A stretch of DNA of 51,705 bases from an uncultured Candidatus Saccharibacteria bacterium (lineage in GTDB: Bacteria; Patescibacteriota; Minisyncoccia; Phycocordibacterales; UBA918). The translations under genes and the position numbers were made by a program. Below, piece by piece: positions 1 through 51,705 of this stretch (positions are counted from its first letter, which is position 1; each line of letters starts with the position of its first letter). Below the pieces are notes generated by a model, which did not search any database, was not told the origin of the DNA, and saw nothing but the letters and a program-made list of their open reading frames with translations. The DNA lies in contig CAZFSB010000003.1 in NCBI GenBank assembly GCA_964521645.1, positions 1 through 51,705 of the forward strand, in the 5' to 3' direction.

Positions 1-308
1 TCTCGATAATTCCTCAGAGCTTCTTCACGGCTGATAAATTTCACAGACTTAACCTCTGCCAAGGCTGTCACGGAGTTCTTTATAGTATCAATATCTGACT
101 GTTCTGCTTCTGGTGCAAAATACAGGTTTATATCTATACGTGATTCTACAATTTCTAAAGATCTATTTAGAATCTGATCGAGGAACATCGCACACCCAAT
201 CACAAATAGCGCAATTACAATTACGTAAATAGAGGTGAACGAAACGTACGCATTACGCCAAAACCCGACAAACCCCGCCTTAACAACTCTACGAAACGCC
301 GTGATCAT
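1..308 (-). CDS. ftsX: Cell-division ABC permease FtsX, N-terminal part (gene runs off the left window edge)
   Basis: Not in the ORF track because there is no stop in the window. The reverse-strand ATG at 308-306 gives MITAFRRVVKAGFVGFWRNAYVSFTSIYVIVIALFVIGC..., a typical FtsX N-terminus plus first TM helix. It starts 8 nt after the ftsE stop, the canonical ftsEX order. Confidence 0.7.
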   Translation of the reverse strand, partial: MITAFRRVVKAGFVGFWRNAYVSFTSIYVIVIALFVIGCAMFLDQILNRSLEIVESRIDINLYFAPEAEQSDIDTIKNSVTALAEVKSVKFISREEALRNYR

Positions 309-315
309 ATTTTAA

Positions 316-999
316 TTATAGAACATACTTACCGGTTGAATCATCTCTGACGATCCGACCCCCATCCATGGTGATAACTCGTCGCTCGATCTCGTCGATC
401 ACTCCTTTATTTTGCGTGGTCATGATAACGGTCGTGCCGAGGTCGTTGATCTTACGGAGTATCTGTACCACCTCGTAGGTGGCGATCGGGTCAAGATTAC
501 CGGTCGGCTCATCCGCGATGATGATATCAGGCTGATTCACAATAGCGCGAGCGATCGCCACCCGTTGCTTCTCGCCACCGGAAAGCTCGTGGGGAAAATT
601 CCACGCTTTATCTTCAAGGTCGACCAACGCGAGGGCGTGTGGCACGTTTTCAGCTATCTCGATGTCAGTGCGGCCGTTGGCTTCCATTGCAAAAGCCACG
701 TTCTCATAAGCGGTCTTGTGTGGGAGTAGTTTGAAATCCTGGAACACCGTACCGATCTTACGACGGTAGTGCGGAAGCTTCGCTTTTGGAATACGATGCA
801 CATCAAGTGACTCGAAGAAAACCTGACCGTAGCTCGGCTTGTCTTCCGCGATGATCATCTTGAGTAGTGTGGTCTTTCCCGCGCCAGAGTGCCCTACGAT
901 AGAGACGAATTCTTTCGGTGCTACCTGAAATGTGACCTCTTGGAGGGCGGCGCTACGGCCGTCGTTGTACACCTTTGAGACATTATCAAAGTAAATCAT
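316..999 (-). CDS. ftsE: Cell-division ATP-binding protein FtsE
   Basis: 227-aa ABC ATPase with Walker A GHSGAGKTT, signature LSGGEKQR and Walker B IIIADEPT. It lies directly upstream of ftsX. Confidence 0.9.
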   Translation of the reverse strand: MIYFDNVSKVYNDGRSAALQEVTFQVAPKEFVSIVGHSGAGKTTLLKMIIAEDKPSYGQVFFESLDVHRIPKAKLPHYRRKIGTVFQDFKLLPHKTAYENVAFAMEANGRTDIEIAENVPHALALVDLEDKAWNFPHELSGGEKQRVAIARAIVNQPDIIIADEPTGNLDPIATYEVVQILRKINDLGTTVIMTTQNKGVIDEIERRVITMDGGRIVRDDSTGKYVL

Positions 1000-1140
1000 A
1001 GATGAATCTATTTTTTGCTATCTTTATTCGCTCGGTCATATGGATGATTCTGTTGCACAGAATCATCCATGCGACCCTCGCTCACTCGATAGTAAATCAT
1101 ACCGCACAGTATACCATGACGAGCTTAAGCTCAAAACTCA

Positions 1141-2019
1141 TTAATTAGACACTACCTCAGCATCAATAAAAGCTTGAATATCTCCATTCAACACGGCGTC
1201 AATGTTGCGTACTTCAGTATTGGTGCGATGATCTTTGACCAACTGATACGGATGAAGCACATACGAACGGATCTGGCTTCCCCACTCGATCTTGAGGGTC
1301 TTCTCAACCGAAAGCCCTTGCAGTTCACGACGGCGCTGCTCTTCTTCAAAAGCAAATATCTTTCCGGCGAGCAGCGCCATGCCCCGCTCGCGGTTCTGCT
1401 GCTGTGAACGTTCGGAAGAAACGTTGACCGAAATATTGGTCGGCTTATGCACGATCCGCACTGCTGTCTCGCGCTTGTTCACATTCTGCCCGCCAGCACC
1501 ACCAGAACGAGCGAACGATATCTCGAGATCATCTTCACTAAGTGCCACCGCGCTCGCGTCTTCAATGCGGGGTGATACTTCCACCAACACAAATGAGGTC
1601 TGGCGCTTGCCGTTACTATTGAATGGCGAAATACGCACCAGTCGGTGCACCCCCGATTCACGCTGCAACGTGCCATACGCACCTTTCCCCTGTATTTCAA
1701 AGGTGACGTTGCGGTAGCCGTTGTGATCGTTGGTGTTACTGTCGATCACCAGCACACCCCAACCTCGTTTCTCCGCGTAGCGCTGATACATCTCGACCAA
1801 CATACGCGCAAAGTCCTCCGCGTCGTCGCCGCCGGCGCCGGCTACAATCGTGAACACTGCATCATTGCGGTCGAATTTTCCTTTTCCTTCAGCCGTATCG
1901 CGCAACTTCTGTAGCTCTTTGATCATCGCCTGAGCCTGCTGCGGGTCATTCCAGAAGGTCGGTTCGAGCATGGTGGCTTCAATGGTAGCAATGCGTTCCT
2001 GGGGAGTTTGTTCTGACAT
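1141..2019 (-). CDS. prfB: Peptide chain release factor 2 (short form, no programmed frameshift)
   Basis: Carries SPF (RISPFNS) and GGQ ([10 protein letters not shown]) motifs and a C-terminal [10 protein letters not shown]. It is a single 292-aa ORF. Confidence 0.9.
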
Positions 2020-2026
2020 GTCTCCG

Positions 2027-2035
2027 AGTATAGCA
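2027..2035 (-). promoter_or_regulatory. Extended -10 box TGCTATACT, 7 nt upstream of the prfB ATG (leaderless-type promoter)
   Basis: The reverse strand reads TTTTTTTGCTATACTCGGAGAC-ATG. Confidence 0.5.
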
Positions 2036-2128
2036 AAAAAAGAAAGGCGACGCCGCTCCTCACTTTGACTTACTCTAAAACTAGCGTATAAGTAGCAATA
2101 GTACTTAGTTCATCGAAAGGAGGATGTC

Positions 2129-2353
2129 ATGCATACGTACGTCAAGAAAGTCACCTTCAAGCCACTTTCTCGTGGTCGATACCGTTGCAATCAAACTGGC
2201 CGAATCCTGACCAAAACTCAGATACTTTCGTATGTATACCAGTATCTGACACAGGGAGACGTTGCCCCAGCCGCGATCGGAGTTAGCAATCGACCAGCTA
2301 AAAAACAGGCGACATCAGCTCACCCCTCAAAGTACAGGAGTAAACACCAGTGA
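2129..2353 (+). CDS. Small basic hypothetical protein (74 aa)
   Basis: Strong SD AAAGGAGGA lies 5 nt before the ATG. A hairpin terminator follows. No recognisable family. Confidence 0.5.
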   Translation: MHTYVKKVTFKPLSRGRYRCNQTGRILTKTQILSYVYQYLTQGDVAPAAIGVSNRPAKKQATSAHPSKYRSKHQ

Positions 2354-2366
2354 CGACAATAAAATA

Positions 2367-2396
2367 ACGGGCATCATTGTTATGATGCCCGTTTTT
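2367..2396. terminator. Bidirectional intrinsic terminator
   Basis: ACGGGCATCAT-TGTT-ATGATGCCCGT followed by TTTT. It sits between convergent ORFs. Confidence 0.7.
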
Positions 2397-2415
2397 AATG
2401 GACCAAGATCGATCA

Positions 2416-3213
2416 CTATTTAGTGAGATCATCTTCCCCTTTCAGTAAACTTTCACTGAATTTGAGATAGAACTCTCGAACCGAACGGAGTAACTTGATC
2501 CGTTTTCGCTCCTTAGTGACCTTTCGTAACTCGTCTTCTCGCTCACAAGCGAAGGAAGCAGCAGCGGAGAGCGCTCGATACAATTCATCAGCCTGCAGAC
2601 TGAGGATGAACCGCTGTCGACGAACTTCGATGTCTCGATTGTTATTACCCAGACTTTCGTATTCAGCACTAACCAAAAGTATCTGCTCCTGAAACCACTC
2701 CACTCGCTCATGAGCCATGAAACATGATGCTTCTGCGAAAGCCAGCTGAGAACGTGTTTCTGAATCAAGTCGCGATAAGAAGTGCAACTCCTCATTCATG
2801 AAGCCGGTGATCCTCATGACCTGCAGCAGCATCACTTCGGCTTTGGTCCCACCAATACTGTCTCGGTCGAACAAGACCGCTCGATCGACCGCATCCATCC
2901 GGCGTGAGGAGAACAGTGATTCGTGTTTAGAAAAGAAATGTTCTATGGCTTCTCGGTTGATCTCCTGCAAATAGTAACGCTTCCGTTTTTCGACCTCGCT
3001 CACAAACCCCTTGTCCATGAGTATCCGCCGCAGTCCCGATAGTGAACCGTGATACCCCAAACTCCGAGCCGCGTGTTCGATCTCCTCAATGAGGATCTCC
3101 CCACTAGACTGCGTCGCGATGTCGAGTAACTCATGAAGCAAGCAAGCCAACGCTTCTGGATCACGAATGAACGAAACTCGATCTTTTTGTTCAACTCCTG
3201 ATAGTGCTTTCAT
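2416..3213 (-). CDS. Hypothetical protein (265 aa), possible N-terminal winged-helix
   Basis: The internal start MKALSG at 3213 has SD GGGAGGTG. The track ORF extends to 3366 but has no RBS there and approaches the tRNA terminator. Confidence 0.6.
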   Translation of the reverse strand: MKALSGVEQKDRVSFIRDPEALACLLHELLDIATQSSGEILIEEIEHAARSLGYHGSLSGLRRILMDKGFVSEVEKRKRYYLQEINREAIEHFFSKHESLFSSRRMDAVDRAVLFDRDSIGGTKAEVMLLQVMRITGFMNEELHFLSRLDSETRSQLAFAEASCFMAHERVEWFQEQILLVSAEYESLGNNNRDIEVRRQRFILSLQADELYRALSAAASFACEREDELRKVTKERKRIKLLRSVREFYLKFSESLLKGEDDLTK

Positions 3214-3360
3214 GGTACACCTCCCTGTGGTCAATTGGAAAAGAACTAGTCTTAAAAAGAGTACCGCTCCAGAAAAAAATATGCAACCAATTTTCACCAC
3301 CAGGCTTGGCCGCTTTCTTCCAGAAGTAGTTGGAGCATCGCTCTGCAGTATTCCTTCGGG

Positions 3361-3399
3361 CAGCAAAATTGCCTAGCTTCACGCTAGGCAATTTTGCTG
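3361..3399. terminator. 17-bp hairpin downstream of the tRNA-Thr pair
   Basis: CAGCAAAATTGCCTAGC-TTCAC-GCTAGGCAATTTTGCTG. Confidence 0.6.
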
Positions 3400-3402
3400 C
3401 TG

Positions 3403-3475
3403 AGCCAACACACAGAATCGAACTGTGGACCTCATCCTTACCATGGATGCGCTCTACCGACTGAGCTATGTTGGC
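3403..3475 (-). tRNA. tRNA-Thr (anticodon GGU)
   Basis: The reverse strand GCCAACATAGCTCAGTCGGTAGAGCGCATCCATGGTAAGGATGAGGTCCACAGTTCGATTCTGTGTGTTGGCT folds as a cloverleaf. The anticodon loop is ATGGTAA. CCA is not encoded. Confidence 0.9.
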
Positions 3476-3532
3476 TTCCGTTTTGTGGCAGTAGCATACC
3501 AAATCATTTCAGATACCGCCACCCCTCTTATG

Positions 3533-3605
3533 AGCCGTCTCCGAGGATCGAACTCGGGACCTTAGCGTTACGAATGCTACGCTCTACCAACTGAGCTAAG
3601 ACGGC
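3533..3605 (-). tRNA. tRNA-Thr (anticodon CGU)
   Basis: The reverse strand GCCGTCTTAGCTCAGTTGGTAGAGCGTAGCATTCGTAACGCTAAGGTCCCGAGTTCGATCCTCGGAGACGGCT folds as a cloverleaf. The anticodon loop is TTCGTAA. Confidence 0.9.
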
Positions 3606-3632
3606 TTACGGTGCACCATTGTATGTAATCCC

Positions 3633-4208
3633 TCACCTCTTTTCAACTGTCTTATCAGGTTCCTGAAGGCGATCAAGCACGATCCTGGTCACAAAACTTG
3701 CCAATATCACAAGGAGGGTCTTGGGGTTGGTGGCCATAAGAAGCAGCTGCGCGGGGAGGGTCTTTGCTTCTTGCAGCTTCCTACGCCACTCATTTTCATC
3801 GCGGATGAATGATTGCCACGCCCTGTCTAGATCGTGGTCGGGTTTCACATATGCCGCTATCGCGTGCAGTTCACCTCCGTCAAGCCAGAAGCGATGACAC
3901 TTTTGACACTGGTCGATCCCGATCTGTGTGCCGGCAAAATAGTGCTTTCTCATTGGTGCACCATCTTTTGTACAGACCAGTGTATCCTCTCTCCAAAAAT
4001 CTTTCGGTGGTGTACCTTGGTGTTCAAAGATGTCCCATTCAGCTAAAAGCCGGGGCACATCGGAATATTCAGGGATGGAGAGATGGCGAACGAGCCGACG
4101 TACCTCACCTTGCTCCAACCAAACACCCAGGCAACGTGGACACACGTCGATCGACACGTCCTGTAACTGGACCAGATCACACACAATATTATCTTTCGGG
4201 CACAACAT
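3633..4208 (-). CDS. Zinc-ribbon (TFIIB-type zf) domain protein with C-terminal TM helix
   Basis: Two repeats of CPxC...WLxxGE (CPRCLGVWLEQGEV and CQKCHRFWLDGGEL). TGCTATACT lies 16 nt upstream of the ATG. Confidence 0.7.
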   Translation of the reverse strand: MLCPKDNIVCDLVQLQDVSIDVCPRCLGVWLEQGEVRRLVRHLSIPEYSDVPRLLAEWDIFEHQGTPPKDFWREDTLVCTKDGAPMRKHYFAGTQIGIDQCQKCHRFWLDGGELHAIAAYVKPDHDLDRAWQSFIRDENEWRRKLQEAKTLPAQLLLMATNPKTLLVILASFVTRIVLDRLQEPDKTVEKR

Positions 4209-4380
4209 ATCGACAGTTTCGGAAAGTATAGCACCCCTCGTTGCAAAATAATGACAAAACCGCTATACTCTTCCAACTTACGCTTTTGCGTAATAGTCGT
4301 TGCGCTGGTAAGGAAAGCTTGCCAGCGCTGCGCTCGAAACTAGAATATCCAAGCAAGCTTTGCTATTCTATTTCTCACTT

Positions 4381-4454
4381 GCGCTGGTAGCTCAACTGGT
4401 TAGAGCACCCGCCTGTCACGCGGGAGGTTGCGGGTTCGAGTCCCGTCTAGCGCG
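4381..4454 (+). tRNA. tRNA-Asp (anticodon GUC)
   Basis: GCGCTGGTAGCTCAACTGGTTAGAGCACCCGCCTGTCACGCGGGAGGTTGCGGGTTCGAGTCCCGTCTAGCGCG folds as a cloverleaf. TATACT at 4264-4269 is a candidate promoter. Confidence 0.9.
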
Positions 4455-4491
4455 CAAAATATAAAAATGTCCAACCTTGAGTTGGGCTTTT

Positions 4492-4692
4492 TTATTCTCG
4501 CTTCTCCAAAAACCGATACACCATAAGTGGTGCCCAGATCAGAAAGCTTGCAAACCCGACAATGAAGAAGGTTGGAATGAACTTAAAGAATTCTGATTCT
4601 TCGCCATCCAGAAACCAAAGGCTGAAGAGCGCCGTTGAGGCACACAGCAACATCGCCGTCCAAAATACTCGTAGTGAAATTTTTTCTATCAT
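4492..4692 (-). CDS. Small membrane protein (66 aa, two predicted TM helices)
   Basis: The ORF has two hydrophobic stretches. The hairpin at about 4470-4492 is shared with tRNA-Asp as a terminator. Confidence 0.45.
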   Translation of the reverse strand: MIEKISLRVFWTAMLLCASTALFSLWFLDGEESEFFKFIPTFFIVGFASFLIWAPLMVYRFLEKRE

Positions 4693-4772
4693 ACTATCTA
4701 CAACCGAAATAGCGGATCATAAGTTGCCAGACGATTCTCTGTCGACACAAAAAGCCCCGCAGGGCTTTTATT

Positions 4773-4920
4773 TGTGTCGACGGGAGGAATCGGTCACCTT
4801 CGCATCAGTATTTTGTTCGCACGCTCCAAAATACTGTGCTACGCGACCCCGGCGCTCGAATCGTACTCCCTACGGTCCGTGCGATATACTCGCTTCTTTC
4901 GATTCCTCATATCTCCAACA
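4773..4920 (-). ncRNA. tRNA-Met-derived structured element 'X' (tRNA-like 3' end, not a functional cloverleaf)
   Basis: Its last 20 nt (4773-4792) are identical to the tRNA-Met 3' end (4960-4979). It has a 10-bp hairpin at 4806-4836 and is bracketed by two terminator hairpins. Confidence 0.4.
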
Positions 4921-4959
4921 GTCATAAAAAAACCAACACAAGGTTGGTTTTTTTATGAC
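4921..4959. terminator. 17-bp A/T-flanked hairpin after tRNA-Met
   Basis: GTCATAAAAAAACCAAC-ACAAG-GTTGGTTTTTTTATGAC. Confidence 0.7.
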
Positions 4960-4961
4960 TG

Positions 4962-5035
4962 TGTCGACGGGAGGAATCGAACCTCCGACCCCAGCTTTAT
5001 GAGTGCTGTGCTCTAACCGTCTGAGCTACGCCGAC
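4962..5035 (-). tRNA. tRNA-Met, elongator type (anticodon CAU)
   Basis: The reverse strand GTCGGCGTAGCTCAGACGGTTAGAGCACAGCACTCATAAAGCTGGGGTCGGAGGTTCGATTCCTCCCGTCGACA folds as a cloverleaf. Its body resembles E. coli metT rather than fMet or Ile2. Confidence 0.85.
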
Positions 5036-5094
5036 ATACGTTAGGAGAAATATCCTAACTAGTGGCGCTAGAGTACACTATTTTCCCCACCGCT

Positions 5095-5799
5095 TCAATA
5101 GTTTTTTATTCGACCATGCCCACCGAGTGTATCGAGGATACGCTCGGCTTTTGCGATATCTTCAGGAAATCCGATCGGGATCCAAAGCTCCTGTTCTACC
5201 ACGGCGATCGGGTACTCTTTCGCATATTCTTCAATGACGTCAGTGAGGTAGAACTCACCATTCTTCTCTATTTTGAGCTCGTAATCAAAGATGTGTTCAT
5301 CGAGCACCATCACTCCGGTTGAGGCAAGGTTCGATGGTGGGTGTTCTGGTTTTTCGATCATCTGCGCCAAAGTGCCGTCAGGGTGACGCACCACGATACC
5401 AAAGCGTTCCGGATTATTGGTTGTAAGCGTAAGCATTGAGCGCGTATACGATGTGGCGCGCGCGATATCTTGCGCGCCATGAAGGTCATCGGCAAACATA
5501 AAGAGGAAACGCCCCTTGATCAAGTCTTTGCAAAGCCACAGCGCGTGCCCGGTCCCCTTTTGTTCAGACTGATGGACGTACGTTACTTTTCGTCCATGAA
5601 ACTCCTCCCCGCAGTATTCTTTGATACGATCTTCTAAGTAACCCGTAACAAGAATAAGTTCGTCAACCGCAGTGGGGAGCACTTCAACGATGTAATCCAA
5701 GAGTGGCTTCCCGGAGACTTTCACCAGTGGCTTAGGGATATTATCGGTAAGAGGTCGAAGTCGCGTGCCTTTTCCGGCAGCCAGAATCACACATTGCAT
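5095..5799 (-). CDS. Sugar-phosphate nucleotidyltransferase (G1P thymidylyl/uridylyltransferase-like)
   Basis: Starts MQCVILAAGKGTRLRPLTDNIPKPL (the GxGTRLxPxT motif). TGCTATACT lies 9 nt upstream. The longer track ORF would overlap a tRNA exon. Confidence 0.8.
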   Translation of the reverse strand: MQCVILAAGKGTRLRPLTDNIPKPLVKVSGKPLLDYIVEVLPTAVDELILVTGYLEDRIKEYCGEEFHGRKVTYVHQSEQKGTGHALWLCKDLIKGRFLFMFADDLHGAQDIARATSYTRSMLTLTTNNPERFGIVVRHPDGTLAQMIEKPEHPPSNLASTGVMVLDEHIFDYELKIEKNGEFYLTDVIEEYAKEYPIAVVEQELWIPIGFPEDIAKAERILDTLGGHGRIKNY

Positions 5800-5925
5800 A
5801 TGCTCGGTAGTATAGCAAAAGGCCGCGAGCTCGCCCAGTTTGGGAGCTTGGAAGGGGTTCACTTCCGGGCCCCGCATTTTATGAGCAAAGAAAAACACCG
5901 ACGTGAGGTCGGTGCTTTTCTTTGC

Positions 5926-6225
5926 TGGTTGCGGGGCCCGGAATCGAACCGGGGTCTGGAGGTTATGCGTACCACTATAACTTTCGTTACTCAAGCCTTG
6001 CTTGATTTGTTGGTCTGGACTATACCTTCATCTGTCTCTTTCGAGCGAAGATGCCTACCATCTAGTCTCTACACCTTCCCGCCACTGGCGGGCTTGGCTC
6101 GGTATTGCCATGTTCTCCTTTTGCAAGCGAACGAAGGTTTCACCGAATTTGGCAAGTGTTCCATAAAACATTTCTGTAGTATGAGCCCTCTTGAGCCTCC
6201 CGAGGTACCTCTCCTCTACCCCGCT
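5926..6225 (-). tRNA. Initiator tRNA-fMet (CAU) interrupted by a group I intron; exons 6225-6194 and 5967-5926; CCA encoded
   Basis: The exons join into a 74-nt cloverleaf, AGCGGGGTAGAGGAGAGGTACCTCGGGAGGCT|CATAACCTCCAGACCCCGGTTCGATTCCGGGCCCCGCAACCA. It has A11:U24 and a 1x72 mismatch, and its 3' end is as in E. coli fMet. Confidence 0.85.
5968..6193 (-). ncRNA. Group I intron (IC3-like), 226 nt, inserted after U33 of tRNA-fMet
   Basis: Contains CAAATTCGGTGAAACC, ATGGCAATACCGAGCCAAGCC, GAAGGTGTAGAGACTAGATGG and GAAGGTATAGTCC core strings. It is preceded by U and ends in G. Confidence 0.8.
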
Positions 6226-6304
6226 ATGTTTTTCCTTTTGTTTTGCTTAAAATACACACAAAACAGTACGTGGAAAATACACCATTTTTGACAGTTTGGC
6301 AAGT

Positions 6305-6928
6305 CTACAAAACCCCTAATTCAGCGAAAACTCGTTGGTAGCGAGCGATAGTGTCTTGTGCAATGCGTCTGGTGAGCACAAAATCTGCCCCGTCGTGGGC
6401 GATCCGATTGCGCACCTTATGGGCTTCCCAAGCGTCCTGAAGGGTGTTGAGTTGTTGGACTGAAACGTTCTTGAGTCGCTCCCCGAGCGAAGCTCCTGGA
6501 AATCCTTTTTGCTTGAGAGCTTCTTCTAAAATGATATCCGCTTCAATGATGGCCAGTTTCCAGTCGTTCGGATTATCAGAAGTGGAGTGCGTGAGTACGT
6601 CCTGTAATCGAGTACTTCGAACCACTCCCCGAAACTGCTCATCATAGAGACGTTCGGCATCACGGAGCATTTGCGTCTGCAGACCAGCGTACAAGTTTTT
6701 CTTTGTCGAAGCATACACGTACAAGAACAAAAGAATGATGGCGAAAATATATGCCAATACTGTGTAGATAGACCAGAGTGTCCCGAGAAAAGCGAGGATC
6801 GCAGTAAAAGAGAATACTGTAGCAAAACCACCAAACAGATCGCCAAACACTGAATCGGACCCGACAGAAACTCCGGGCATAGTTGGTCCTGAAGGGTTCG
6901 TTGGTGCAGGGGTGATGACTGGTTCCAT
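6305..6928 (-). CDS. Hypothetical membrane protein (207 aa)
   Basis: Two TM helices followed by a soluble domain. It starts 6 nt after the gatA stop, so is probably co-transcribed. Confidence 0.6.
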   Translation of the reverse strand: MEPVITPAPTNPSGPTMPGVSVGSDSVFGDLFGGFATVFSFTAILAFLGTLWSIYTVLAYIFAIILLFLYVYASTKKNLYAGLQTQMLRDAERLYDEQFRGVVRSTRLQDVLTHSTSDNPNDWKLAIIEADIILEEALKQKGFPGASLGERLKNVSVQQLNTLQDAWEAHKVRNRIAHDGADFVLTRRIAQDTIARYQRVFAELGVL

Positions 6929-6933
6929 AGAAG

Positions 6934-8361
6934 CTAGAGACCTGTATCGTAGATGCGCTTTCCGATCGCAAACAGTCGCGCGTCGCTACCAAGTGGTCCT
7001 ATGTATTGTACTCCAACCGGAAGCTGTTTACCGCCTTCTTCCACGGTTCCCATGGGGAATGAGAGAGCTGGCACACCCGCGAGGTTGACCGGGACCGTGA
7101 AGATATCCTGGCGATACATTGCGAGTGGATCTTCCTTTTCGCCGATCTTGAAGGCCGGGGTTGGAGCAGTGGGGGTAAGAATGATATCGACCTTCTTAAA
7201 AACGTCTGCTAGTTCCTGACGCATCTTCTTGCGTACCAGTTCAGCTTTTCCGTAGTAGGCGTCGTAGTAACCAGATGAGAGTACGTAGGTACCGAGAAGG
7301 ATGCGGCGTTTCACCTCCTTTCCAAATCCTTCGGCGCGAGTCTTCTCATACACATCGAGCAGATTGTCGCCGTCAGTCGATAGGCCGTAGCGGATACCGT
7401 CGTAGCGAGCGAGGTTGGAAGATACTTCAGCCGGCATCACGATGTAGTACGCCGCGAGTCCCTGTTCGAAGAGCGGCAATTCAATATCAATGACTTCGTG
7501 ACCGGCAGCCTTGAGTTCTTCTATGTGCGCGGAGAATTTTTGCAATACCTCAGCATCGACTCCTTCGGCGAGAAAATGGCGGGGTACTCCGAAGGTGTAT
7601 TTTTCTTTGAGTGGTGCTTCCGGGTACGTATCCTCCGTGATAGTGGTCGCATCCATTTTGTCGAGACCAGCCATGATGTTGTGCACCAGTTCGGCATCAG
7701 CGACCGAATTGGTAAGCGGGCCAGCCTGATCTAGTGAAGAACCCATCGCAATGAGTCCAAAACGCGATACCGCGCCGTAGGTCGGCTTGAAACCGACCAG
7801 CCCACAGTAGCTCGCCGGCTGACGAATCGAACCGCCGGTGTCGGTACCGATAGCGACCGGTACCGCTCCCATCGCGACCGCGGCGGCCGAACCACCTGAA
7901 GAACCGCCCGGTACCCGTGTCGTATCGACCGGGTTCTTGGTCGGACCAAAAGCAGAATTCTCGGTCGATCCACCCATGGCAAATTCGTCCATGTTGGTTG
8001 CACCCACCACGATCGCTCCTGCCGCTTTGAGCCGTTCAACGATCGTTGCGTCGTAGACCGCCACGTAGTTCTCGAGCATCTTGGAGGCAGCGGTCGTTCG
8101 CTTCCCTTTCATAAGAATGTTGTTCTTGAGCGCGATCGGTACACCAAGAAGCGCGGGGGTATCAGCCCCTCTTTCCTTGTAGAGTTGGTCGGCGGCTTTG
8201 GCCGCTTCGCGCGCGTCTTCGTAGACATCGAGAAAGGCGTGGATCTCACCGTCCTTTTCCTTGATCACGGCCAAAGCCGCCTCGACCGCTTCGGTCGGTG
8301 TGAGTGTCCCCGCGATGAACGCGGCGCGCAATTCAGTGACTGTTTTCATACTATTCGCCAA
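6934..8361 (-). CDS. gatA: Glutamyl/aspartyl-tRNA amidotransferase subunit A
   Basis: 475-aa amidase-signature protein (GGSSGGSAAAVA). It overlaps the gatC stop. Confidence 0.95.
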   Translation of the reverse strand: MANSMKTVTELRAAFIAGTLTPTEAVEAALAVIKEKDGEIHAFLDVYEDAREAAKAADQLYKERGADTPALLGVPIALKNNILMKGKRTTAASKMLENYVAVYDATIVERLKAAGAIVVGATNMDEFAMGGSTENSAFGPTKNPVDTTRVPGGSSGGSAAAVAMGAVPVAIGTDTGGSIRQPASYCGLVGFKPTYGAVSRFGLIAMGSSLDQAGPLTNSVADAELVHNIMAGLDKMDATTITEDTYPEAPLKEKYTFGVPRHFLAEGVDAEVLQKFSAHIEELKAAGHEVIDIELPLFEQGLAAYYIVMPAEVSSNLARYDGIRYGLSTDGDNLLDVYEKTRAEGFGKEVKRRILLGTYVLSSGYYDAYYGKAELVRKKMRQELADVFKKVDIILTPTAPTPAFKIGEKEDPLAMYRQDIFTVPVNLAGVPALSFPMGTVEEGGKQLPVGVQYIGPLGSDARLFAIGKRIYDTGL

Positions 8362-8647
8362 CGTCTAGGATCTTCTTCACTGATAAGAATCGACCTTCGG
8401 TCTTCGGCATTTCAGCCAAGATATCCTTGGTATATTGATCAGGCGTATTGATCACCTCATCCTGACGGAAAATATTGTGGCGAGCGCCCACCTGTGGGGC
8501 AGCATCGGCATCATCGGCGGCAATGTCACTAACCGCACTAACATACTCGACAATCGATGACAACTCCCCTTCTAGGTTAGTTAGTTCCTCCTCAGAGAGA
8601 CGGATCCTCGATAGTGTGGCCAAATGGGCGATTTCTTCTCGTTTCAT
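8351..8647 (-). CDS. gatC: Glutamyl/aspartyl-tRNA amidotransferase subunit C
   Basis: Reads MKREEIAHLATLSRIRLSEEELTNLEGELSSIVEYV. The ATG at 8659 in the track lies inside the TATGCT -10 box, so I prefer the second ATG at 8647. Confidence 0.8.
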   Translation of the reverse strand: MKREEIAHLATLSRIRLSEEELTNLEGELSSIVEYVSAVSDIAADDADAAPQVGARHNIFRQDEVINTPDQYTKDILAEMPKTEGRFLSVKKILDVGE

Positions 8648-8710
8648 GCGGGTTAGCATACCACTTGTGTGGTGAAAGTAAAAACCTCGAAACCGCTCCT
8701 TTGTACCACT

Positions 8711-8829
8711 AAACCATTTCCGACCATGTCGCCCTCCGGCGGGGCGACATTAACGCTTCGCCGAAGACTTTTCCTAGAAAAAGACCAAGCTCTTCGGCTC
8801 CAGAGTTTCGGAAATGGTTTAATGGTACA
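8711..8829 (-). ncRNA. Candidate structured RNA (three-way junction) in the ligA-gatC spacer, class unknown
   Basis: A 21-bp closing helix (8711-8731 with 8809-8829) is fully paired only on the minus strand, where it uses a G.U pair. It encloses hairpins GCCGAAGA...TCTTCGGC and ATGTCGCCC...GGGCGACAT. Confidence 0.35.
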
Positions 8830-9060
8830 CGGAGCGACATGTATTAAAAAGAGCCATTCAACAGCACCCTTCTTAGATCTTTCGCACCGCCAGATAACTG
8901 TCTTGCGGAAACATTGCGGAGAACGCGCTGCCGGTCAAAGCCGATGGCGAAGCTGTTCGAAGAACATCGGCTTTGAGCGCGTTCGAGCATAGCGCGCCAG
9001 CCGCAGGGCTGGCGACGCGTGTTTACACAGGATAGTTTTCTGGTGGTGCAGGTTGCACAA

Positions 9061-11711
<2,651 letters not shown>

Positions 11712-12281
11712 ATACCTCTTGCTGCTTGCGGATCGAACCGGTGCGCCAGGTGACCTTCGAGATGACCTTCACGTCCCAATCTGCTCCTACTGTTTTTTCA
11801 AATCTGACCACACGCGTAAATGGTGTCGCAACCGCATTAGCACTGTCATAAGTATATTTCGAACGTACAGCGCTTTCGTTGTAATACAGCTTACAATTAT
11901 TCCCGGTCGCACAGTCAGTCACCGTAAGTACGCCGTCCTCCACTTCAGCGGTCGTACCTTCCTTAAAAGAAAGGCCACAGCCGGTAGTTTTGAAACAATT
12001 TTCGTATATTGCACCCGCAGTATCGTTAGAAAATTCATCCCACAAGTTGTCTGGCGGCGTGTCATCTATACCCTCCAGCAACAATTCATCTCGGGCCTTC
12101 TGGGCCAGCTCAGCCCCTTCCTGAGCCAAGAAGAAGGCTTGCACCTGCTCACTAGCAAAGCTAGTGCTGCGGGCGGTCGACATGCTAATGGTGAGCGGGC
12201 CAGTCACCACAATAAGGAGAATAGTGATCGCCACCAAGGTCTCCACCAGAGAAAAGCCCGCTTGAGTTGTCTGGCGTGATG

Positions 12282-12953
12282 TCATATGTCTAAGGTGCGT
12301 TGGGTTATGGTGGTTTGGATCTCAAACGACTTGGCGGTAGGGTCGTCCTTTTCTCGAGCCTTTATGAAGATGGTCACCGCTGGCTGCAGTACATCGCCAC
12401 CTGCACCGCCCCAAGCTTCACTGCCGGTCACGTAGAATTGCGCGTCTTCGATGAAGATGCCGGAGGAGACAATCGACTGTCTGTTACCTCCACTAATACG
12501 ACGGTATATAGTGTTATCTTGATTATCAAAAAAATAAAGGATGCGAGTATCTGGAGCATTTGTGATGCTCTGTCCACCCTCAAAGAAAGTAAGACCGTGG
12601 AGTTTTCGATTGTTACTATTTCCGGCTGGACAGTCTTCTGTCGTATCACCAAGACCCGCAAGATTTACGCCTTCTTCGAATATACTAATCGGCGGAGCGG
12701 TAAAAGGTGTATTATAGTTATTTAGGGATACACATAGGTACTGCGTCCCCGTGCGGATCTCGCGGGTCATGCTGTCGAGCGCGAAGGAAAGGTTGGTGAG
12801 CACGCTTTGCTCAGCTTGGAGCTTTTGGTTGGTGGCAATGAGCATGAGGAGCGCGCCGATGGAGATGGTAATAACCACCGAAAACACCGCCAAAGAAACG
12901 ATCATTTCAATGAGGGTGAAACCAGTTTGAGTATGAAACGGACGCTGCATCAT
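12282..12953 (-). CDS. Type IV minor pilin (PilW-like)
   Basis: TQTG|FTLIEMIVSLAVFSVV. Confidence 0.7.
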   Translation of the reverse strand: MMQRPFHTQTGFTLIEMIVSLAVFSVVITISIGALLMLIATNQKLQAEQSVLTNLSFALDSMTREIRTGTQYLCVSLNNYNTPFTAPPISIFEEGVNLAGLGDTTEDCPAGNSNNRKLHGLTFFEGGQSITNAPDTRILYFFDNQDNTIYRRISGGNRQSIVSSGIFIEDAQFYVTGSEAWGGAGGDVLQPAVTIFIKAREKDDPTAKSFEIQTTITQRTLDI

Positions 12954-12968
12954 ATTGCATTATATACC

Positions 12969-13559
12969 CTACGGACAATCTTTTACGGCGATCTGCCCAG
13001 TGCGCGTGACCTCGACCGTGCGAAGCTCTCCACAGCCGGTTCCAGAGGCACCTCGTCGCACAATATCGATCTCCACTCCCGAAGCAGTCGACAACTCACT
13101 GTTGGCAGCATCAAAGAACCGAGCATCGAAATTCGGCCGCTCGAAGATGATCGATAGCTCAGTCCCACTAATATTTCCTCCACCGACCGCGCGCATTGCG
13201 CTTATCTCAAAACGTTTATCTAGGTTGCTGGTCGGACCAAAAGCTTCGCTTCCTGTTGTATAAAAATAATTATTACCAGCATCTTTGAACACCTGATACT
13301 TACCGTCGTGCGTATCCGCAGTATTGAAATACAGCCCATACACGGTGCGAAAGCCGCCACTACCATCGCTACTGGCGCTCACCGCGCTCAGCTGTACCTC
13401 ACGAATAGCTAGTGCCATTTGGTAGGCTTGACCACGCAAAAGCACGGCGCTGTTGAAGGAATCTTGGCGCGCCAGAATGATCGACGCGACAATGGCCATG
13501 ATACTAATACTCACCATGAGCTCGATCAAGCCAAAACCCGCGCGTGAGGTGTTTTTCAT
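12969..13559 (-). CDS. Type IV minor pilin (FimT/GspH-like)
   Basis: Reads MKNTSRAG|FGLIELMVSISIMAIV. I chose the start at 13559, 4 nt after the pilD stop. Confidence 0.7.
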   Translation of the reverse strand: MKNTSRAGFGLIELMVSISIMAIVASIILARQDSFNSAVLLRGQAYQMALAIREVQLSAVSASSDGSGGFRTVYGLYFNTADTHDGKYQVFKDAGNNYFYTTGSEAFGPTSNLDKRFEISAMRAVGGGNISGTELSIIFERPNFDARFFDAANSELSTASGVEIDIVRRGASGTGCGELRTVEVTRTGQIAVKDCP

Positions 13560-13563
13560 TTGT

Positions 13564-14397
13564 TTAATAGAAACTAAAAAGCGTGAGGACATTGAGCTTA
13601 GTGAAGAGAATGACGAGACTGCTCGCGACCAGAAATGGCGCGAACGGTACCTCGCTTTTCATTGTAAGAGCTTTCCCGGGTAAATGTAAGTGTGCTTTTC
13701 CCCTACTGAAGCGTGCGAAGGCCAAAAGAACCAAACTGATGGCCGCACCGATCCAGAACGACAGCACGACAAAGGAGAAGACGAGGGTCGGCCCAGCTAG
13801 GAGTCCGAGCGGAAAGGCCAGCTTCACATCACCAAAGCCGAGCCACTTGCCACTGGAGATCTTCCAGAGGAGGTAAAAGAAGCCCGAACCGGCGGCGGCG
13901 GTCGCCACACTCCAGCCGAGATCGTGCCAGGTCGACAAACCTTGCCAGATATCGAAGAAAAGGAGCGCCAAGACCGCCGCCGCCAACACCCCGGTGAGCT
14001 GGTCGGGGATAATGAAGTGGTAGAGGTCGTAGACGGTGATGACGACCAGCGTAGCGAGAATGAACCACAAAAGAAGCAGCGGCACTATTTCGAGCGTGAG
14101 GGTGAGCGAAAGCGCGAAAAGCAAGCCCGTGACCAATTCTACAAAGAAGTAGCGGGGTGTGATGCGACAGCCACAGGTGCGGCACCGGCCACGCAGCGCG
14201 AGGTAGGAGACAAGTGGAAACAGCTCGTACCAAGAGAGGCCGGTGCCGCACGAGAGACAGTGTGACCGCCCCGCGAGCGACTTCCCCGTATGGAAGCGGT
14301 AAATGTATACATTGAGAAAGCTGCCGATGATGATCCCAAAGCCAAAGGCGATGACTTGGAGTAGCCAAAGGGGCAGTAACGAAAGTTCGATGAACAT
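13564..14397 (-). CDS. pilD: Prepilin peptidase / N-methyltransferase PilD (A24 family)
   Basis: Has CLSCG...CRTCGC zinc motifs and multiple TM helices. The start MFIELS at 14397 is preceded by TGCTATACT and 7 nt. Confidence 0.85.
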   Translation of the reverse strand: MFIELSLLPLWLLQVIAFGFGIIIGSFLNVYIYRFHTGKSLAGRSHCLSCGTGLSWYELFPLVSYLALRGRCRTCGCRITPRYFFVELVTGLLFALSLTLTLEIVPLLLLWFILATLVVITVYDLYHFIIPDQLTGVLAAAVLALLFFDIWQGLSTWHDLGWSVATAAAGSGFFYLLWKISSGKWLGFGDVKLAFPLGLLAGPTLVFSFVVLSFWIGAAISLVLLAFARFSRGKAHLHLPGKALTMKSEVPFAPFLVASSLVILFTKLNVLTLFSFY

Positions 14398-14404
14398 TGC
14401 GAGT

Positions 14405-14413
14405 AGTATAGCA
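14405..14413 (-). promoter_or_regulatory. Extended -10 TGCTATACT, 7 nt upstream of the pilD ATG
   Basis: The reverse strand reads GTCTGCTATACTACTCGCA-ATG. Confidence 0.5.
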
Positions 14414-14433
14414 GACGAGACGGGTCTACAAGC

Positions 14434-14521
14434 AAAAAAAGCCGCCAACATAATGAAAGCGAACCATTCCCCAAATGTCGTGCGCAGCACGGGTGAGCCT
14501 CATTATGTTGGCGGCTTTTTT
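14434..14521 (-). repeat. Structured element copy B (22-bp A/T-flanked stem enclosing a 43-nt core); also terminator-like
   Basis: AAAAAAAGCCGCCAACATAATGA ... TCATTATGTTGGCGGCTTTTTT. The core is homologous to copy A on the opposite strand. Confidence 0.6.
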
Positions 14522-14534
14522 GTGTGATAGACCT

Positions 14535-14626
14535 CCCTAAAACCAGCGGTGCGTCGAAGACTCACCGGCCCTACGGGCAGTATTTTGGGGGATGGTTCGC
14601 TATCAACGCACCGCTGGTTTTATGGG
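14535..14626 (+). repeat. Structured element copy A (16-19-bp stem enclosing a homologous core), overlaps the pilin stop codon
   Basis: TAAAACCAGCGGTGCG ... CGCACCGCTGGTTTTA. The core is GACTCACCGGCCCTACGGGCAGTATTTTGGGGGATGGTTCGCTA. Confidence 0.6.
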
Positions 14627-15036
14627 CACTCGAATTCACCCACCAGAAGCGCGTCGGGTATCTCTCTACGATTACCCACACTATCAACACACCAGTGCGC
14701 GGTGTTCATCGGAACCGAAATGGCAAAAGCAGTGGTATCACTGCGACAGGTCAGCGTACTTGAGGCAAACGAATTGATCGACGCGATAGAGCGCGCAATA
14801 TCGGCCGACTGGGTAACCCCATTTGAGCCACACACCACGTCGTAGGTGAGCGTTTGGATATTCTCCACCTCGGCTCGTTTGGAGATGGCGTCCATTTCCG
14901 TGGTGATCTTGGCGTTGATACCCTGTACTCGCGCGTCGTTGAGCGAGGTAAGGACGACCGCTGCCAAAATACCAATGATAGCAATGGTGATGAGGAGTTC
15001 GACCAGGGTAAAGCCGGCTTTTGCTGTCGGTCTCAT
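14620..15036 (-). CDS. pilA: Type IV pilin (second PilA-like paralogue)
   Basis: Reads MRPTAKAG|FTLVELLITIAIIGILAAVVLTSLNDAR, with a C-terminal Cys pair. TATAAT lies 7 nt upstream of the ATG. Confidence 0.85.
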   Translation of the reverse strand: MRPTAKAGFTLVELLITIAIIGILAAVVLTSLNDARVQGINAKITTEMDAISKRAEVENIQTLTYDVVCGSNGVTQSADIARSIASINSFASSTLTCRSDTTAFAISVPMNTAHWCVDSVGNRREIPDALLVGEFECP

Positions 15037-15043
15037 GGTAGAT

Positions 15044-15049
15044 ATTATA
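15044..15049 (-). promoter_or_regulatory. -10 box TATAAT, 7 nt upstream of the pilin ATG
   Basis: The reverse strand reads GTCGTGTATAATATCTACC-ATG. Confidence 0.5.
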
Positions 15050-15131
15050 CACGACCAGGTGACTAGTTTTCCCCAGATACAAACAAAAAACCGCCCGAAG
15101 GCGGTATTTTTGATCAAATGACTACATCAAA

Positions 15132-15608
15132 CTATGGACACACAGTCGCGTTAGCGGCAAGTGGAGTTATTGTCTGTCCAGCATGTCCAGTTGAATCAAC
15201 ACACCAATACGAGACGTCAGTACCAACAGGAACATTCAATGGAGCCGAAATGACGTAGTATCCGGCAGCACTATGACAGTTTACCGTAGCATTTGTCTGC
15301 AGTGTTGCGAGAGCCGTAACTGGAGTTCCAGTTGTCTCAGCTCGGTTGTCGATGGCTGCTTGCATGAGATCTGTGATTGAAGGATCAGTACACACATCAG
15401 TGTAGGAGTACTGGTTAGCGCCTGCTTTATTGTAAACCAACTCAGCCTGTGAACGAGCGTTACCGATAGACTGCTTGATAGAAGCGTCCTGACCACCGTC
15501 ACGAGCGTCGTTGAGTGAAGCGAGCACTACGGCCGCCAAGATACCGATAATCGCGATCACGACGAGGAGTTCGATCAGAGTGAAGCCTCGCTGTAGAGTC
15601 TTTTTCAT
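15132..15608 (-). CDS. pilA: Type IV major pilin PilA
   Basis: Reads MKKTLQRG|FTLIELLVVIAIIGILAAVVLASLNDAR, with two Cys pairs in the C-terminal domain. Confidence 0.9.
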   Translation of the reverse strand: MKKTLQRGFTLIELLVVIAIIGILAAVVLASLNDARDGGQDASIKQSIGNARSQAELVYNKAGANQYSYTDVCTDPSITDLMQAAIDNRAETTGTPVTALATLQTNATVNCHSAAGYYVISAPLNVPVGTDVSYWCVDSTGHAGQTITPLAANATVCP

Positions 15609-15867
15609 AAATTATTTACGAATTATTTTTCATTAATGTTACCCTTCAGATATCAGCTGCGTATCTGAAAGATAAGTCTACGTTGTGCGTAGCTTCTCCT
15701 AGTATCCGAGGTATCGGAGGCTATGGGGGGTGGGTTGGGGAAAACCCGGCCAAAAAGCACTGGCTGAAGGTCATATGCTTTTTGAGCCCTCCGAAAATGC
15801 GCCCCTTCCTAGGGCGCCTTTTTCGGAGACTTATCACTTTGTTCGGCTTGTCACGGGCGGAGGTTAA

Positions 15868-15900
15868 CAAAAAGCGGGGCGGCCCGAAGGGCCGCCCCGC
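15868..15900 (-). terminator. Intrinsic terminator after pilC
   Basis: GCGGGGCGGCCC-GAA-GGGCCGCCCCGC (12 bp), followed by a U-run on the minus strand. Confidence 0.75.
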
Positions 15901-16014
15901 CTTATATGATCCCCTTGCAGCTCGCTACAGTCTGTTTCTCCCCTGGAGGTCGAAACATACTAAGCGCCTGCATAAGCAAAGCCATAGTCGAAGCTTTGCT
16001 TCTCCTTGTTTTGC

Positions 16015-17232
16015 TTAGAACGCGCTCGTCAAATTGTAGATCGGCATCAAGACCGAAGCCAAGAGCACACCCACCCCGAGACCGAGCATCACGATCATCG
16101 CCGGTTCGATAAGACCAATGAGTGTATCAACCGCGTTATTCACCTCGCGACGATAGAAGTGCGAAAGCGTGGTTAGGATCGAACCAAGGCTACCGGTCTC
16201 CTCTCCCACCTTTGCCATCTGCGCCAGCACGCCCGGTATTTCCGGATATTCTGAGATGGCATCGGCAAACGAGCGACCACCCTTCACTTCCTCCAAGGCC
16301 GACTCGATGATCTCTTTATAAACCGTGTTATCTACCACATCAGCGGTCACCTCGAGCGCCTGGACGATTGAAATACCACTACCGAGCATGGTTGCCATGT
16401 TGTCGCAGATACGGGTAAGGAGCAGCTTTTTTTGCAGGTCGCCCAAATACGGCACCGAAAGCACGAACTCATCGACGGTACGCTTACCCACGTCGGTCTT
16501 GGAGAAGCGCCACAGCCCCACTCCACCACCCGCGATCGCGATCAGAATGAGCGCGATGTAATCGACCATGAAGTCAGAGATACCAATGACGATCTTGGTG
16601 TAGATCGGCAGCTCCTGACCAGAGTCGGTCAAAATAGCGGCGATATTCGGGATCACCAGCGTAAGCATAAGCCCCATCACCGCAAAGAATATCGAAACAA
16701 CGAAAGCTGGGTACACCAGTGCGTTCCGCGCCTTCGAGATCACCTCATACTGACGGTCTAGGTAATCGGCCAGGTAATCGAAGGATTTTTCCAACGAACC
16801 AGACTCCTCACCCGAACGCACCAGATTGATGTAGAAAGAAGAAAAGATATCAGGATGAGCCGCCAGGGCGCGAGCGATCGAGTTACCAGCCTGCAGGTCT
16901 TCCACGATCTGGTTCATCGCGAGCTGGAGCTGCGGGTTCTCTACCTCGGCTGACAACAGTCGAAAGATACGCAGCGGTGACACCTGCGCCTGGAAAAGGG
17001 TCGCGATCTGCCGAGACATGATCACGATATCCTTATTGGAAACCGATTGGAAGAAGGTGAACTCGACATTCAGCAGGTCAGACAATCCTCCCGACTTCAC
17101 CGTCTCATCGATCGAAATGAGCGTGTAGCCGCGCTTCTGCACCGCCGAAATGGCCGCGTCGATAGTGGGAGCCTCTACCGTTCCCTCGCGCTGAATGTTG
17201 GATTGGTCAACCGCTTTATAATTGAAGAGCAT
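16015..17232 (-). CDS. pilC: Type IV pilus platform protein PilC (GspF family)
   Basis: 405 aa with a duplicated T2SS-F domain and three TM segments. Confidence 0.95.
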   Translation of the reverse strand: MLFNYKAVDQSNIQREGTVEAPTIDAAISAVQKRGYTLISIDETVKSGGLSDLLNVEFTFFQSVSNKDIVIMSRQIATLFQAQVSPLRIFRLLSAEVENPQLQLAMNQIVEDLQAGNSIARALAAHPDIFSSFYINLVRSGEESGSLEKSFDYLADYLDRQYEVISKARNALVYPAFVVSIFFAVMGLMLTLVIPNIAAILTDSGQELPIYTKIVIGISDFMVDYIALILIAIAGGGVGLWRFSKTDVGKRTVDEFVLSVPYLGDLQKKLLLTRICDNMATMLGSGISIVQALEVTADVVDNTVYKEIIESALEEVKGGRSFADAISEYPEIPGVLAQMAKVGEETGSLGSILTTLSHFYRREVNNAVDTLIGLIEPAMIVMLGLGVGVLLASVLMPIYNLTSAF

Positions 17233-17244
17233 ACGCTAAATTGA

Positions 17245-18312
17245 TTAGATGAGTCGTTCGAGACCCTTTGGATTCACCGCGTAGGTGAATGCGTTCTCGA
17301 CGGTGATGTCGCCGTTTTGGACCAATCGCGCGAGCGAGCGGTTCATGTCGATCATCCCCTGCTCCAGACCAGTCTCGATGACTGATGGGATCTCGTGGAT
17401 ACGGTTCTCGCGAATGAGGTTGCTGACGGCGGTGTTGTTGATGAGGAGTTCATACGCCGGTACCAACCCCCCCGCAATGTGCGGAATGAGACGCTGTGAG
17501 AAGATGGCGATGAGTGAACTCGCGAGCTGTACGCGGACCTGATCTTGCTGGGTCGGCGGGAACGAGTCGACGATACGGTTGATGGTCTGCGCGGCGTCGT
17601 TGGTATGGAGAGTAGAGTACACCAAGTGCCCAGTTTCCGCGGCGGTCACCGCGGCGGCAATGGTCTCGGTGTTGCGCATCTCACCCACCAGGATGACGTC
17701 TACGTCTTGGCGCAGCGCGGCGGTAAGCGCTGTCGCGAAATCTTTAGTGTCGATGCCGATCTCGCGCTGGTCTACCAGCGCTTTTTCTTCTTGATACACG
17801 TACTCGATCGGGTCTTCAATGGTCACAATGTGTTCAGCTCGGGTCTGGTTGATACGATTGACCATGGCAGCGAGCGTGGTCGACTTTCCTTGTCCGACCG
17901 GCCCCACACAGAGGAAGAATCCTTGCGAACGTTGGGTAAAACTCTCCAAGATCGGTGGGAGGTTGAGCTCGACAAAGTCTCGAATGACATTAGGGATGAG
18001 ACGGAGCGCAATACCCATGTGTCCCCGTTGGTAGAACGCGTTACCACGGAAACGAACCCCGCCTGTGTTCTCGTACGAAAAGTCGATCTCGGTGTACTCG
18101 CGGTAGCGGGTGTACTGGTCGTCGCGCATGAGTATCTTGGAGAAAGCGTTCACGTCAGCGTCGGTAAGGATCGGCTTCTTGAGAAGTGGGATGAGTGTAC
18201 CGGAAACACGAATGAGCGGGTGCGCACCCACTGAAAAGTGCAGGTCGGAAGCTTGTTCCTGGATGATGAGCTCGATGAGCGCGTTCAGTTCTCGTTTGTA
18301 GTCTACTGCCAT
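17245..18312 (-). CDS. pilT: Twitching-motility retraction ATPase PilT
   Basis: Has ASDLHFSVGAHPLIRVSG, Walker A GPVGQGKST, and Asp and His boxes. The start MAVDYK lies 5 nt after the RR stop. Confidence 0.9.
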   Translation of the reverse strand: MAVDYKRELNALIELIIQEQASDLHFSVGAHPLIRVSGTLIPLLKKPILTDADVNAFSKILMRDDQYTRYREYTEIDFSYENTGGVRFRGNAFYQRGHMGIALRLIPNVIRDFVELNLPPILESFTQRSQGFFLCVGPVGQGKSTTLAAMVNRINQTRAEHIVTIEDPIEYVYQEEKALVDQREIGIDTKDFATALTAALRQDVDVILVGEMRNTETIAAAVTAAETGHLVYSTLHTNDAAQTINRIVDSFPPTQQDQVRVQLASSLIAIFSQRLIPHIAGGLVPAYELLINNTAVSNLIRENRIHEIPSVIETGLEQGMIDMNRSLARLVQNGDITVENAFTYAVNPKGLERLI

Positions 18313-18316
18313 GATT

Positions 18317-18688
18317 TTATTTCTTATAGAGTGCCTCAACCTTTTTCAAGACCTCGCTTGGCACGGTCTCCGCTTTGATAATATACCCATCGGCCCCAAC
18401 CGCCTTTGCTTCTTTGATATCCTCCGGCTGGCCCTGGTTAGACAGAACGATACACTTTGCTTTCAGATCTGGGAAGTCCCGTCTGATCGTCCGGATGAGT
18501 TCCACTCCGGTCATGCCGGGCATGATCATGTCGAGGAGGATGACGTCAAAATCAGGACTACGGTTTATCTTTGAGATCGCACCAACATGTCCATCAGCCA
18601 CCTCCACCTGGTGACCACAGTCAGTGAATTTCTTGGCGTACATGTCACGCAAAAACGCGTCATCGTCAATGAGAAGCAGTTTCATCAC
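18317..18688 (-). CDS. Single-domain CheY-like response regulator embedded between pilB and pilT
   Basis: Has KLLLIDDD, phospho-acceptor ILLDMIMPGMTG and the conserved K in GYIIKA. It has no output domain. Confidence 0.85.
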   Translation of the reverse strand: MMKLLLIDDDAFLRDMYAKKFTDCGHQVEVADGHVGAISKINRSPDFDVILLDMIMPGMTGVELIRTIRRDFPDLKAKCIVLSNQGQPEDIKEAKAVGADGYIIKAETVPSEVLKKVEALYKK

Positions 18689-20510
18689 TTCCCATTATAG
18701 CTTCTGAAACCTCAATATCGGTAAAGTTATCGACAGTCGTATCAAATGAGTAGTCCTCAACGTCGGTATCCGTGCCGATCTTGGTACTGAATACGTTCAT
18801 TTCTTCAAACGGTATCTCGTGGTTTAAGGCCTTGATGATGGCATCTTCCTGGATGGTGACAAAGCCCTTCTTGCGTGCTGCGTGGAAGAATTCTTCCTCG
18901 GAAGCGTTTTTGAGGATAAGCTCTTGCATTTCCTCATCGATCTCGAGCACCTCGGTGACAGCCGTTCGGCCGCGGTACCCGGTCATACAGCCAGGCGTTG
19001 GTTCGGGATGCAGTACGGTGCGGTTGGTCGGGATCTGCTCATGGTACTTCTTCGGCAGTGACTTGAACGCGTTGTTGATACGCATCTCACTACCCGCATC
19101 GAGCGGTTCTTCCTTTCCGGTACCCGAACAGAGGGTACGCGCGAGCCGTTGCGCAATCGCCATCTTGAGCGTCGGCGCGATAAGGTACGGGTCGACCCCC
19201 ATGTCGATGAGACGCGGGATCACGCCGATAGCGTTGTTGGTGTGAATGGTAGAAAGCACCAAGTGACCGGTGAGCGCCGCCTGAATAGCGAGCTGCGCGG
19301 TTTCAGTATCGCGGATCTCTCCCACCATGATGATGTCTGGGTCTTGACGCAAAGCAGAACGCAGACCGCGCGCAAAAGTGTAGCCGATCTCGGGCCGGAT
19401 CTGTGACTGACTCACGCCGTCCATGTTGTACTCAACCGGGTCTTCAAGCGACATGACGTTCTTGGTCATGCGGTCCACCTCTTGGATCATGGCGCGCAGG
19501 GTCGTTGACTTACCCGAACCAGTCGGACCAGAAATGAGAATGATACCGTACGGCTCTTTCACGACACGCCTGATGATCTCGCGGTTGGTGGCCGAAATAC
19601 CGCTTTCCTTCAGCGAACGCACCCCGACGCTGGTATCCAAGATACGCATTACCACCTTCTCGCCATGGTTGGTCGGCAAAATAGAGACACGAAAATCGAT
19701 CTTACGATCATCAAACGTGGCTGAGAAACGACCGTCTTGCGGCTTGCGGCGTTCGTCCAGGCGCATCGAGGACAAGATCTTGACGCGTGCCACTACCGCC
19801 ATATGCACGTTCTTAGGGAGCGTCAGGCTTCTCGCCAGTTCGCCGTCGACACGAAAACGAATACCCACCTCGCTCGGAGTCGGCTCAATATGGATGTCGG
19901 ACGCTCCCCCATCCACCGCATAACGCAGAATAGTAGCCACGATCTTGGTGACCGGCGCATCTTCTTCAATGTGTTCAAATGATTGCTTCGTTTCCTCAGA
20001 TGATTCCTCCAAGCTGGCGGCAATTTCTTTATCAAGCTCGGTCTCGAGTGTCTCAAGCGCGTCACCAACGTCACCTTCAAGGTTGGAGTAAAACTGGAGG
20101 ATGCGCGCGATATCTTCATCGAGCATGTACACCAGGCGGTACGGGAGATTGTGCTTGGTGCTGATGAAGTTGAGCGCTTCGCGCATCTGCAGGTTGTCGG
20201 GGTCGTTCGCGCCAATCACCAACACCTCATCTTCGATCATGAGCGGCACCGCACGATAGTGGGTAGCTGATGCTTCGGAAATGTAATCGAGTACTTCCTG
20301 TTTGATATTAAAACCTTCCGGAATGACAAAACTCGGCACTTGGTAGTACTCAGCAATATCGCTGCGCACTGCACTGCGCTCTACTCCAAGTTCGATCAAT
20401 ACAGAGTCGACCGGGCGACCGGTATCACTAATCACTCGATCAGCCTGCGCGGCTATCTGCTCATTGATCTTACCCTGCTCTGTCAGTGCTTGCAGTGGTT
20501 CCATAGGCAC
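18666..20510 (-). CDS. pilB: Type IV pilus assembly ATPase PilB (GspE family)
   Basis: Has a T2SSE N-terminal domain, Walker A GPTGSGKST and a C-terminal tetracysteine-like region. Length 614 aa. Confidence 0.95.
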   Translation of the reverse strand: MPMEPLQALTEQGKINEQIAAQADRVISDTGRPVDSVLIELGVERSAVRSDIAEYYQVPSFVIPEGFNIKQEVLDYISEASATHYRAVPLMIEDEVLVIGANDPDNLQMREALNFISTKHNLPYRLVYMLDEDIARILQFYSNLEGDVGDALETLETELDKEIAASLEESSEETKQSFEHIEEDAPVTKIVATILRYAVDGGASDIHIEPTPSEVGIRFRVDGELARSLTLPKNVHMAVVARVKILSSMRLDERRKPQDGRFSATFDDRKIDFRVSILPTNHGEKVVMRILDTSVGVRSLKESGISATNREIIRRVVKEPYGIILISGPTGSGKSTTLRAMIQEVDRMTKNVMSLEDPVEYNMDGVSQSQIRPEIGYTFARGLRSALRQDPDIIMVGEIRDTETAQLAIQAALTGHLVLSTIHTNNAIGVIPRLIDMGVDPYLIAPTLKMAIAQRLARTLCSGTGKEEPLDAGSEMRINNAFKSLPKKYHEQIPTNRTVLHPEPTPGCMTGYRGRTAVTEVLEIDEEMQELILKNASEEEFFHAARKKGFVTIQEDAIIKALNHEIPFEEMNVFSTKIGTDTDVEDYSFDTTVDNFTDIEVSEAIMGSDETASH

Positions 20511-20830
20511 TATTCTGCTTGTCTAAGAGATGTGGGAGTGTCGGCAAATGGGTCGGGTCGTCCGATCGGTCGGTCTTGGATCTTGGTGGTGTAACTACGG
20601 AGCGAACGGAAGCGATCATCCTCGAAAAGAGCGATATTGAAATTGACTCGGTTAAGCGTACTGCCATATCCGATGAATACCTGCGTATTCCTAAGCATAT
20701 TCTCCATGACTGCCGTATCCTCTTCAACCGGAATGAAATTGGCTGCGTTTTGCGTGTACAGGTAATAGCCCGCAAACGCTACCGTGATGAGACCGAGTAT
20801 GACGACAAGATTTGTGACAGATTTGCTCAT
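20510..20830 (-). CDS. Membrane-anchored hypothetical protein in the pilMNO operon (PilP-position)
   Basis: One N-terminal TM helix. It is tightly packed between the pilO-like gene and pilB. Confidence 0.5.
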   Translation of the reverse strand: MSKSVTNLVVILGLITVAFAGYYLYTQNAANFIPVEEDTAVMENMLRNTQVFIGYGSTLNRVNFNIALFEDDRFRSLRSYTTKIQDRPIGRPDPFADTPTSLRQAE

Positions 20831-20842
20831 AGGTATATCAGA

Positions 20843-21415
20843 TCAATTACTACTAACTTCATTTCGGAATGAATAGGTGACCAGATCGAGGCTCACTCCT
20901 AAGAATCCCCCCTCCATTTTGGTGATCTCCATGTTGTGTACCTCAAGTGGGTAGCTATTCTGTTCTAGAAGTCTGAGCAGGTCTTTTAGCTGTTCGTAAG
21001 TGGCTTCCACGGTGAGCGAGAAGGTGTGTGGTTCGGTCGCTGTATCTGAGGTGGTCTCTGTCCGGTTTCTGTTCCTGGTCTCTTTTTCCTGACCAGCGTA
21101 CTCGACACCTTTATAGAAAACTCCCGCTTGCTCTGTGATCAGGTAAATATCTCGAGATACCGAAATAGAATCGACTGCATCGGGTAAATAGGTCTGCAGT
21201 CTTCGTTTATCCTCGCCGGAGACTGAATCCATGGTTAGTGCCAGACTCGACAATTTTGAGTTGACCGACACCACTTTCTCACGCTCTATCTGGTATTTCT
21301 CGATATTGTCTTGGATAACCTCAACCTCAGCAAAAGACGGCTGGATGTAGGTGATGATTATGCCGACCGAGATGATCATCATGCCGATCTGGGTGAAAAG
21401 TCCTTTAGGTATCAT
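20843..21415 (-). CDS. PilO-like pilus assembly protein
   Basis: N-terminal TM helix plus coiled coil. Assigned from its position after the PilN-like gene. Confidence 0.55.
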   Translation of the reverse strand: MIPKGLFTQIGMMIISVGIIITYIQPSFAEVEVIQDNIEKYQIEREKVVSVNSKLSSLALTMDSVSGEDKRRLQTYLPDAVDSISVSRDIYLITEQAGVFYKGVEYAGQEKETRNRNRTETTSDTATEPHTFSLTVEATYEQLKDLLRLLEQNSYPLEVHNMEITKMEGGFLGVSLDLVTYSFRNEVSSN

Positions 21416-22143
21416 ATTTGATCTTCATTAGCACTTTCCTCTTCTACAGTTCCTTCGATCGGCTCTCCAATGTCTGACGTGGTATTCAACACCGCTTCGC
21501 TGGTAATGACCGGAAGAGCTGCTGGCTGACTGGTCGGACGATACGGAATAGCGGTAACCGGCACTTCAAACACGGCGCTGAAGGTGACCAGTGAAAGCCC
21601 TGATTCACCCCTGCCGTCGTTGGTATCCTGCGGAGTGGCCTGTACCTCCTCAATGGACACCTCTTGAAATACTTGATCTCGCTGGAACACTCCGCGCTGC
21701 GAAATAGTCGAGTCAAATGAGTCTGTCAGCACTGCGGCGGTAAGCGTGTAGATATCATCCTCTGCGCGTTCAAGGCTAAGCGACTCGATCATGACCGTAT
21801 CAACGGTGGTCGCTTCCAATGTTCGAAAGATCGAAGCGACAGAAGCTGAACGCTCGATCCGATCAGTCGCCTCGCGCAACCGCTTCTCAAACTCGAGTAC
21901 CTCCTCCATCTTGGCCACGCTAAAACTCTTTATTTCCGAGTCAAGTTTTTTGACCTCTTCGGCCAGCTGTTTATCGAGATACTTTCCGTACAGGAACATG
22001 CCCCCAGAAGCCAACAGCGTCGCAAATAGCAAGACGTAACTGATGATGGTAAATATGTATACGCGTCGGGTCGTCGCGCCACGAGTAGGCCGGGAGGCAG
22101 GGCCTCGCTTTGGTATGAATGAATTACTTGAAGGATCCGGCAT
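21412..22143 (-). CDS. PilN-like pilus assembly protein
   Basis: Short cytoplasmic N-terminus, TM helix and coiled coil. It follows pilM. Confidence 0.55.
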   Translation of the reverse strand: MPDPSSNSFIPKRGPASRPTRGATTRRVYIFTIISYVLLFATLLASGGMFLYGKYLDKQLAEEVKKLDSEIKSFSVAKMEEVLEFEKRLREATDRIERSASVASIFRTLEATTVDTVMIESLSLERAEDDIYTLTAAVLTDSFDSTISQRGVFQRDQVFQEVSIEEVQATPQDTNDGRGESGLSLVTFSAVFEVPVTAIPYRPTSQPAALPVITSEAVLNTTSDIGEPIEGTVEEESANEDQI

Positions 22144-22200
22144 GTTGCATTCATTATAAGCTATCGCAGTACGAATCGGTGCTTCCGTACTGTGGAAAGT

Positions 22201-23292
22201 CTATTCAAAAGCTCGCATTGCTGCGCCGAGTGCGACTGTGAACGAAGGACCGATCTCACGCATGGTGTCTTCCATGAAGGCTGGGTAGGCTACTTTTGCA
22301 AACGGGTTGGCAAGTACTACCTCACGCCCGAGCGCTTCCTTGAGGTGCGCATCAATACCAGGGAAAAGCGCGCCACCACCAGAAAGATAGACTGTGGTGA
22401 ACGTGACGCCGGTCTTTTGTTCGTATTCGCGCAACACCTGATTGAATTCGCGGAACGCACGGTCATAGCTGCTATGGTGCGCTCGTCTAATATCTGAAAA
22501 ATTGCTCGCTTGTTTGTCCGCCGCGTACTTCATCTCTTCAGCCTTTTCGAAATTGACCTCCAGTACCTCGGCGATGCGCTTGGTGGCGATCGCTCCGCCA
22601 GCTCGAATGCGGTACATCCGCATCAAGAGACCCTTGCGCGCGATGTACAGCTTTGAAGAAACAGCACCGATATCGATGACTGCAATATCTGTTTCGGCAC
22701 TGTCATAGAGACTTCTGATCGTGCTGAAGCATTCGATCTCGGTCGGCGGCTGCTGCATACCAGCAAATTGCATCAAGACCTTGAATCGCTCAAGGGCTGA
22801 ATTTTGAATGGCAGCAATGAGAATGTTTCGGCGGTCCCCCTGACCATCACCGATCTCTTTCTTGCTCATTTCTACTTCGGCCCAGTCGAGGGCAACTTCA
22901 CTGAGTGAAGCCGGTATCACCTTTCTCGCTTCAACACGCACCATGGCGGCCAGGTCGGCATCGGCTTCCGCCTCGATCGTGACATTAGTAACAAAACTAG
23001 AAGAGAGCGGCATAGCAAATACGGCACTACGAGCTTTGACTGCCGACTCTCTGACTACATCAACAAAGGCTTCTTGCTCTTGCTTAGCGTCCAGCACAAC
23101 CGATTCACCGATCGCCTTTCCAACGTACGGGCCGAGCTGTAGTTCGCCGTATGTCACGAGCGTGATCACTCCCTTCTTCTCTTGTAGCTCTACTACTTTC
23201 ACTGCTGAAGAGCCGAGGTCGATACCAAGCACGCCGCCAGAAGCATCTTTCGAGTGTTGGATGGAAGACAAAATATTTCCAAATAGGCTCAT
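22201..23292 (-). CDS. pilM: Type IV pilus assembly protein PilM (actin-like ATPase fold)
   Basis: Contains GIDLGSSAVKVVEL and LSGGGA motifs. TGCTAGAAT lies 10 nt upstream of the ATG. Confidence 0.85.
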   Translation of the reverse strand: MSLFGNILSSIQHSKDASGGVLGIDLGSSAVKVVELQEKKGVITLVTYGELQLGPYVGKAIGESVVLDAKQEQEAFVDVVRESAVKARSAVFAMPLSSSFVTNVTIEAEADADLAAMVRVEARKVIPASLSEVALDWAEVEMSKKEIGDGQGDRRNILIAAIQNSALERFKVLMQFAGMQQPPTEIECFSTIRSLYDSAETDIAVIDIGAVSSKLYIARKGLLMRMYRIRAGGAIATKRIAEVLEVNFEKAEEMKYAADKQASNFSDIRRAHHSSYDRAFREFNQVLREYEQKTGVTFTTVYLSGGGALFPGIDAHLKEALGREVVLANPFAKVAYPAFMEDTMREIGPSFTVALGAAMRAFE

Positions 23293-23336
23293 GATAGTAT
23301 TTATTCTAGCACGAATATTTTTAGTCTTTGTGAATT

Positions 23337-23948
23337 ATGCGAAAGTTACTCACAGCCTGCATCGATACCCTGTTCCCGCCTTCTGCTGATGCGCTTCTCT
23401 TGCGTAAGGCCCGAGACCACCATGAAGGACCTCTCCCGTACCAACCAGGTTCATACAAGAACATCCTCTTTCTAACTTCCTATCGGCTGCCTCTCGTGCA
23501 AGCAGCCATTCGGGAAAATAAATTTCACCACGATCGCCAAGCGAGCGAGCTCCTCGCCTCCCTGCTCCGGCAGTGGCATAGTCAGAGCACTAGACGAATC
23601 GCTTTCGTACCCATTCCTCTTGGACCAAAGCGCCAGCGTGAACGTGGACACAATCAAGTAGTGACCGTACTGGAAGCAGCCGGCCTGATGGACCATACCT
23701 ATTCCAAGATCTTGAAGCGGGCCGTCGAGACCCTCCCACAGTCGCACCTCGACCGCGCTGCCCGCACTCATAATTTAGACAATGCTTTTGTTTGCTCCGA
23801 AGATTGCACGGTCTTGGAAAAATACGACGAGGTCATTTTGCTTGATGACGTGGTCACAACCGGCACCACCCTAGAGGCGGCGCGAATAGCTCTAGCGCCC
23901 CACCTACCAAGACAGTGTCGATTGCGCTGCCTGGCCTTGGCACACTAA
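23337..23948 (+). CDS. comF: ComF-family phosphoribosyltransferase-like competence protein
   Basis: C-terminal PRTase motif ILLDDVVTTGTTLEAA. It is divergent from pilM. Confidence 0.8.
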   Translation: MRKLLTACIDTLFPPSADALLLRKARDHHEGPLPYQPGSYKNILFLTSYRLPLVQAAIRENKFHHDRQASELLASLLRQWHSQSTRRIAFVPIPLGPKRQRERGHNQVVTVLEAAGLMDHTYSKILKRAVETLPQSHLDRAARTHNLDNAFVCSEDCTVLEKYDEVILLDDVVTTGTTLEAARIALAPHLPRQCRLRCLALAH

Positions 23949-23985
23949 AAAACGGCGCGCCCCCATACGGGGGCGCGCCGTTTTT
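23947..23985. terminator. Bidirectional terminator
   Basis: CGGCGCGCCCCC-ATAC-GGGGGCGCGCCG, flanked by A and T runs. Confidence 0.8.
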
Positions 23986-23988
23986 AAT

Positions 23989-24798
23989 CTACCCTAGCAA
24001 TTGCTCGACTTCGTCGTGATGCTCTTCTCCGTGATCATGAAAATGAGTATCCCCATGAGTGCCATGTGCCCAGTGCAAAACCATCGTCATAAGCAAGAAC
24101 CCAATGAGAATGGACAGCGTGCTATACCAGATACTGCCATAGTGCGTGAGATTGCCGTGAATGCGTGGCAAGAGATCGCTCGCCGCCAAGAAGAGAAGAT
24201 TTCCCGCCGCCAATCCGACCAAGACCCATACGTAGTCGGCAATATGTTCTGAAAAAACTAGCACCACTAACGTTCCGACGATAATTGTACTCGCAGAAAG
24301 TAAGTTGAAGAGGACCGCCCGAGTGCGAGTGTACCCAGCGCGTATGAGCACACCGAATTCCACGATCTCCTGCGGTACCTCATGGAGCGCCAAACCGACC
24401 GCCACCGCCACCGCAATGGTAGGGTCGACCAAGTACGCAGCACCGAGCACGATACCGTCGGCAAAATTGTGGACCGCGTCGCCGACCAGAAGGAGCGTCG
24501 CCGCACCCTTGCGGTCACAGTCATCGGCTTCGAGGTGGTGGTAGCGCTGGTGCAGCTTGTGCGCGAGGATGTAGAACAGCAAGAAGCCGGCCATGATGAC
24601 CGCCCCACCCCACTCGGCTGACGCGCTTAACGTCTCGGGAATGAGCTCGTTGAGAATGAGACTCAAAAACACACCGACCGCTACCGGGACCACGTACCGT
24701 TCCAGACCGATGAGTCGTTTATCGTGTCCGAATATCGCAACACCGATCACTGAGATAAGGGCGATGAGCGCCGCGAGCGCAATTGCTTCGAGTATCAT
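23989..24798 (-). CDS. ZIP-family divalent metal (zinc) transporter with His-rich tail
   Basis: Contains HEVPQEIVEFGVL and HNFADGIVLG motifs. The C-terminus reads HGTHGDTHFHDHGEEHHDE. Confidence 0.85.
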   Translation of the reverse strand: MILEAIALAALIALISVIGVAIFGHDKRLIGLERYVVPVAVGVFLSLILNELIPETLSASAEWGGAVIMAGFLLFYILAHKLHQRYHHLEADDCDRKGAATLLLVGDAVHNFADGIVLGAAYLVDPTIAVAVAVGLALHEVPQEIVEFGVLIRAGYTRTRAVLFNLLSASTIIVGTLVVLVFSEHIADYVWVLVGLAAGNLLFLAASDLLPRIHGNLTHYGSIWYSTLSILIGFLLMTMVLHWAHGTHGDTHFHDHGEEHHDEVEQLLG

Positions 24799-24851
24799 AT
24801 TCCGTCTGTGGTTTCATTAAAAATAATTGCCAGTGTAACTCTTTTTTGGTA

Positions 24852-24872
24852 ATATGCAAATCATTTGCATAT
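24852..24872. promoter_or_regulatory. Perfect 10-1-10 palindrome ATATGCAAAT-C-ATTTGCATAT; candidate Zur/Fur operator overlapping the regulator's own promoter and start
   Basis: Read directly from the sequence. It overlaps TGGTAATAT (24847-24855) and the ATG at 24871, and lies between the divergent ZIP and Fur-family genes. Confidence 0.55.
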
Positions 24873-25248
24873 GACTTTTCGTCTCACCGCCAATCGCCAG
24901 CGCCTTCTCTCTTTCCTGCAGAATAATCAGGGGCCATTTTCTGCGGCCGAGATCCATGGCCACCTTCCTGACATGGACCTGGTCACCATTTACCGTAATC
25001 TGGAGTTGTTCACTAAAGAACAGCTCCTCAAGCGACTGCATTTGAACACCGGCGAAGCTTGCTACGAATATCAGTCCGAACCACACCACCATGCAGTGTG
25101 TACGGAATGTGAAAAAGTATTTCATTTCGCTGTCTCTCCGCAGGCGATCAAAGACCTGCTGCCCATCAAGGATTTTTCTATTGCTGATGTCGAGGTTACC
25201 GTACGCGGCACCTGCGCCAAAGCAAGGCACGCACAGACAAAAAAATAG
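24871..25248 (+). CDS. zur: Fur-family metalloregulator (probably Zur)
   Basis: N-terminal wHTH and an HHHAVCTEC metal site. Neighbouring zinc transporters support the Zur assignment. Confidence 0.8.
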   Translation: MTFRLTANRQRLLSFLQNNQGPFSAAEIHGHLPDMDLVTIYRNLELFTKEQLLKRLHLNTGEACYEYQSEPHHHAVCTECEKVFHFAVSPQAIKDLLPIKDFSIADVEVTVRGTCAKARHAQTKK

Positions 25249-25284
25249 GCAGATGCGTATGCATCTGCCTTTTATCCTAGAAGA

Positions 25285-25920
25285 TCAAACTTCCAGATCG
25301 AACTGGTTTACAACCACGCTGACTCCAGCATTCTTTGCTTCATAGAGCGCTTCGTCGGCTGCCTCGACCAGAGCACTCGCGTTTTTCGGATGACCCATCA
25401 CTGTAACGCCACCAATGGTGATGCCAACAGCAGCGTCGTAACCTTCGATAGCTTCAACCGCTTCTGCCAGACGCTCTCCGATCAAGGCCGCCTCTTCAAA
25501 ACGCACGTTAGGAAGCGCAATGAGAAACTCATCGCCTCCAATGCGCCCGAAGATGTCGCCTTGCCGAAGTTCCCCCTGCAACACCTTGACCACATCACGA
25601 AGTAATTCATCGCCGGCGGGGTGTCCCAAGTTGTCATTCACCTTCTTAAAATCCCTCATGTCGAGAGCAAATAGCGTGAGTACGGATAAGCTTGCTGGTT
25701 TTCGAGAGGCTTCATGAGAAACCGGAAGCATTTCAACTAGCGAGTGGAACATCTTATGGAACGCCCGTCGATTAGGAATGTCAGTGAGAGAATCAAGGTC
25801 TGCCAGCTTTTGCAGCTTTTTGATCTGGTAATCCTGCACCACGACCCTCACCGTGAGAACGATGATCGTTGCCACAAGGACGACGACCAAACTAATTGCA
25901 ACGACTAAACTATAGTTCAT
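25285..25920 (-). CDS. Membrane-anchored diguanylate cyclase (GGDEF domain with RxxD I-site)
   Basis: RQGDIFGRIGGDEFLIALP, plus an N-terminal TM helix. Confidence 0.85.
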   Translation of the reverse strand: MNYSLVVAISLVVVLVATIIVLTVRVVVQDYQIKKLQKLADLDSLTDIPNRRAFHKMFHSLVEMLPVSHEASRKPASLSVLTLFALDMRDFKKVNDNLGHPAGDELLRDVVKVLQGELRQGDIFGRIGGDEFLIALPNVRFEEAALIGERLAEAVEAIEGYDAAVGITIGGVTVMGHPKNASALVEAADEALYEAKNAGVSVVVNQFDLEV

Positions 25921-26036
25921 TACTCCCCTCCTTTGAAAAAACGAAACGGCTTATATAGTACTATTGAAATTGATTTTGTCAACCTTTCAAGAAGCTTTTG
26001 GAACAAATAAGCGCCCTAGAAGGGCGCTTATTTGTA

Positions 26037-26168
26037 ATTGCGGAGACGAGAGGATTCGGTCACAAGTCGCTCCCTCCGGTCGCGCTCGCGACCCCAGCTC
26101 GCCGACAAGCACTCCTCGCAAGCTCGTCGTCTTGTATACCGGCTCCGCTTTTCGAATCCTCTCGTCCC
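26037..26168 (-). ncRNA. tRNA-Ser-derived structured element 'Y'
   Basis: 26037-26058 is a 22-nt exact copy of the tRNA-Ser 3' end (26213-26234). 26153-26168 is its inverted copy, which forms a 16-bp closing helix. Internal hairpins are present. Confidence 0.4.
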
Positions 26169-26170
26169 AC

Positions 26171-26217
26171 GCAATAGCAAACCGCCGAAATGCATACGCA
26201 TTTCGGCGGGCTATTGC
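26171..26217. terminator. Compound hairpin after tRNA-Ser
   Basis: GCAATAGC-AAA-CCGCCGAAATGC-ATAC-GCATTTCGGCGG-GCTATTGC. Confidence 0.65.
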
Positions 26218-26303
26218 GGAGACGAGAGGATTCGAACCTCCGAGGGCTTTTAGACCCTGCCTCGTTAGCAGTGAGGTGCTTTCGACCACTCAGCCACGTC
26301 TCC
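26217..26303 (-). tRNA. tRNA-Ser (anticodon GCU), class II
   Basis: The reverse strand is GGAGACGTGGCTGAGTGGTCGAAAGCACCTCACTGCTAACGAGGCAGGGTCTAAAAGCCCTCGGAGGTTCGAATCCTCTCGTCTCCG. It has a long variable arm. Confidence 0.9.
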
Positions 26304-26318
26304 GTATTCTCCGAAATT

Positions 26319-26511
26319 GGAGACGTGGCTGGGGTCGAAAGTTCCTTTCGTCCTCCTTTCGCCTGTTTGCTACGCGAGCACTTCTTGTTTTCTAACTCGC
26401 AAGCTCGTAAGAAAACAATGTCGCGCAACTCACAACGGCGAATCCTGCCTTGACGGCAGGACCGGATGAATTGAGACGCAGGTCTCAATTCATCCACTCA
26501 GCCACGTCTCC
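26319..26511 (-). ncRNA. tRNA-Ser-derived structured element 'Z' in the 5' flank
   Basis: 26494-26511 is an 18-nt copy of the tRNA 5' end (26286-26303). 26319-26331 is its inverted copy. Internal 14-bp and 9-bp hairpins are present. Confidence 0.4.
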
Positions 26512-26698
26512 AAATTTCTCCAAATCCATTTCGATTGGTGCTGGAGAGAATACCATATTGACCAACAGTTACCAAGTCGTTTTTGTAATACCCTGGGTGC
26601 CCTCGATCTGTACTAGACAATATAAAGCCCGTGCTGTATAGTAGCTGCCCATCACAGGTTTGTGTGATGTTTTTGTTCTTTACAATAAAAGGAGAAGT

Positions 26699-27950
26699 TG
26701 TGAGCAACAGCAAAGTGTTGGATAGTCGTATTTTGGCCATGGTCCTTGCCGGTGGCAGAGGCCAGCGTCTTGGCCCTCTGACCGACAATCGTTCGAAGCC
26801 CGCCGTACCGTTTGGCAAGCACCATATCATCAATTTTGCCCTCAGTAACATCATCAACAGCAAGGTCATCGACCACGCCTATGTGCTGACGCAGTACAAG
26901 CAGCAAGGTATCTTGCGCATTCTGGCCTCGATGAACTTCGAAGCCCCGGCCTGGGACAAATTCATTCGTCCTCTACCGGCGCAGCAGCAGATGGGAACCG
27001 ATTGGTATCTCGGCAGTGCGAACGCGGTGTATCAAAACCACGAGTACCTGCTCGACGACCCGGCTGAGTACGTGCTCATTCTGGCCGCCGATCACATCTA
27101 CAAGTTCGACTTCAAGCAATTACTCGAAGACCACATCAACCATGATGCGGACGTGACTGTTTCGGGGATGTTCCTCAGTACTGAGGAAGCAGCCGATACT
27201 TTCGGAGTAATGGAGGTAGATGCTACCGGATCGATCAGGGGCTTCAAAGAAAAACCGCCCCACCCCAAAGCGCATCCCGGCCGACCAGGCGAATGTGTCA
27301 TCTCGCAAGGGATCTACATCTTCAAGAAGTCGGTACTGCTCGATGTCCTGAAAGAAGATCATCTCGATCAAAATTCAGAAAATGACTTTGGGAAGAACAT
27401 CCTACCCAAAATGGTCACCGAAGGGTACAAAGTACACTTCTATGACCACGGAACGAATGTCATCCCGAACGAGAAGATCAACGGCTACTGGCGTGATGTC
27501 GGTACGATCGATGCCTACCACGCTGCCATGATGGACCAGACCCAGTTCAATCCTGACCTAGACCTGTATAACAAGTACTGGCCGGTCATCACGATCAGTG
27601 ATAATCAGCCCATGGCCAAGGTTAACTCACTCTGTGGTCCAAGCGATGAGAATAAGTGTTTTCAATTTTTGGCCGCTGGAGGCTGTGTCTTCACTCACGC
27701 TAAGCTGATATGGCATTCCGTGCTTGGTCGTGAGGTTCGGGTTGAAAAAGGCGCAACCGTCTTGGAATCGATCATCTTCGACCGCGCTGTCATTGGCCGA
27801 AACGCTCGTCTCACCCGCACTATCGTCGAGGAACGTATTACTATCCCCGACAACTGTGTCATTGGCGAAGACATAGAAGCTGATGAAGAACGGGACATTC
27901 TGATCACGAAAGAAGGGATCAGAGTCGTTCACAGCAAGTCAAAACTCTGA
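26699..27950 (+). CDS. glgC: Glucose-1-phosphate adenylyltransferase
   Basis: Contains LAGGRGQRLGPLTDNRSKPAVPFG and a C-terminal left-handed beta-helix. The GTG start at 26699 follows SD AAGGAG. Confidence 0.9.
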
Positions 27951-28073
27951 CCTTCTCCTTTCGCTCAAGCCGACAATTCTTGTCGGCTTTTTTTCTTTGT
28001 CGATAACAGACTTGCCCGCCCAGCGCGCGGATGATATAAATCATCTGTAGTTTACACCTCGATAATCATTCTC

Positions 28074-28889
28074 ATGGAACCAATCTTACTCGCGTTCCTG
28101 ATCACGCTCGGAGCTGGCCTGGCCACCGGCATCGGTAGTTTCCTAGCGTTTTCAGCGCATAAAACAGATAAAAAATTCTTATCATTCATGCTCGGTCTTT
28201 CGGCCGGTGTGATGATATATGTCTCGCTCGTCGAGATCTTTCAAAAGTCGGTAGTGTCACTCAGCGAAGCGTTTGGCGATGATGGACTCGGCTACCTCTA
28301 CGCCACCCTCGGCTTTTTTGGTGGCGTTGTCTTCATCTACATCATTGACCACCTCTTGCACCAAGACGACGTCAGTCCGCACGAGGCTCACACTGTCAGT
28401 GAGATGGACGACCCGGAAGAGCGGCAGCGCCATGCTCTCTTGAAAATGGGGACCTTCACCGCGATCGCGATCGCCATCCACAACTTCCCCGAAGGGCTCG
28501 CTACCTTCCTCTCGACCCTGCAGGATCCAGCGCTCGGTATTTCGGTCGCGGTAGCGGTGGCGATCCACAATATTCCAGAAGGTATCGCTGTTTCTATTCC
28601 TATCTACCACGCTACGGGAAGTCGCATGAAGGCTTTCTGGTACTCCTTTGCCTCCGGTATCGTCGAGCCGATCGGTGCCCTGGTCGGGTACTTTCTCTTG
28701 CTGCAATTCATCAGCGACAAGATATTTGGCGTCATCTTTGCAGGAGTGGCCGGTATCATGGTCTTCATCGCGCTTGATGAACTTCTCCCGGCCGCGCAGA
28801 AATATGGCCACCACCATCATTCCATCATCGGCGCCATCCTCGGCATGATGATCATGGCCACCAGTCTCGTGCTCTTTGTCCTCAACTAG
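28074..28889 (+). CDS. zupT: Zinc transporter ZupT (ZIP family)
   Basis: Contains HNFPEGLA and HNIPEGIAV motifs and about 8 TM helices. Confidence 0.9.
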   Translation: MEPILLAFLITLGAGLATGIGSFLAFSAHKTDKKFLSFMLGLSAGVMIYVSLVEIFQKSVVSLSEAFGDDGLGYLYATLGFFGGVVFIYIIDHLLHQDDVSPHEAHTVSEMDDPEERQRHALLKMGTFTAIAIAIHNFPEGLATFLSTLQDPALGISVAVAVAIHNIPEGIAVSIPIYHATGSRMKAFWYSFASGIVEPIGALVGYFLLLQFISDKIFGVIFAGVAGIMVFIALDELLPAAQKYGHHHHSIIGAILGMMIMATSLVLFVLN

Positions 28890-28958
28890 ACCAGCCGTTC
28901 ACCGCCTTCCTGCCCTGGCTACTACCAAGCTAGCGCTTCGCTTTCCTTCCCTGATACA

Positions 28959-31202
28959 ATGCAAAGCATGAGATTCGCAGATCAACTGACCAACCATGTT
29001 CGGGTTGACGCCGTGCATCAAAAGGCCCTGAAACGAATTGGTATCGAAACCGTTGGCGACTTGCTGTACTATCTCCCTGCCCGTTATGAGGATATTTCTG
29101 ACGTGCAGTCAGTTGGGGGTTTGGAGAAAGGTCAGGAGGCTGTGGTGTATGGACAGCTGTCCGGACTGAAGACCCGCAAAGCCTGGAAGAGTCGCAAGCC
29201 AATTGCCGAGGGATACGTAGAAGATGGTTCGGCCAAGATGAAGATCATGTGGTTCAACCAACCCTACCTCGCCAAGATGTATAGTGACGGGATGTACGTG
29301 AAGCTGGCCGGCAAGGTGGCCGGGAGTGAAGGAAAATTGTATTTGAGCAACCCAGAGGTGGAACCGCTCGACTCCCTTCCGATCGACCGGCACGACAGTA
29401 TCTTCGCCGGGACCGAACAGCTGGATGACACCTTATATCCCGTGTACCGCGAGACGGCTGGTATCACCAGTCGCTGGCTGTATCACACGGTTTTGAAACT
29501 GTTTGAAAAAGGGGCGCTCGAAACCCTCATCGACCCGATACCGAGCGAGATACTGAAAAAGTACAATTTACCAGAACTCAAGGTGGCGCTGGTGTGGGTG
29601 CACTCACCGAAAAAAGCGAAAGATGCCGAAGCCGCGCGCAAGCGCTTTGCGTTTGAGGAAGTTTTTTATATTCAAATTCAGAAAGCGCAGGAACGGGCGG
29701 CCGTGAGCGCCGCGCAGACGTACACAGTGAAGACCGACCCCAAGCACCTGGCGGCGTTTACGAGCCGCTTTCCGTTCGCGCTCACGGCCGCCCAGGATAG
29801 TGCCATAGAGACCATTCTCACCGACTTCTCTGGCAACCGCGCTATGAGCCGCCTCCTTGAAGGTGATGTCGGCAGCGGCAAAACTGCCGTCGCGGCTACG
29901 ACCGCGTATGCGGTGGTGACTTCACGTCCTCCAGAAGGAAAGAAATCTTCCCCTAGGGTAACCCTAGGGGCAACAACGCAACGAAGAAATCTTCCCAAAT
30001 TAGCTGATTTGGAGTACGGAAATCTGCAAGTTGCTTATATGGCGCCCACGGAGATTCTCGCTAAACAGCACTTCGAAAGTTTCATCGAGTACTTTCATCA
30101 CCTCCCTATTTCAGTCGGACTCATCACCGGCTCTGGTTGCATGAAGTTCCCCAGCAAGAGTGACCCTACCAAGCCTACCAAGATCTCCAAAGCACAGCTC
30201 ATGAAGTGGGTGAAAAATGGCGAAGTGCCGATCCTCATTGGCACCCACGCCCTCATCTACAAGAGTGTCGAATTCAAACATCTGGCGTACGTTATCATCG
30301 ACGAGCAGCATCGTTTTGGTACCAATCAGCGTAAGAAATTAGCCAAGAAAGATGAACGCATGCCGCACCTACTTTCCATGACCGCCACCCCGATCCCGCG
30401 CACCCTCGCACTCACCATTTATGGCGACCTCGACATCACCCTTCTTGATCAAATGCCGGCCGGCCGCAAACCGGTCAAGACGACCATTGTCGGTCCTGGT
30501 CAGAGCAAAGAAATGTACGACCACGTCGAGTCCGAACTGGCGGCCGGCCGGCAAGCCTACGTCATCTGCCCGCGCATTGAAGAACCGGACCCAGACAAAG
30601 AAGTCGCTATCAATATGAAAAGTGTCATTGCGGAAACCAAACGACTCAAGAGGGATGTTTTTCCAGACTGGCGCGTCGAGTACCTCCACGGCAAAATGAC
30701 CCCTGCTGAAAAAGACAAGATCATGAAACAATTTTCCGAACACCAGATCGATATCTTGGTCGCGACGAGCGTGGTGGAGGTCGGCGTGAACGTCCCCAAT
30801 GCCACCAACATCATCATCGAAGGAGCGGAGCGCTTTGGCCTCGCACAGCTCCATCAGCTTCGCGGGCGTGTCATTCGCGGCACCCACCAGCCATACTGTT
30901 TTGCCGTCACCGAAAGCAAGAGCGACAAGACTCGCGACCGACTCAAAGCACTCGCCACTGCTAAAAATGGTTTTGAGCTAGCCGAACACGACCTCCAATT
31001 CCGCGGCTCGGGTGAGCTCTATGGCGGCAAGCAAAGCGGCCTCTCCGACCTCGGCATGGAAGCCATCCGTAACCTCAAGCTCGTCGAAGCTGCTCGCACC
31101 GAAGCCAAACACCTCGTCGATACTCACCCAGACCTCACAAGATCCTTCCCGCTCATTGCCGAGAAAGTGGCCCGGTTGGGTGAAGTACTGCATATGGAGT
31201 AA
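28959..31202 (+). CDS. recG: ATP-dependent DNA helicase RecG (with ~32-aa insertion after motif I)
   Basis: Has a wedge domain, GDVGSGKT, DEQHRFG, and helicase C motifs. Confidence 0.95.
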   Translation: MQSMRFADQLTNHVRVDAVHQKALKRIGIETVGDLLYYLPARYEDISDVQSVGGLEKGQEAVVYGQLSGLKTRKAWKSRKPIAEGYVEDGSAKMKIMWFNQPYLAKMYSDGMYVKLAGKVAGSEGKLYLSNPEVEPLDSLPIDRHDSIFAGTEQLDDTLYPVYRETAGITSRWLYHTVLKLFEKGALETLIDPIPSEILKKYNLPELKVALVWVHSPKKAKDAEAARKRFAFEEVFYIQIQKAQERAAVSAAQTYTVKTDPKHLAAFTSRFPFALTAAQDSAIETILTDFSGNRAMSRLLEGDVGSGKTAVAATTAYAVVTSRPPEGKKSSPRVTLGATTQRRNLPKLADLEYGNLQVAYMAPTEILAKQHFESFIEYFHHLPISVGLITGSGCMKFPSKSDPTKPTKISKAQLMKWVKNGEVPILIGTHALIYKSVEFKHLAYVIIDEQHRFGTNQRKKLAKKDERMPHLLSMTATPIPRTLALTIYGDLDITLLDQMPAGRKPVKTTIVGPGQSKEMYDHVESELAAGRQAYVICPRIEEPDPDKEVAINMKSVIAETKRLKRDVFPDWRVEYLHGKMTPAEKDKIMKQFSEHQIDILVATSVVEVGVNVPNATNIIIEGAERFGLAQLHQLRGRVIRGTHQPYCFAVTESKSDKTRDRLKALATAKNGFELAEHDLQFRGSGELYGGKQSGLSDLGMEAIRNLKLVEAARTEAKHLVDTHPDLTRSFPLIAEKVARLGEVLHME

Positions 31203-31248
31203 TTTTCTAAAAAAATGAGGGCGGTGCGCAAGTGCACCGCCCGTTTTT

Positions 31249-31494
31249 TTAGTTGACCCAAAATATCGCGCATTGTTTATCCTTAAGTTCGTTAAAGATA
31301 TCTTCTGCCGACTCCCCACTGAGAATTATGTCTCCGCTCAGAGAAAAAAGAGCATACTTACATTGCCCTTCAATTTCATAGCGTTCATGGTCATAGGGAA
31401 GTATCTGACGCAGATACCCACAATCCATATTGGGCAGATGTTTGTCAAAAGTACTGAGAAGTTCTTCACTTGGTGTAACCGGAACGTTTGCCAT
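31249..31494 (-). CDS. Hypothetical protein (81 aa)
   Basis: The start MANVPVTP has SD GAGAGGTGA. The longer track ORF has no RBS. Confidence 0.5.
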   Translation of the reverse strand: MANVPVTPSEELLSTFDKHLPNMDCGYLRQILPYDHERYEIEGQCKYALFSLSGDIILSGESAEDIFNELKDKQCAIFWVN

Positions 31495-31599
31495 GTCATC
31501 ACCTCTCTCATGTAGACGATCTACTTCTATCAAATCGGATTCTGCGAAAAAAAGCAAACTGCTTATCCCTGAGGGAGAAGAAAATTGCAATTGCTACTT

Positions 31600-32106
31600 T
31601 TAGCCCAACTTTCGCTTGCGGTAGTACCAGTACCCACCACTAATAAGGAGCGCTATGAAAACGTAGAGCAGATAGTTGTGGTAACCAGGAATGGTAATCG
31701 AATCGAGGGATCCAACAAGGTCTTCTTCGTTTGCGGCTGCACTCTCCTTTTCTTCATAGGCTCGCAAGTCAGCAAACTCGACCACCTCTGGTCGGGTGAA
31801 AACACTCGCTCCTTCTCCTTCCATTTTAGTCACCGCTCCCTCGCTGTCGAGGGTTAGGAAAGCATCGAACACGCCGTCGTCGTTGGTGTCGTGGGCCTCT
31901 AAGACCGCTTGCCCTTCTTGGTACACCAGTGCCACCTTCCCGTGAGTTGAAGCGACCAAGTCATCTCCTTGGTAGTACAGCATTCCTCCATTCACTTCGG
32001 TGGTCGTATCATACGAAACCGTCTTGCTGCCGATCGTAAGTTCACCATCTGTCTGCGCAAAGGTGAGCAGTGGTAGCAGTAAGATTGTGAAGATGATTCT
32101 TTTCAT
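31600..32106 (-). CDS. Secreted, C-terminally anchored hypothetical protein
   Basis: Signal peptide MKRIIFTILLLPLLTFA, plus a C-terminal TM helix and a basic tail. Confidence 0.6.
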   Translation of the reverse strand: MKRIIFTILLLPLLTFAQTDGELTIGSKTVSYDTTTEVNGGMLYYQGDDLVASTHGKVALVYQEGQAVLEAHDTNDDGVFDAFLTLDSEGAVTKMEGEGASVFTRPEVVEFADLRAYEEKESAAANEEDLVGSLDSITIPGYHNYLLYVFIALLISGGYWYYRKRKLG

Positions 32107-32108
32107 AC

Positions 32109-33269
32109 TTATTTCTTATCCTGGCACTGGTCTTCTAAGTTGGCTTTTACTCGCTGGTACTCTTTCACCTTCCACTCTTGTAGCTGGTTGTACTTTTCGG
32201 TTATCTGCGTTTCGATTCCTGCCAACTCCGCGCGACGCTCGGCGTTAAGCGCATAACTTTCGGCTAAATACTGATCGACCGCTTGCTTACTGAGATATTG
32301 GTCACGCAATATCCCGATCTCCTCATCACTCAAGTTCGGACTCGGAATGACTGCTCCCTGTGTATCCTTCATGAGTTGCACGACAATGTCTTTTGGATTA
32401 CCGACACTCTCAATGGTCTCAAGCGTAGCGTTCCAGGCGATGGACTTTATCTTGCCGGTCGTATCGTCGGTATTTATTTGATACTCGGAAGCACTTGGAG
32501 GAATGTGTGCCTGGATGACCTTGAGACCGGCGCCGATCCCTTCCGCCACTGTCTCGGGGTTAAGCAGCTTACCAACCGATTCAGCCGTTCCCTTTCCTCC
32601 TTTGATGGTTGTGTAGGTCACATATGAAAGCCGCCAGAACGCCTTCAGGAGGTTCACTTTCACATTTTGCACGAGTGCTTGGCGATACTCGCGTAATGCT
32701 AAACGTTCGGCGCGATCGGTCTCCATCTGGTACTCGAGTTCATGAGCCTGTGCCACCAAGACCGCGATCTCATCAAGGGTTTGATTGAACTGCTGGACCT
32801 CGTAGCTCACATCACTGCCGAGACGGTCATCAAAGTCAGAGTATTTCTCCCAATCGGTGTCGATGTTTTGGAGCGCTTGTGCGCACTCGCGTTTTTCGGT
32901 GTCGGTCTTTTCTGGCTCGACACACCTACTCCCCTCAAGCACATCACCCTCAGTACAGGTGGTGCACGACCAGTTACTGACATTCCAGTACCCACCGCTA
33001 GCGCGACACTCTACGGCCATAGCTTGGATACGCTCACGATTCCACGCGCGAAACTGCTCTAGCACGTAGCTGCCAGCCGTACTTGGACTTAATCCAATAG
33101 CATCGCAGTACTCATTGTGAAACGCACACTTGCAGTACTGGTAGTTGATGAACATGCCACAGTAGTCATCCTTCACGCTCGGCACTTCGTAGCGTTCTAC
33201 CAACGCTCCTGCATAGGCCACCGGGGCGAGCAGGCTTAGGATGAGGAAAAGCGAGAGAGCCGCTTTCAT
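32109..33269 (-). CDS. Secreted Cys-rich / coiled-coil hypothetical protein
   Basis: Signal peptide MKAALSLFLILSLLAPVAYA. TATACT lies 8 nt upstream of the ATG. Confidence 0.6.
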   Translation of the reverse strand: MKAALSLFLILSLLAPVAYAGALVERYEVPSVKDDYCGMFINYQYCKCAFHNEYCDAIGLSPSTAGSYVLEQFRAWNRERIQAMAVECRASGGYWNVSNWSCTTCTEGDVLEGSRCVEPEKTDTEKRECAQALQNIDTDWEKYSDFDDRLGSDVSYEVQQFNQTLDEIAVLVAQAHELEYQMETDRAERLALREYRQALVQNVKVNLLKAFWRLSYVTYTTIKGGKGTAESVGKLLNPETVAEGIGAGLKVIQAHIPPSASEYQINTDDTTGKIKSIAWNATLETIESVGNPKDIVVQLMKDTQGAVIPSPNLSDEEIGILRDQYLSKQAVDQYLAESYALNAERRAELAGIETQITEKYNQLQEWKVKEYQRVKANLEDQCQDKK

Positions 33270-33345
33270 ATGGATTTAGTATACGCCTCTGTGGTGATGG
33301 TGCAAGGCGGGCGGAGGCGAAGCCTCCGCCCGCCTTGAGGCAATG

Positions 33346-33369
33346 AAAAAGGCCGCGCTGCGCGCGGCC
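33346..33369 (-). terminator. Intrinsic terminator (minus strand)
   Basis: GGCCGCGC-GCA-GCGCGGCC followed by TTTTT on the minus strand. A second 15-bp GC hairpin lies at 33304-33336. Confidence 0.65.
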
Positions 33370-33691
33370 TAAGATCGGTTTGAAGTGGGGAGCACCACAT
33401 CAGGTGGTAAGCTTCTCTAGTCCACAGTATGGACACGGGCCCACCTAAGATATTCACCTCCTTTCAGGATGAAAAGCGTATGGTCATGACGGAACTTCCG
33501 GCGACTGAGCGATTACCCAAAATGAGTTTCATCACATTTCTCCTGAATTGGTTGTAGGTGACGAATGTTCACCCACTTACAGTAATACCGAAAAGTTAGC
33601 AGTTTGTAAATATCCCTCGGTGCAAACGTGGCTCCGGGGAGATTGAGACAACGGGCTGATTGCGCTATAGTGTCACACACCAACCAAATTT

Positions 33692-33726
33692 CCGCCTATA
33701 GCTCAGTTGGTAGAGCGCAGAGCTTA
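33692..33726 (+). pseudogene. Orphan 5' half of tRNA-Ile (ends inside the anticodon)
   Basis: 34/35 identical to 33803-33837. Identity stops after CTTA of the anticodon loop, and no matching 3' half follows. Confidence 0.6.
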
Positions 33727-33802
33727 CAGAATGAGCTGAGTGGAGAAAGAATTTATTCTTTCGAGTCACGAAGCGATATTCTGTATCAATTAAATCTTTT
33801 GT

Positions 33803-33875
33803 CCGCCAATAGCTCAGTTGGTAGAGCGCAGAGCTTATACCTCTGTGGTCCTTGGTTCGAGTCCAAGTTGGCGGA
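33803..33875 (+). tRNA. tRNA-Ile (anticodon UAU)
   Basis: CCGCCAATAGCTCAGTTGGTAGAGCGCAGAGCTTATACCTCTGTGGTCCTTGGTTCGAGTCCAAGTTGGCGGA folds as a cloverleaf. The anticodon loop is CTTATAC. Confidence 0.85.
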
Positions 33876-33892
33876 CAAAAGATTGAATTAGA

Positions 33893-33990
33893 TATACCTC
33901 TGTGGTCCCTGGTTCGCACCACAAGGGTATTTCCGAATTTATAGTCGGCTCATCGCCTCCTTAAATTCTAGGTCAATCCAAGTTGGCGGA
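33893..33990 (+). pseudogene. Orphan 3' half of tRNA-Ile with a 59-nt insertion in the T loop
   Basis: TATACCTCTGTGGTCCCTGGTTCG[59 nt]ATCCAAGTTGGCGGA. A further partial copy follows at 34008-34023. Confidence 0.55.
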
Positions 33991-34078
33991 CAAAAGATTG
34001 AATTAGATATACCCCTGCGGTCCATAAAGAAAAACAGTGCCTGCGCACTGTTTTTCCTTGGATTTTTGAAGCGGTCGG

Positions 34079-34945
34079 TTAGTTACCAAACAACCAACCC
34101 AAGAGTCCCCAACGGCCGATCGCCTTTTCTGCGACCTGGTCCAGTCGCTCTTGTTCTTGCAGCATTGTCTGCACTTGCTCTTCTAGCATTGTGCGCACTT
34201 CCTGGTCACACCCCTCGCACTCTGCTAAAAGTTGGTTCATTTCTTGGACACGAAGTCGATTCTGCTCTGCCTCATCTTTCAGGGCCTCTGCTTGCTCCTG
34301 ATCTTGACCAAAGAAGAAGGCTCGTAACCAACTGCGCTTTTCCAAAGCTTCCTCACGTCGCTCCATACCCTGGGCAGCTTGGTTCACCTGCTCGGCCATC
34401 TCACTCATCTGTGGTCCTTTTGGTCCGAGCATATCCTCGGCTGCTTGTACTGCCTGCACGGCAACCTGAGCCCGCTCACGCAGTGGGGTTCCCTCTTCAC
34501 CATTCTCTGCCCGCTGTGTTTGGGTTTGCACGCGCTCTTGTATGAATTGCTTAAGCTCATCAGGGGTCTGTACTCGCTCCTGCACCCGGGCTCGCTCCTG
34601 TTGCGCCAGTTCGCCACCAGCATTCTGCCCTGACGAAGCCTGTCCCCCGATCTGCTGACCATTAAGCGATGCCTGGTCTTGCTGCTGCACCTGCTCCATG
34701 GTCTGCTGACGCTGCTGTTCCTGCGTCTGTACAGCAGCATTTCCGGCCGCAGTGGTAGAACCAACTCCAGTCGGTTGATTGGTTCGGTCCTGGTCTTGGG
34801 CCTGGTTGCGATCTTGATCAGCGGTTGCACTACCACCCACATTTCGTTCTTGCTGCGCGTACGCAGCTGTCGCCAAAAGCATTACCGCTAGTAACGCGAT
34901 CATTTCAGCAATGACGACGAGTGTCATTTTTTTAGTCATACTCAT
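34079..34945 (-). CDS. Secreted Gln/Glu-rich coiled-coil hypothetical protein
   Basis: Signal/anchor sequence MTLVVIAEMIALLAVMLLATAAYA, followed by a low-complexity Q/E-rich region. Confidence 0.6.
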   Translation of the reverse strand: MSMTKKMTLVVIAEMIALLAVMLLATAAYAQQERNVGGSATADQDRNQAQDQDRTNQPTGVGSTTAAGNAAVQTQEQQRQQTMEQVQQQDQASLNGQQIGGQASSGQNAGGELAQQERARVQERVQTPDELKQFIQERVQTQTQRAENGEEGTPLRERAQVAVQAVQAAEDMLGPKGPQMSEMAEQVNQAAQGMERREEALEKRSWLRAFFFGQDQEQAEALKDEAEQNRLRVQEMNQLLAECEGCDQEVRTMLEEQVQTMLQEQERLDQVAEKAIGRWGLLGWLFGN

Positions 34946-35121
34946 TCTTTTTACATCTGCTAAGTTGCGCTAGGTGCTTCTTAGAAACTTTCCGAGACAT
35001 GTGCCAAAGAAGCACCGACATACACGTATTACTCTACTCCTCATCGCCAGGTTTGTATAGCACTCTGAACCCCGAATAACCTGACCACGTACTCCTACAT
35101 TGGTGGTACAATACGTCTAGT

Positions 35122-36627
35122 ATGAAAAAGATCTTACACCCTCGCCCCCTCTACATCACCATCACACTTATCGTCATCGCGTTCGTGATATCGATGATGT
35201 TGGGAGTGGGAAATTCAAATAAGACAGAGCTGGTGACGACCGTGGTTGAAGACGGCCCGGTTCGGCAGTTGGTTTCTGTTTCTGGTATTGCCGACGCGAA
35301 ACGTTCCGCGCAGCTCGCCTTCCCGACCAGCGGCATCGTGCGAGAAGTACGCGTCGAGACCGGGAGCGAAGTTGCCGCCGGCGACATTCTCGTCACTCTT
35401 GATAGGCAAAGCCTCGCTGCCGACAGACAAGAGGCAGTAGCGGCTCTCGCGCAGGCGAAAGCCAACTTAGCCGAATTGCAAGCAGGCCCGACCGTGACCA
35501 CGCGCGCTGTTTCGGAAGAAGCCGTGCTCACAAAAGAGATCGCTCTTAAAACTACGCGAGAAACCGAACAGCAGAAGATCGACAATGCGTACCGACTACT
35601 GCTCTCGAGCGACCTCACCGCCTACACCGACGACCTTTCCGAACAGGTGGATCCTCCAGTCATCTCCGGCACCTATCGCTGCGCTGAGGAAGGAACCTAC
35701 ACTCTTTCAGTGTATTCCTCCCAAGCTGATTCCGGCTACTCGTTCAATCTCTCTGGTCTAGAGACCGGCACCTACACCGCGGCTATCAAACAGCCCGGGC
35801 CACTCGGTGCCTGCGGCCTACAGATCACCTTCACTGAGGGAGACCGCTATACCAACTCCACCTGGCAAGTCGACATCCCTAATAAGCGCTCTAGTTCCTA
35901 CACGACCAACTACAACAACTACCTCCTAACGATGTCGCAAGCTGAGAACGCGATCGCCTTGGCGGAACAGGCGCTCGCCCTTGCCACTGCCGAGACGACC
36001 AACCAAAACGCCCCCGCCCGAGCGGAAGCGGTCATTCGCGCCGAAGCCGCCGTGACTCAAGCTACTGCCCGACTCGCACGCGTTGACACCGCGATCAGAG
36101 AGAGCACTCTTACCGCCCCCTTCGCCGGGACAGTCATTACCGTGGCTGTTCTCCCTGGTGAAACTGTTTCCACCGCACCAGTGGTCACCTTACTCGCCAG
36201 TGACGAATTTGACGTTAAGGCGCGCATCCCAGAGATCGACATCAGCAAGCTAGTCACTGGGCAGGCGGTAGAGATGCTCTTTGATGCCCGCACTACCGAG
36301 ATCATAACCGGAGTGGTGACGTTCATTTCCCCTGAGGCAACCGTGATCGATGGGGTCGCCTACTATGAAGCCACCATCACCTTCGACGACATGCCCGCCT
36401 GGATGCGCAGCGGACTCAATGCCGATATCGATATCATCATCAATCAAACTACCGAAGAACTCCGTATCCCCAAGCGTTTTCTCATCAAGACCGACACTGG
36501 CTACGAAGTCTTGCAAAAGCGCGGTGAGATCATCGCCACCACCACAGTGGATCTGGTACTCGAAGGAAATGATGGCTTTGTGGCAATTACTGGCCTAAAA
36601 AGTGGCGACACCCTGGTCGCTCCCTAA
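35122..36627 (+). CDS. HlyD/MacA-family membrane-fusion (periplasmic adaptor) protein
   Basis: N-terminal TM helix, a lipoyl-like motif AGDILVTLD, and coiled-coil and beta-barrel regions. TGGTACAAT lies 9 nt upstream of the ATG. Confidence 0.8.
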   Translation: MKKILHPRPLYITITLIVIAFVISMMLGVGNSNKTELVTTVVEDGPVRQLVSVSGIADAKRSAQLAFPTSGIVREVRVETGSEVAAGDILVTLDRQSLAADRQEAVAALAQAKANLAELQAGPTVTTRAVSEEAVLTKEIALKTTRETEQQKIDNAYRLLLSSDLTAYTDDLSEQVDPPVISGTYRCAEEGTYTLSVYSSQADSGYSFNLSGLETGTYTAAIKQPGPLGACGLQITFTEGDRYTNSTWQVDIPNKRSSSYTTNYNNYLLTMSQAENAIALAEQALALATAETTNQNAPARAEAVIRAEAAVTQATARLARVDTAIRESTLTAPFAGTVITVAVLPGETVSTAPVVTLLASDEFDVKARIPEIDISKLVTGQAVEMLFDARTTEIITGVVTFISPEATVIDGVAYYEATITFDDMPAWMRSGLNADIDIIINQTTEELRIPKRFLIKTDTGYEVLQKRGEIIATTTVDLVLEGNDGFVAITGLKSGDTLVAP

Positions 36628-36630
36628 CCT

Positions 36631-37878
36631 ATGCGCTTGCTCCGCATCGGACTTCTCCTCGGCTGGCGACAGATCCAGCGCGCTAATAAGTGGACGACGC
36701 TCCTCATTATTTCCGTGATGATGCTCACCTTCCTCAACCTCATCGCGGTGTCAGGAGTTTTGGTCGGACTCATTGCAGGAGCCGAGCGGGCTGTGCGAGC
36801 TGAGTCACTTGGTGACCTCATTCTCAGCGAGCGCGATGATGAAGACAATATCATCGAGACAGAGACCATCATGCGCGAACTGGCCGCCTACCCGGAGATC
36901 GATGCGTACTCGGTACGATATGGTGGCGCCGCCGAGCTTGAAGCAAACTACAAAGAACGGCGCAGCCTCACTGCCGAGCGTGATGTTGCCGCGGTCAAGG
37001 TGACCGGCATCGATCCCTTCCTTGAAGACACCATGTCTGGCCTCAGTCGCAATGTGCTAAAGGGAGAGTACCTCGACCCAAACGAAGAAGGTCACATACT
37101 GATCGGCTACTACTCCCTCGAAGAGTTCGCCGAACAGTTTGGTGACATCTTTGACACCATCGCCAACGTCGAGCCCGGCGACACCGTTCGCCTGACGGCC
37201 GGGACGATCTCAAAGGAATTCATCGTGAAAGGTATCGTGCAATCAAAGGTAGACGAGGTCTCCCTCAACACGTACATCCCCGAACGCGAATTTCGTCGCC
37301 TCTTTGGTCGCCTCGACCGTAATGCCGACCAGATCGTCATTCGCATGAACCCAGGAGAGTCTGAAGACGAGCTCAAGGCCGCCTTTGTCGCCAACGGGAT
37401 GGACAAGTACGCGAAGATCCAGACCTACGAGGAAGGCAAACCAAAATTCATCACCGATATCAAGAACACCATGAACTTGCTCGGCACCTTCATCGGCTCG
37501 ATCGGTATCGTCGTCGCTTCCATCACCATTTTCATCATCATCTTCATCAACGCCATCTCCCGTCGTCAGCAGATCGGCATCCTCAAGGGCATCGGTATCG
37601 AACGACGAGCCATTGAAATTGCGTATGTGTTTCAGGCTTCCGCGTACGCGCTCATTGGTTCGGGTCTGGGCGCCCTGCTCACCTACGGCTTCCTCATTGG
37701 CTACTTTGAACGAAACCCCATCCCATTCCCCTTCAGCGACGGTATTTTGGTGGCTCCGCCAGAGGAGACCTTCCTTCGCTTTGTCACCCTCTTTGTCGTT
37801 ACCCTCATCGCCGGCTTCCTCCCCGCGTGGCTCATTGTGCGGCAAAATACCCTTAGTTCGATCTTAGGAAGAAAGTAA
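36631..37878 (+). CDS. ABC transporter permease, FtsX/MacB-like
   Basis: TM1, a large extracytoplasmic domain, and three C-terminal TM helices. Confidence 0.85.
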   Translation: MRLLRIGLLLGWRQIQRANKWTTLLIISVMMLTFLNLIAVSGVLVGLIAGAERAVRAESLGDLILSERDDEDNIIETETIMRELAAYPEIDAYSVRYGGAAELEANYKERRSLTAERDVAAVKVTGIDPFLEDTMSGLSRNVLKGEYLDPNEEGHILIGYYSLEEFAEQFGDIFDTIANVEPGDTVRLTAGTISKEFIVKGIVQSKVDEVSLNTYIPEREFRRLFGRLDRNADQIVIRMNPGESEDELKAAFVANGMDKYAKIQTYEEGKPKFITDIKNTMNLLGTFIGSIGIVVASITIFIIIFINAISRRQQIGILKGIGIERRAIEIAYVFQASAYALIGSGLGALLTYGFLIGYFERNPIPFPFSDGILVAPPEETFLRFVTLFVVTLIAGFLPAWLIVRQNTLSSILGRK

Positions 37879-37879
37879 T

Positions 37880-38566
37880 ATGTCAATCATCACAGCCAAA
37901 AATATTCAGCGATCATTCGGCGAAGGAGACCTCCTCACGCACGTTCTCAAGGGTATCGACCTGACAGTCGAGACCGGAGAATTCATCGCCATCATGGGAA
38001 AATCGGGAGCGGGCAAGTCGACACTGATGTACCAGCTTTCTGTACTGGACGAACCCACCGAGGGTGAAGTAATTGTTAATGGCGTCGATGTACTGAAGTT
38101 GAACGAACGTGAGCGCACCACCTTCCGGCTTAATACCCTGGGGTACATCTTTCAAAACTACGCACTGGTACCCGACCTCTCCGCGCTCGAAAATGTCATG
38201 CTCCCCCTCCTCATGCGCGGCCTCCCGTGGGAAGATGCCAAAGTGGTGGCGCGCAGCGTGATCGATAGCGTGGGGATGATCGGTAAATACGAAAACCTAC
38301 CGGCCGAACTTTCGGGCGGTGAGCAGCAGCGCATCTCGATCGCACGCGCTGTTGCGGGTAAACCAAAGATCCTCTTTGCCGATGAACCAACTGCCAATCT
38401 CGACAGCATCTCTGGCCAACAGGTGATCGACCTGATGACCGAGCTCAATCGCAACTACGGACAAACCATCGTCATGGTGACGCACGAACGCGAATATGCC
38501 GATAACTGCAATCGCATCATTCACATGGAAGACGGGGTCGTCGTGCACGAGGAGCGGTTACGATAA
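37880..38566 (+). CDS. ABC transporter ATP-binding protein (MacB/LolD-like)
   Basis: Contains GKSGAGKST, LSGGEQQR and ILFADEPT. Confidence 0.9.
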   Translation: MSIITAKNIQRSFGEGDLLTHVLKGIDLTVETGEFIAIMGKSGAGKSTLMYQLSVLDEPTEGEVIVNGVDVLKLNERERTTFRLNTLGYIFQNYALVPDLSALENVMLPLLMRGLPWEDAKVVARSVIDSVGMIGKYENLPAELSGGEQQRISIARAVAGKPKILFADEPTANLDSISGQQVIDLMTELNRNYGQTIVMVTHEREYADNCNRIIHMEDGVVVHEERLR

Positions 38567-38608
38567 AAAGTAAAAGGCGCTGACCTTACGGTCCGCGCCT
38601 TTTACTTT
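38567..38608. terminator. Bidirectional terminator between the ABC operon and ftsH
   Basis: AAAGTAAAAGGCGC ... GCGCCTTTTACTTT. Confidence 0.7.
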
Positions 38609-38611
38609 TCC

Positions 38612-40732
38612 CTACACCAATTTCGTCTTCTGCTCATCCGGCCGAACTTCAAGTCCACGGGTCGGGTCCCCGACTCGAGCATCTTCTTTATACATGTCAG
38701 CGTACGCGTCTTTCATCTCGACGCCGTACTGCTTCAAGAGCGCCTCGTACTCCTCTCGTTCTAGCGTCTCCACTTCTACCAATCGCTTTGATATCTCATC
38801 GAGCGCCGGGCGGTACTTGGTCAGTATCTCTCGTGCCTTTGCTTTTCCTTCCTCGATGAATCGAGTGACTTCTTCATCAATCAATTTTGCGATCTGAGCA
38901 GAGTATCCGCGGTCCTCAGAAAGTCCGCCGCCAATCAATCGGCCTCCGGTTGCCTCAAAGGCGACCGGGCCGATCTTCTCGCTCATACCGTACTTGGTCA
39001 CCATGTCGCGCGCGAGACCAGCGACCACTTGTAGGTCATTGGAAGGCCCGGTCGAGAGGTCTCCAAAGACCATTTCTTCGGTCACGTAGCCACCGAGCGT
39101 CATCGCAATGTCATCGAGGAACTCTTTGCGAGTGTGCATGCGACGGTCCTGGTCAGGCAACTTGAGTGTATAGCCAGCCGCGCGACCACGGGAAATGATG
39201 GATATCTTCTGGACTGGGTCAGCGTACGGTAGTACAGAAGCGACGAGCGCGTGCCCCACCTCGTGGTACGCGGTCACCAGTTTCTCATGCTTCGAGAGCA
39301 CGTGACTCTTGCGTTCTGGTCCAAGCATCACCTTCTCGATCGAACGAATGATATCAAACTGCCCCACTTTCTTGCGCTTCTCACGGGCGGCTAAGATGGC
39401 CGCTTCGTTCATCAATGAGTAGAGATCAGCACCAGAGAAACCAGGAGTTCGCTGCGCGATGATCTCAAGATTCACATCCTCCTGCAGCGGCTTCTTGCGC
39501 GCGTGCACCCTTAATATTTCTTCGCGGTCCTTGCGGTCAGGGAGGTCAATGGTCACGCGACGATCGAAGCGTCCCGGACGAAGGAGGGCTGGGTCGAGCA
39601 CGTCGGGTCGGTTGGTAGCGGCCATGACGATCACTTTCGCGTTTGGTTCAAAGCCGTCCATTTCGACGAGGATCTGGTTGAGTGTCTGTTCACGCTCATC
39701 ATTACCACCACCCATGCCCGTACCACGCACCCGTCCGACAGCGTCGATCTCATCAACAAAGATGATCGCGGGGGCGGCTTTCTTTGCCATTTGGAAAAGG
39801 TCTCGCACGCGCGAAGCGCCCACCCCGACAAACATCTCAACGAATTCAGAACCAGAGATAGAAAAGAATGGCACCCCGGCCTCGCCAGCGACCGCGCGCG
39901 CGAGCAGGGTCTTACCAGTTCCCGGCGCACCCATCATCATGACGCCCTTCGGGATCTCCGCACCGATGTCGAGGAATTTCTTTGGATTCTTGAGGAAGTC
40001 AACGATCTCTTCCAGTTCTTGCTTCGCTTCTTTTGCCCCGGCGACGTCCTTGAACGTGACCTTTTGTGCCGTGTCATTCGGGTCGATCATGCGCGCCTTA
40101 GAGGAACCAAAATTCAGTGCCTGCATCCCAGCGCCCTTTACCGAACGGGTGAAGAACCAAATGATCACACCAAGGAGAATAAGCGGGAACAAGAATGGTG
40201 CGAACTGTCCAAACCAGTACATGAAGCCAGTCTCGCGCTGCACGTCGATAGTGATCGCGGACAACTCTTCAGCGGTAACGCCGAGATTGGTGAGCGATTC
40301 AGTCACTGAAGCATCCACTTCACGTTTTGCTTCCCCGACTGTCCTGGTCTCATCCTTATAACTCACCTCTAGGGTGGCGCCACGAACAACGATAGTATCC
40401 ACCTCGCCCGCTTTGACCTGCCCTACCACATCTGTGACGGTAAGCTGTTCTGGTTTGACCTGGTTCTCAGTGAGATATGAGAAGACCGCTGTCACGAAGA
40501 TGAGCAGCAGCAGGGTCGAGAGCATGTTGTTCCAGAAATTGCCTGGCCCAACGGGCAAGCGCTTCCCGGTCTGACGCAGGTCGAGCATCGACTTCTTGTC
40601 AGCCGCGGGCTTTGGAATGGGCTTTGGCTCTGGTCGTTCTTCTTCTGGCTTCGACACTTGTTCCTCCCCTGTTGGGGCCGGGGTCGACGCGTCTTTTTCT
40701 TTATTTTGTTCAGTGTTTTCAGGATTGTTCAT
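38612..40732 (-). CDS. ftsH: ATP-dependent zinc metalloprotease FtsH
   Basis: Has AAA+ Walker [12 protein letters not shown], and the HEVGHAL zinc site. The start MNNPEN at 40732 has TATAAT 9 nt upstream. The track ORF extension overlaps smpB. Confidence 0.95.
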
Positions 40733-40801
40733 AGTAGGGCTATTATACAGAAATCGCCTTAATACGCCACAGTTTACGTGCTTGTGAAAGACACCCATCG
40801 T

Positions 40802-40810
40802 TGCTAGAGT
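40802..40810 (+). promoter_or_regulatory. Extended -10 TGCTAGAGT, 9 nt upstream of the smpB ATG
   Basis: TTGCTAGAGTAAAGCACAC-ATG. Confidence 0.45.
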
Positions 40811-40819
40811 AAAGCACAC

Positions 40820-41266
40820 ATGAGCACCTATATCCAAAACCGAAAAGCCCGTTTTGACTTCGATATTCTCGAAACCTTCGAGGCGGGTTTGGTGCTGCAC
40901 GGTTTTGAGGTAAAGGCCATCCGTCAGAGCAAGGGGAAGCTGGAGGGGGCGTATGTAGTGGTCCGGGGCGGCGAGGCATATCTGGTTGGCGCCAGCGTAA
41001 GCCCCTACCAGGTCATCAATACGCCGAAAAGCTACGACCCAGAACGAGTACGCAAGCTCCTTCTCTCCCAAAAAGAGCTTGCGCACCTGGAGCGCCAGAC
41101 CGAAACCGCTGGATTGACAGCTATCCCACTTCGATTGTATAATGCTGGCCGGAACATCAAGCTTGAGCTCGCGATCGCGCGCGGTAAAAAGAAGTTTGAT
41201 AAGCGCGAAACGCTCAAGGAACGTGATACCAAGCGTGATATCGATCGTACGTTGAAAGGTCAATAA
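40820..41266 (+). CDS. smpB: SsrA-binding protein SmpB
   Basis: Reads IQNRKARFDFDILETFEAGLVLHGFEVKAIR with a basic C-terminal tail. It is followed by ssrA. Confidence 0.95.
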   Translation: MSTYIQNRKARFDFDILETFEAGLVLHGFEVKAIRQSKGKLEGAYVVVRGGEAYLVGASVSPYQVINTPKSYDPERVRKLLLSQKELAHLERQTETAGLTAIPLRLYNAGRNIKLELAIARGKKKFDKRETLKERDTKRDIDRTLKGQ

Positions 41267-41346
41267 TAATTATGTACACCGTTCCCGCAGTGCGTACGGG
41301 CGGAAATTTTGGCAGGCTTGCCAAAATTTCCGCCCGCTCCTACCGC

Positions 41347-41753
41347 GGGGATGCTAGGCATCGACGGTCAGTCGTGTCGGATGTGTGCAGTGCCGAAAAC
41401 TGGTAATCAATTCGTTAAAAGGTTCCAACTTGTACGTGCAGACAAAGCACTACCAAGCCCTTACGCTCGCGCGTTTGGGTTCGCTCCCGCATTTGCGTAA
41501 TCTTACGCTCGCCGGATCGATGCTCCGCTCATAAACGTCTCATACGTGAGTCGGGGTAGAATAGACACGAGACTGTGGAGACCTTTGCCGTTGTCATAGG
41601 TTTTCAAGATTGTAACAACTCGAGACCGTAGTGTTTGGTTAATCTTCTAGCTACGGCCTTTAAACAGAAGCAATTCTGACAAAGGCTAACTACGCACTGT
41701 AGACTCACCTTCGCACCCTGATTCGGACGGGAGTTCGATTCTCCCCATCTCCA
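41347..41753 (+). ncRNA. ssrA: tmRNA (SsrA), standard one-piece; tag ADKALPSPYARAFGFAPAFA
   Basis: The 5' GGGGATGCTAGGCATCGACGG pairs with the 3' CATCTCC-A (G3.U70). The T arm is GGGAGTTCGATTCTCCC. The in-frame tag GCA GAC ... GCA TTT GCG TAA runs 41438-41500. Confidence 0.85.
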
Positions 41754-41793
41754 CTCGTAATAATATTAGCGCCATTTGGCGCTTTTATTATTT

Positions 41794-41958
41794 GAGTGGA
41801 GATGAAGAAAACAAACTGCTTTGCTTTCGTCGGGAATTGAACGGCGGAGCGTTGTCATGAGCGCGCTTCCTAGCGCGAGTGACCGCGAGCCGTGTCCCGC
41901 GGTCGTTATGAACGTAGTGAATTACGAACCGACAGGACAATTCCCGTCATCTCCACCA
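41794..41958 (+). ncRNA. tmRNA-end-derived structured element 'W'
   Basis: GAGTGGAGATG (41794-41804) is the inverted copy of the tmRNA 3' end. CATCTCCACCA (41948-41958) is a direct copy. CGGGAATTG pairs with CAATTCCCG as a closing helix. Confidence 0.35.
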
Positions 41959-42054
41959 GACGTAGAAATATGTAGAAGGATATGGAAGTTTACTAAACTA
42001 TTTACTTTTATAATATTTAATGCATAATAAAAGAAACGTTCTGGAGGATTAAAA

Positions 42055-42276
42055 ATGTCTGTAACCCCACTGTTCGACGAAACCGGGAACCACTGCCTTC
42101 GCCCTGTTCAAGGGCCGGAAGAAGGTGTTCTACTTATGGAAAAGCTCGAGGAAGGTACCCTGAAGAGCTGTTACTTGGGTGACTTACTCGAGTTGATCGA
42201 CAAGCTTGAAATACCACTCGAAACTGTCATCAACCTGATTGGTGACGCGCGAGTAATGCTTGGCGAAGACGTCTAA
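42055..42276 (+). CDS. Hypothetical small acidic protein (73 aa) in the low-GC islet
   Basis: SD GGAGGA lies 6 nt before the ATG. Confidence 0.5.
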   Translation: MSVTPLFDETGNHCLRPVQGPEEGVLLMEKLEEGTLKSCYLGDLLELIDKLEIPLETVINLIGDARVMLGEDV

Positions 42277-42457
42277 TCACAACGGTTCCCAATAAGCCGT
42301 CCATCACTCATTAAAGAGTCGGTTGGGTGGCTTTTTTATTTACCACAAACCCACCACCGTTAGAAAATTTGCGGATTCCATTTCAATCAAAGAGGTTTTA
42401 ACTTGGTACAAAGTCTTCCACACTTTAAAAAATACCGTTTCATTGAGCGGTATTTTT

Positions 42458-43261
42458 TTAATTAAATCTGAAAGATTCTACCACCCCATTAAATTCTCGA
42501 ACGAGTTTTTCTTTATCAAAAGAATCAACATCAACTCCTCTTCCTTCTGGAACATCTATCTGCACCATAATCACTCTATTTTCACCAATCAAGACCCCAC
42601 TAAATCTATACATCTCTATGTCCTTAGTTATTTTATTATAAACGATAGTTTTTACTCCAAGCGTTCTATGTCCGTTTATATTATCAATTTCATAGACCAC
42701 GCTTTCTATGTTTGGATCAGTATTCTGTGCCAACATTTCTTCCCACACACTCTTATAATACGATTCAGTATCAGTCGCCTCCAATAGATGACTGAAGTCT
42801 GCAAATCGCATAACTAAATCAAAGTATTGGTTTTGACCAGATTTGCCGACAAGCAATACCTGTGAATCTTCCAGAGCTTTAACATCGAACGTTACATCGT
42901 AAAGTTCTTTTAGTGTTTGAGAGTCATACCCTGAGTCAGAATCAGCTACCACATCAAGGAAATTATGGTCTAACGCCAAATATCCATCAGGAACACTGAA
43001 ACTATATCGTCCAACAATATTTTGGTAAGTTTTCGAAGTCGTGTCAGCTATGTTTTCTTCGGAAAGAGTTTCACTAATTACAACACGTTCGATCTCAACT
43101 ATTTTCTCTGGGGCATACTGATACCCAATCCAACCACCTATGAAAGGTAGAATTACAAAAAGTACCATTGCTAAATATTTGGATAGTGGAGTTACAGTGT
43201 GTAAGCTACTTTTTTCTTGAACCTCTTGCTCAATAGTTTCTTGATTTATCTCAGGTTCCAT
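42458..43261 (-). CDS. Membrane-anchored hypothetical protein in the low-GC islet
   Basis: The start MEPEINQ at 43261 has TATACT 6 nt upstream. It has one TM helix, and the region is visibly AT-rich. Confidence 0.55.
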   Translation of the reverse strand: MEPEINQETIEQEVQEKSSLHTVTPLSKYLAMVLFVILPFIGGWIGYQYAPEKIVEIERVVISETLSEENIADTTSKTYQNIVGRYSFSVPDGYLALDHNFLDVVADSDSGYDSQTLKELYDVTFDVKALEDSQVLLVGKSGQNQYFDLVMRFADFSHLLEATDTESYYKSVWEEMLAQNTDPNIESVVYEIDNINGHRTLGVKTIVYNKITKDIEMYRFSGVLIGENRVIMVQIDVPEGRGVDVDSFDKEKLVREFNGVVESFRFN

Positions 43262-43476
43262 ATCATCAGTATATATTATGTTTAATACTACCTTTGTGTA
43301 CTTAAACACACTGATTGTTAAGTAGTTTCAAGTACTTTTTGAATTGTTGACGAACTGTTGTAATACTCCCAAAAGTTTTTCAGGTACGTCCTTATAGACC
43401 TCAGAACTCGTGAGTTATTTTTGTGATTCTCCCCATCTTCAGCTGCAGAGCGTTGAAAGTGCGGTACACTAGTACT

Positions 43477-43848
43477 ATGACAAAGAAAAAGATCCTCGTT
43501 GTTGAAGATTCGCCATACCTCGCGGAGTCGCTGTCAGACATGCTCGACATCAAGGGGCATGAGGCGATCATTGCTCCCACTGGACGTGATGGTGTGACCA
43601 TGGCCATCGAGCAGCAGCCCGACCTCATTCTCCTCGACATCCGTCTTCCCGACATCGATGGATACGAAGTGTACCGACGCATCAGAGAAAATGACTGGGG
43701 CAAGAATGCCAACATCATGGTGCTGACCGCTTCAGAATCGACCGAGAACATCTCAAAGAATATCGACCTTCCCAAAGAAGACGTCCTCTTCAAACCAGAA
43801 TGGAGCGTCACTGACCTGCTCGCTAAAATCGAGGAGAAACTCTCTTAA
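43477..43848 (+). CDS. Single-domain response regulator (receiver only)
   Basis: Contains KILVVEDS and ILLDIRLPDIDG. TACACT lies 6 nt upstream of the ATG. Confidence 0.85.
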   Translation: MTKKKILVVEDSPYLAESLSDMLDIKGHEAIIAPTGRDGVTMAIEQQPDLILLDIRLPDIDGYEVYRRIRENDWGKNANIMVLTASESTENISKNIDLPKEDVLFKPEWSVTDLLAKIEEKLS

Positions 43849-45158
43849 TTCTTTCCTTTTTCTTCAGGCAATTCAAGCGGGAGAATAACTTCAAATGTCG
43901 TGCCGATGTTTTCGGTGGTCGTAAATGATATCTGTCCCTTCAGGACCGAAACCGCCTCGTGCACGATGTAGAGACCAAGTCCGGTTCCGTCAGGAACATT
44001 GCGTACCGCGTTTGCCGCCCGGAAGAGCTTCGAGAAGATCTGGTCTTGGTCTTCGGCCGGAATACCCATACCGTTGTCAGCCACGGTGATGATGATGCTG
44101 TCGTCCTTGCGACCGAAGCCAAGGTGGATGGTCCCCTTCTCTCTCGTGTACTTGGTGGCGTTGGAATACAGGTTGGTCACGATCATGCGCATGAGGTTCG
44201 GATCAGTGATGATCGTGTTAACTGATTCGTCATAGAAGGTTTTGACCGTCAGTCCTTTCTGCTGTACCCGGGGCGCTTGTTCAGACATGATGTCTTCAAA
44301 CAGCTCAGACAGTGATACTGTCGTGTATTCGGCCTGGAAGGTACCTAGTTCAAAGCGCGATACTCGTAGGAAATCGTCTACCAGAAGCGCCATTCGTTTT
44401 ATGCTCACGAGCAGGCGGTCGATGTATTTCTGTTGACGCTCGGTCAGTGAATCTGGGTTATCCATGAGGAGCAATTCCGCGCTCCACTTCATCCCCGCGA
44501 TCGGCGTTCGCAATTGGTGAGAGGCCAGCGAGACGAATTCCGACTTGGCGTCCTCGGCGCGTTTTTGCTTGGTGATGTCAACCAGGGTCATCAGGCCGAT
44601 CTTCTCTCCAGCCACATCAGCTGAGCCAAAGAGTGAGAGCAGAGCCCACGCCTCGCGGTGGTCAGGGCGCTTCAAACTCACCATCTCGTCGCTGACCGGT
44701 ACGCCATTTTGAAACTTCTCGATCAAAAAATCGAGGTGCTCTAACTCATCGCACTGCAGTCGGGCGAACACATTGATACCTTTCACCTTGGTCTGGCTGA
44801 CACCGAGCATACGCACGGCAGAAGTATTGGCCGATTTGATGTGCCCCTCAAGGTCGATTATCAGGTACGGTACCGGACTGTTCTTATACAGCTGAATGTA
44901 CAGCTCCTCTGAGGTGACCGCTAGGTCCATCGCTACATTCTTTTTTATTTCTTCGGAGGTCTCTGTCGAGTGAGCGATGTCATACACATTCTTGGCAATG
45001 AACACACAGCAGAGAAACGCCGTAAGGAAGAGCAAGCCGCCCAGATCGATCTCTGAAAAATCATAGAAAACAGCCAAGAGCACCACGATGCCAAATGAGA
45101 TGGTGAATACCAACAGCGAGTGGATCAGTGGTTTTTTACTTTGACCGGAAGAAGACAT
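43845..45158 (-). CDS. Sensor histidine kinase (2 TM, PAS-like, HisKA, HATPase_c)
   Basis: H-box SHQLRTP, with N, G1 and G2 boxes (DNGMGI, GTGLGL). Confidence 0.9.
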   Translation of the reverse strand: MSSSGQSKKPLIHSLLVFTISFGIVVLLAVFYDFSEIDLGGLLFLTAFLCCVFIAKNVYDIAHSTETSEEIKKNVAMDLAVTSEELYIQLYKNSPVPYLIIDLEGHIKSANTSAVRMLGVSQTKVKGINVFARLQCDELEHLDFLIEKFQNGVPVSDEMVSLKRPDHREAWALLSLFGSADVAGEKIGLMTLVDITKQKRAEDAKSEFVSLASHQLRTPIAGMKWSAELLLMDNPDSLTERQQKYIDRLLVSIKRMALLVDDFLRVSRFELGTFQAEYTTVSLSELFEDIMSEQAPRVQQKGLTVKTFYDESVNTIITDPNLMRMIVTNLYSNATKYTREKGTIHLGFGRKDDSIIITVADNGMGIPAEDQDQIFSKLFRAANAVRNVPDGTGLGLYIVHEAVSVLKGQISFTTTENIGTTFEVILPLELPEEKGKN

Positions 45159-45212
45159 GTTGGGGGGTGTTCATTACTTATAGTAGCATCTGTAGTTCAG
45201 GTGTTTGGGTAT

Positions 45213-46400
45213 TTATACTATGCCGAGAGCCATTCGTTCGGCGACCTGTGCCATTTCACCCATTTCGTCTGTGCGCATGACGACGACCTTGACCGGGCTA
45301 TTACGCACGCTTATGACGCCATCCTTTCCGACCAATAGGTCATTCCTATCCTTACTCACCTGCACGCCAAGATGTGACAACCCTTGCAGGATGATACTGC
45401 GGAGCTCCGAACTCCGTATCGCGGCCGTAGCGGTGAGAACGATGACATCTAGGCCGCCGAGTGCAACCGTCTGCGCCGCGATCGCTTTCTGGATGTTGTA
45501 CGCAAAGACATCGAGCGCGTGCCTGGCGGTCGCGTCGTTTTGCGCGCGCCGGTCAAGAAGTCGGCGAATATCTGACTCTTGGGCCATTCCGGTAAGGCCG
45601 CCATTGGTGTTGATGTACATTTCGGCATCGATCGGTCGCCAGTGCTTCACCCGGATGAGCTCAAGCAAGGCAGCCGCATCGATATCGCCAGCACGGCTTC
45701 CCATCGGCAGACCACTTGATGGGGAAAACCCCATCGTGGTCTCGACGCTTTTGCCGTTCTTTACCGCCGTGACGCTCGTCCCACTCCCGATGTGACAGAC
45801 GATCAACTTTTCTGGGTCCTGCCCGATGAGCGCATGAATGCGGCGTACGATGGAGGCGACCGAAAGCCCATGGTAGCCAAACCGGTGAATGTCGAACTGA
45901 TTTGCGTCTTCAGTGGCGATGCTGTACTCCCTAGCGATCGGCGGTAGCTCACTATGAAACGCGCTGTCTGAAGCAGCGATGATCTTGACCAGTTTGAAGT
46001 GGCGGCGAGCGCTTTCTACCTCGCGCATGATGATCGGAATATGGAGCGGGGCGGTGTTCTCACGACGCTTCAGTTCTGCAACGTACGAGTCATCAATGAT
46101 AGCGTGGCGCTGAAAGAAGGTACCGGGGGCAACGACCCGGATCACCACCGCATCGAGCTTCTTGCCGCGCTCTTCGCGAAAGAGGTACGAGTCGACAGCG
46201 TCCACCACGCGCGCAAAAGCGTCGGAGAATTCGGTCTCTTTGATCGCTTCGCAGATCTGCTGCGTACCAGAGGTCTGTGAACACATCTCAAACCCGTTGT
46301 TCGTATTCTCAAACCGAATATCAAGTACTGGTTGCCCACTACGATAGAGCGCGTATTTTCGGGAAGAGGATCCTGGATTGACTACGAGCGTTGTTGCCAT
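45213..46400 (-). CDS. ackA: Acetate kinase
   Basis: Starts LVVNPGSSSRKYALY and has the family length. It overlaps the xfp 3' end by 19 nt. Confidence 0.95.
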   Translation of the reverse strand: MATTLVVNPGSSSRKYALYRSGQPVLDIRFENTNNGFEMCSQTSGTQQICEAIKETEFSDAFARVVDAVDSYLFREERGKKLDAVVIRVVAPGTFFQRHAIIDDSYVAELKRRENTAPLHIPIIMREVESARRHFKLVKIIAASDSAFHSELPPIAREYSIATEDANQFDIHRFGYHGLSVASIVRRIHALIGQDPEKLIVCHIGSGTSVTAVKNGKSVETTMGFSPSSGLPMGSRAGDIDAAALLELIRVKHWRPIDAEMYINTNGGLTGMAQESDIRRLLDRRAQNDATARHALDVFAYNIQKAIAAQTVALGGLDVIVLTATAAIRSSELRSIILQGLSHLGVQVSKDRNDLLVGKDGVISVRNSPVKVVVMRTDEMGEMAQVAERMALGIV

Positions 46401-48739
46401 GTCCAGTTGGTGATCTCTGCTAAATCTTCACCATGTTCGATAACATACGCTCGGTGTGCTGCTAATTTTTCTTGGAAGTCACAAATGAGACGCTGAGCTT
46501 CGGTCTCGGTGATCACATTCTGCTCTGCCGCTTTCGCAAAGGCTTCCATTGCGAGGTGATACCGGTCGACTCGGTTACGTACCATCATGTCAAATGGCGT
46601 CGTGGTTGAGCCACTCTCCTCGTAGCCGTGCACCGTGAATCGTTGTGGATTGAGAGTGTAGTCGAACAGCACCTGTTTCATAGTCTGCGGATAGCCGTGG
46701 AAGTTGACCACAACTGGCTTGTCTTCGGTGAAGTAGTACTTGAAATCGTGACGAAGCACGCGGCACTGCGAATTTCCGATACCGAGTGCAGAGAGCGACG
46801 CAATGTTCACAAAGCGCATACGCATCGCTGGTACGTACTCACGGACGAGGCTGACGGCAGCGAGAGCCTCCAAGGTCGGGTAGTCTCCCGCGGCGGCAAA
46901 GACCATGTGCGGGTTCTCATCGCTCGCAAATTCCCAGATCGAAACGCCGTCTTCCATATCTCGTTCTGCCTGGGCAAGGGTACGCCAGATCGGGAGCGGT
47001 CGTTTCTCACACACCAGCACGTTGATCTCCTTGGTGGAAGTCATCATCCGTTTGAAAGCGGCGAGCGCGCTGTTGGCATCGGCCGGGAAATAAACATTGG
47101 TGAAACACCCCTGCCGCTGCAAGACACCATCGATGAAGCCCGGGTTCTGGTGCGAGAAGCCGTTGTGCTCCTGACGCCAGGCGCCCGAGGTGAGAATGTA
47201 GTTGAGCGAAGGAATGGTGCCGCGCCACTTTACATCGCGCGCGATCTTGAGGAACTTTGCGTACTGGTCGGCCATACTGGCCACGATCTGCATGAACGCT
47301 TCGTAAGAAACGAAAACGCCATGACGACCGGTGAGTACATACCCCTGCAAGAGGCCTTGCAGACTATGTTCGGAAAGCATCTCCATCACTCGTCCATCCC
47401 AAGCCATATCTTTGTCCCATTCCTTCTGAGGCCAGACGAAGGTGCGCTTCGTCGCTTCAAATACCGCGTGTAGCTTGTTGGAGTAGGTCTCGTCAGGAGA
47501 CATGATGCGGAGGTTGCGGTTGTGCTCGTTGGCCCGGATAGTGTCACGGAGGTAGGCGCCGATCTTTTCCATACCGCTCTCCGTACCGCAGATCGGACTG
47601 TTTAGGTCACAGGTAGTTTCGCGATCATAATCTTCCACTGGAGGGAGGATAAGTGGTTTGTAGACGGGCTCGCCGCCGTGCGCGTGACGGTTATCACCCA
47701 TGCGACGACCTTCTCGCGGAATCAGGCTTTGGATATCATCATCAAATTTCACGCCATCGAAAAGCTCGTGGAAGCGGTATGAGCGAAGCCAATCTTCAAG
47801 CTGCTTGCGCTGCCCTTCATCGGTCTTGGCGAGCTCAGCGATCACCTGGTGCGAGAGGCAGTTGTCTTCGATCTTGTGGTCACCAATGTAGTCGATACTG
47901 CCCCACCCCTTTGGCGTACGGAGAATGATCATTGGGAAGCGTGGATTTTCATGTAGGGTGCCCTCACGCGCGCAGTGCTGGGTGAAACGGATCGCCTCAA
48001 TCGCGTCGTCGAGCACCTTCATCATGCGACCATGCACGTCTTCTTCTTTATACGCGTCGACAAAGTGTGGTTCGTAGCCGTACCCGTAAAATAGTGAGCG
48101 AAGTTCTTCGTCACTCATACGACCCATGAAGGTCGGACCAGAGATCTTGTAGCCGTTGAGGTGGAGGATCGGCAGTACTGCGCCGTTCTTGCTCGGGTCG
48201 ATCAGCTTATTGAGGTGCCACGCGGTGGCGGTTGGTCCGGTCTCAGCTTCGCCGTCACCAACAAGACAGGCAACAACTAGGTCTGGGTTGTCGAGTATCG
48301 CACCGTAGGAAGTAGACAGTGAGTAGCCGAGCTCCCCACCTTCGAGAATGACTCCGGGTGCTTCCGGATTACTATGGCTCGGGTAGCCGTACGGCCAGCT
48401 GAACATGCGTGCCATATGGGAAATACCGGTAGAGTCGCGCGTGATCTCTTTGAAATATTTCGAGAGCGTTCCCTCTAGAAAGAGGTTGGCCTGCACTGCC
48501 GGGAAGCCATGACCTGGCCCGAGCACGAACATCATGTCGACATCATGGGCAATGATGGCTCGGTTGAGGTGGGCGTAGGTAAAATTGATACCGGGGCATG
48601 TCCCCCAGTGCCCCAGCAGTCGCGGCTTAATATGCTCTGACTGAAGAGGCTCGGTTAATAACGCATTATCTTTTAAATAGATCTGGGCCGCGGACAAATA
48701 ATTTGCAGCGCGAACGAACTTTTCAAGAACATCACTCAT
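46382..48739 (-). CDS. xfp: Xylulose-5-P/fructose-6-P phosphoketolase
   Basis: 785-aa ThDP enzyme. The N-terminus reads ...YLKDNALLTEPLQSEHIKPRLLGHWGTCPG. TGCTAGAAT lies 7 nt upstream of the ATG. Confidence 0.95.
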   Translation of the reverse strand: MSDVLEKFVRAANYLSAAQIYLKDNALLTEPLQSEHIKPRLLGHWGTCPGINFTYAHLNRAIIAHDVDMMFVLGPGHGFPAVQANLFLEGTLSKYFKEITRDSTGISHMARMFSWPYGYPSHSNPEAPGVILEGGELGYSLSTSYGAILDNPDLVVACLVGDGEAETGPTATAWHLNKLIDPSKNGAVLPILHLNGYKISGPTFMGRMSDEELRSLFYGYGYEPHFVDAYKEEDVHGRMMKVLDDAIEAIRFTQHCAREGTLHENPRFPMIILRTPKGWGSIDYIGDHKIEDNCLSHQVIAELAKTDEGQRKQLEDWLRSYRFHELFDGVKFDDDIQSLIPREGRRMGDNRHAHGGEPVYKPLILPPVEDYDRETTCDLNSPICGTESGMEKIGAYLRDTIRANEHNRNLRIMSPDETYSNKLHAVFEATKRTFVWPQKEWDKDMAWDGRVMEMLSEHSLQGLLQGYVLTGRHGVFVSYEAFMQIVASMADQYAKFLKIARDVKWRGTIPSLNYILTSGAWRQEHNGFSHQNPGFIDGVLQRQGCFTNVYFPADANSALAAFKRMMTSTKEINVLVCEKRPLPIWRTLAQAERDMEDGVSIWEFASDENPHMVFAAAGDYPTLEALAAVSLVREYVPAMRMRFVNIASLSALGIGNSQCRVLRHDFKYYFTEDKPVVVNFHGYPQTMKQVLFDYTLNPQRFTVHGYEESGSTTTPFDMMVRNRVDRYHLAMEAFAKAAEQNVITETEAQRLICDFQEKLAAHRAYVIEHGEDLAEITNWTWQQRS

Positions 48740-48798
48740 TGCCAGTATTCTAGCAGGTTTTATTGTTTACGTTTTCCCCTACTGTGTAAAGATTTGTT

Positions 48799-48807
48799 TG
48801 GTATACT
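48799..48807 (+). promoter_or_regulatory. Extended -10 TGGTATACT, 7 nt upstream of the SET-domain gene ATG
   Basis: TTTGGTATACTAGCGCTC-ATG. Confidence 0.5.
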
Positions 48808-48814
48808 AGCGCTC

Positions 48815-49213
48815 ATGTCAGAATCTAAAAAATATGTCGTGAAACGAAGCAGCGCGGGGCTCGGATTGTTTGCCGCCGCGCCGTTCCGCAAAGGTGATCT
48901 GGTGATCGAATACACCGGCGAAGTGATCAGCGACGATGAAGCGCAACGGCGCGGCGGCAAATACCTTTTCGAGCTCAACGACAACTGGACCATCGACGGC
49001 AAGGGTCGTCACAACGTCGCGCGGTACATCAACCACAGCTGCAAACCAAATTGCGAACCGGAACTCAATGACGACGAGACACGCGTTTTCATTCACGCAA
49101 AACGAAAGATCGCTCCTGGTGAGGAGCTGACCTATAACTACGGGACCGATTATTTCAAGCGTGTCATTAGGCCACTCGGCTGCCGCTGCACTAAGTGTAA
49201 GACTACTCCGTAG
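48815..49213 (+). CDS. SET-domain protein (putative lysine methyltransferase)
   Basis: Contains RYINHSCKPNC and ELTYNYG, and a post-SET Cys cluster CRCTKC. I chose the start MSESKKY. Confidence 0.8.
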   Translation: MSESKKYVVKRSSAGLGLFAAAPFRKGDLVIEYTGEVISDDEAQRRGGKYLFELNDNWTIDGKGRHNVARYINHSCKPNCEPELNDDETRVFIHAKRKIAPGEELTYNYGTDYFKRVIRPLGCRCTKCKTTP

Positions 49214-49826
49214 TCTCTTCTTGAGGCGCAGCCTCCGGCTGCGCCTCTTCTTCTGCTCCTTCTTCCACTTCCGCACCAGGCTCCACCGCCCCGGTACTCG
49301 ACGCAGTCTCGTCGGTGGAACTAGCGGTTGTACTTGCCACGTCGGTCGGCACTGGCTCCGGTGCCCGTCCACCCGTCCCTCTTCCGATCAAACCACCGTC
49401 GGCTTTCCGGTCGGTCGTATCCTGCACTGGTACCTCAATGAGACTAGTCACCATGTCTCGTTCGTCTGCCTGATTGTTTCGAATACGTTCATTGCGTGCT
49501 TCGATGGTCTCGACCACATCAATTTGTCCCTCATCCATAAAACCAATTCCAGCCGAAGCAGAAACACCGATCAGCATAATGATGGCAAGGGTCGCCAGCT
49601 GTTTTTTCTTTTGTGAGACCCGCGCAGAGTCATCAGCGATAGTGGTCGGGGCTTTTCGACGGCTAGCGGCAGCGGCTTCTTCTTGGGCAGCAGCCTCTCT
49701 AGCCGCCTCTCTTCGGGCCGCCAGGGTACGTCCACTCGTCGTACGACGAGGCACACGCTCAACAGTTTCGCGCTTGCGTACGGTGCGCTTCCTTGGAGCC
49801 TCCTGCTCTTCCGATGAACTGTCCAT
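49203..49826 (-). CDS. Hypothetical low-complexity protein with one TM helix
   Basis: Basic N-terminus, TM segment LATLAIIMLIGVSASAGIGF, and an acidic S/T/E-rich tail. Confidence 0.5.
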   Translation of the reverse strand: MDSSSEEQEAPRKRTVRKRETVERVPRRTTSGRTLAARREAAREAAAQEEAAAASRRKAPTTIADDSARVSQKKKQLATLAIIMLIGVSASAGIGFMDEGQIDVVETIEARNERIRNNQADERDMVTSLIEVPVQDTTDRKADGGLIGRGTGGRAPEPVPTDVASTTASSTDETASSTGAVEPGAEVEEGAEEEAQPEAAPQEETTE

Positions 49827-49866
49827 GTTCCCGAAATTGTACCATCTGCTACAATGAACTCATAGT

Positions 49867-50673
49867 ATGGAACTACTTCTTGTCAACAGTGCCATCGTCG
49901 CTTTGCTTGTTCTCATCTACGTGACCCTGATCTTTATCGTCGCTTTTATGCGCGAAGACAATAGCGTTATGGATATTGCCTATGGACCGGCGTTCCTCTT
50001 CGGCATCGGCGGCGCAACCCTGGTCACGGAAAGTTTCACCCTGCTCCCTCTCATCATCACAGGATGCATTGCGCTGTGGAGCGTGCGGCTCAGCGTAAGG
50101 ATCTTTCGCAAGAATCACGGAAAGCCCGAGGACTTCCGCTACGCCAAGTGGCGGGCTGCCTGGACCGAACGCGGCCGCTGGTACTTTTTGCTACGTAGCT
50201 ATTTGCAGATAAACATTCTGCAGGGCATCATCATTTGTTTGGTGGCGCTACCGGGTATTATCGCTCTCTCTTCACCTGATTCATTTCTTTCAGTCTCAGT
50301 TTGGCTTGGCGCCGCAGTCTTCGCGTTTGGCTTAAGCTACGAGACCATCGCCGACTGGCAGCTCGATAGATTCATCGCCCACAAGCGGGCCGGAACCGAA
50401 ACAGCCAACCTCATGACCCAAGGACTTTTCGCGTACAGCCGCCGGCCGAACTACTTTGGCGAGACGCTTATCTGGTGGGGATTGGCCATCATAGTGCTGC
50501 CACTACCCTACGGCTGGCTCGCGCTCATCAGTCCACTTCTCATAACCTTCATTGTCACCAAGGTGACCGGCCCAATGCTCGAACAGGCCTTTTTGGAAAA
50601 GTATCCGGAAGAATACGGAGCGTACATGAAGGAAGTGAACTATCTCATACCAGGACCAGGACGAGTCCGGTAG
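49867..50673 (+). CDS. DUF1295 / steroid-5-alpha-reductase-like membrane protein
   Basis: Contains YSRRPNYFGETLIWWG. TGCTACAAT lies 11 nt upstream of the ATG. Confidence 0.75.
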   Translation: MELLLVNSAIVALLVLIYVTLIFIVAFMREDNSVMDIAYGPAFLFGIGGATLVTESFTLLPLIITGCIALWSVRLSVRIFRKNHGKPEDFRYAKWRAAWTERGRWYFLLRSYLQINILQGIIICLVALPGIIALSSPDSFLSVSVWLGAAVFAFGLSYETIADWQLDRFIAHKRAGTETANLMTQGLFAYSRRPNYFGETLIWWGLAIIVLPLPYGWLALISPLLITFIVTKVTGPMLEQAFLEKYPEEYGAYMKEVNYLIPGPGRVR

Positions 50674-50725
50674 TTAAAGGGGGCGCCCTCTTCGCGGGCG
50701 CCCCACCCCAAACCTACCACCCCCT

Positions 50726-51346
50726 ATGTCAAACCTTCACCCCACGTACATTTTCATCTCCATCACCCTTCTCTTTCTCGGTGCGTGGTTCTTTTGGCCA
50801 AGTCCGGCCCCGCTCTTGCCGACGGCCGGTTCGACAGTGGTGATCTTTGGGGACAGTCTCGCGGCCGGAACCGGCGCTACCCCCGGTGGCGACATCGCAA
50901 GCCAACTGAGCGAGAGGCTTGGGACGCCAGTCATCAACCTCGGCGTCCCTGGCGACACCACCGCCGACGGCCTCGCGCGCGTCGATACTCTTTTAGCCAC
51001 CGACCCACGCGTCGTCATCATTCTTCTCGGTGGCAATGACGCCATCAAGAAACTACCTGTAGAGCAAACCTTTGCCGATCTCGCTTCCCTCATTGAGCGT
51101 ATCCAAGCTACCGGGGCCGCGGTCGTCCTCGTCGGTGAACCAGGCGCTCTCTACGGCAGTCGCTATGATGAAGAATACGAACGTCTTGCCGAAACTTACC
51201 GCACCTCCTATGTTTCCAATATCCTCTCCGGTCTCATCGGCCGCGCCGAATACATGAGCGATTACATCCACCCCAACGACGCCGGATACGAAAAGGCGGC
51301 CGAACGAATATTACCGGTAGTGAATGAAGCACTCGGCAACGAGTAA
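50726..51346 (+). CDS. SGNH/GDSL-family hydrolase (arylesterase-like)
   Basis: Block I FGDSLAAG, block III GGNDA, and block V HPNDAGY. Confidence 0.8.
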   Translation: MSNLHPTYIFISITLLFLGAWFFWPSPAPLLPTAGSTVVIFGDSLAAGTGATPGGDIASQLSERLGTPVINLGVPGDTTADGLARVDTLLATDPRVVIILLGGNDAIKKLPVEQTFADLASLIERIQATGAAVVLVGEPGALYGSRYDEEYERLAETYRTSYVSNILSGLIGRAEYMSDYIHPNDAGYEKAAERILPVVNEALGNE

Positions 51347-51398
51347 GAAATATCTCCGGGCTGAAACGGTGCAACTGTACGAACCGGTGTGTTGAATT

Positions 51399-51436
51399 AA
51401 AAAAGCGGGGCGCACGTTCCGTGCGCCCCGCTTTTT
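51399..51436. terminator. Bidirectional terminator
   Basis: GCGGGGCGCAC-GTTCC-GTGCGCCCCGC, flanked by A and T runs. Confidence 0.75.
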
Positions 51437-51442
51437 CCTCCC

Positions 51443-51541
51443 CTACCCTCGATAATTCTTCAGCGCCGCAATGCGCGCTTCGATCGGTGGATGACTCGAG
51501 AAGATAGCCATAAAGCGTGACGGCTTATCGGTGATCTTCAT
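51443..51541 (-). pseudogene. C-terminal ~32 codons of an HtpX/M48-like peptidase; the rest of the gene is missing
   Basis: Reads ...[30 protein letters not shown]. Upstream of about 51541 the frame loses all family resemblance. Confidence 0.45.
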
Positions 51542-51550
51542 ACTCGCAAA

Positions 51551-51705
51551 GGCTTTGCCTCGCGGGTCGACGAGCGCACGGACGTATGGGCGCTCGGCGT
51601 TGTCCTCTACGAGATGGTCGCCGGGCGGCCGCCCTTCGACGGACAAGGCACCGCGGTGCTCGTGGCGGTCGCGACGAAGCCCATCCCTCCGCCGTCGACC
51701 TTCTT
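51551..51705 (+). CDS. Internal fragment of a Hanks-type Ser/Thr protein kinase (subdomains IX-X); both ends missing
   Basis: Reads [51 protein letters not shown]. It is much more GC-rich than the rest of the window. Confidence 0.55.

Follow-up and report, generated by a model that had tools for sequence, protein, structure and literature searches.

Stable-RNA genes and their flanking elements

The window, 51,705 nucleotides in length, is a piece of a Saccharibacteria (CPR) chromosome in which ARAGORN and Rfam place the stable-RNA genes where an initial annotation, made from the sequence alone, had put them. That annotation described a succession of gene, terminator, inverted copy and direct copy of the gene's 3' end at tRNA-Met, tRNA-Ser and tmRNA, and a mirror-image layout built from the 5' end upstream of tRNA-Ser and tRNA-Asp; the repeats are confirmed on both sides, and the 3'-end layout belongs to a broader family.

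The tRNA-Met(CAT) gene (4961..5035, minus strand; Rfam tRNA 65 bits) is followed by element X (4773..4960, minus strand), a type A unit recognized by its repeats, its fold and a match to R2, a covariance model built without X and W (4782-4910, minus strand, 31.4 bits, E 1e-5). A 20-nt exact direct repeat (4773-4792 and 4960-4979) represents the tRNA-Met 3' end. Along the minus strand, X comprises a terminator with a 20-bp stem (4962-4918), an inverted arm (4908-4898, GAGGAATCGAA), a body (4897-4793) with a tip hairpin (4836-4806), and the direct arm (4792-4773); TCGCACGCTC, at 4817-4826, forms the loop of a 10-bp stem. The acceptor arm is degenerate and the P2 hairpin described below is missing. 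A second terminator hairpin lies past the direct arm (4769-4750), as one also does in element Y (26035-26003); both had been overlooked.

The tRNA-Ser(GCT) gene (26216..26303, minus strand), identical over 96 nt (100%) to that of related locus L001, has its 3' end copied in element Y (26037..26215, minus strand) and its 5' end in element Z (26304..26516, minus strand). Y is a type A unit identified by its repeats, its fold and an R2 score of 72.7 bits, and is itself a seed member of alignments A2 and A3. Its 22-nt exact direct repeat (26037-26058 and 26213-26234) accompanies an inverted arm (26151-26166, extending to 26175 via one indel), a body (26150-26059, minus strand) and a direct arm (26058-26037, minus strand), and the terminator (26182-26209) is the centre of a palindrome whose arms measure about 41 bp. 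The tip motif of Y is CGAGCTTGCGAG (plus strand, 26115-26127), and an exact 13-mer, CTCGCAAGCTCGT, is common to Y (26115) and Z (26396). Z, a 5'-side unit recognized by its repeats and fold and matched by neither R1 nor R2, begins with an 18-nt exact copy of tRNA-Ser nucleotides 1-18 (26511-26494, minus strand), continues with a hairpin (26495-26464) and further hairpins including one with the tip motif (26418-26385), and ends in an inverted copy (26319-26331, extended to 26346) separated from the tRNA by a 15-nt spacer. L001 has a shorter orthologue of Z (9085-9182) in which the pairing of the first hairpin is kept and its sequence is different.

Upstream of tRNA-Asp is a leader module (4300..4380, plus strand) defined by its repeats and by conservation in 18 aligned loci. 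The sequence TTGCGCTGGTA at 4300 recurs at 4379; hairpin 1 (4302-4328) is a copy of tRNA nucleotides 1-9 and its complement, with invariant G-TAAG..CTT-C, and hairpin 2 lies at about 4346-4375. CACTT ends both the module and the sequence preceding hairpin 1, and the module may overlap a promoter. Modules of this kind precede Met, Asp and Thr tRNAs as a conserved feature of the 18 loci, with 14 of 21 pairs covarying, and L014 contains another 5'-side unit (3822-3939). At the tRNA-Ile locus (33691..34026, plus strand), found by repeat search and missed by the initial annotation, partial copies lie on both sides of the tRNA-Ile(TAT) gene (33803-33876): a 36-nt copy of its 5' half upstream (33691-33726) and, downstream, a copy of its 3' half broken in the T loop (33894-33916 and 33977-33991). 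The 22-nt trailer is repeated (33877-33898 and 33992-34013), the start of a third copy is also present downstream, and L001 has the same arrangement.

The tmRNA gene (41347..41754, plus strand) is followed by element W (41755..41958, plus strand), a type D/A-like unit recognized by its repeats, its fold and matches to R1 (22.4 bits) and R2 (41829-41948, plus strand, 42.7 bits, E 6e-9). The segments 41738-41754 and 41940-41956 are 82% identical, with an inverted arm at 41794-41811. W contains a terminator (41768-41783), an inverted acceptor arm (41794-41805), a P2 hairpin (about 41806-41829), an inverted T arm (CGGGAATTGAAC, 41831-41842), a body and a direct arm (AATTCCCGTCATCTCCACCA, 41939-41958). 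The T arm of the tmRNA in the window, GGGAGTTCGATTCTCCCC, is unlike that of close relatives; the two arms of W pair mutually, and their sequence agrees with the tmRNA 3' end found in relatives rather than with the T arm of the adjacent gene. Beyond W lies a 1.5-kb low-GC (41%) island (41959..43439, plus strand), closed at 43425-43439 by a third, partial copy of the tmRNA end (GATTCTCCCCATCTT) that had escaped the initial annotation; its two larger ORFs have no Pfam match. The 3' end of tmRNA hosts integrase-less gene cassettes bounded by tmRNA-end copies, such as a 0.9-kb island in L091 between copies of a 36-nt repeat, and those of L088, L091 and the window lack a terminal fold of the unit type.

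A family of units beside tRNA genes

Among 198 tRNAs from the window and 75 related loci, 51 have an exact direct copy of at least 12 nt of their own 3' end at 70-320 nt downstream (search distance 350 nt), 48 have one of at least 15 nt within 350 nt, and 43 have an inverted copy of at least 10 nt; when these probes were applied to the wrong side of the gene, no copy was found (0/215 and 0/198). The full order of gene, inverted copy and direct copy occurs at 38 of the 51 copy-bearing tRNAs, and in 42 of the 51 the copy starts inside the T loop or shortly before it and runs to the 3' end. Of 95 model matches, 66 start at most 120 nt after a tRNA on the same strand, and a further 15 occupy second or third place in arrays. 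Every strong model match shares the orientation of its tRNA. A strong intrinsic terminator separates most units from the tRNA; none intervenes between tRNA-Met and the unit in L077 and L080. The folded elements are about 130-200 nt long, with units of 100-290 nt in all, and contain no genes; decayed or truncated copies are common.

Read on the tRNA-sense strand, a 3'-side unit begins with an inverted arm and the small P2 hairpin, continues with a branched body 90-130 nt long and ends in a direct arm. The direct arm is the neighbouring gene verbatim from T loop to 3' end plus two or three trailer bases, with direct repeats ranging from 11 to 47 nt, and the inverted arm is its perfect complement. 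Paired with each other, the arms close the unit in a helical replica of that tRNA's acceptor-stem/T-stem stack (the tRNA's 'top half'), with the body in the place of the T loop. The inverted arms complement the 3' copy (GTCGACG) and do not copy the 5' strand of the tRNA (GTCGGTG); this complementarity and the arms of W indicate that pairing within the unit is what is maintained. At least four body types occur, all of one common architecture. R2 finds X and W although built without them, which makes X, Y and W homologous within the family; Z and the leader module of tRNA-Asp are variants on the 5' side whose bodies are different. The elements are a large, conserved and hitherto unannotated family in Saccharibacteria, beside many tRNA genes and the tmRNA gene, and this analysis demonstrates its fold, strand, position and polymorphism.

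Conservation of the fold

Covariation among homologues, proposed at the outset as a check on the elements, is extensive. In alignment A1, which comprises 18 type B sequences, base pairing accounts for 94.2% of cells, compared with 69.9% when shuffled and 32-49% when partners are slid, and 30 of 36 pairs have changed on both sides; so have 29 of 37 pairs in alignment A2, made of 15 type A sequences with X and Y among them. Among paired cells, G.U outnumbers A.C by 39:5 in A1 and 22:9 in A2, a bias toward the tRNA-sense strand. The loop motif that the initial annotation saw in X, Y and Z is real and generalizes to a tip, GA-NN-loop-N'N'-GA, found 35 times in sense and twice in antisense (12 +/- 3.4 in shuffles). 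The junction bases GTACTGAA, GAA, GGGGT and GTGAC are invariant between different tRNAs and genomes, and bodies are kept, with many compensatory changes, across genomes whose neighbouring genes encode proteins of 74-87% identity. Selection for the fold is indicated by the covariation together with the strand bias. A fold acting as single-stranded DNA would also show compensatory change and G.T tolerance.

Variation among close relatives

Copy number, order and presence of units differ between close relatives. The comparison of orthologous loci suggested by the initial annotation did reveal empty sites, in that Y is missing from L001 and L003 and the tmRNA relatives include sites without insertions. 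Identical 162-bp units occur once in L014 and three times in L015, which are near-identical strains; the order is A,B in L062 and B,A'',A in L023, with identical tRNA-Asp genes and similar flanks; and one body subfamily is shared by tRNA-Asp of L009 and tRNA-Met of L018, with arms matching each. Neisseria NIMEs (dRS3-flanked) and REP/BIME mosaics likewise consist of short variable segments between repeats of about 20 nt in variable, recombining arrays, but their repeats are generic, do not reproduce the end of a neighbouring gene and have no tie to tRNA genes. Repeated tRNA ends, 19-47 nt long, would be substrates for recombination, so that units could be duplicated, lost, reordered and exchanged between strains, and recombination inside the conserved T loop could give a body the end of another tRNA. 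Two points weigh against the RNA reading set out below: processing does not require that arms be identical to the neighbouring tRNA, an identity that is more naturally a by-product of recombination or insertion of DNA, and truncated and decayed copies are to be expected of selfish or neutral DNA.

Comparison with RtT

The initial annotation recognized no described family, but E. coli RtT (Rfam RF00391; rttR; 178-bp repeats in tyrT-tyrV) has the same layout and is the closest known system. It follows a tRNA gene in the same orientation, and each repeat ends in a tRNA copy from T loop to 3' end (ATCCTTCCCCCACCACCA). In the Rfam consensus this copy pairs with an inverted one (GGGGAAGGAT) located about 100 nt before it; the body is GC-rich and branched, with a GAGCGAAAGCGAG-type tip, and there are four tandem copies. 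The link is one of architecture, with no detectable homology of sequence or model: at a cutoff of E<=1, Rfam gives no RtT match for the window or for six element-rich loci, and neither R1 nor R2 matches the E. coli RtT locus. Whereas RtT is known from one locus type in enterobacteria, the Saccharibacteria units occur at many tRNAs and at tmRNA, usually behind an intrinsic terminator, and add the P2 hairpin, multiple body types and 5'-side versions; they also lack an encoded CCA because their own tRNA genes lack it. With moderate confidence, the elements are best explained as RtT-like structured units, probably RNA, that are capped by an acceptor/T-stem mimic and that multiply and are reshuffled by recombination at tRNA ends.

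Alternative explanations

It is possible, although doubtful, that the units are instead miniature non-autonomous integrative cassettes whose fold is a recombination site in single-stranded DNA, like integron attC or the attP hairpin of CTX phage, with the stem mimicking the double-stranded end of a tRNA gene and insertion at the 3' ends of stable RNAs carried out by a recombinase provided in trans. Integron cassettes and CTX prophage ends have the layout of the units (target copy, cargo, inverted copy, variable loop, target copy), conserve structure more than sequence, carry the fold on one strand, and in arrays place differing units at one site. The differing, variably ordered units at single tRNAs, the empty sites, the body subfamily shared by L009 and L018, and the integrase-less cassettes at tmRNA fit this scheme, and the strand bias would fit a single recombined strand. 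However, about 95 units have no integrase or recombinase gene beside them, whether IntI, Xer-type or other, their boundaries lack the attC-type core (GTTRRRY / RYYYAAC), their 'cargo' is at most a terminator, and their target is the end of a stable-RNA gene. The conserved junction bases, tandem G.A tips and GAA, GNRA and CUUG-type loops resemble RNA motifs, the gene cassettes at tmRNA are without the fold, a viral contig collection gave a single match (type B core), and homologous recombination at tRNA-end repeats could by itself explain duplication and reshuffling.

That the units are stacked att scars, functionless attL/attR remnants of larger elements targeting tRNA or tmRNA that have been deleted to a few hundred bases, had been offered by the initial annotation and is improbable. 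Tyrosine integrases are said commonly to cross over in tRNA genes from the T loop to the 3' end, which is the span of the direct repeats. As at the att sites of tRNA/tmRNA-integrating elements and at their integrase-less derivatives (CIMEs), the displaced original 3' end is retained distally and copies are stacked at tmRNA, where three end copies and a low-GC island occur in the window and the L091 island has the end repeat at its borders; empty sites, arrays, reshuffled units and decayed units also agree with this part of the proposal. Yet scars would not yield conserved bodies with many compensatory changes in gene-free units, the inverted arm has no role in them, only 4 of 198 tRNAs have another copy beyond 350 nt and none encloses an integrase, and the 5'-side units (Z, the leader modules and L014 3822-3939) do not fit integration at 3' ends.

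Somewhat less probable still, the units may be neutral by-products of replication errors, template switching extending terminators to palindromes and slippage at the T loop producing partial tandem duplications, with no selected function. The tRNA end, terminator and inverted arm do form one long palindrome in Y and likewise in X, W and Z, the complementarity of the inverted arms includes the trailer bases, the tRNA-Ile locus consists of plain tandem partial duplications, and near-identical strains differ in copy number; but conserved bodies, the P2 hairpin and invariant junction bases are not so produced, and covariation and strand bias point to selection. A MITE-like transposon taking the tRNA end as a long target-site duplication, also raised initially, is highly improbable: the elements are small, ORF-free and multi-copy with direct repeats of the target at their flanks, but they lack terminal inverted repeats at their ends, their repeats vary in length and far exceed known duplications, the inverted arm is internal and copied from the target rather than from the other end, and no dispersed sequence-identical copies exist within the window.

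Possible expression and role of RtT-like units

Of the three proposals in the initial annotation, mimicry of tRNA minihelices fits best, given the closing acceptor/T-stem helix, the covariation and the tRNA-sense strand, and its functional part is putative. For RtT-like units, we infer transcription, processing and any cellular role. The fold would act as RNA made in the direction of the tRNA, 3'-side units being expressed by read-through or on a trailer transcript and 5'-side units as part of the leader; a search for a promoter of the units' own found none, so, with a terminator before most of them, expression would need read-through. Like tRNA-like structures (the tRNA-like domain of tmRNA, viral 3' TLS, minihelix substrates), the units combine an acceptor/T-stem stack with other RNA in place of the remainder, and they are potential substrates of RNase P, RNase Z and the CCA-adding enzyme; unlike them, the body replaces the T loop, the helix extends beyond the discriminator to take in trailer sequence, and an identity set for aminoacylation is not apparent. 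Through this tRNA-like end, maturation enzymes (RNase Z or exonucleases, RNase P and the CCA-adding enzyme) may excise a discrete RNA of about 130-170 nt. A model for such an RNA is rttR, which is reportedly encoded by one repeat unit of the E. coli tyrT operon (PMC3318445) and is said to take part in processing of the tyrT transcript and probably in the stringent response (bioRxiv 10.1101/2024.07.17.603846). By analogy with RtT, the units of Saccharibacteria could serve as mimics of uncharged tRNA or as processing-enzyme mimics.

Repeats flanking the stable-RNA genes

Seven stable-RNA genes were identified in the window with ARAGORN and Rfam (two for tRNA-Thr, and one each for tRNA-Asp, tRNA-Met, tRNA-Ser, tRNA-Ile(TAT) and tmRNA), in the positions assigned to them by the initial annotation, as were all of the repeats listed there. 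The adjoining proteins are encoded by ordinary cellular genes, for example those for SmpB, FtsH, nucleotidyl transferases, a histidine kinase and a GGDEF protein. The closest genomes are those of Saccharibacteria, and the protein adjoining tRNA-Ser shares 87% identity with that of Candidatus Elulimicrobium.

The unit on the 3' side of tRNA-Met (X, 4773-4960, minus strand) has an exact direct repeat of 20 nt, and that on the 3' side of tRNA-Ser (Y, 26037-26215, minus strand) an exact direct repeat of 22 nt. In the unit on the 5' side of tRNA-Ser (Z, 26304-26516, minus strand), the 5' end of the tRNA is copied exactly over 18 nt, and the unit on the 3' side of the tmRNA (W, 41755-41958, plus strand) contains a 17-nt copy with 82% identity. 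An inverted copy sits between the gene and the direct copy in each of the four. The gene end, terminator and inverted arm form a single long palindrome, and pairing of the inverted with the direct arm encloses a GC-rich, branched fold. A second terminator hairpin is present on the 3' side of both X and Y, and all units of the window are single rather than arrayed in tandem. A loop motif proposed to be shared by X, Y and Z was recovered as an exact 13-mer common to Y and Z and as a one-mismatch version in a hairpin loop of X.

With X, Y, Z and W as queries, BLASTN against the window and the first related loci returned only self matches and tRNA ends, with no dispersed copies; the family is visible only through its architecture and through covariance models.

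Prevalence among Saccharibacteria

The ends of each tRNA were sought in its own flanks in 80 loci of Saccharibacteria that are syntenic around the nucleotidyl-transferase gene adjoining tRNA-Met and in three loci around tRNA-Ser (related loci are denoted by L numbers), and the 198 tRNAs with at least 300 nt of downstream sequence were counted. An exact direct copy of at least 12 nt of the tRNA's own 3' end was found within 350 nt downstream of 51 of the 198 tRNAs (48 with a threshold of at least 15 nt), an inverted copy of at least 10 nt was found for 43, and the full order of gene, inverted copy and direct copy for 38, while identical probes on the wrong side gave 0/215 and 0/198. The layout is therefore a common trait of these genomes and not an oddity of one contig, which bears out the original observation and extends it. 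The direct copy begins in or just before the T loop and, for 42 of the 51, extends as far as the 3' end; its median distance from the gene is 149 nt. The tRNAs affected are those for Asp, Met, Thr, Ser and Ile.

Among the 95 strongest matches to two covariance models (R1, built on type B units, and R2, on the core of type A units), 66 start within 120 nt after a tRNA on the same strand and 15 are the second or third units of arrays; the remaining 14 are mostly at contig ends or behind tRNAs missed by ARAGORN. The only clearly solitary copy seen is a unit with a type B-like body in a 750-nt gap between open reading frames with no tRNA near (L001 4063-4191, 46 bits with R1). A scan of viral contigs with the type B core pattern gave a single match, on a 2.6-kb IMG/VR contig (L086 592-614).

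Anatomy and conserved fold

Fifty distinct elements, read on the tRNA-sense strand, follow one plan. Usually after a terminator, there is a complement of the 3' strand of the acceptor stem plus two or three trailer bases, then a small hairpin (P2) with CTGC or YGGGR loops, a complement of the 3' strand of the T stem and the T loop, a body of two or three helices, and finally a verbatim copy of the tRNA from the T loop to the 3' end. In this way the closing helix reproduces the acceptor/T-stem stack of the adjoining tRNA, with the body replacing the T loop. No tRNA or pseudo-tRNA cloverleaf was recognised in any unit by ARAGORN or the Rfam tRNA model (RF00005). There are at least four types of body, with modules in common: type A, which includes X and Y (GCGGAGC..GCGAG.CGGGGTCGNG..hairpin..GTGACC); type B (..GATTGAG..hairpin..CAATTGGGGTACTGAA-NNN-GTA-NNN); type C, which ends with CACGAGAGTGACC; and type D, which contains TTATGAACGTAGTGAATTA and includes W.

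In the type B alignment (A1; 18 sequences, 36 pairs), 94.2% of cells are paired, compared with 69.9% in column shuffles and 32-49% when the partners were slid; 30 of the 36 pairs have changed on both sides, and the observed values were reached by none of 500 shuffles. In the type A alignment (A2), with X and Y among its 15 sequences, 29 of 37 pairs have changed on both sides. The closing helix of inverted copy with 3'-end copy is paired at 86% and 93% in A1 (helices 1 and 3) and is also formed in A2. The fold is strand-specific. The ratio of G.U to A.C is 39:5 in A1 and 22:9 in A2, and a hairpin tip of the form GA-NN-(3-4 nt)-N'N'-GA occurs 35 times in the sense direction and twice in antisense (12 +/- 3.4 in shuffles). 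The loop motif of X, Y and Z, which reads GAGCTTGCGA in the sense direction, closely resembles this tip but has a shorter loop and lies outside the count.

R2, a trimmed type A core of 12 sequences from which X and W were left out, matched W with 42.7 bits (E 6e-9), X with 31.4 bits (E 1e-5) and its seed member Y with 72.7 bits, the E-values being rough because calibration was quick. R1 had weak matches to W and Y. Z was not matched by the models; its support comes from a shorter orthologue in L001, whose first hairpin differs in sequence and is still paired, and from the 13-mer tip in common with Y.

Elements on the 5' side and at tRNA-Ile

The element that precedes tRNA-Asp (4300-4380) is one case of a conserved leader module that many loci carry ahead of their Met, Asp and Thr tRNAs. 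Its first hairpin pairs tRNA nucleotides 1-9 with a perfect complement and contains the invariant G-TAAG...CTT-C; after it comes a second hairpin, and the same CATTT or CACTT precedes both the module and the tRNA. Covariation was found in 14 of 21 pairs. Promoter-like sites for tRNA-Asp are located inside the module (4319-4346, TTGCCA-16-TAGAAT) and upstream of it (4241-4269), and the module may overlap a promoter rather than be purely leader RNA. A type B-like body is also found upstream of the initiator tRNA-Met in L014 (3822-3939), preceded by a copy of the 5' end of that tRNA.

The tRNA-Ile(TAT) locus (33691-34026) has a plainer duplication pattern than X, Y and W: upstream lies a 36-nt copy of the 5' half, and downstream lie partial copies of the 3' half in tandem plus a 22-nt trailer. 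The tRNA is conserved in L001-L003 (L001 15330-15520).

Within the minus-strand segment 5938-6240, an initiator-type tRNA-Met(CAT) that was not called by ARAGORN has its anticodon loop split by a group I intron (6001-6203; Rfam RF00028, 54 bits). The same tRNA is uninterrupted and 72 nt long in many relatives (e.g. L005, L014), and L064 has an intron at the equivalent place.

Gain, loss and rearrangement of units

Comparison of orthologous tRNA loci revealed empty sites: L003 has no unit on either side of tRNA-Ser, and in L001 Y is missing and Z is short. Arrays of two or three units are present in L015, L023, L029, L062, L064 and L080. Of two near-identical strains, one (L014) has a single unit and the other (L015) three identical units of 162 bp, with a repeat of 47 nt that includes the terminator. 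The order of units is A,B in L062 and B,A'',A in L023, even though the two loci have the same tRNA-Asp gene sequence and resemble each other in their distal flanks. Type A bodies that are closely alike are found at tRNA-Asp in L009 and tRNA-Met in L018, with arms that match the respective tRNA in each. Truncated units are common.

After the nucleotidyl-transferase gene (L005-L084), the orientation of tRNA-Asp relative to tRNA-Met varies and the two are separated by anything from about 50 nt to more than 2 kb; the tRNA cluster is thus a site of inversion and insertion.

An exact-sequence look-up of the SmpB protein of the window gave no record, and SmpB homologues were used to reach the tmRNA loci of relatives. 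In those with SmpB 83-89% identical, a W-like unit is absent from the tmRNA site, apart from a truncated unit in L087 and L088. The functional tmRNA of the relatives ends with ACGGGTTCAATTCCCGTCATCTCCAC, the sequence of the distal arm of W and the flank that follows, whereas the tmRNA gene of the window has a different T arm, GGGAGTTCGATTCTCCCC. The inverted arm of W, CGGGAATTGAAC (41831-41842), pairs with the direct arm of W and not with the adjoining gene, and the truncated unit of L087 and L088 has the reciprocal mismatch; what is maintained is therefore pairing inside the unit, and identity to the adjoining gene, though frequent, can be lost through recombination. The tmRNA T arm exists in two versions, GGGAGTTCGATTCTCCCC and ACGGGTTCAATTCCCGTC (window 41725-41754 versus 41939-41958; L087 3990-4030), and units built on one version beside genes with the other indicate recombination between lineages in the tmRNA locus.

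The tmRNA 3' end also acquires gene cassettes without an integrase. L088 differs from L087 by a Gp49/HTH toxin-antitoxin pair of about 790 bp inserted exactly after ...CATCTCCAC, L091 has a YceI island between 36-nt repeats, and the window has a 1.5-kb low-GC island (41959-43439) that closes with a third partial copy of the tmRNA end (43425-43439). The sequence (G)ACATAGAAATATGTAGAAATACAT is conserved after the ancestral tmRNA end in three genomes.

Comparison with RtT

No known Rfam family matched the units at gathering score in the window, nor at E<=1 in six element-rich loci, and no relevant literature on tRNA-linked elements of Saccharibacteria was found. The layout had initially been considered unlike any described family, but it is that of the E. 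coli tyrT/tyrV repeats, Rfam family RtT (RF00391). The RtT model identified four copies in E. coli (NC_000913.3, 133-138 bits), each a 130-nt match that starts with an inverted copy, GGGGAAGGAT, and finishes with ATCCTTCCCCCACCACCA, the 3' end of tRNA-Tyr from the T loop; the two copies are paired in the Rfam consensus, which gives a closing helix of the kind seen in the Saccharibacteria units, and the GC-rich body has a GAGCGAAAGCGAG tip. Like RtT, the Saccharibacteria units are downstream of and co-oriented with a tRNA, end in a copy of its 3' end, and may be repeated in tandem. By model score they fall outside RF00391 (gathering score 45 bits), which had no match in the window or at E<=1 in the six loci, and R1 and R2 had no match to the E. 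coli locus. One repeat unit of the tyrT operon reportedly encodes rttR (PMC3318445), an RNA reported to take part in tyrT transcript processing and probably also in the stringent response (bioRxiv 10.1101/2024.07.17.603846); for E. coli, these two sources are also the basis for the release of a stable RNA from the tRNA transcript. By analogy, the Saccharibacteria units, although not members of RF00391, may work like RtT; they constitute a new, large and diverse variant of this kind of tRNA-linked repeat, and nothing similar has been annotated in the phylum.

Possible function and mobility

Several observations point to a single-stranded fold under selection, read in the direction of the tRNA and most simply as RNA: the covariation, the G.U pairs of the sense strand, tips and loops of RNA type, conserved bases at the junctions, a strict co-orientation of unit and tRNA, and the occurrence of units after tRNAs without a terminator (L077, L080). 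Functional tRNA-minihelix mimicry is the best supported of the explanations first offered. The tRNA-like closing helix might allow tRNA-maturation enzymes to release the unit, as by analogy with rtT; the repeated ends account for duplication, loss and reordering of units by recombination; and the sharp boundary at the T loop suggests a point at which the ends of different tRNAs may be swapped. We give this combination of RNA function and recombination an even chance of being correct. Against an RNA function, the units have no evident promoter of their own and mostly lie behind a strong terminator, decayed copies are frequent, and processing does not need identity to the adjoining tRNA.

These same three features keep alive the alternative that the fold is a recombination site in single-stranded DNA, of the attC/CTX type, belonging to a cassette. 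We consider this possible but rather unlikely: integron attC sites need GTTRRRY and RYYYAAC boxes and IntI, whereas the unit boundaries read GTTCGA../..TCGAAC, and neither the neighbours tested nor the called genes of the tmRNA loci yielded an integrase domain. What probability remains is shared among scars, by-products of replication and MITEs. Stacked att scars, as first suggested, are partly in keeping with the empty sites and reordering at the DNA level, and the units do contain a repeat, but the DNA enclosed is 70-320 nt without an open reading frame; distant copies were found for only four of the 198 tRNAs, and none encloses an integrase. A MITE that borrows its target is rejected, since MITEs need terminal inverted repeats and a short duplication of fixed length, whereas the inverted arm of the units is internal and a copy of the target, and the repeats range from 11 to 47 nt.

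Two further readings were discarded: a scaffold and guide like those of TnpB/omega-RNA, as there is no nuclease gene near and the "guide" is base-paired inside the unit, and a retroelement primer-binding site in the inverted arm, as there is no reverse-transcriptase gene near.

More speculatively, and with rather low probability, RtT and the Saccharibacteria units might together be one general, unrecognised class of self-propagating "tRNA-end-capped" cassettes, in which a structural copy of the acceptor/T-stem hijacks tRNA-processing enzymes as RNA and recombines into the ends of stable-RNA genes as DNA. Recombination might then involve a single strand in folded form and need no linked recombinase, and the same ends would capture gene cassettes too, as at the tmRNA of Saccharibacteria.

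Saccharibacteria have genomes of less than 1 Mb, and about a quarter of the sampled tRNA genes are followed by one or more folds of 130-200 nt, which make up a large, unannotated share of the non-coding DNA. The units can mislead annotation by simulating att sites, pseudo-tRNA ends and island boundaries, and they mark tRNA and tmRNA ends as frequent sites of recombination in these bacteria. The family provides a structural counterpart, in a distant phylum, for the long-unexplained RtT of E. coli, with many more members and natural variants, and thereby opens RtT-type function to comparative analysis and, in cultivable strains, to experiment.

Follow-up and report, generated by a model that had tools for sequence, protein, structure and literature searches.

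The window analysed here, an entire contig of 51,705 bp that carries housekeeping genes, holds an initiator-type tRNA gene that is read from the minus strand and is interrupted in the part that encodes the anticodon loop. The gene and the elements associated with it are the following.

6274..6302, minus strand: promoter-like site, TTGCCA, 17-nt spacer, TATTTT (consensus match only)
6194..6225, minus strand: 5' exon, 32 nt, tRNA positions 1-33 in standard numbering
5968..6193, minus strand: group I intron, 226 nt, assigned to the IC3 type, no ORF
5926..5967, minus strand: 3' exon, 42 nt, CCA included
5887..5914, minus strand: terminator-like hairpin, CACCGAC-CUCAC-GUCGGUG, then UUUUUCUUU
4961..5035, minus strand: second CAU tRNA, elongator type, with G1-C72 and C11:G24

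The 5' exon comprises the 5' strand of the acceptor stem, the D arm, the 5' strand of the anticodon stem and the loop nucleotides C32 and U33. The 3' exon supplies the anticodon CAU, the remaining loop, the 3' strand of the anticodon stem, a 4-nt variable loop and the T arm, and ends with the 3' strand of the acceptor stem, the discriminator A and an encoded CCA (5928-5926; …GCAACCA). Joined on the minus strand, the two exons read AGCGGGGTAGAGGAGAGGTACCTCGGGAGGCT followed by CATAACCTCCAGACCCCGGTTCGATTCCGGGCCCCGCAACCA. ARAGORN folds this spliced sequence into a 74-nt tRNA-Met(CAU) with an A1xA72 mismatch, a CUCAUAA loop and a D stem, GAGG/CCUC, that gives A11:U24. The 74-nt CAU cloverleaf that the initial annotation had assembled by eye from 6225-6194 and 5967-5926 is thereby correct to the base, and the encoded CCA, A11:U24 and 1x72 mismatch listed with it are all present. 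Some features of the joined tRNA are unusual for an initiator: A1xA72, A29:U41, the 7-nt D loop and the 4-nt variable loop. In the unspliced window, ARAGORN called no tRNA at 6225-5926. In intron mode the unspliced gene gave a tRNA-Leu(caa) call, which was rejected because the junction was misplaced. Most uninterrupted relatives with an identical tRNA body end in …GCAACAA or …GCAACAC, with CCA not encoded.

The −10 hexamer of the promoter-like site ends 48 nt before tRNA position 1. The consensus scan found one such site where 0.4 were expected in shuffles, and the site may act as the promoter of the tRNA gene. The terminator-like hairpin with its U run begins 11 nt past the CCA; the scan lists the same hairpin (5887..5914) on the plus strand, also with a T-rich tail. 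On the 3' side, the neighbouring ORF (5095-5994) has its start codon, a TTG, in the P9a part of the intron and continues across exon 2 and the terminator. About 30 residues separate its NTP-transferase domain from an in-frame ATG at 5877, and the alignment with homologues of the NTP-transferase starts only at residue 20-27. Judged by these positions, the overlap with the tRNA is a mechanical over-extension of the reading frame. The apparent run of this ORF into the tRNA had been taken for an artefact at the outset, and the TTG start in the intron, the downstream position of the domain and the ATG at 5877 agree with that reading.

The intron starts after U33 and ends in G (omega-G at 5968). The site reads CU/ca...cg/CAUAA, with U at −1 and G at omega, and lies between nucleotides 2 and 3 of the loop (U33/C34). 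A short ‘CA’ repeat at both intron boundaries makes three formal junctions possible. The two other joins, shifted by 1 or 2 nt, were rejected since the intron would then end in C or A; the junction is unambiguous because only one join gives both a U before the 5' splice site and a terminal G. Coordinates and sequence thus bear out the earlier placement of 226 nt that begin right after U33 and end in G. The longest ORF inside these 226 nt is 38 aa.

A search with the Rfam covariance model RF00028 (Intron_gpI), which the initial annotation had proposed as a check, was significant. The match covers 6203-6001 on the minus strand. Its score, 54.1 bits, exceeds the gathering threshold of 50, and the E-value is 4.8e-11 when the whole window is searched and 4.2e-13 in a local search. 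The intron is only 4 bits over the gathering score; the Rfam group I model was built without bacterial seed sequences (Williams, 2020, bioRxiv 10.1101/2020.01.27.920355), and 7 of the 9 closest intron-bearing relatives listed exceed the gathering score, at 53-70 bits.

A P1-P9 model was drawn by hand, guided by the alignment of seed sequences published for group I introns of bacterial tRNAs. All of its pairs (63/63) are standard, and an unconstrained minimum free energy fold gives P1, P6a, P8, P9a and P9b independently. The elements of the model are given below, with nucleotides (nt) numbered along the intron.

6184..6197, minus strand: P1, exon GGCU plus intron C1 (6197-6193) paired with the guide GGGCU (6188-6184), AAGA loop
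6162..6183, minus strand: P2 hairpin with a GAAA tetraloop, intron nt 11-32
6151..6156, minus strand: 5' strand of P3, nt 38-43, partner 6054-6059
6098..6147, minus strand: P4 (nt 47-52 with 91-96) enclosing J4/5, P5 and its loop (J4/5-P5-loop, nt 57-86)
6074..6097, minus strand: P6 and the P6a hairpin, nt 97-120
6063..6069, minus strand: 5' strand of P7, GAGACUA with a bulged A, nt 125-131, partner 6017-6022 (UAGUCC)
6054..6059, minus strand: 3' strand of P3, nt 135-140
6029..6053, minus strand: P8 hairpin with an inner GAAA-capped stem, nt 141-165
6017..6028, minus strand: J8/7 (AAGGUA) and the 3' strand of P7, UAGUCC, nt 166-177
5968..6014, minus strand: P9 (ACCA/UGGU), P9a, P9b (GAAA loop) and the tail ACG, ending in omega-G at 5968

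Covariation was assessed in a MAFFT alignment of 33 non-redundant short introns of initiator tRNA genes. In this alignment 89.3% of the cells are paired, a fraction that falls to 32-48% once the 3' partners are displaced by 1-3 columns. As many as 40 of the 63 pairs are changed on both sides, and none of 500 shuffles reached the observed pairing values. The fraction of cells paired is 99.5% in P3, 96% in P4, 91% in P6a, 100% in P7 and 97% in P8, and the P4/P5 helices lie at 96-100%, the interior of P5 excepted. Covariation is strong in P3, P6a, P8 and P9b. Changes on both sides affect all seven pairs of P2, four of six in P3, all six in P6a and four of five in P8. Within the P9 region, 85% of the cells of helix 13 and 98% of those of helix 15 are paired, and all five pairs of helix 15 are changed on both sides; P9a, which MAFFT aligned poorly, is 48% paired. 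The layout of P9, P9a and P9b is that of the Tpc1.fMet.2Ug and Sba135.Met.2Ug seeds.

The U(−1).G(+7) wobble, which marks the 5' splice site, and the two G-C/C-G pairs that flank it are invariant in 33/33 introns. Five of the pairs in P7 are likewise invariant and the last occurs as AU, UA, GC or CG, while AGTCC in its 3' strand is found in all 33 introns; by analogy with characterised group I introns, P7 would be the guanosine-binding helix. All columns that are invariant across the 33 introns are kept in the window intron. A chance match to the group I model was rejected on the E-value, the covariation and the exact junction of the empty site described below. The original identification as a group I intron is upheld by the RF00028 score above gathering and by a full P1-P9 fold with covariation, which could be drawn without a missing element.

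Intron-less alleles were sought by scanning metagenome contigs with the spliced junction sequence. At least 120 contigs carry this distinctive tRNA without an intron, and in at least 19 metagenome contigs the uninterrupted gene is 100% identical to the joined exons over the 71 nt up to the discriminator. Identity was judged by exact string match, since MAFFT misplaced exon 1 when the filled site was aligned with the empty one. The uninterrupted genes in L148 and L184 begin with 32 nt that are identical to the 5' exon. Among the matches listed, L148 is the closest syntenic relative, with identities to the window of 84% for GatA, 78% for LigA and 84% for the NTP-transferase. Its uninterrupted gene, which scores 57.3 bits on the Rfam tRNA model, is identical to the joined exons, and the junction is therefore fixed independently of the intron sequence. 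The intron-less target site reads GGGAGGCTCATAACCTCCAG, with the junction context GGAGGCU/CAUAACC.

The gene order ligA-gatA-hypothetical-tRNA-NTP-transferase is common to intron-bearing and intron-less relatives, and by this comparison the interrupted gene sits at a syntenic, orthologous initiator tRNA locus. The same tRNA type and gene neighbourhood occur in a Kaiserbacteria MAG (L120, GatA 75%), in Parcubacteria/Paceibacterota MAGs (L089, L093, L017 and L024) and in MAGs labelled Saccharibacteria (L107 and L059). By these relatives, the window comes from a member of the Patescibacteria (CPR) that most likely resembles Parcubacteria/Kaiserbacteria. The nearest introns among the matches listed are those of L120, L107 and L089, each 79% identical to the window intron. 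The six closest relatives by GatA (76-84%) among the matches listed are all intron-less, and the intron-bearing relatives listed start at a GatA identity of 75% (L120, 75%; L107, 68%). The intron is polymorphic within the lineage, present in some members and absent from others, and it is dispensable for the lineage because those six relatives do without it.

The joined tRNA shows two initiator features, the absence of a Watson-Crick pair at 1:72 (A1xA72) and A11:U24. Its closest match in E. coli is the tRNA-Met gene between argG and rimP, which we take to be metY, an initiator tRNA gene of the metY-rimP-nusA-infB operon. The initial assignment as an initiator-type tRNA stands on the mismatch, on A11:U24 and on this match. 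The host could instead be an elongator tRNA-Met or a tRNA-Ile2 with a lysidine-modified CAU anticodon, since this loop position is a site of group I introns in both of those tRNA kinds too; about 30 of 97 mapped split CAU tRNAs have G1-C72 and C11:G24 and the same 2Ug site. The window tRNA is also without the full set of three consecutive G:C pairs in the anticodon stem, A29:U41 being followed by G30:C40 and G31:C39, a detail absent from the initial annotation. However, A29:U41 recurs in the identical uninterrupted genes and also in initiator-type tRNAs of Omnitrophota, Planctomycetota and further Patescibacteria, so it is a lineage trait and not evidence against initiator function. With A1xA72, A11:U24 and the metY match pointing to an initiator, and with a separate elongator-type CAU tRNA (4961-5035) and a tRNA-Ile(UAU) in the same window, an elongator or Ile2 identity is scarcely credible.

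The tRNA-Ile(UAU), at 33803-33876 on the plus strand (70.6 bits), has an anticodon that is uncommon in bacteria. It suggests that AUA is read without a lysidine-modified CAU tRNA, and the CAU tRNA at 4961-5035 is therefore probably the elongator tRNA-Met; it is no alternative initiator. Because the other CAU tRNA is of elongator type and the tRNA-Ile has UAU, the interrupted gene is the only initiator-type tRNA within the window.

Other features of the window lie apart from this locus. A tmRNA at 41347-41756 on the plus strand (94.6 bits) has a long predicted tag, ADKALPSPYARAFGFAPAFA, that ends in AFA versus the usual ...LAA. The segment immediately downstream (42001-44000) has a GC content of 0.41 versus about 0.52 elsewhere and could be an island integrated at the tmRNA gene. 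The release-factor gene at 1141-2019 (minus strand) is short and RF-2-like; a product of just 292 aa holds PCRF and RF-1 domains, and the match to the PCRF profile does not begin before position 94. Upstream of it, neither a CTTTGA site nor an in-frame N-terminal segment, as for a prfB-type programmed frameshift, was found; a 75% identical homologue in L089 has the same extent. At 32109-33269 on the minus strand lies a gene for a 386-aa protein with a signal-peptide-like start and a Cys-rich N-terminal third, for which no Pfam match is on record. Four other assemblies (L001-L004) encode this protein with 100% identity, and its gene is 91.9% identical in DNA to that of L002, with 94 differences, all synonymous; for the adjoining gene, identity amounts to 84.6% at the DNA level and 87% at the protein level. 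These values point to extreme purifying selection on an unannotated secreted protein.

Taken together, the locus is best described as a functional initiator tRNA-fMet gene with a compact, ORF-less IC3 group I intron between U33 and C34, a reading to which we assign a probability of about 0.9. The splicing activity of the intron is presumed from its conservation. A decaying pseudogene, in which the intron no longer splices and the cell uses an uninterrupted initiator gene elsewhere, would accord with the RF00028 score just over threshold, with the uninterrupted genes of close relatives such as L148 (GatA 84%) and with the coverage of a single 51.7-kb contig, beyond which a second initiator gene is possible. 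Yet all core helices are intact, every column invariant in the alignment of 33 introns is kept, and the exons are 100% identical to uninterrupted genes that look functional. The promoter-like site and terminator are in place, the locus is the syntenic, orthologous one for the initiator tRNA, and tRNA genes are usually single-copy in reduced CPR genomes. On this evidence decay of the gene is highly improbable.

For the functional gene, the following course of events is proposed. Transcription would run from the gene's own promoter to the terminator just past the CCA, and the 226-nt intron would fold into P1-P9. The guide GGGCU would pair with the end of exon 1 (GGCU/C), placing U33 in the U.G wobble, and a free guanosine bound in P7 would attack after U33. 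The terminal G226 would then occupy the G-site, and the freed 3'-OH of U33 would attack after G226, joining U33 to C34 and creating the CUCAUAA loop. Ordinary end-processing would then give the initiator tRNA. Attack by a guanosine bound in P7, followed by exchange for the terminal G and exon ligation, is established group I chemistry. It is by analogy with that chemistry that we infer catalysis by this intron, on which the cell may depend.

The insertion site corresponds exactly to the classical and widespread class ‘fMet.2Ug’, a name that denotes insertion after the second nucleotide of the anticodon loop with U at −1 and G at omega, in IC3 introns (Williams, 2020, bioRxiv 10.1101/2020.01.27.920355). 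According to the papers that cite the original report, group I introns of tRNA-fMet were first described in cyanobacteria (Biniszkiewicz, Cesnaviciene and Shub, 1994, cited in PMC3610870 and PMC1995217). The intron of Synechocystis PCC 6803 is 655 nt long and encodes the PD-(D/E)XK homing endonuclease I-Ssp6803I (PMC1995217), and tRNAs with group I introns have already been reported for CPR genomes (PMC8172020). The window intron shares with the Synechocystis class the host gene, the CU/CAUAA site, the U at −1 and the omega-G, and with the cyanobacterial fMet.2Ug introns the IC3-type P1-P9 architecture, the GAAA loops on P2 and P9b and the P9/P9a/P9b tail; its overall identity to the Tpc1.fMet.2Ug seed is 61.5%. 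In contrast to the 655-nt Synechocystis intron with its endonuclease, it has 226 nt, a minimal 4-nt P1 loop and no ORF, and its host is of Patescibacteria type with an unusual initiator tRNA. The most similar seed overall is Sba135.Met.2Ug (64.2%), whose ...GGUACG 3' end is also that of the window intron. The ‘Met.2Ug’ and ‘Ile2.2Ug’ introns of Williams (2020) have the same splice context, CU/CAUAA, but reside in elongator-type CAU tRNAs with G1-C72 and C11:G24, and the ORF of their long forms is another one, about 120 aa in length and encoded on the opposite strand. The IC3 assignment of the window intron follows from alignment with seeds whose own IC3 status comes from Williams (2020).

A second close system is the tRNA-Ile(CAU) intron of Azoarcus (Aol6.Ile2.5Ug). 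Its core is identical to that of the window intron at 65 of 71 positions, compared over four segments (J3/4-P4, P4'-P6, P6'-P7-P3' and J8/7-P7'). Both introns are small, have GAAA tetraloops on P2 and P9 and have no P5abc extension. They differ in the host tRNA, in the insertion point (after U36, loop position 5, in Azoarcus versus after U33, position 2, in the window) and in the 3' region, where Azoarcus has a single P9 hairpin instead of P9/P9a/P9b; overall identity is only 54%. The Azoarcus intron is the structural model for IC3 ribozymes. The initial annotation had called the window intron Azoarcus-like and IC3 and had described four core strings as matching almost base for base; all four are present, and the near-identical core, the common architecture and the GAAA loops on P2 and P9b agree with that description.

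The distribution of the family was surveyed in one genome per species with a pattern running from the ribozyme core to the G/CATAA junction; the intron loci listed do not include the window's own genome. The same core and 3' junction occur in at least 120 species genomes from many phyla, those among the listed loci including Cyanobacteria, Patescibacteria, Proteobacteria, Nitrospirota, Chloroflexota, Acidobacteriota, Bacteroidota, Planctomycetota and others. Among these loci, 97 split CAU tRNAs were mapped, about two-thirds of them initiator-type. Exons of the relatives were placed with a geometric exon mapper, as ARAGORN in intron mode often took false, distant 5' exons; the mapper misses loci cut by a boundary, such as L120.

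Longer members of the family carry coding sequence. Initiator-tRNA introns of 600-695 nt contain a 149-aa ORF that starts about 24 nt into the intron (L029, L037, L064 and L096, of which L029 and L096 are Patescibacteria). The ORF of L096 matches PDB 2OST with E = 1.9e-55 (database title ‘Putative endonuclease’), an entry that is presumably the structure of I-Ssp6803I. The window intron, in which this intron-encoded PD-(D/E)XK endonuclease ORF of about 150 aa is absent, belongs to a mobile family whose longer members encode a homing endonuclease of the I-Ssp6803I type. Long introns (about 600-620 nt) at that loop position are also found in CAU tRNAs with G1-C72, of elongator or Ile2 type (L005, L013, L015, L044, L053, L063, L079, L090 and L102). 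In eight of these nine, an ORF of about 95-125 aa runs antisense to the tRNA and differs from the I-Ssp6803I-type ORF of the initiator introns; in the long intron of L005, no ORF of 80 aa or more was found.

The history of the intron can be read in more than one way. It may have been acquired recently by horizontal transfer and not inherited within the lineage, either through homing by a relative that has the endonuclease, the ORF being lost later, or by reverse splicing. The absence of the intron from the six closest GatA relatives listed (76-84%), the intron-bearing ones being more distant, agrees with transfer, as does the presence of the I-Ssp6803I-type endonuclease in the same intron family in the Patescibacteria L029 and L096. 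On the other hand, the nearest introns listed (79%) belong to hosts of the same Parcubacteria-type lineage in which the synteny is shared, and the identity of the introns declines approximately in parallel with that of the host proteins. The distribution is equally well explained by vertical descent with repeated loss, and we lean somewhat against recent transfer. The question concerns history only, and either answer is compatible with a functional, spliced initiator gene. A bolder proposal combines two claims: that the interrupted gene is the sole initiator gene, which would make initiation ribozyme-dependent, and that the intron spread recently and independently of an endonuclease of its own and was not shaped by inheritance and loss. 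It draws on the presence of the intron here, its absence from the closest relatives listed and the lack of an endonuclease, and as a whole it seems unlikely. If true, the spread would have taken a route such as reverse splicing, or would have relied on an endonuclease provided in trans.

What is new here is that a Parcubacteria-type lineage has a compact form of the classical tRNA-fMet intron, 226 nt long and devoid of an ORF; the general understanding of group I introns and of translation initiation is unchanged by it. For annotation, the consequence is that ARAGORN without intron mode misses the gene, and the genome would seem to lack an initiator tRNA because standard tRNA finders overlook the interrupted copy, while an ORF caller lets the adjacent gene run on across the tRNA exon. 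An orthologous locus at which the intron is cleanly present or absent could help in work on how CPR bacteria gain and lose introns, and the compact intron could serve the search for small natural ribozymes. For the organism itself, with its reduced genome, it is plausible that translation initiation depends on the splicing of this intron.

Follow-up and report, generated by a model that had tools for sequence, protein, structure and literature searches.

A genus-restricted family of hairpin elements with conserved tips and copy-specific stems in a Candidatus Saccharibacteria genome

REP, BIME and REPIN elements, which are associated with RAYT transposases, are described (PMC3116915, PMC3337134, PMC3733652) as short, extragenic, hairpin-forming and multicopy sequences. 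They are placed after genes, often as inverted doublets, they persist vertically, and they have been credited with terminator or mRNA-stabilising effects. Bidirectional intrinsic terminators, the other close parallel, lie between genes and have a stem that contains G+C, flanked by an A run and a T run, with a loop that is usually 3-8 nt long. The non-coding elements of CPR/Patescibacteria are almost uncharted. Here we describe a family of elements, designated X, from the type IV pilus locus and other gene ends of a Candidatus Saccharibacteria genome. X resembles the REP elements in all of the above respects, but the conserved part of a REP is its stem, whereas in X each copy has a stem of its own and conservation is seen in the tip.

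The window, that is, the whole 51,705-nt stretch of DNA analysed, carries on its minus strand and in this order pilC (17232-16015), pilin1 (15608-15132, with its own ordinary terminator at 15105-15090), the type IV pilin-like gene pilin2 (14620-15036, with a TATAAT box 7 nt ahead of its ATG) and the prepilin peptidase-like gene pilD (13564-14397). The pilD ATG (14397-14395) has its own -10 box, TATACT (14410-14405), from which it is separated by 7 nt. A first-pass annotation had placed two inverted copies of an element with a common core between pilin2 and pilD. Both copies, A and B, are present, 13 nt apart, and their loops are inverted copies of each other. An inverted-repeat scan returned a core-to-core inverted match of 22 nt (14454-14475 with 14584-14605, 91%), and the 18-nt core TTTGGGGNATGGTTCGCT has two exact matches in the window, one per strand, against 0.13 expected, a count that was reached in none of 100 shuffles. 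Folding of A and B on both strands gave z values of -6.1 to -7.8 relative to shuffled sequences, none of 200 of which equalled the native fold. On the mRNA strand the two copies fold as two separate hairpins.

Copy A (14535-14626) was assigned to the minus strand, which is the pilin mRNA strand, from a G.U wobble in its outer stem P1 and from the conserved clamp. On this strand it reads 5'-P1 / UAGCGA-ACC / AUCCCCCAAAAUACU / GCCC-GUA-GGGC / C-GGU-GAGUCU / P1'. The 3' end of pilin2 runs into the element, and the overlap with the pilin stop codon that had been annotated is confirmed, given that the P1 arm at 14603-14625 spans the TAA at 14622-14620. The partner of this arm lies at 14535-14557 (23-nt arms, 91%) and is followed on the mRNA strand by UUUUAGGG, a weak U tract. 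The conserved core (14558-14602) matches the covariance model with 59.7 bits and contains the inner helix P1a (14564-14566 with 14594-14596), a tandem mismatch (14562-14563 opposite 14597-14598), the hairpin P2 (14568-14578) and a conserved single strand (14579-14593). A CTGGGGAAAA box occupies the -35 position of the pilin2 promoter. The sequence at this position, CTGGGGAAAAC (window positions 15066-15076, minus strand), resembles the conserved single strand of the element, TTTGGGGAA; this may be chance.

Copy B (14434-14521) has its clamp orientation on the plus strand and is thus antisense to the pilin and pilD genes. Its outer stem consists of AAAAAAGCCGCCAACATAATGA (14435-14456) and the perfectly complementary arm TCATTATGTTGGCGGCTTTTTT (14500-14521); in the inverted-repeat scan these 22-bp perfect arms lie inside arms of 34 nt and 85%. 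The conserved core (14457-14499, plus strand) matches the covariance model with 52.3 bits and comprises the clamp AAGCGA (14457-14462), P1a (14463-14465 with 14492-14494), the single strand AUUCCCCAAAUGU (14466-14478), hairpin P2 (14479-14491) and the GA dinucleotide at 14495-14496. On the mRNA (minus) strand copy B is a 22-bp hairpin followed by U7, and its end is 24 nt from the pilD -10 box, so that its description as a U-flanked terminator-shaped hairpin just upstream of the pilD promoter proved correct. The inner hairpins, GCCC-TAC-GGGC in copy A and CGTGC-TGC-GCACG in copy B, likewise differ in sequence yet pair, as had been noted. The outer stems had been described as completely different and both perfectly paired; their sequences are indeed unrelated and the 22-bp stem of copy B is perfect, but that of copy A has one C.A mismatch (a G.U wobble on the opposite strand) and one bulge.

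Copies A and B belong to a lineage-restricted family not previously described, X, which is confined to the genus. The first-pass annotation had not recognised the motif, and no described family in Rfam matches it: in a search of window positions 14000-15000 against Rfam 15 at E<=10 the sole family returned was the terminator-like sRNA sau-19, which scored 39 and 34 bits (threshold 80) and matched nothing but the outer stem of copy B, and the ten loci with other X copies gave nothing at gathering score. The further search for copies of the core that the annotation had proposed was productive within the genome, among its congeners and on one marine metagenome contig. The genome of the element (G000; 0.96 Mb, 57 contigs, 98% complete) holds 10 copies, all intergenic: the doublet B/A in the window (contig C3), three copies together in the gap that separates a GH18-like gene from umuC (C9), and single copies between the divergent genes ruvA and rpsT (C7), upstream of rplJ (C35), after efp and facing rpsR-ssb (C30), on C38, where the small hairpin of the copy is replaced by an insert of ~70 nt, and at the end of contig C47. 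Inverted doublets are found at two loci (A/B on C3 and C9_1/C9_2 on C9), and clusters contain two or three copies. Most copies of X lie just 3' of gene ends, in either orientation, with the clamp strand co-directional with the neighbouring genes in about 5 copies and opposite to them in 8. The element had been described in the pilin-pilD gap, but it is not specific to that gap: it is present at six other loci in the genome, near efp, rplJ, rpsT/ruvA, umuC and others, and in both orientations relative to genes. Such a distribution speaks against a switch devoted to read-through into pilD.

A covariance model built from the genome's own copies (R1) detected single copies in 6 of the 127 other genomes of the genus, and the model rebuilt from 14 members (R2) matched 9 of the 127, among which G138, G031 and G047 gave weak matches only. 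Copy number is 10 in G000 versus 0-3 in its congeners, about 8% of which carry X. An order-level model search of 150 sampled genomes yielded two weak matches, both lacking an outer stem and neither of them member-like, and an exact-pattern scan of 185,000 species genomes yielded none. Nine pattern matches in viral contigs, none full-length under the model, were taken as chance. A pattern scan of metagenomes gave at least 120 matches; among the 80 examined, one, in a marine GOS record, was a real member.

The X module is a structured segment of ~45-50 nt at the tip of a long, copy-specific hairpin. The outer stem P1 is 13-25 bp long with a sequence unique to each member. The inner helix P1a has 3 bp or more and occurs as ACC:GGU, GUC:GAC, AUC:GAU, GCC:GGC or CAC:GUG, and the small hairpin P2 (4-5 bp with a 3-nt loop) as GCGC-UAC-GCGC, GCCC/GGGC, GUGC/GCAC or CCGC/GCGG. 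The conserved single strand of 10-15 nt reads UUUGGGGAAK on the strand of the first-pass annotation. On the clamp strand the core is 5'-(U)AGCGA-ACC-AUUCCCCAAA-linker-GCGC-GUA-GCGC-(C)GGU-GAGUC(U)-3', with the clamp formed by a C:G pair and then either tandem G.A/A.G or two Watson-Crick pairs. In a MAFFT alignment of 18 members, which was not fitted to any model, pairing amounts to 87.6% for clamp/P1a and 97.2% for P2, with double changes in 10 of the 11 pairs; slid controls, in which partners were shifted by 1-3 columns, are 26-46% paired. The model-fitted alignment of 14 members is 98.2% paired. Given just the trimmed core, RNAalifold returns P2 and nothing else, as the 3-bp helix depends on its P1 context. 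The core is a selected single-strand structure, both inner helices of which keep their pairing through double changes.

The covariation originally read as the mark of a selected structure holds for the inner helices but not for the outer stems, which do not form one covarying helix. The outer stems are unrelated across all members and, judged from their sequences, are constrained only to pair. In BLAST searches each outer-stem arm matches its own partner only, save for a 16-nt coding-like match of the arm of copy A. This arm segment, AAAACCAGCGGTGCG (14539-14554), has exact matches of 14-16 nt in G000 at C4:26752-26767, C5:19574-19587, C2:5675-5688 and C48:2352-2367; the four sites are coding-like and form no hairpin, and a 16-nt match is unexpected in 1 Mb. 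A role of the arms as guides was considered and rejected, given that matches are confined to own partners and that the 16-nt match was taken as chance.

The selected strand is probably the complement of the one on which the element was originally read. Isolated outer-stem mismatches are C.A or A.C on the original strand, and hence G.U on the other, by 9 to 1 (p = 0.02), and a looser hand tally of about 15 to 2-3 runs in the same direction. Inner-helix G.U pairs at positions 5:47 and 30:38 are seen in the clamp orientation only. The UC/UC loop of the original strand becomes GA opposite GA, which is a stable tandem mismatch, on the other strand in 11-12 of 18 members, the pairs there being Watson-Crick in 6. 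These three lines of evidence, from outer-stem mismatches, inner wobbles and GA/GA, point to the complement strand, and they fit RNA and single-stranded DNA alike. In the clamp reading copy A is probably sense, inside the pilin2 3' UTR, and copy B probably antisense to the genes.

Comparison with relatives showed what is conserved at a given site. In G038 the order is pilC, pilin, pilin, element, pilD, with the element oriented as copy A. The G038 element shares with copy A the clamp and the rare GCCC/GGGC form of P2, and the cores are ~84% identical in a hand alignment; its outer stem has nothing in common with that of copy A. The neighbouring proteins are 57% (pilin2) and 68% (pilD) identical, at a nucleotide identity of 64-67%. 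Given that the core is kept while the neighbouring genes diverge and the stem is unrelated, we conclude that purifying selection acts on the core sequence and selection for pairing only on P1. At the place of copy B, G038 has a plain 20-bp terminator hairpin (GACAGACAAAAGGCGCCCGC-GAAG-..., L006 1560-1600), which directly precedes a TTATACT -10 box and the pilD ATG. In both G045 and G039 the gap from pilC to the pilin contains an oppositely oriented copy, of the AUC:GAU subtype, and X is found in the type IV pilus locus of four genomes. In G115 and on the marine contig a copy lies between hisS and an exonuclease gene, with unrelated outer stems. After efp, G000 has X, whereas the terminator found there in G115, the genome closest to it, is a plain one whose stem differs; as a test for an empty site this comparison is not decisive, intergenic DNA being saturated at this distance. 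After hisS, by contrast, G115 has X and G000 has another module, Y, in a similar hairpin. Family X is thus conserved at the sites that it occupies, while the choice of sites varies.

A strand-neutral scan of G000 for long perfect inverted repeats with loops of 25-170 nt revealed several more families with unique stems and conserved loops. Families V (C1:14834-14960 and C6:12305-12422), W (C5:12198-12292) and Y (C5:11479-11583, C6:8020-8122, C46:2085-2185, C46:269-369 and C21:5875-5963) have unique 15-24-bp stems and share with X the basal clamp (U)AGCGA-NNN...NNN'-GAGUC(U). A search with this clamp pattern gave 10 matches versus 0-5 for 35 permuted clamps. Stem wobbles in the sister families fall on the clamp strand (6 G.U versus 0 C.A), a count biased by two members that came from a G.U-tolerant scan. 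Family Y has a G-rich, quadruplex-like loop and lies just after hisS, where relatives carry X. It is possible, if on the unlikely side, that X, V, W and Y make up a new class of strand-specific hairpin-tip elements of Patescibacteria, in which a constant clamp carries interchangeable structured cargo and which occupy long unique gene-end palindromes or generate them by fold-back copying; one module could then take the place of another at a given site, as after hisS, with X in G115 and Y in G000.

Two other families were noted in the same genome. Family U, with one copy in the window (8710-8821) and others at C30:6033-6143, C6:32872-32998 and C14:19504-19619, has unique 12-21-bp stems and a conserved loop of ~85 nt with ctggagccgaagagc and cttcggcgaagcgtta. 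Family Z (C32:2150-2228, C42:3047-3121, C20:11518-11597 and C41:2664-2747) has unique 15-25-bp stems and a G-run-rich loop, GGAGGGCGGTACTAGGGGCGGTGGGCG, which could form a G-quadruplex. At C36:6-270, downstream of a tRNA-Ser(cga) gene, come in this order a terminator hairpin, the last 18 nt of the tRNA in inverted copy, a G+C-rich body of ~100 nt and a direct copy of the tRNA 3' end.

Nearly all outer stems of X are flanked by an A run and a T run and so have the shape of a bidirectional intrinsic terminator, and most of the outer hairpins lie directly downstream of a gene and shortly ahead of the promoter that follows. The loops are 43-110 nt long, and a terminator consensus scanner calls neither copy A nor copy B. 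The conserved 45-nt tip is more than an ordinary terminator needs. The reading that we tentatively favour is that X works at the RNA level, as a terminator or 3'-end hairpin whose tip is a conserved module, and that it has multiplied in a REP-like manner. X would act as RNA and in cis, with the outer hairpin ending or insulating transcription and capping the 3' end: copy A would do so in the pilin2 3' UTR, and copy B would be a U7 terminator ahead of the pilD promoter. The conserved tip may be a docking site for a protein or for a tertiary contact, and the unit would have multiplied among the gene-end hairpins of G000 in the manner of REPs. We infer RNA, rather than single-stranded DNA, as the active form, termination or stabilisation as the function, and this mode of spread. 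Given the mixed orientation of the copies, a purely cis-acting, strand-specific RNA role fails for some of them unless antisense copies are transcribed on their own.

The main alternative, which we consider rather unlikely, is that X is a selfish miniature mobile element that acts as single-stranded DNA in the manner of REPs or MITEs, with the ~50-nt core as the mobile unit. The core would land in long gene-end palindromes, or build them by fold-back copying; its structure would be the recognition site of a transposase, and any terminator effect would be incidental. The excess of copies in G000 over its congeners, the difference in presence at the orthologous efp and hisS sites of closest relatives, the two orientations and the clustering are all consistent with mobility, as are the AGCGA...GAGTC ends that at least three sister families share inside unique stems. 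The inverted copy of the tRNA-Ser 3' end that lies downstream of that gene indicates that inverted copying of flanks happens in G000, and G.T wobbles and tandem G.A pairs are stable in DNA hairpins too. G000 also has a single-copy RAYT-like gene (C35:637-1359, 240 aa) with a Y1 (HUH) transposase-like product, the best match of which is the REP-associated tyrosine transposase model at 61.8 bits, under the cut-off of 80. This gene is, however, not flanked by the element. Y1_Tnp genes, in two size classes (~150 aa and ~225-240 aa) and in up to 16 copies, are present in 79 of the 128 genomes of the genus including G000, but in only 2 of the 9 other carriers of X versus 78 of 127 (61%) in the genus, so that co-occurrence does not support a link of X to RAYT. 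There is no conserved terminal repeat or direct target duplication, and no site turned up that had the same stem but was empty. The retention of ~84% core identity (hand alignment) by single syntenic copies, beside genes at 64-67% nucleotide identity, points instead to purifying selection by the host.

That the copies are independent sRNA genes of ~90-130 nt, each with a minimal promoter and a built-in terminator and acting in trans through the C-rich single strand UUCCCCAAA, for instance through base-pairing to G-rich sites in mRNAs or titration of a protein, is improbable. Multicopy sRNA families with C-rich loops are known from other bacteria, and in G039, G045, G118 and the marine contig the strand-specific wobbles track the motif and not the genes beside it. 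Several copies, the two hisS-linked orthologues among them, have a TAnnnT box 0-6 nt ahead of the element on the clamp strand, but the promoter signal is not significant (-10-like boxes just upstream in 5 of 15 copies on the clamp strand versus 2 of 15 on the other, by hand tally). The complement TTTGGGGAA and similar sequences are not enriched in the genome (9 versus 7 expected; for the 8-mer, 25 versus 29) and none is at a gene start, and copy A, inside the pilin2 transcript, has no room for a promoter of its own. The idea implied by the first-pass annotation, an attenuator with an aptamer embedded in the terminator, through which a ligand or a protein would control how much transcription continues from pilin2 into pilD, would explain the conserved junction within a terminator stem, for which the HMP-PP (thiS) riboswitch offers a parallel (PMC6478431), and the recurrence of X in four type IV pilus loci. 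We consider it very improbable: pilD has its own promoter 7 nt ahead of its ATG, a perfect 22-bp stem would form whatever the tip does, and the elements lie on either strand and mostly at gene 3' ends. A riboswitch reading in general was rejected: such an aptamer would lie in sense in the 5' leader of a constant class of genes, whereas the contexts of X are pilin/pilD, efp, hisS, GH18/umuC, rplJ and ruvA/rpsT, on both strands. Just as little credence attaches to a double-stranded DNA site for recombination, inversion or regulator binding that is linked to pilin variation. The inverted doublets A/B and C9_1/C9_2, the copies that across genomes flank either side of the pilins in opposite orientation, and the CTGGGGAAAA box at the pilin2 promoter would suit such a site, but compensatory changes in helices of 3-5 bp and strand-specific wobbles are not expected of a duplex site, in no genome are the pilins flanked by copies on both sides, and the 13 nt between A and B hold nothing to invert.

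In this genome of 1 Mb, dozens of intergenic gaps are given to long hairpins with conserved tips rather than conserved stems. Purifying selection on X is clear at the type IV pilus locus, and the type IV pilus is central to the epibiotic life of these bacteria and to their uptake of DNA. If the tip binds a factor or marks transcripts, X would amount to a novel level of control at gene ends, in organisms that have very few regulators. If X is mobile, it would follow a new logic for miniature elements, that of a conserved loop and a unique stem. Should the class of clamp plus cargo prove real, it would represent a mode of spread and of terminator evolution that has not been described for REPs, MITEs or known non-coding RNAs. 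Either way, a covariance model and a set of natural stem variants are at hand for assays of termination and stability.

Several known systems resemble X in part. The HMP-PP (thiS) riboswitch (PMC6478431) likewise has conserved structured nucleotides nested in a terminator hairpin and is easily taken for a plain one, but X has no constant gene association, occurs on both strands and mostly at 3' ends, and has an outer stem far too stable to switch. TIGR stem-loop arrays with Tas, the report of which mentions parasitic bacteria including Patescibacteria (PMC12045711), have variable palindromic stems around loops with short conserved motifs, as does X. Their loops are variable spacers between boxes of 2-3 nt, in arrays beside a Tas gene, whereas the whole loop of X is conserved and its copies are scattered; a search of G000 for a Nop domain gave no match. 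In retron ncRNA (msr-msd), as in X, long specific inverted repeats (a1/a2) close a structured RNA. The Ec86 retron RNA may have UAGCGA just after a1, like the clamp of X, although a paper on retrons did not confirm this AGC context. X is at most half as large, lacks an msd hairpin and is multicopy, and no match to a reverse transcriptase (RVT_1) was obtained in G000, which is 98% complete. The tandem sheared-type GA opposite GA beside C:G in 11-12 of 18 members recalls a kink-turn or box C/D-type motif, but the hand pairing has no 3-nt bulge, the site is plain Watson-Crick in 6 members, and a search for an L7Ae-family protein in G000 gave no match. Assignment to the MITEs was rejected, the flanking inverted repeats of X differing in each copy and no direct repeats flanking them.

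The REP elements and the bidirectional terminators come nearer. X differs from the former, beyond its unique stems, in having no consistent GTAG or CGTC tag and in persisting in genomes without a Y1 transposase. With the latter it has in common the A run, the G+C-containing stem and the T run between genes, and plain terminators take its positions in relatives, but in place of a short loop the 13-25-bp stem of X closes a loop of 43-110 nt with a conserved, covarying three-way fold. None of the compared systems fits X as a family, and those closest to it in behaviour are the REP elements together with the bidirectional terminators.

Follow-up and report, generated by a model that had tools for sequence, protein, structure and literature searches.

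Structured, gene-free elements on both sides of a Candidatus Saccharibacteria tRNA-Ser gene and their possible origin as small mobile insertions

In the genome of an uncultured Candidatus Saccharibacteria bacterium, a tRNA-Ser gene lies between direct and inverted copies of its own two ends, which raises the question of what these flanking sequences are and how they came to surround an intact gene. We analysed this locus within a stretch of 51,705 nucleotides (the window), in which the gene is flanked by an element designated Y on its 3′ side and by one of a second type, designated Z, on its 5′ side (Table 1). A preliminary description, made from the letters of the DNA, had reported that each tRNA end recurs nearby in a direct and an inverted copy, that the bodies of both flanks are rich in hairpins and that the two share a loop string, and this repeat anatomy was confirmed. 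It had also proposed that alternative pairings could sequester the pre-tRNA ends. A device particular to tRNA-Ser that regulates processing of the precursor is not supported: the Y family stands behind many tRNAs and tmRNA, and Y and Z are present or absent independently of each other in close relatives.

Table 1 Features of the tRNA-Ser locus and of the additional Y copies in the window
Feature	Position	Strand	Details
tRNA-Ser(GCT) gene, intact	26216..26303	-	ARAGORN; Rfam tRNA model, 55.8 bits
Element Y, 3′ side of the tRNA	26037-26215		~176 nt
Element Z (second element type), 5′ side of the tRNA	26304-26511		~190 nt
Outer terminator-like hairpin, bidirectional	26003..26035	.	15-bp perfect inverted repeat, 3-nt loop, T-rich runs on both strands
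Outer (distal) direct repeat of the tRNA 3′ end, from C56 through C74 with trailer	26037..26058	-	22/22 identical to 26213-26234
Y core helix P3, GGUCGCG...YGUGACC	26058..26093	-	Covariation; covariance-model match 26051-26162, 75.9 bits
Y core helix P2, covarying GNC/GN′C base, GGA/GA internal loop, variable hairpin	26096..26149	-	
Inverted arm A′, complement of the tRNA 3′ end and trailer	26153..26175	-	Repeat search
Intrinsic-terminator-like hairpin just 3′ of the tRNA	26182..26209	-	12-bp stem with 8 G-C pairs, then TTTGCTATTG tail on the minus strand
Arm B′, inverted copy spanning tRNA positions 1-30	26319..26346	-	Separated by a 15-nt loop from the tRNA 5′ end
Z body	26347..26463	-	Hairpins 26385-26418 and 26444-26460, CCGGUC junction
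Conserved hairpin with CUGC loop, adjoining the outer 5′ copy; left end of Z	26464..26495	-	14-bp perfect stem, 26464-26477/26482-26495
Outer direct copy of tRNA positions 1-18	26494..26511	-	18/18 identity
Putative tRNA promoter, as read from the sequence	26547..26575	-	TTGGTA, 17 nt including TGN, TATTCT
Second Y copy, 3′ of tRNA-Met (4961-5035)	4773..4979	-	Covariance model, 45.6 bits
Parts of the second Y copy	4773-4792; 4785-4909; 4918-4962	-	Outer 3′ copy; core; terminator palindrome
Third Y copy, 3′ of tmRNA (41347-41756)	41765..41959	+	Covariance model, 49.3 bits
Parts of the third Y copy	41765-41792; 41830-41945; 41939-41959	+	Terminator; core; outer 3′ copy with CCA

The far end of Y is the exact 22-nt direct repeat that had been described before; it was recovered by repeat search and consists of the tRNA 3′ end from C56 with 3–4 nt of trailer. 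An invariant GUGAC at 26059-26063 abuts C56 of this outer copy, and the inner part of arm A′ joins with the outer copy to close a three-way junction (P1). The hairpin GGTCGC-GAGC-GCGACC that had been seen in Y is read at 26078-26093, and a 13-mer at 26115-26127 sits in the hairpin loop of P2. The inverted copy matches the tRNA itself over 16 of 16 positions (26151-26166 against 26221-26236) and the outer copy over 14 of 14 (26153-26166 against 26045-26058), and imperfect complementarity of the arm extends to 26175. The earlier placement of an inverted 3′ copy at 26153-26168, forming a 16-bp helix with the outer copy, was correct as to the copy; the helix consists of 14 perfect pairs plus a G·T and a G-C. 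A tRNA-like minihelix is a 12-bp acceptor/T helix in which the discriminator and CCA are unpaired. The helix in Y had been likened to the stacked acceptor/T stem, and the 3′ strand of the T-stem and acceptor does pair with its complement, but a true minihelix is not formed, as the discriminator and trailer are paired as well. A tRNA mimic or minihelix with a free NCCA was rejected for both the window and its relative L006, where the helix runs through C56–U60, the discriminator and C74 or the trailer.

The terminator-like hairpin next to the gene is the tip of a long palindrome spanning 26153-26234. Because this terminator sits between the tRNA and the inverted arm, the arm normally lies outside the tRNA transcript. 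The second hairpin, at 26003-26035 beyond the outer 3′ copy, is probably the original terminator of the tRNA gene. The inverted arm is a feature for which ordinary integrase biology does not account.

On the 5′ side, B′ is exact over 13 of 13 positions at 26319-26331, as had been claimed, and continues imperfectly to 26346, so that it spans ~30 nt of the 5′ half of the tRNA. This arm varies by relative, being missing in L006 and limited to the D-arm in L001. The perfect 14-bp stem and the exact 18-nt direct copy described in Z were both recovered; the stem is kept through compensatory changes in five relatives, and the outer 5′ copy was found in all five Z-bearing lineages. The profile of Z matches relatives as well as elements at other tRNAs. 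The 13-mer of Y recurs in Z, in the loop of hairpin 26385-26418 (26396-26408), and occurs nowhere else in the window. Rather than linking Y and Z privately, it exemplifies a loop motif, GAGC-N2-4-GCGA, that recurs in the family. The putative promoter beyond Z is conserved in relatives L001, L005, L006, L008 and L140; a consensus promoter scan did not report 26547-26575. The direct copies are spaced by 176 nt in Y and 208 nt in Z, leaving intervals of 154 and 190 nt between them. The open reading frames listed in these intervals overlap the tRNA and the repeats and are without support, and there is no integrase gene among them.

Chance similarity and faulty assembly can be regarded as refuted. 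Both 300-nt flanks were shuffled 2,000 times and searched for exact matches to the tRNA in either orientation. The longest match in the shuffled sequences was 12 nt (6 of 2,000), versus the observed 19, 16, 18 and 13 nt, and none of the 2,000 shuffles reached 13 nt. An assembly artefact, which the preliminary description had named as an outcome that would overturn it, is contradicted by the presence of the same architecture in independent assemblies from Logan, JGI and ENA, and by arms that co-vary with the tRNA.

Relatives were reached through homologues of GlgC; exact-protein look-ups of two flanking proteins gave no match. At the same tRNA, both Y and Z are present in the window and in L006, Y alone in L140, and Z alone in L001/L004 and L005, while L008 carries a different Y subtype together with Z, and L142 carries neither. 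L140 represents an empty site for Z, in which the same promoter runs straight into the tRNA, and the AAATTT found there directly before +1 is the one that, in the window, stands ahead of the outer 5′ copy. The Y elements of the window and L140 are 98.3% identical over 176 nt, compared with 78.4% for glgC DNA and 71% for the promoter region, and the sequence past the outer copy does not align. This high conservation of Y could reflect selection on a functional RNA instead of recent transfer.

Y represents a large and apparently undescribed family located after many tRNA and tmRNA genes. The window itself contains three copies, behind tRNA-Ser, tRNA-Met and tmRNA; in the last of these, a CUGC-loop hairpin divides the inverted arm into two segments, 41794-41805 and 41831-41839. 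A covariance model identified about 125 copies in ~0.83 Mb of fetched metagenomic contigs, counts that do not amount to a survey, as the loci had been chosen with a Y-derived pattern. Within this set, 99 copies follow a tRNA or tmRNA of the same strand at a distance of no more than 130 nt, and most of the remainder are found at contig edges or as later units of tandem arrays. A structural-pattern scan of metagenomes gave at least 124 matches when the window and its relatives are included, two of them lying in L006 and L008; in 56 of these 124, among them the two window copies, GUGAC is followed directly by 18 nt or more of the 3′ end of the adjoining tRNA, beginning at C56. Downstream copies of the 3′ end occur at tRNAs of 17 amino-acid types. 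The spacing of the direct copies across the family is 168–197 nt, the only range that the search pattern admitted. Nearly every tRNA of L056 has a Y copy, tRNA-Y-Y-Y arrays occur, and a tandem array in L086 places different Y subtypes at a single tRNA. The core is also found within D-arm fragments upstream of intact tRNAs, where it likewise ends in GUGAC followed directly by C.

The core of Y is a three-way junction that ends in GUGAC immediately before C56. In the covariance-model alignment, which is itself fitted to the structure, 94.9% of the cells are paired, compared with 26–48% in slid controls, and double changes are seen in 19 of the 21 core pairs. An independent MAFFT/RNAalifold alignment yields double changes in 14 of the 21. 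The middle pair of the P2 base is CG in 32 cases, GC in 29 and AU in 22. Because one P3 pair alternates between G·U (40 sequences) and G-C (41 sequences), the core folds on the tRNA-sense strand, and this G·U pattern suggests RNA. Among mismatches in the palindrome, G·U is not in excess of A·C (14 versus 22), and there is no strand bias. In ~45% of copies, the outer copy measures merely 7–8 nt, and a minimal closing helix of 7–8 bp is retained where the rest of the outer copy has been lost.

Comparison of the copies bears on which of them is original. Where the two direct copies differ, it is the functional tRNA end to which the inverted arm corresponds, at 20/20 positions versus 11/20 for the outer copy in L067, 20 versus 15 in L059 and 20 versus 16 in L094. 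The inverted arm tracks the functional tRNA end; therefore, the inner copy and the inverted arm belong together, and it is the outer copy that decays. In L006 and L008, in which the T-stem of the tRNA has changed from GAGAGGA to GCAGGGA, both Y arms have changed likewise. Eleven loci combine a non-CCA inner end with CCA at the outer copy, versus two with the opposite arrangement. CCA follows 23 of 55 outer copies, the outer copy in the window has CAA, and the Y-less relative L001 encodes CCA. Across the family, CCA is commoner at the outer copy, which also undergoes decay or truncation. The outer direct 3′ copy looks like the orphaned original end of the gene, and the outer 5′ copy can be read as its displaced original start, still beside its promoter.

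The explanation that we judge slightly more probable than not is that small, non-coding mobile elements with a high degree of structure entered the tRNA-Ser gene on two independent occasions, one giving Y and the other Z, and that the tRNA was regenerated each time. Y would have entered the T-loop, between nucleotide 55 and C56, and Z the D-loop of the original start of the gene, past G18/G19. Each element would bring a copy of the tRNA segment that it displaces, such that the gene remains intact; the cargo of Y would comprise C56–C74 and a terminator, and that of Z a short leader and nucleotides 1–18. The last ~19 nt of the present tRNA-Ser (26216-26234) would thus have been supplied by Y and the first 18 nt (26286-26303) by Z. 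The displaced ends would persist as the outer direct repeats, the 3′ one beside the old terminator and the 5′ one beside the old promoter. The inverted copy may be the second strand of an element-borne hairpin that locks the carried tRNA segment to its complement. Such a hairpin might rebuild the target duplex in a folded single strand, and the rebuilt duplex might be the recombination site of a putative small circular intermediate, either DNA or RNA, with Campbell-type integration. This reaction, or a partner protein, might require the conserved three-way-junction core (P2/P3, ending in GUGAC). For spread between orthologous tRNA genes of related lineages, homologous recombination may suffice, with the tRNA body and the outer copy as arms. 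Outer copies of 7–8 nt would call for repeated truncation that stops at the portion still able to close the junction. None of the copies has a recombinase, transposase or reverse transcriptase linked to it, and neither an excised nor a circular form was seen.

More tentatively, and with some doubt on our part, Y together with Z may constitute an unrecognised class of minimal mobile element of ~110–200 nt, with a three-way-junction core, that homes to the elbow loops (T- or D-loop) of tRNA and tmRNA. A hairpin-locked replacement end would save the essential single-copy gene, and the core could be a ribozyme or the RNA or single-stranded DNA partner of a putative recombinase.

The conservation of Y could instead mean that Y encodes a stable three-way-junction RNA and is inherited vertically; in its closing helix and 3′ tail, this RNA would reproduce the T-stem, the acceptor strand and in some cases the CCA of the neighbouring tRNA. 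Such an RNA would be made by read-through from the tRNA promoter and act in trans or in cis, and its patchiness would result from duplication and loss. Strong conservation of sequence and structure, covariation, sense-strand G·U pairs and a constant orientation and position behind tRNAs all agree with this account, as do the succession of outer copy and own terminator, the 7–8-bp closing helix that outlasts the remaining outer copy, and a conservation of Y that far exceeds that of the adjoining sequence. We nevertheless consider it unlikely. A terminator stands upstream of Y, and the arm can be complementary to the functional tRNA end at 20/20 positions despite an outer copy of 8 nt, an extent that an RNA with P1 only would not need. 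Arrays of mixed subtypes at one tRNA (L086), differing subtypes at the orthologous tRNA (L006 versus L008) and the same core inside D-arm fragments of tRNA pseudo-copies also argue against it. On our reading, moreover, the closing helix pairs the discriminator and C74, unlike a tRNA mimic.

Two further accounts appear less probable still, and about equally so. According to one, Y and Z are CIME-like scars of integrase-borne prophages or islands in tRNA-Ser that have lost nearly all of their DNA, with the core as a remnant of the attP flank. Regeneration of the gene, combined with a displaced fragment that is correctly placed and oriented, is the signature of an island, and crossovers in the T-loop are known (PMC4383910). 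A large serine recombinase gene adjoins the 3′ side of the tRNA in L005, and fragment patterns of a more ordinary kind are found at tRNA-Ile in the window. Against this, independent deletions are implausible for more than 100 copies of the same compact size with the same two ends; in the fetched loci, arrays aside, there is no larger interval between tRNA and fragment; and the hairpin covariation would not be expected of integrase arm sites. BLAST of the strong core gave no match in 50,697 phage or 72,556 plasmid records. The pattern search of 2.9 million viral contigs gave ten matches, nine of which were chance occurrences inside open reading frames; the one true match (L130) lies among cellular genes, and a phage attP remnant was rejected. 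According to the other account, the flanks are a cis-regulatory leader and trailer of the tRNA-Ser precursor, in which the arms sequester the tRNA ends and the outer copies release them, controlling processing by RNase P and RNase Z. The alternative pairing suggested in the preliminary description is indeed predicted: in the minimum-free-energy fold of the full 546-nt stretch (z = -18.5), the two ends of the tRNA are taken up by the inverted arms and the cloverleaf is lost. The outer 5′ copy would be transcribed ahead of the inverted arm and could neutralise it co-transcriptionally, and the hairpin beside this copy is retained by compensatory changes. However, Y is missing from L001 and L005, Z from L140 and the inverted arm of the 5′ side from L006, all of them close relatives with an identical tRNA; the terminator comes before the 3′ inverted arm; and the same Y family is found behind many unrelated tRNAs and tmRNA. 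Of these accounts, we retain two independent insertions as our working explanation.

Several other candidates were considered and set aside. Beside tmRNA, the low-GC stretch that follows tmRNA-Y contains neither an integrase-like open reading frame nor a second copy of the tmRNA end, and no larger islands were seen at Y-bearing tRNAs in the fetched loci. Inspection of the sequences was sufficient for three readings: a primer-binding site would have to be complementary to a mature CCA end, which the inverted arm is not; a TnpB-like scaffold with a guide would also cut the regenerated gene, which retains the target; and an ordinary target-site duplication leaves the inverted arm unexplained. The junction strands, AA(A), GGG(G) and none, do not fit a hammerhead-type core as judged by eye, and Rfam gave no match on Y or Z to self-cleaving ribozymes (hammerhead, twister, pistol, hatchet and HDV-like). 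No Rfam 15 family was found for Y or Z in the window region and nine other loci, either at the gathering score or even at E ≤ 1 or 0.1; the models that did match there were those for tRNA, tmRNA and group I intron only. Full-text searching of the literature returned no description of such elements, only general work on integration into tRNA genes.

Transfer RNA genes are classic landing sites of large islands, and Y and Z look like the same gene-regenerating trick in a gene-free form, which raises the question of what catalyses the movement. To our knowledge, Y and Z lie far below the size of any known integrative element. If the proposal is true, they would be the smallest site-specific integrative elements known, and almost all tRNA genes would be occupied in some small-genome bacteria. 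The Y family is abundant, with its three copies in a 52-kb window and nearly one copy per tRNA on some contigs, and Y offers a new conserved RNA or DNA fold that is a candidate for catalysis or protein binding. Y and Z may also account for tRNA loci as hot spots of rearrangement in these small genomes. For annotation, caution is advised, as tRNA fragments, spurious open reading frames and ‘terminators’ near tRNA genes may be parts of Y or Z.

Integration into a tRNA gene leaves a fragment, oriented as the gene is, of the 3′ end downstream or of the 5′ end upstream, and the attachment sites named are the anticodon loop, the T-loop and the T/acceptor junction (PMC4383910). Islander requires an integrase gene within the interval and a length of 2–200 kb, and candidates that are shorter than 2 kb or lack an integrase are discarded (PMC4383910). 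The 22-nt 3′ fragment of Y lies downstream and the 18-nt 5′ fragment of Z upstream, both oriented as the tRNA. Identity in Y begins at C56, in the T-loop, and the junction of Z is in the D-loop, an unlisted site; neither element has the integrase or the length. As in islands and prophages with tyrosine integrases, the target gene would be split and regenerated by element-borne sequence, the far end is recognisable by the displaced fragment, the targets include tmRNA, and tandem arrays occur. Unlike islands, Y and Z are ~180 nt in size and carry no integrase or any other gene, their carried tRNA segment is locked in a palindrome with its complement, and the body of the element is taken up by a three-way-junction core that is conserved and shows RNA-like covariation.

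CIMEs are cis-mobilizable, att-flanked remnants of integrative elements without recombination genes, kilobase-sized and of varied content. Y resembles them as non-autonomous DNA between direct att repeats at a tRNA 3′ end, but it is a compact family with a uniform conserved structure. The attP(+) site of CTX phage, used by XerCD, and the attC site of integrons contain two inverted target-like copies ~50–100 nt apart that form a strand-specific folded duplex; a direct, inverted, direct arrangement results after integration, and structure is conserved over sequence. Y shows the same direct, inverted, direct order and contains the palindrome of carried tRNA end, terminator and complement, an analogy for mechanism alone. 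CTX attP and attC target dif or attI, whereas Y and Z would target tRNA loops, and RNA explains the G·U pattern of the Y core no less well than single-stranded DNA does.

MITEs, REP/BIME, Correia, RUP and PATE elements are small, non-coding, hairpin-rich, multi-copy and patchy among relatives, and so are Y and Z. In contrast to MITEs, in which terminal inverted repeats lie inside a short target-site duplication, Y and Z are not bounded by terminal inverted repeats; the inverted pair is at one end and P3/GUGAC at the other. Their ‘duplication’ of 19–30 nt coincides with the end of a functional gene, they would insert specifically at tRNA loops, and the arms vary with the target tRNA. No autonomous relative of Y was found among the genome fragments, with three copies in 51.7 kb. 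In archaeal non-canonical tRNA introns and split tRNAs, insertions occur at the D-loop, position 26 and the T-loop, and element sequence pairs with the exon. Y and Z would likewise be insertions in tRNA loops with exon-pairing sequence, but their hosts are bacterial, an intact tRNA gene always lies beside the interrupted fragment, and the ‘intron’ contains a terminator. ROOL and GOLLD are, like Y, conserved structured RNA-like elements adjoining tRNA genes; Y is far smaller and shares sequence with the neighbouring tRNA.

On the tRNA-sense (minus) strand, the tRNA-Ser locus, which lies beside a GGDEF gene and glgC in a Saccharibacterium close to Candidatus Elulimicrobium, begins with a promoter-like sequence, the outer 5′ copy (nt 1–18), a CUGC-loop hairpin and the Z body. 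Next come the inverted 5′ copy, 15 nt of spacer and the intact tRNA, and then a terminator-like hairpin at the tip of a palindrome, the P2 and P3 helices of Y, GUGAC, the outer 3′ copy (from C56 onwards) and a second terminator hairpin. The preliminary description had placed tRNA-Ser in a nest of copies of its own ends, and all of these repeats are present; matches to the tRNA in 2,000 shuffles of the flanks reached 12 nt at most. The 13-mer that it had reported as common to Y and Z does occur in both, but as one case of a recurrent loop motif, GAGC-N2–4-GCGA, seen in the hairpin loops of Y-type and Z-type elements alike. The two types have another module in common, the CUGC-loop hairpin. Spurious ORFs cross the elements and the tRNA (window 26631–26700; 1970–2212 in the relative L006, where an 80-aa gene call starts inside Z at an SD-like AAAGGAGGA-N5-ATG), an annotation hazard.

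Features of the tRNA-Ser locus and partial copies around tRNA-Ile (window positions)
Feature	Position	Strand	Remark
Promoter-like TTGGTA-N17-TATTCT	26575-26547	minus	conserved in relatives
Direct copy of tRNA 5′ end	26494-26511		18 nt
14-bp hairpin	26464-26495		
Shared 13-mer (ACGAGCUUGCGAG, sense strand)	26115-26127 and 26396-26408		unique to these two sites within the window
Inverted copy of 5′ end	26319-26331		imperfect continuation to 26346
tRNA-Ser(GCT), intact	26216-26303	minus	
Nearly perfect 82-nt palindrome	26234-26153	minus	tRNA 3′ end + inverted arm
Intrinsic-terminator-like hairpin	26209-26182	minus	tip of palindrome
Inverted copy of 3′ end	26151-26166		16/16 vs tRNA, 14/14 vs outer copy
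Direct copy of tRNA 3′ end	26037-26058		22 nt, exact
Second terminator hairpin	26035-26003	minus	after outer 3′ copy
tRNA-Ile copy: leader + 5′ half	33662-33726		
tRNA-Ile copy: anticodon loop to T-loop	33893-33916		
tRNA-Ile copy: T-loop to 3′ end + trailer	33977-34023		

Y belongs to a family. A scan of the window's other tRNAs showed that tRNA-Met (4961–5035) is laid out like tRNA-Ser: its outer 3′ copy is 20 nt long, and it too has an inverted arm and a terminator palindrome. When both elements were aligned with those of two relatives, an invariant GUGACC junction and common body motifs emerged. A metagenome collection was then scanned with the structural pattern GGTTCRANTCC-N(155–185)-GTGACCRANTCC. 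Among the 124 matches listed across all loci collected by that stage, two of them in the relatives L006 and L008, 56 (the two window copies included) have ≥18 nt from the 3′ end of the adjacent tRNA straight after GUGAC. The downstream 3′-end copy was found with tRNAs of at least 17 amino-acid types. A covariance model of the Y core, built from 30 copies, picked up at least some 125 copies across roughly 0.83 Mb of sequence, with a third copy in the window (41830–41945) just after the tmRNA gene. Among the matches listed, 99 model hits lie ≤130 nt downstream of a same-strand tRNA or tmRNA and 3 lie upstream; 23 'orphan' hits are mostly at contig edges or are later units of tRNA-Y-Y-Y arrays. 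Because the loci were fetched by a Y-derived pattern, these family frequencies are not a survey. In one four-tRNA array (L056, 7050–8480, minus; Cys, Leu-UAA, Lys, Leu-UAG), a Y follows each tRNA, and the P3 helices of the separate units resemble one another. The relative L140 also has a tRNA-Ser with anticodon ACT (658–745, ARAGORN), followed by its own Y (468–583, 60.9 bits).

The Y core consensus on the tRNA-sense strand is (U)UCGAA-AGNCGGAG-[hairpin]-CGAGN'CGGGG-UCGCG-[hairpin]-YGUGAC|C56, for which a three-way junction is predicted, with compensatory changes in 14/21 pairs (MAFFT/RNAalifold). In 93 aligned copies, 94.9% of cells are paired, compared with 26–48% when partners are slid, and double changes occur in 19/21 pairs; this alignment was fitted to the covariance model, and the independent MAFFT/RNAalifold result agrees in direction. 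One P3 pair is G·U in 40 sequences and G–C in 41, and the fold is therefore on the tRNA-sense strand. Nine loci (L018, L029, L044, L084 (2006–2085), L101 (4400–4460), L105, L109, L114 and L119) show another type of body, or an additional module, of consensus GGUGAGAAcuGCCAGUGGCaguUCGCAAG, joined to the usual ...GGGGUCGC...GUGAC end and, at some loci, inside tRNA pseudo-copies.

The inverted arm is specific to its tRNA. In L006 and L008, the tRNA T-stem sequence GAGAGGA of the window is replaced by GCAGGGA, and the two Y arms are altered in the same way. Where inner and outer copies diverge, the inverted arm agrees with the functional inner copy (20/20 vs 11/20 in locus L067, 20 vs 15 in L059 and 20 vs 16 in L094). 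Outer-copy length is bimodal, at either 7–8 nt, which just closes the junction, or 19–30 nt, with a mode of 19 nt (C56 to C74). CCA follows the discriminator in 23/55 outer copies and 14/55 inner copies; from inner to outer, non-CCA switches to CCA at 11 loci and the reverse at 2, and CCA is encoded in the Y-less relative L001. Mismatches in the palindrome (14 G·U vs 22 A·C) show no G·U excess, unlike the core helices. Taken together, the arm, copy-length, CCA and palindrome results lead us to regard the inner tRNA end, terminator and inverted arm as one unit, and the outer copy as a separate, decaying fragment that is retained only so far as P1 closes.

Sites with and without each element occur among relatives. 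At the orthologous tRNA-Ser, Y and Z are both present in the window and L006, Y only in L140, Z only in L001/L004 and L005, Z with a different Y subtype in L008, and neither in the more distant L142; the genes downstream also vary. A comparison of the window with L140 gives 98.3% identity for Y (over 176 nt) and 100% for the tRNA, well above the values for glgC DNA (78.4%) and the promoter region (71%), and beyond the outer copy there is no alignment. In L140, the same promoter leads into the tRNA, and the AAATTT before +1 corresponds to the AAATTT before the outer 5′ copy in the window. L140 is an empty site for Z, and therefore the outer 5′ copy marks the original gene start, with Z in the D-loop after G18/G19. 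This copy beside the promoter and its adjoining hairpin, the stem of which varies by compensatory substitutions, are kept in 5/5 Z-bearing lineages, and the inverted 5′ copy is variable (missing in L006, D-arm only in L001). Z-type elements with the same hairpin-CCGGUC-hairpin layout lie upstream of tRNA-Tyr and tRNA-Glu on other contigs. Y cores were also found within D-arm fragments upstream of two intact tRNAs, tRNA-Lys (L056, an additional core in that array) and tRNA-Ser (L068); another occupies position 26 of a tRNA-Gln fragment (L084), and all three end in GUGAC. In L005, the orthologous tRNA-Ser is directly adjoined on its 3′ side by a large serine recombinase gene (602–1933; domains Resolvase, Recombinase and Zn_ribbon_recom).

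Integration at tRNA genes leaves an intact gene accompanied by a cognate end fragment of the expected side and orientation; in islands, the target is restored by a gene fragment that the element brings in, and the fragment it displaces shows where the element ends on the far side (PMC4383910). Islands with 3′ fragments (3760) and 5′ fragments (159) have been tallied, with crossover sites that include the T-loop, by a method that discards candidates <2 kb or without an integrase (PMC4383910). Because their layout matches this signature, Y and Z most likely arose independently, each by insertion of a very small non-coding element that follows island logic. We infer that the elements move, as opposed to having been duplicated and lost, and that the inner copy is element-borne. 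Speculatively, the hairpin formed by the carried tRNA end and its complement could serve a circular intermediate of ~180 nt as a folded single-strand attachment site, which we take to be akin to CTX-phage attP and integron attC. The Y core might be a ribozyme or a protein-binding module, and spread between orthologous genes might proceed by homologous recombination, with the tRNA body and outer copy as arms.

The strongest rival, that Y is a vertically inherited structured RNA gene, accounts for its conservation and the retained minimal closing helix, but leaves unexplained why the arm tracks the functional tRNA end, the mixed-subtype arrays and the D-arm insertions. The uniform, compact architecture is at odds with decay of ordinary islands. 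The preliminary description had suggested that alternative pairings with the flanks could sequester the ends of the tRNA-Ser precursor; folding does predict misfolding of the full-length transcript, but control of processing by this route is contradicted on two counts: the same tRNA occurs in relatives that lack Y, Z or the inverted arm, and a terminator precedes the 3′ arm.

Rfam 15 contains no family for Y or Z, and no description of similar elements was found in the literature searched. The elements and their surroundings yielded no integrase, and the loci examined showed no larger tRNA-to-fragment intervals. Nor are the elements common phage or plasmid sequence: the viral contigs gave a single true hit, which lies among cellular genes, and the annotated records of phages and plasmids gave no hit.

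Other loci in the window were also inspected. A low-GC stretch (42000–44000; 39–43% vs about 52% elsewhere) begins right after the tmRNA-associated Y, and no integrase-like ORF or second tmRNA-end copy was found in it. tRNA-Ile(TAT) (33803–33876, plus) is surrounded by partial self-copies, with ~60 nt inserted after GGTTCG; because the Y covariance model has no hit in this region (33662–34023), it may represent an element of another kind or a scar left by ordinary integration. Finally, a tRNA gene on the minus strand (5930–6225; acceptor strands GCGGGGU...CCCCGCA), uncalled by ARAGORN, is interrupted by a group I intron (Rfam RF00028 at 6001–6203, 54 bits) and is probably tRNA-Leu, since its anticodon region reads CUCAAGA.

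Follow-up and report, generated by a model that had tools for sequence, protein, structure and literature searches.

A tRNA-Ile(UAU) gene nested between the halves of a putative predecessor in a Saccharibacteria genome

How does one tRNA gene come to lie among pieces of itself? In the window analysed here, a 51,705-nt stretch of DNA from an uncultured Candidatus Saccharibacteria bacterium, a first-pass annotation had recognised one intact tRNA-Ile(UAU) gene together with orphan pieces of the same tRNA, and ARAGORN, Rfam and repeat alignment found all of the elements that it had listed (Table 1). Upstream, the annotated 35-nt copy of the 5' half (33692-33726) matched tRNA positions 1-35 at 34 of 35 residues and was separated from the intact gene by the 76-nt spacer described (33727-33802). 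The acceptor strand reads CCGCCTA in this outer 5' pseudo-half and CCGCCAA in the intact gene, and the weak Rfam tRNA match (33692-33744, 15.7 bits) fits a fragment. The intact gene scored 70.6 bits against RF00005 at 33803-33875 compared to a gathering score of 29. Downstream, both of the annotated copies beginning at T34 were found. The stretch 33836-33859 recurs at 33893-33916 with 96% identity, and 33862-33908 recurs at 33977-34023, again with 96% identity, the first 37 nt (33862-33898 and 33977-34013) being exact. These downstream units, each a 3' half plus trailer, are 57 nt long, and the last of them, the truncated unit 3, is possibly what is left of the resident gene's own 3' half. TRF called no tandem array at the locus because there are only ~2.3 units, one of them interrupted.

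Table 1. Positions of the features of the tRNA-Ile(UAU) locus within the window.
Feature	Position	Strand	Remarks
Promoter-like TTGAGA-17-TATAGT	33643..33671	+	10/12 match; ~20 nt 5' of the outer 5' pseudo-half
Outer 5' pseudo-half	33692..33725	+	tRNA positions 1-34 of the putative older resident tRNA-Ile(UAU)
Stem-loop A	33726..33784	+	insert module 1; long hairpin with imperfect pairing, closed by ACAGAAT/ATTCTGT; 59 nt
Helix B, 5' arm ATCAATTAAATCTTTTGT	33785..33802	+	pairs with the trailer; lengthens the acceptor stem of the intact tRNA
Intact tRNA-Ile(UAU), anticodon TAT	33803..33875	+	ARAGORN (33803-33876); Rfam; CCA not encoded
Helix B, 3' arm ACAAAAGATTGAATTAGAT	33875..33893	+	outward from the discriminator; ends together with the 168-nt insert
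3' pseudo-half unit 2, first part	33894..33916	+	tRNA positions 35-57 (ATACC...GGTTCG); 96% repeat
58-nt structured element	33917..33974	+	in the T loop after G57 (GGTTCG); box CACCACAAGrGTAyTTCC, covarying hairpin, then TAGGTC
3' pseudo-half unit 2, second part	33975..34008	+	tRNA positions 58-73, plus second 18-nt trailer copy (helix B 3' arm)
Unit 3 ATACCCCTGCGGTCC	34009..34023	+	truncated and diverged 3' piece, tRNA positions 35-49
Intrinsic terminator hairpin with T tract	34029..34056	+	12-pair stem; ends the transcription unit

A single promoter and a single terminator enclose the whole locus. Transcription had been predicted from a TATAGT box, and TTGAGA-17-TATAGT is the sole promoter-like site on the plus strand of the locus, with the box at 33666-33671 rather than at the annotated 33667-33672. 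Congeners have a TATAGT box at equal spacing before their outer 5' half or simple gene. Folding of the whole RNA gave an MFE of -135 kcal/mol (z = -6.4), and the modules folded as predicted.

The pieces fit together when the two breakpoints annotated in the anticodon loop are read as both edges of one nested insertion. The insert is 168 nt long (33726-33893), sits at CTT^ATACC between U34 and A35, and consists of two abutting stem-loops. The second of these is a leader-trailer helix of 22-26 bp (helix B) with the intact tRNA-Ile(UAU) as its tip. A 22-nt inverted repeat of 95% complementarity (33788-33809 with 33868-33889, and again with 33983-34004) lengthens the acceptor stem by 14-15 pairs, ~19 counting ATC/GAT; the annotated helix extension was thus found, at 15 further pairs. 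Helix B pairing reached 15.0 of 18 with its own partner compared to 10.5 ± 0.4 when partners were shuffled; many pairs were flipped, and the -1:73 T-A and -2:74 G-C pairs were invariant across 31 loci. The helix was present in every locus that has a 5' half (mean extension 12.3 vs 4.2 pairs). Such a helix could also arise without selection, if the acceptor-stem palindrome were extended by templating. An extended acceptor helix as a genome-wide habit was ruled out, since only 2-3 of the 34 tRNAs of this genome have one (Ile, Thr(UGU) and Gln).

In bacterial rRNA operons, leader-trailer processing stems are substrates of RNase III. Helix B resembles them in that a stable RNA is enclosed by a long duplex of 5' leader and 3' trailer, in that compensatory changes have preserved this duplex, and in that the genome encodes RNase III with a dsRBD (C6:4644-5366) as well as RnpA (signature and Pfam). 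With a duplex of at least ~20 bp, compensatory change and an RNase III gene all found, cleavage of helix B by RNase III is predicted. It differs from the rRNA stems in enclosing one tRNA, whose acceptor stem it directly continues through the -1:73 and -2:74 pairs. Stem-loop A, the other module of the insert, forms in both the MFE and the centroid fold, and congeners have an equivalent hairpin at the same junction. Its covariation looked convincing by eye but was not significant against a matched-search null (5.71 vs 5.08 ± 1.13 of 8).

We then turn to the genus, where the nested layout was seen at ~20 of 65 mapped loci, single-contig genomes (G069, G070) included. The annotated breakpoints in the anticodon and T loops proved to be conserved in relatives, with ends at tRNA position 35 upstream (1-35) and starts at 34/35 downstream (34/35-end) recurring in ~20 independent assemblies of a genus whose divergence is deep (RecG as low as ~66-70% identical). 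Chance is thereby ruled out as a source of the pieces, and the refuting condition that the annotation had set, partial copies with breakpoints shared by no relative, did not hold. HlyD-neighbour phylogeny was too short and divergent and RecG was used instead; on this single-gene quick tree of 55 genomes the nested state was patchy, with at least 12 state changes, a pattern that can also stem from many losses. Many species have simple genes, and sister species differ in nested versus simple state. The two closest relatives, G000 and G067 (RecG 93-94% identical), have the inner gene and the 3' element in common, and their stem-loop A and helix B sequences are unrelated.

The outer halves bear on the order of events. 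The outer 5' half directly follows the promoter in congeners, and the outer 3' half is followed by the terminator, as in simple genes (G013); in G019 and G090 a CCA is also encoded after the outer 3' half. The outer 5' and 3' acceptor strands are complementary to each other at 7 of 7 positions in G019, G119, G045, G079 and G052, with compensated differences from the inner gene. Because the outer halves of at least five species pair with themselves and differ from the inner gene by compensated pairs, the inner copy appears to have arrived later than the outer halves. G009 has as its functional allele the one found in the outer 3' half of G090. About half of the nested loci show no difference between outer and inner alleles, which would fit local duplication or gene conversion as well as arrival from outside. 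In many species, this one included, the outer halves have indels, truncations and insertions of 55-105 nt, and they appear to be dead, decaying copies.

The inner gene was always present wherever the locus was assembled. A tRNA-Ile(UAU) match was obtained in 113 of 128 genus genomes; the gene was present in all fetched loci and is conserved over genus and order. In ten genus genomes without a strong match, either the gene was intact but divergent (G068, G086, G046) or the contig ended next to RecG. TilS (TIGR02432) was not found in this 98%-complete genome, in which the controls were positive, leaving no evident TilS/tRNA-Ile2(CAU) route, so that the intact tRNA-Ile(UAU) is probably its only AUA decoder and likely essential. 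TilS-independent AUA decoding by tRNA-Ile(UAU) has been described in Mycoplasma mobile (PMC3575796), where the UAU anticodon is likewise genomically encoded and a tilS gene was likewise not found. That work covers decoding; a nested gene architecture like the present one is not described there.

The T-loop interruption is of another kind. The first-pass annotation placed it correctly, directly after GGTTCG, at a length of 59 nt; the inserted segment measures 58 nt (33917-33974), and after it stands AA in place of the AG of the intact gene. It lies there without duplication of tRNA sequence, and the closest relative, G067, has the identical element at the same T-loop site. Ten congeners also have a T-loop element insertion in their 3' pseudo-half. 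When the inserts were sought elsewhere in this genome, as the annotation had proposed, the 58-nt element had five to six other copies and stem-loop A had none. Elements of ~55-58 nt of this type are widespread in Patescibacteria, with an invariant 18-nt box common to CPR phyla and a consensus fold of 14 compensated pairs forming one internal hairpin, not two subterminal ones. The T-loop breakpoint, annotated as a crossover site, is therefore better read as the insertion of a dispersed CPR-wide element, and the statement that no element is present gives way to one of small non-coding stem-loop elements. The base before the element is G in 30 of 54 copies, and TCG precedes it in 12 of 54. A preference for hairpin loops, apparent in 4 of the 6 copies here, was rejected as a rule, as 54 CPR copies compared in strict register showed no significant excess (3.85 vs 3.59 of 10). 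No known Rfam family matched the spacer or the 58-nt element, and our literature search found no description of this CPR element.

REP/REPIN sequences and the IS200/IS605-derived PATE elements are moved by Y1 (HUH) transposases, and this genome encodes such an enzyme (C35:637-1359, PF01797, 59-61 bits), the gene being without flanking copies of the ~55-58-nt element. Hairpin elements are also known from organelle genomes, as the RHE of sponge mitochondria (PMC2800124). With all of these the 58-nt element shares a short, structured, non-coding, multi-copy and intergenic character and a frequent position inside or beside other hairpins and tRNA ends, and a Y1-family gene is present here. Unlike REP/REPIN and PATE, it has neither terminal inverted repeats nor a palindromic REP shape; it has the invariant CPR box, and its target motif seems to amount to a bias.

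The Ile locus has counterparts in the same genome. The tRNA-Gln gene is nested at the D loop and has its own clamp helix, and the tRNA-Thr(UGU) gene has 3' copies starting at position 37. The layout of a gene inside its own putative predecessor recurs both over the genus and at other tRNA genes. Our literature search found no description of nested tRNA genes. A related case is the E. coli tyrT locus, where Egan and Landy in 1978 reportedly described downstream 178-bp units, each repeating the tRNA 3' end. There as here, units of tRNA 3' portion and trailer stand head to tail downstream of the gene, in numbers that vary by lineage. The present units differ in that they start in the anticodon (34/35), measure 57-60 nt and are joined with an upstream 5' half and a clamp helix, and in that one of them is split by a foreign element.

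In our view the locus probably arose when a nested insertion replaced the gene, with later duplication, gene conversion and decay. The 168-nt non-coding insert would have split a resident tRNA-Ile(UAU) gene between U34 and A35, leaving it its promoter and terminator, and the second stem-loop of the insert would have carried at its tip a whole tRNA-Ile(UAU) as replacement. What was left of the old gene would be flanking pseudo-halves, decaying or homogenised by gene conversion. Later in this lineage, the 57-nt unit of 3' half plus trailer may have been duplicated, and the CPR-wide ~58-nt element may have entered the T loop of the middle unit. A single transcript is expected to run from about 33679 to the terminator. 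In it, helix B would make the halves of the intact gene pair together and not with the homologous pseudo-halves, and would offer an RNase III substrate; RNase P, 3' trimming and CCA addition would complete the tRNA, and the remaining pieces would be discarded. Movement or exchange between species appears to involve either the insert or the nested locus as a whole, the most economical route being homologous recombination with the tRNA halves as arms. Its first origin was probably a loop-directed insertion process, because the tRNA-Gln and tRNA-Thr nests also break in loops.

A purely local origin would do without a mobile insert. Replication slippage or template switching at the cloverleaf palindromes would have made tandem and inverted partial copies; vertical descent from the ancestor of the genus, gene conversion with the functional copy and frequent loss by direct-repeat recombination would account for the rest. 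The number of 57-60-nt units indeed varies (G069 has three, all exact; G005 and G058 have two), the 37-nt repeat in G000 is exact, outer and inner alleles are the same in G005, G069, G100, G083, G093, G070 and G014, easy loss through direct repeats can account for the patchy tree, and the helix B arms are mutual inverted copies adjoining a natural palindrome. We nevertheless consider this origin unlikely, because frozen pseudogene pieces cannot gain compensated changes, whereas the outer acceptor pairs are self-consistent and stand one to three compensated pairs off the inner gene while the remaining half sequence is near-identical. A tandem model would also need three copies and two precise deletions to place promoter and terminator on the outer pieces, and would have to accommodate two closest relatives that differ wholly in stem-loop A and helix B. 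The opposite emphasis, on function, takes the whole composite as a selected precursor in which the pseudo-halves act as an outer tRNA-like scaffold or as decoys that recruit or titrate processing enzymes, anticodon nucleases or IleRS, with stem-loop A as a protein-binding leader. Breakpoints kept over so divergent a genus, outer halves that are intact and mutually complementary in several species, and the strong stabilisation of the whole RNA fold agree with this. The simple genes of many species, the differing states of sister species, the decay of outer halves here and elsewhere and the lack of significant covariation in stem-loop A make it very unlikely. That the structure is a collapsed or chimeric repeat has hardly any probability: the genome is a 57-contig MAG and contigs of G126, G089, G065 and G109 break at the locus, but the architecture is common to ~20 independent assemblies, single-contig ones among them, and G067 has the same 58-nt element at the same site.

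Integration scars were the reading that the first-pass annotation had leaned to, in the form of tyrosine-integrase crossovers. Integrase sublocations in tRNA and tmRNA genes, reported by Williams in NAR in 2002, are said to be the anticodon loop, the T loop and the 3' end, and CIMEs of ICESt1 stand alongside genomic islands and prophages as a class of elements integrated in tRNA genes. As in these, a loop of a tRNA gene is struck, the incoming DNA restores the gene and the displaced part stays as a direct repeat. The locus would then hold scars of tyrosine or large serine integrase integration, the tRNA-bearing elements having since been deleted to stubs, miniature CIME-like remnants. Such scars would account for breakpoints in both loops; at least 12 of 36 tRNA genes here are followed, 120-190 nt downstream, by a direct repeat of their 3' end, a classical att footprint; a large serine recombinase, at C13:1110-2651, abuts tRNA-Glu; and TA...TA module flanks would suit a 2-bp crossover. 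The loop positions thus stand, and the crossover reading as such seems distinctly unlikely. An att crossover yields two chimeric genes or a 3' repeat only, not a 5' orphan with a complete inner gene; both orphans are present here, which makes the structure a nested one. At the T loop a dispersed element was inserted, and no tRNA sequence was duplicated. Perfect stem-loops of 57-170 nt, and not the remnants of islands, make up the intervening segments; in contrast to islands and CIMEs the insert is non-coding and brings a whole tRNA, not a 3' part only. No cognate integrase was found among the genome's recombinases: its only two PF00589 proteins (328 and 323 aa) are Xer-type and on other contigs, with no integrase near the locus. 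The TA flanks are not repeated at the tRNA-Gln nest. An IS630/Tc1-type MITE, as a possible source of the stem-loop modules, would be expected to show a TA target duplication and conserved terminal inverted repeats; TA flanks can be read at every insert module, where they are hard to separate from the TAT anticodon and from closing T-A pairs, and the insert arms covary instead of staying the same. A site-specific recombinase may act in trans, and a large serine recombinase and a Y1/HUH enzyme are encoded elsewhere in the genome. Phages were rejected as a vehicle: the junction pattern in viral contigs occurred only as chance matches inside protein genes, with no nested locus there, and where phages carry a tRNA-Ile(UAU) gene, it is un-nested and its acceptor stem is unrelated.

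Nested replacement of the resident gene, the reading that we prefer, has a wider form, which we hold as a tentative possibility. Tiny stem-loop cassettes, non-autonomous and each with a complete replacement tRNA at its tip and a clamp helix, may exist as a class in CPR bacteria; they would insert in the D, anticodon or T loop of a resident homologue, take over its essential function and spread between species, the insertion following a loop-directed chemistry not yet described, e.g. an HUH or serine recombinase acting on folded DNA. Mobile DNA classically lands in tRNA genes, and by the known logic the 3' end of the gene is regenerated by a large, integrase-bearing element. The present locus would be this logic in miniature and nested form, with a 168-nt insert bringing a whole tRNA into the gene that it replaces. 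If mobile, the insert would be a minimal 'addictive' element and a new route for the exchange of essential RNA genes between species with tiny genomes. Such nests break MAG assemblies at tRNA loci and can mislead both tRNA annotation and island finders based on att sites. With its covarying leader-trailer helix, the locus lends itself to a test of whether RNase III assists tRNA maturation in CPR bacteria.

Splicing of the outer halves was also considered and rejected. Intron-containing, split and permuted tRNA genes are known from Archaea and red algae, with BHB introns at non-canonical positions and split tRNAs in Nanoarchaeum and Caldivirga, and they share with the present locus a loop interruption whose intervening sequence folds into helices that unite the halves. 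Unlike in those cases, the splicing endonuclease EndA (PF01974) was not found in the genome, no BHB pairing was visible at the junctions, and a complete inner gene supplies the function. The outer halves decay and are therefore taken not to be spliced into a tRNA. None of the 10 genus genomes without a strong match had an 'interrupted-only' gene, and Rfam gave no intron match at E <= 10 in 33550-34150. That the group I search works is shown by a true group I intron that was detected elsewhere in the window.

The nested tRNA-Ile(UAU) locus, in which an intact inner gene lies inside the 5' and 3' halves of a probably older, interrupted copy, is real and conserved. The repeats listed by the first-pass annotation all exist in the window: an upstream copy of the 5' half (33692-33726, 34/35 identical), a 76-nt spacer, an intact tRNA-Ile gene (Rfam tRNA score 70.6 bits) whose acceptor-helix extension is due to a 22-nt inverted repeat, two 3' copies beginning at T34 (33893 and 34008), an exact 37-nt repeat and a T-loop insertion directly after GGTTCG. 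The TATAGT box is also present, shifted by one base to 33666-33671; together with TTGAGA, it forms the sole promoter-like site on this strand at the locus. What did not stand was the description of the locus as scrambled, as the pieces fall into order once the locus is compared with 64 others from the genus. With the intact anticodon loop CTTATACC as reference, the sequence here reads CTT (33723-33725), a 168-nt insert (33726-33893) and ATACC (from 33894). Two directly adjoining stem-loops, stem-loop A and helix B, make up the whole insert, and the predicted fold of the whole unit contains both modules (MFE -135 kcal/mol, z = -6.4). Because the apparent covariation of stem-loop A was not significant against a matched-search null (5.71 vs 5.08 ± 1.13 of 8), our claim is limited to its presence and carries no structural statement.

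Features of the tRNA-Ile locus and candidate enzyme genes of the host genome (C-numbers are its contigs)
Feature	Location	Strand	Details
Stem-loop A	33726-33784		closing stem ACAGAAT/ATTCTGT
Helix B	arms 33785-33802 and 33875-33893		ATC...GAT; intact tRNA at tip
T-loop element copy	33917-33974		58 nt; other family copies on C6, C16, C21, C31, C38
Terminator	34029-34056		single, downstream of all pieces
Large serine recombinase	C13:1110-2651	+	513 aa; Resolvase, Recombinase and Zn-ribbon
Y1/HUH gene	C35:637-1359	+	single; 240 aa; IS200-like, RAYT-like

An alternative layout was found in six congeners (G052, G079, G012, G126, G063 and G014), where stem-loop A encloses the tRNA and an empty mini-hairpin, ATCGAAGAT, takes the place of the second stem-loop; G005 carries both forms in tandem. 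The spacing from the promoter to the outer 5' half is always that of a simple gene. The terminator lies 3' of the outer 3' half, and G019 and G090 additionally encode a CCA after that half; the simple G013 gene has the same arrangement. This attachment of promoter, terminator and CCA to the outer pieces argues that these probably represent the original gene, into which everything else was inserted. Another kind of upstream nest was seen at loci L061 (G057), L014 (G021), L029 (G022) and L034/L035, where tRNA positions 1-9 alone are copied (CCGCCTGTA) and lead into a hairpin with which the copies pair; in G057, a ~80-nt unit of this kind is tandemly repeated before tRNA-Ile.

In many species the outer halves carry indels, truncations and foreign insertions. 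The intact inner gene is always there wherever the locus is assembled, and genomes that seemed to miss it have divergent intact genes or contigs ending beside RecG. Searches for a splicing endonuclease and a group I core found neither. In G019, G119, G045, G079 and G052, the acceptor strand of the outer 5' half is complementary at every position to that of the outer 3' half, yet one to three compensated pairs set the two apart from the inner gene, to which the remainder of the outer halves is nearly identical; the outer 3' half of G090 ends ...CACGCCCACCA, the allele functioning in G009. To our knowledge, compensated pairs cannot evolve in pseudogene pieces, which argues that the outer gene was probably functional when it acquired its allele and that the inner copy would be later or from elsewhere. 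Outer and inner alleles are the same in G005, G069, G100, G083, G093, G070 and G014 and near-identical in the host; at all these loci, gene conversion or a recent local event is equally possible.

The locus is best read as gene replacement through nested insertion into the anticodon loop; later steps would be duplication of a unit, gene conversion, insertion of a secondary element, and decay. The first-pass annotation had likened the breakpoints in the anticodon and T loops to integrase crossovers. The logic of that idea, a gene restored by insertion, holds up; the anatomy does not. The T-loop breakpoint reflects insertion of a multi-copy element into dead DNA and no crossover. Ten congeners carry this element at the matching T-loop position of their 3' pseudo-half, and the same junction occurs in a record labelled Candidatus Kaiserbacteria. 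The element comprises an invariant 18-nt box (CACCACAAGrGTAyTTCC), a hairpin and TAGGTC, in that order; its consensus fold has 14 compensated pairs, and no Rfam family matched it. The box occurs in Saccharibacteria, Paceibacterota/Parcubacteria, Kaiserbacteria, Nomurabacteria and further CPR genomes. Inverted repeats flank four of the six copies in the host, and outside this genome the element abuts tRNA ends. In a set of 54 copies, the base before the element is usually G, TCG is the commonest triplet and flank pairing was non-significant. A second, conserved family of T-loop insertions, ~105 nt long, is found at GGT^TCGAG in the 3' pseudo-half of other congeners. Its members, at L012 (G015), L020 (G010), L013 (G020), L254 (G126) and L055 (G092), start with GAGAAATGGG... 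or GAGGAAGCG... and end with ...CTGTA[AT]GAT, which is similar to the right-hand terminus (..TGTATCGAAGAT) of the insert in the anticodon loop. Two host loci, on C30 (~6607-6667, -) and C34 (~3568-3628, -), start with the element's box (CACCCCAAGGGTACTTCC) and go on with a different GC-rich sequence, AAyGGCT..GCC.AAGGGGCG; judged by this sequence, they may belong to a related family.

As candidate enzymes the host encodes a single Y1/HUH protein, a single large serine recombinase and two Xer-type recombinases, none of them near tRNA-Ile or linkable to the insert. The serine recombinase frame runs into tRNA-Glu(CTC) (c[2614,2688], opposite strand) and may mark an integrated element there. No copy of the 55-nt element flanks the Y1/HUH gene, which is followed by two small ORFs.

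Helix B is present at every locus of the genus that has a 5' pseudo-half (mean extension 12.3 vs 4.2 pairs). Across 31 loci, 15.0 of 18 arm positions paired with their own partner, compared to 10.5 ± 0.4 with another species' partner (maximum 11.9 in 2000 shuffles). TA/AT/GC flips occur at many positions, and the pairs -1:73 (T-A) and -2:74 (G-C) are invariant. Among 34 host tRNAs tested, only three show a leader-trailer helix: tRNA-Ile, tRNA-Thr(UGU) and, in weaker form, tRNA-Gln. We infer that this covarying clamp serves maturation of the functional copy: it would hold the functional halves together despite homologous pseudo-halves in the same transcript, and RNase III would then open it. 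The host encodes RNase III (with dsRBD) and RNase P protein. Both the insertion mechanism and these RNA-processing steps are our inference.

RecG is syntenic with the locus, and a 55-genome RecG tree requires at least 12 changes between the nested and non-nested states, with sister species often differing. The host and its closest relative, G067 (RecG 93-94% identical), have the inner gene in common and an identical 58-nt T-loop element; their stem-loop A sequences are unrelated, as are their helix B sequences. G019 has the stem-loop type of the host with a different inner allele. Such a mosaic of inner genes, stem-loops and elements would be consistent with recombinational exchange, for which the tRNA halves (~35-40 bp each) could plausibly serve as homology arms; this would also explain why recipients retain their own acceptor ends. 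No nested locus was found on viral contigs. In eight genomes (G058, G092, G007, G105, G106, G120, G096 and G086), RecG matched in two pieces that separate near residue 335 and lie in a single open frame of ~775-815 aa, implying a probable in-frame insertion of ~40-60 aa or an intein-like segment.

The host genome (0.96 Mb, 57 contigs, ~98% complete; congeners 0.5-1.2 Mb), of which the window is contig C3, has 36 tRNAs by ARAGORN, and tRNA-Ile(TAT) at 33803-33876 is the sole candidate AUA reader. The TilS model had no match in this genome and was positive in 14/14 control genomes; AUA decoding by tRNA-Ile(UAU) without TilS has a precedent in Mycoplasma mobile (PMC3575796).

Related nests at tRNA-Gln and loop-start copies at tRNA-Thr extend the phenomenon within this genome beyond tRNA-Ile. 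The nested layout recurs at tRNA-Gln(CUG) (C20 c[3771,3842]), where the D loop is the interrupted site and the intact gene has a clamp helix of its own. tRNA-Thr(UGU) (C6 c[29053,29126]) has two downstream 3' copies, both from position 37 in the anticodon loop. For at least 12 of the host's 36 tRNA genes, the gene's 3' end recurs as a direct copy 120-190 nt downstream. Because the breaks fall in loops, a process acting on folded nucleic acid is suggested.

At tRNA-Gln, positions 1-20 are copied 65-85 nt upstream and positions 20-56 are copied 52-88 nt downstream, and the clamp of the intact gene is formed by the inverted repeats AAAAGAGTGATTTCAA / TTGAAATCACTCTTTT. The tRNA-Thr copies cover positions 37-74 (at +153) and 37-53 (at +221), and its leader-trailer helix is 14 bp. 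The tRNAs with downstream 3'-end copies include Leu-CAG, Met, Ser-GCT, Ser-GGA, Ser-CGA, His, Cys, Leu-TAA and Val-GAC; the copied stretch starts either at T-loop positions 51-57 or at positions 66-70, and an inverted copy often separates it from the gene. Elsewhere in the window (5950-6225, -), a group I intron (Rfam, 6001-6203, 54 bits) lies within the anticodon loop of an initiator-type tRNA(CAU), which has an A1xA72 mismatch, and ends ...GCAACCA with CCA encoded. Behind this gene lie a terminator and its 3' end copied in inverted orientation. ARAGORN detects the gene only in intron mode and mislabels it Leu(caa).
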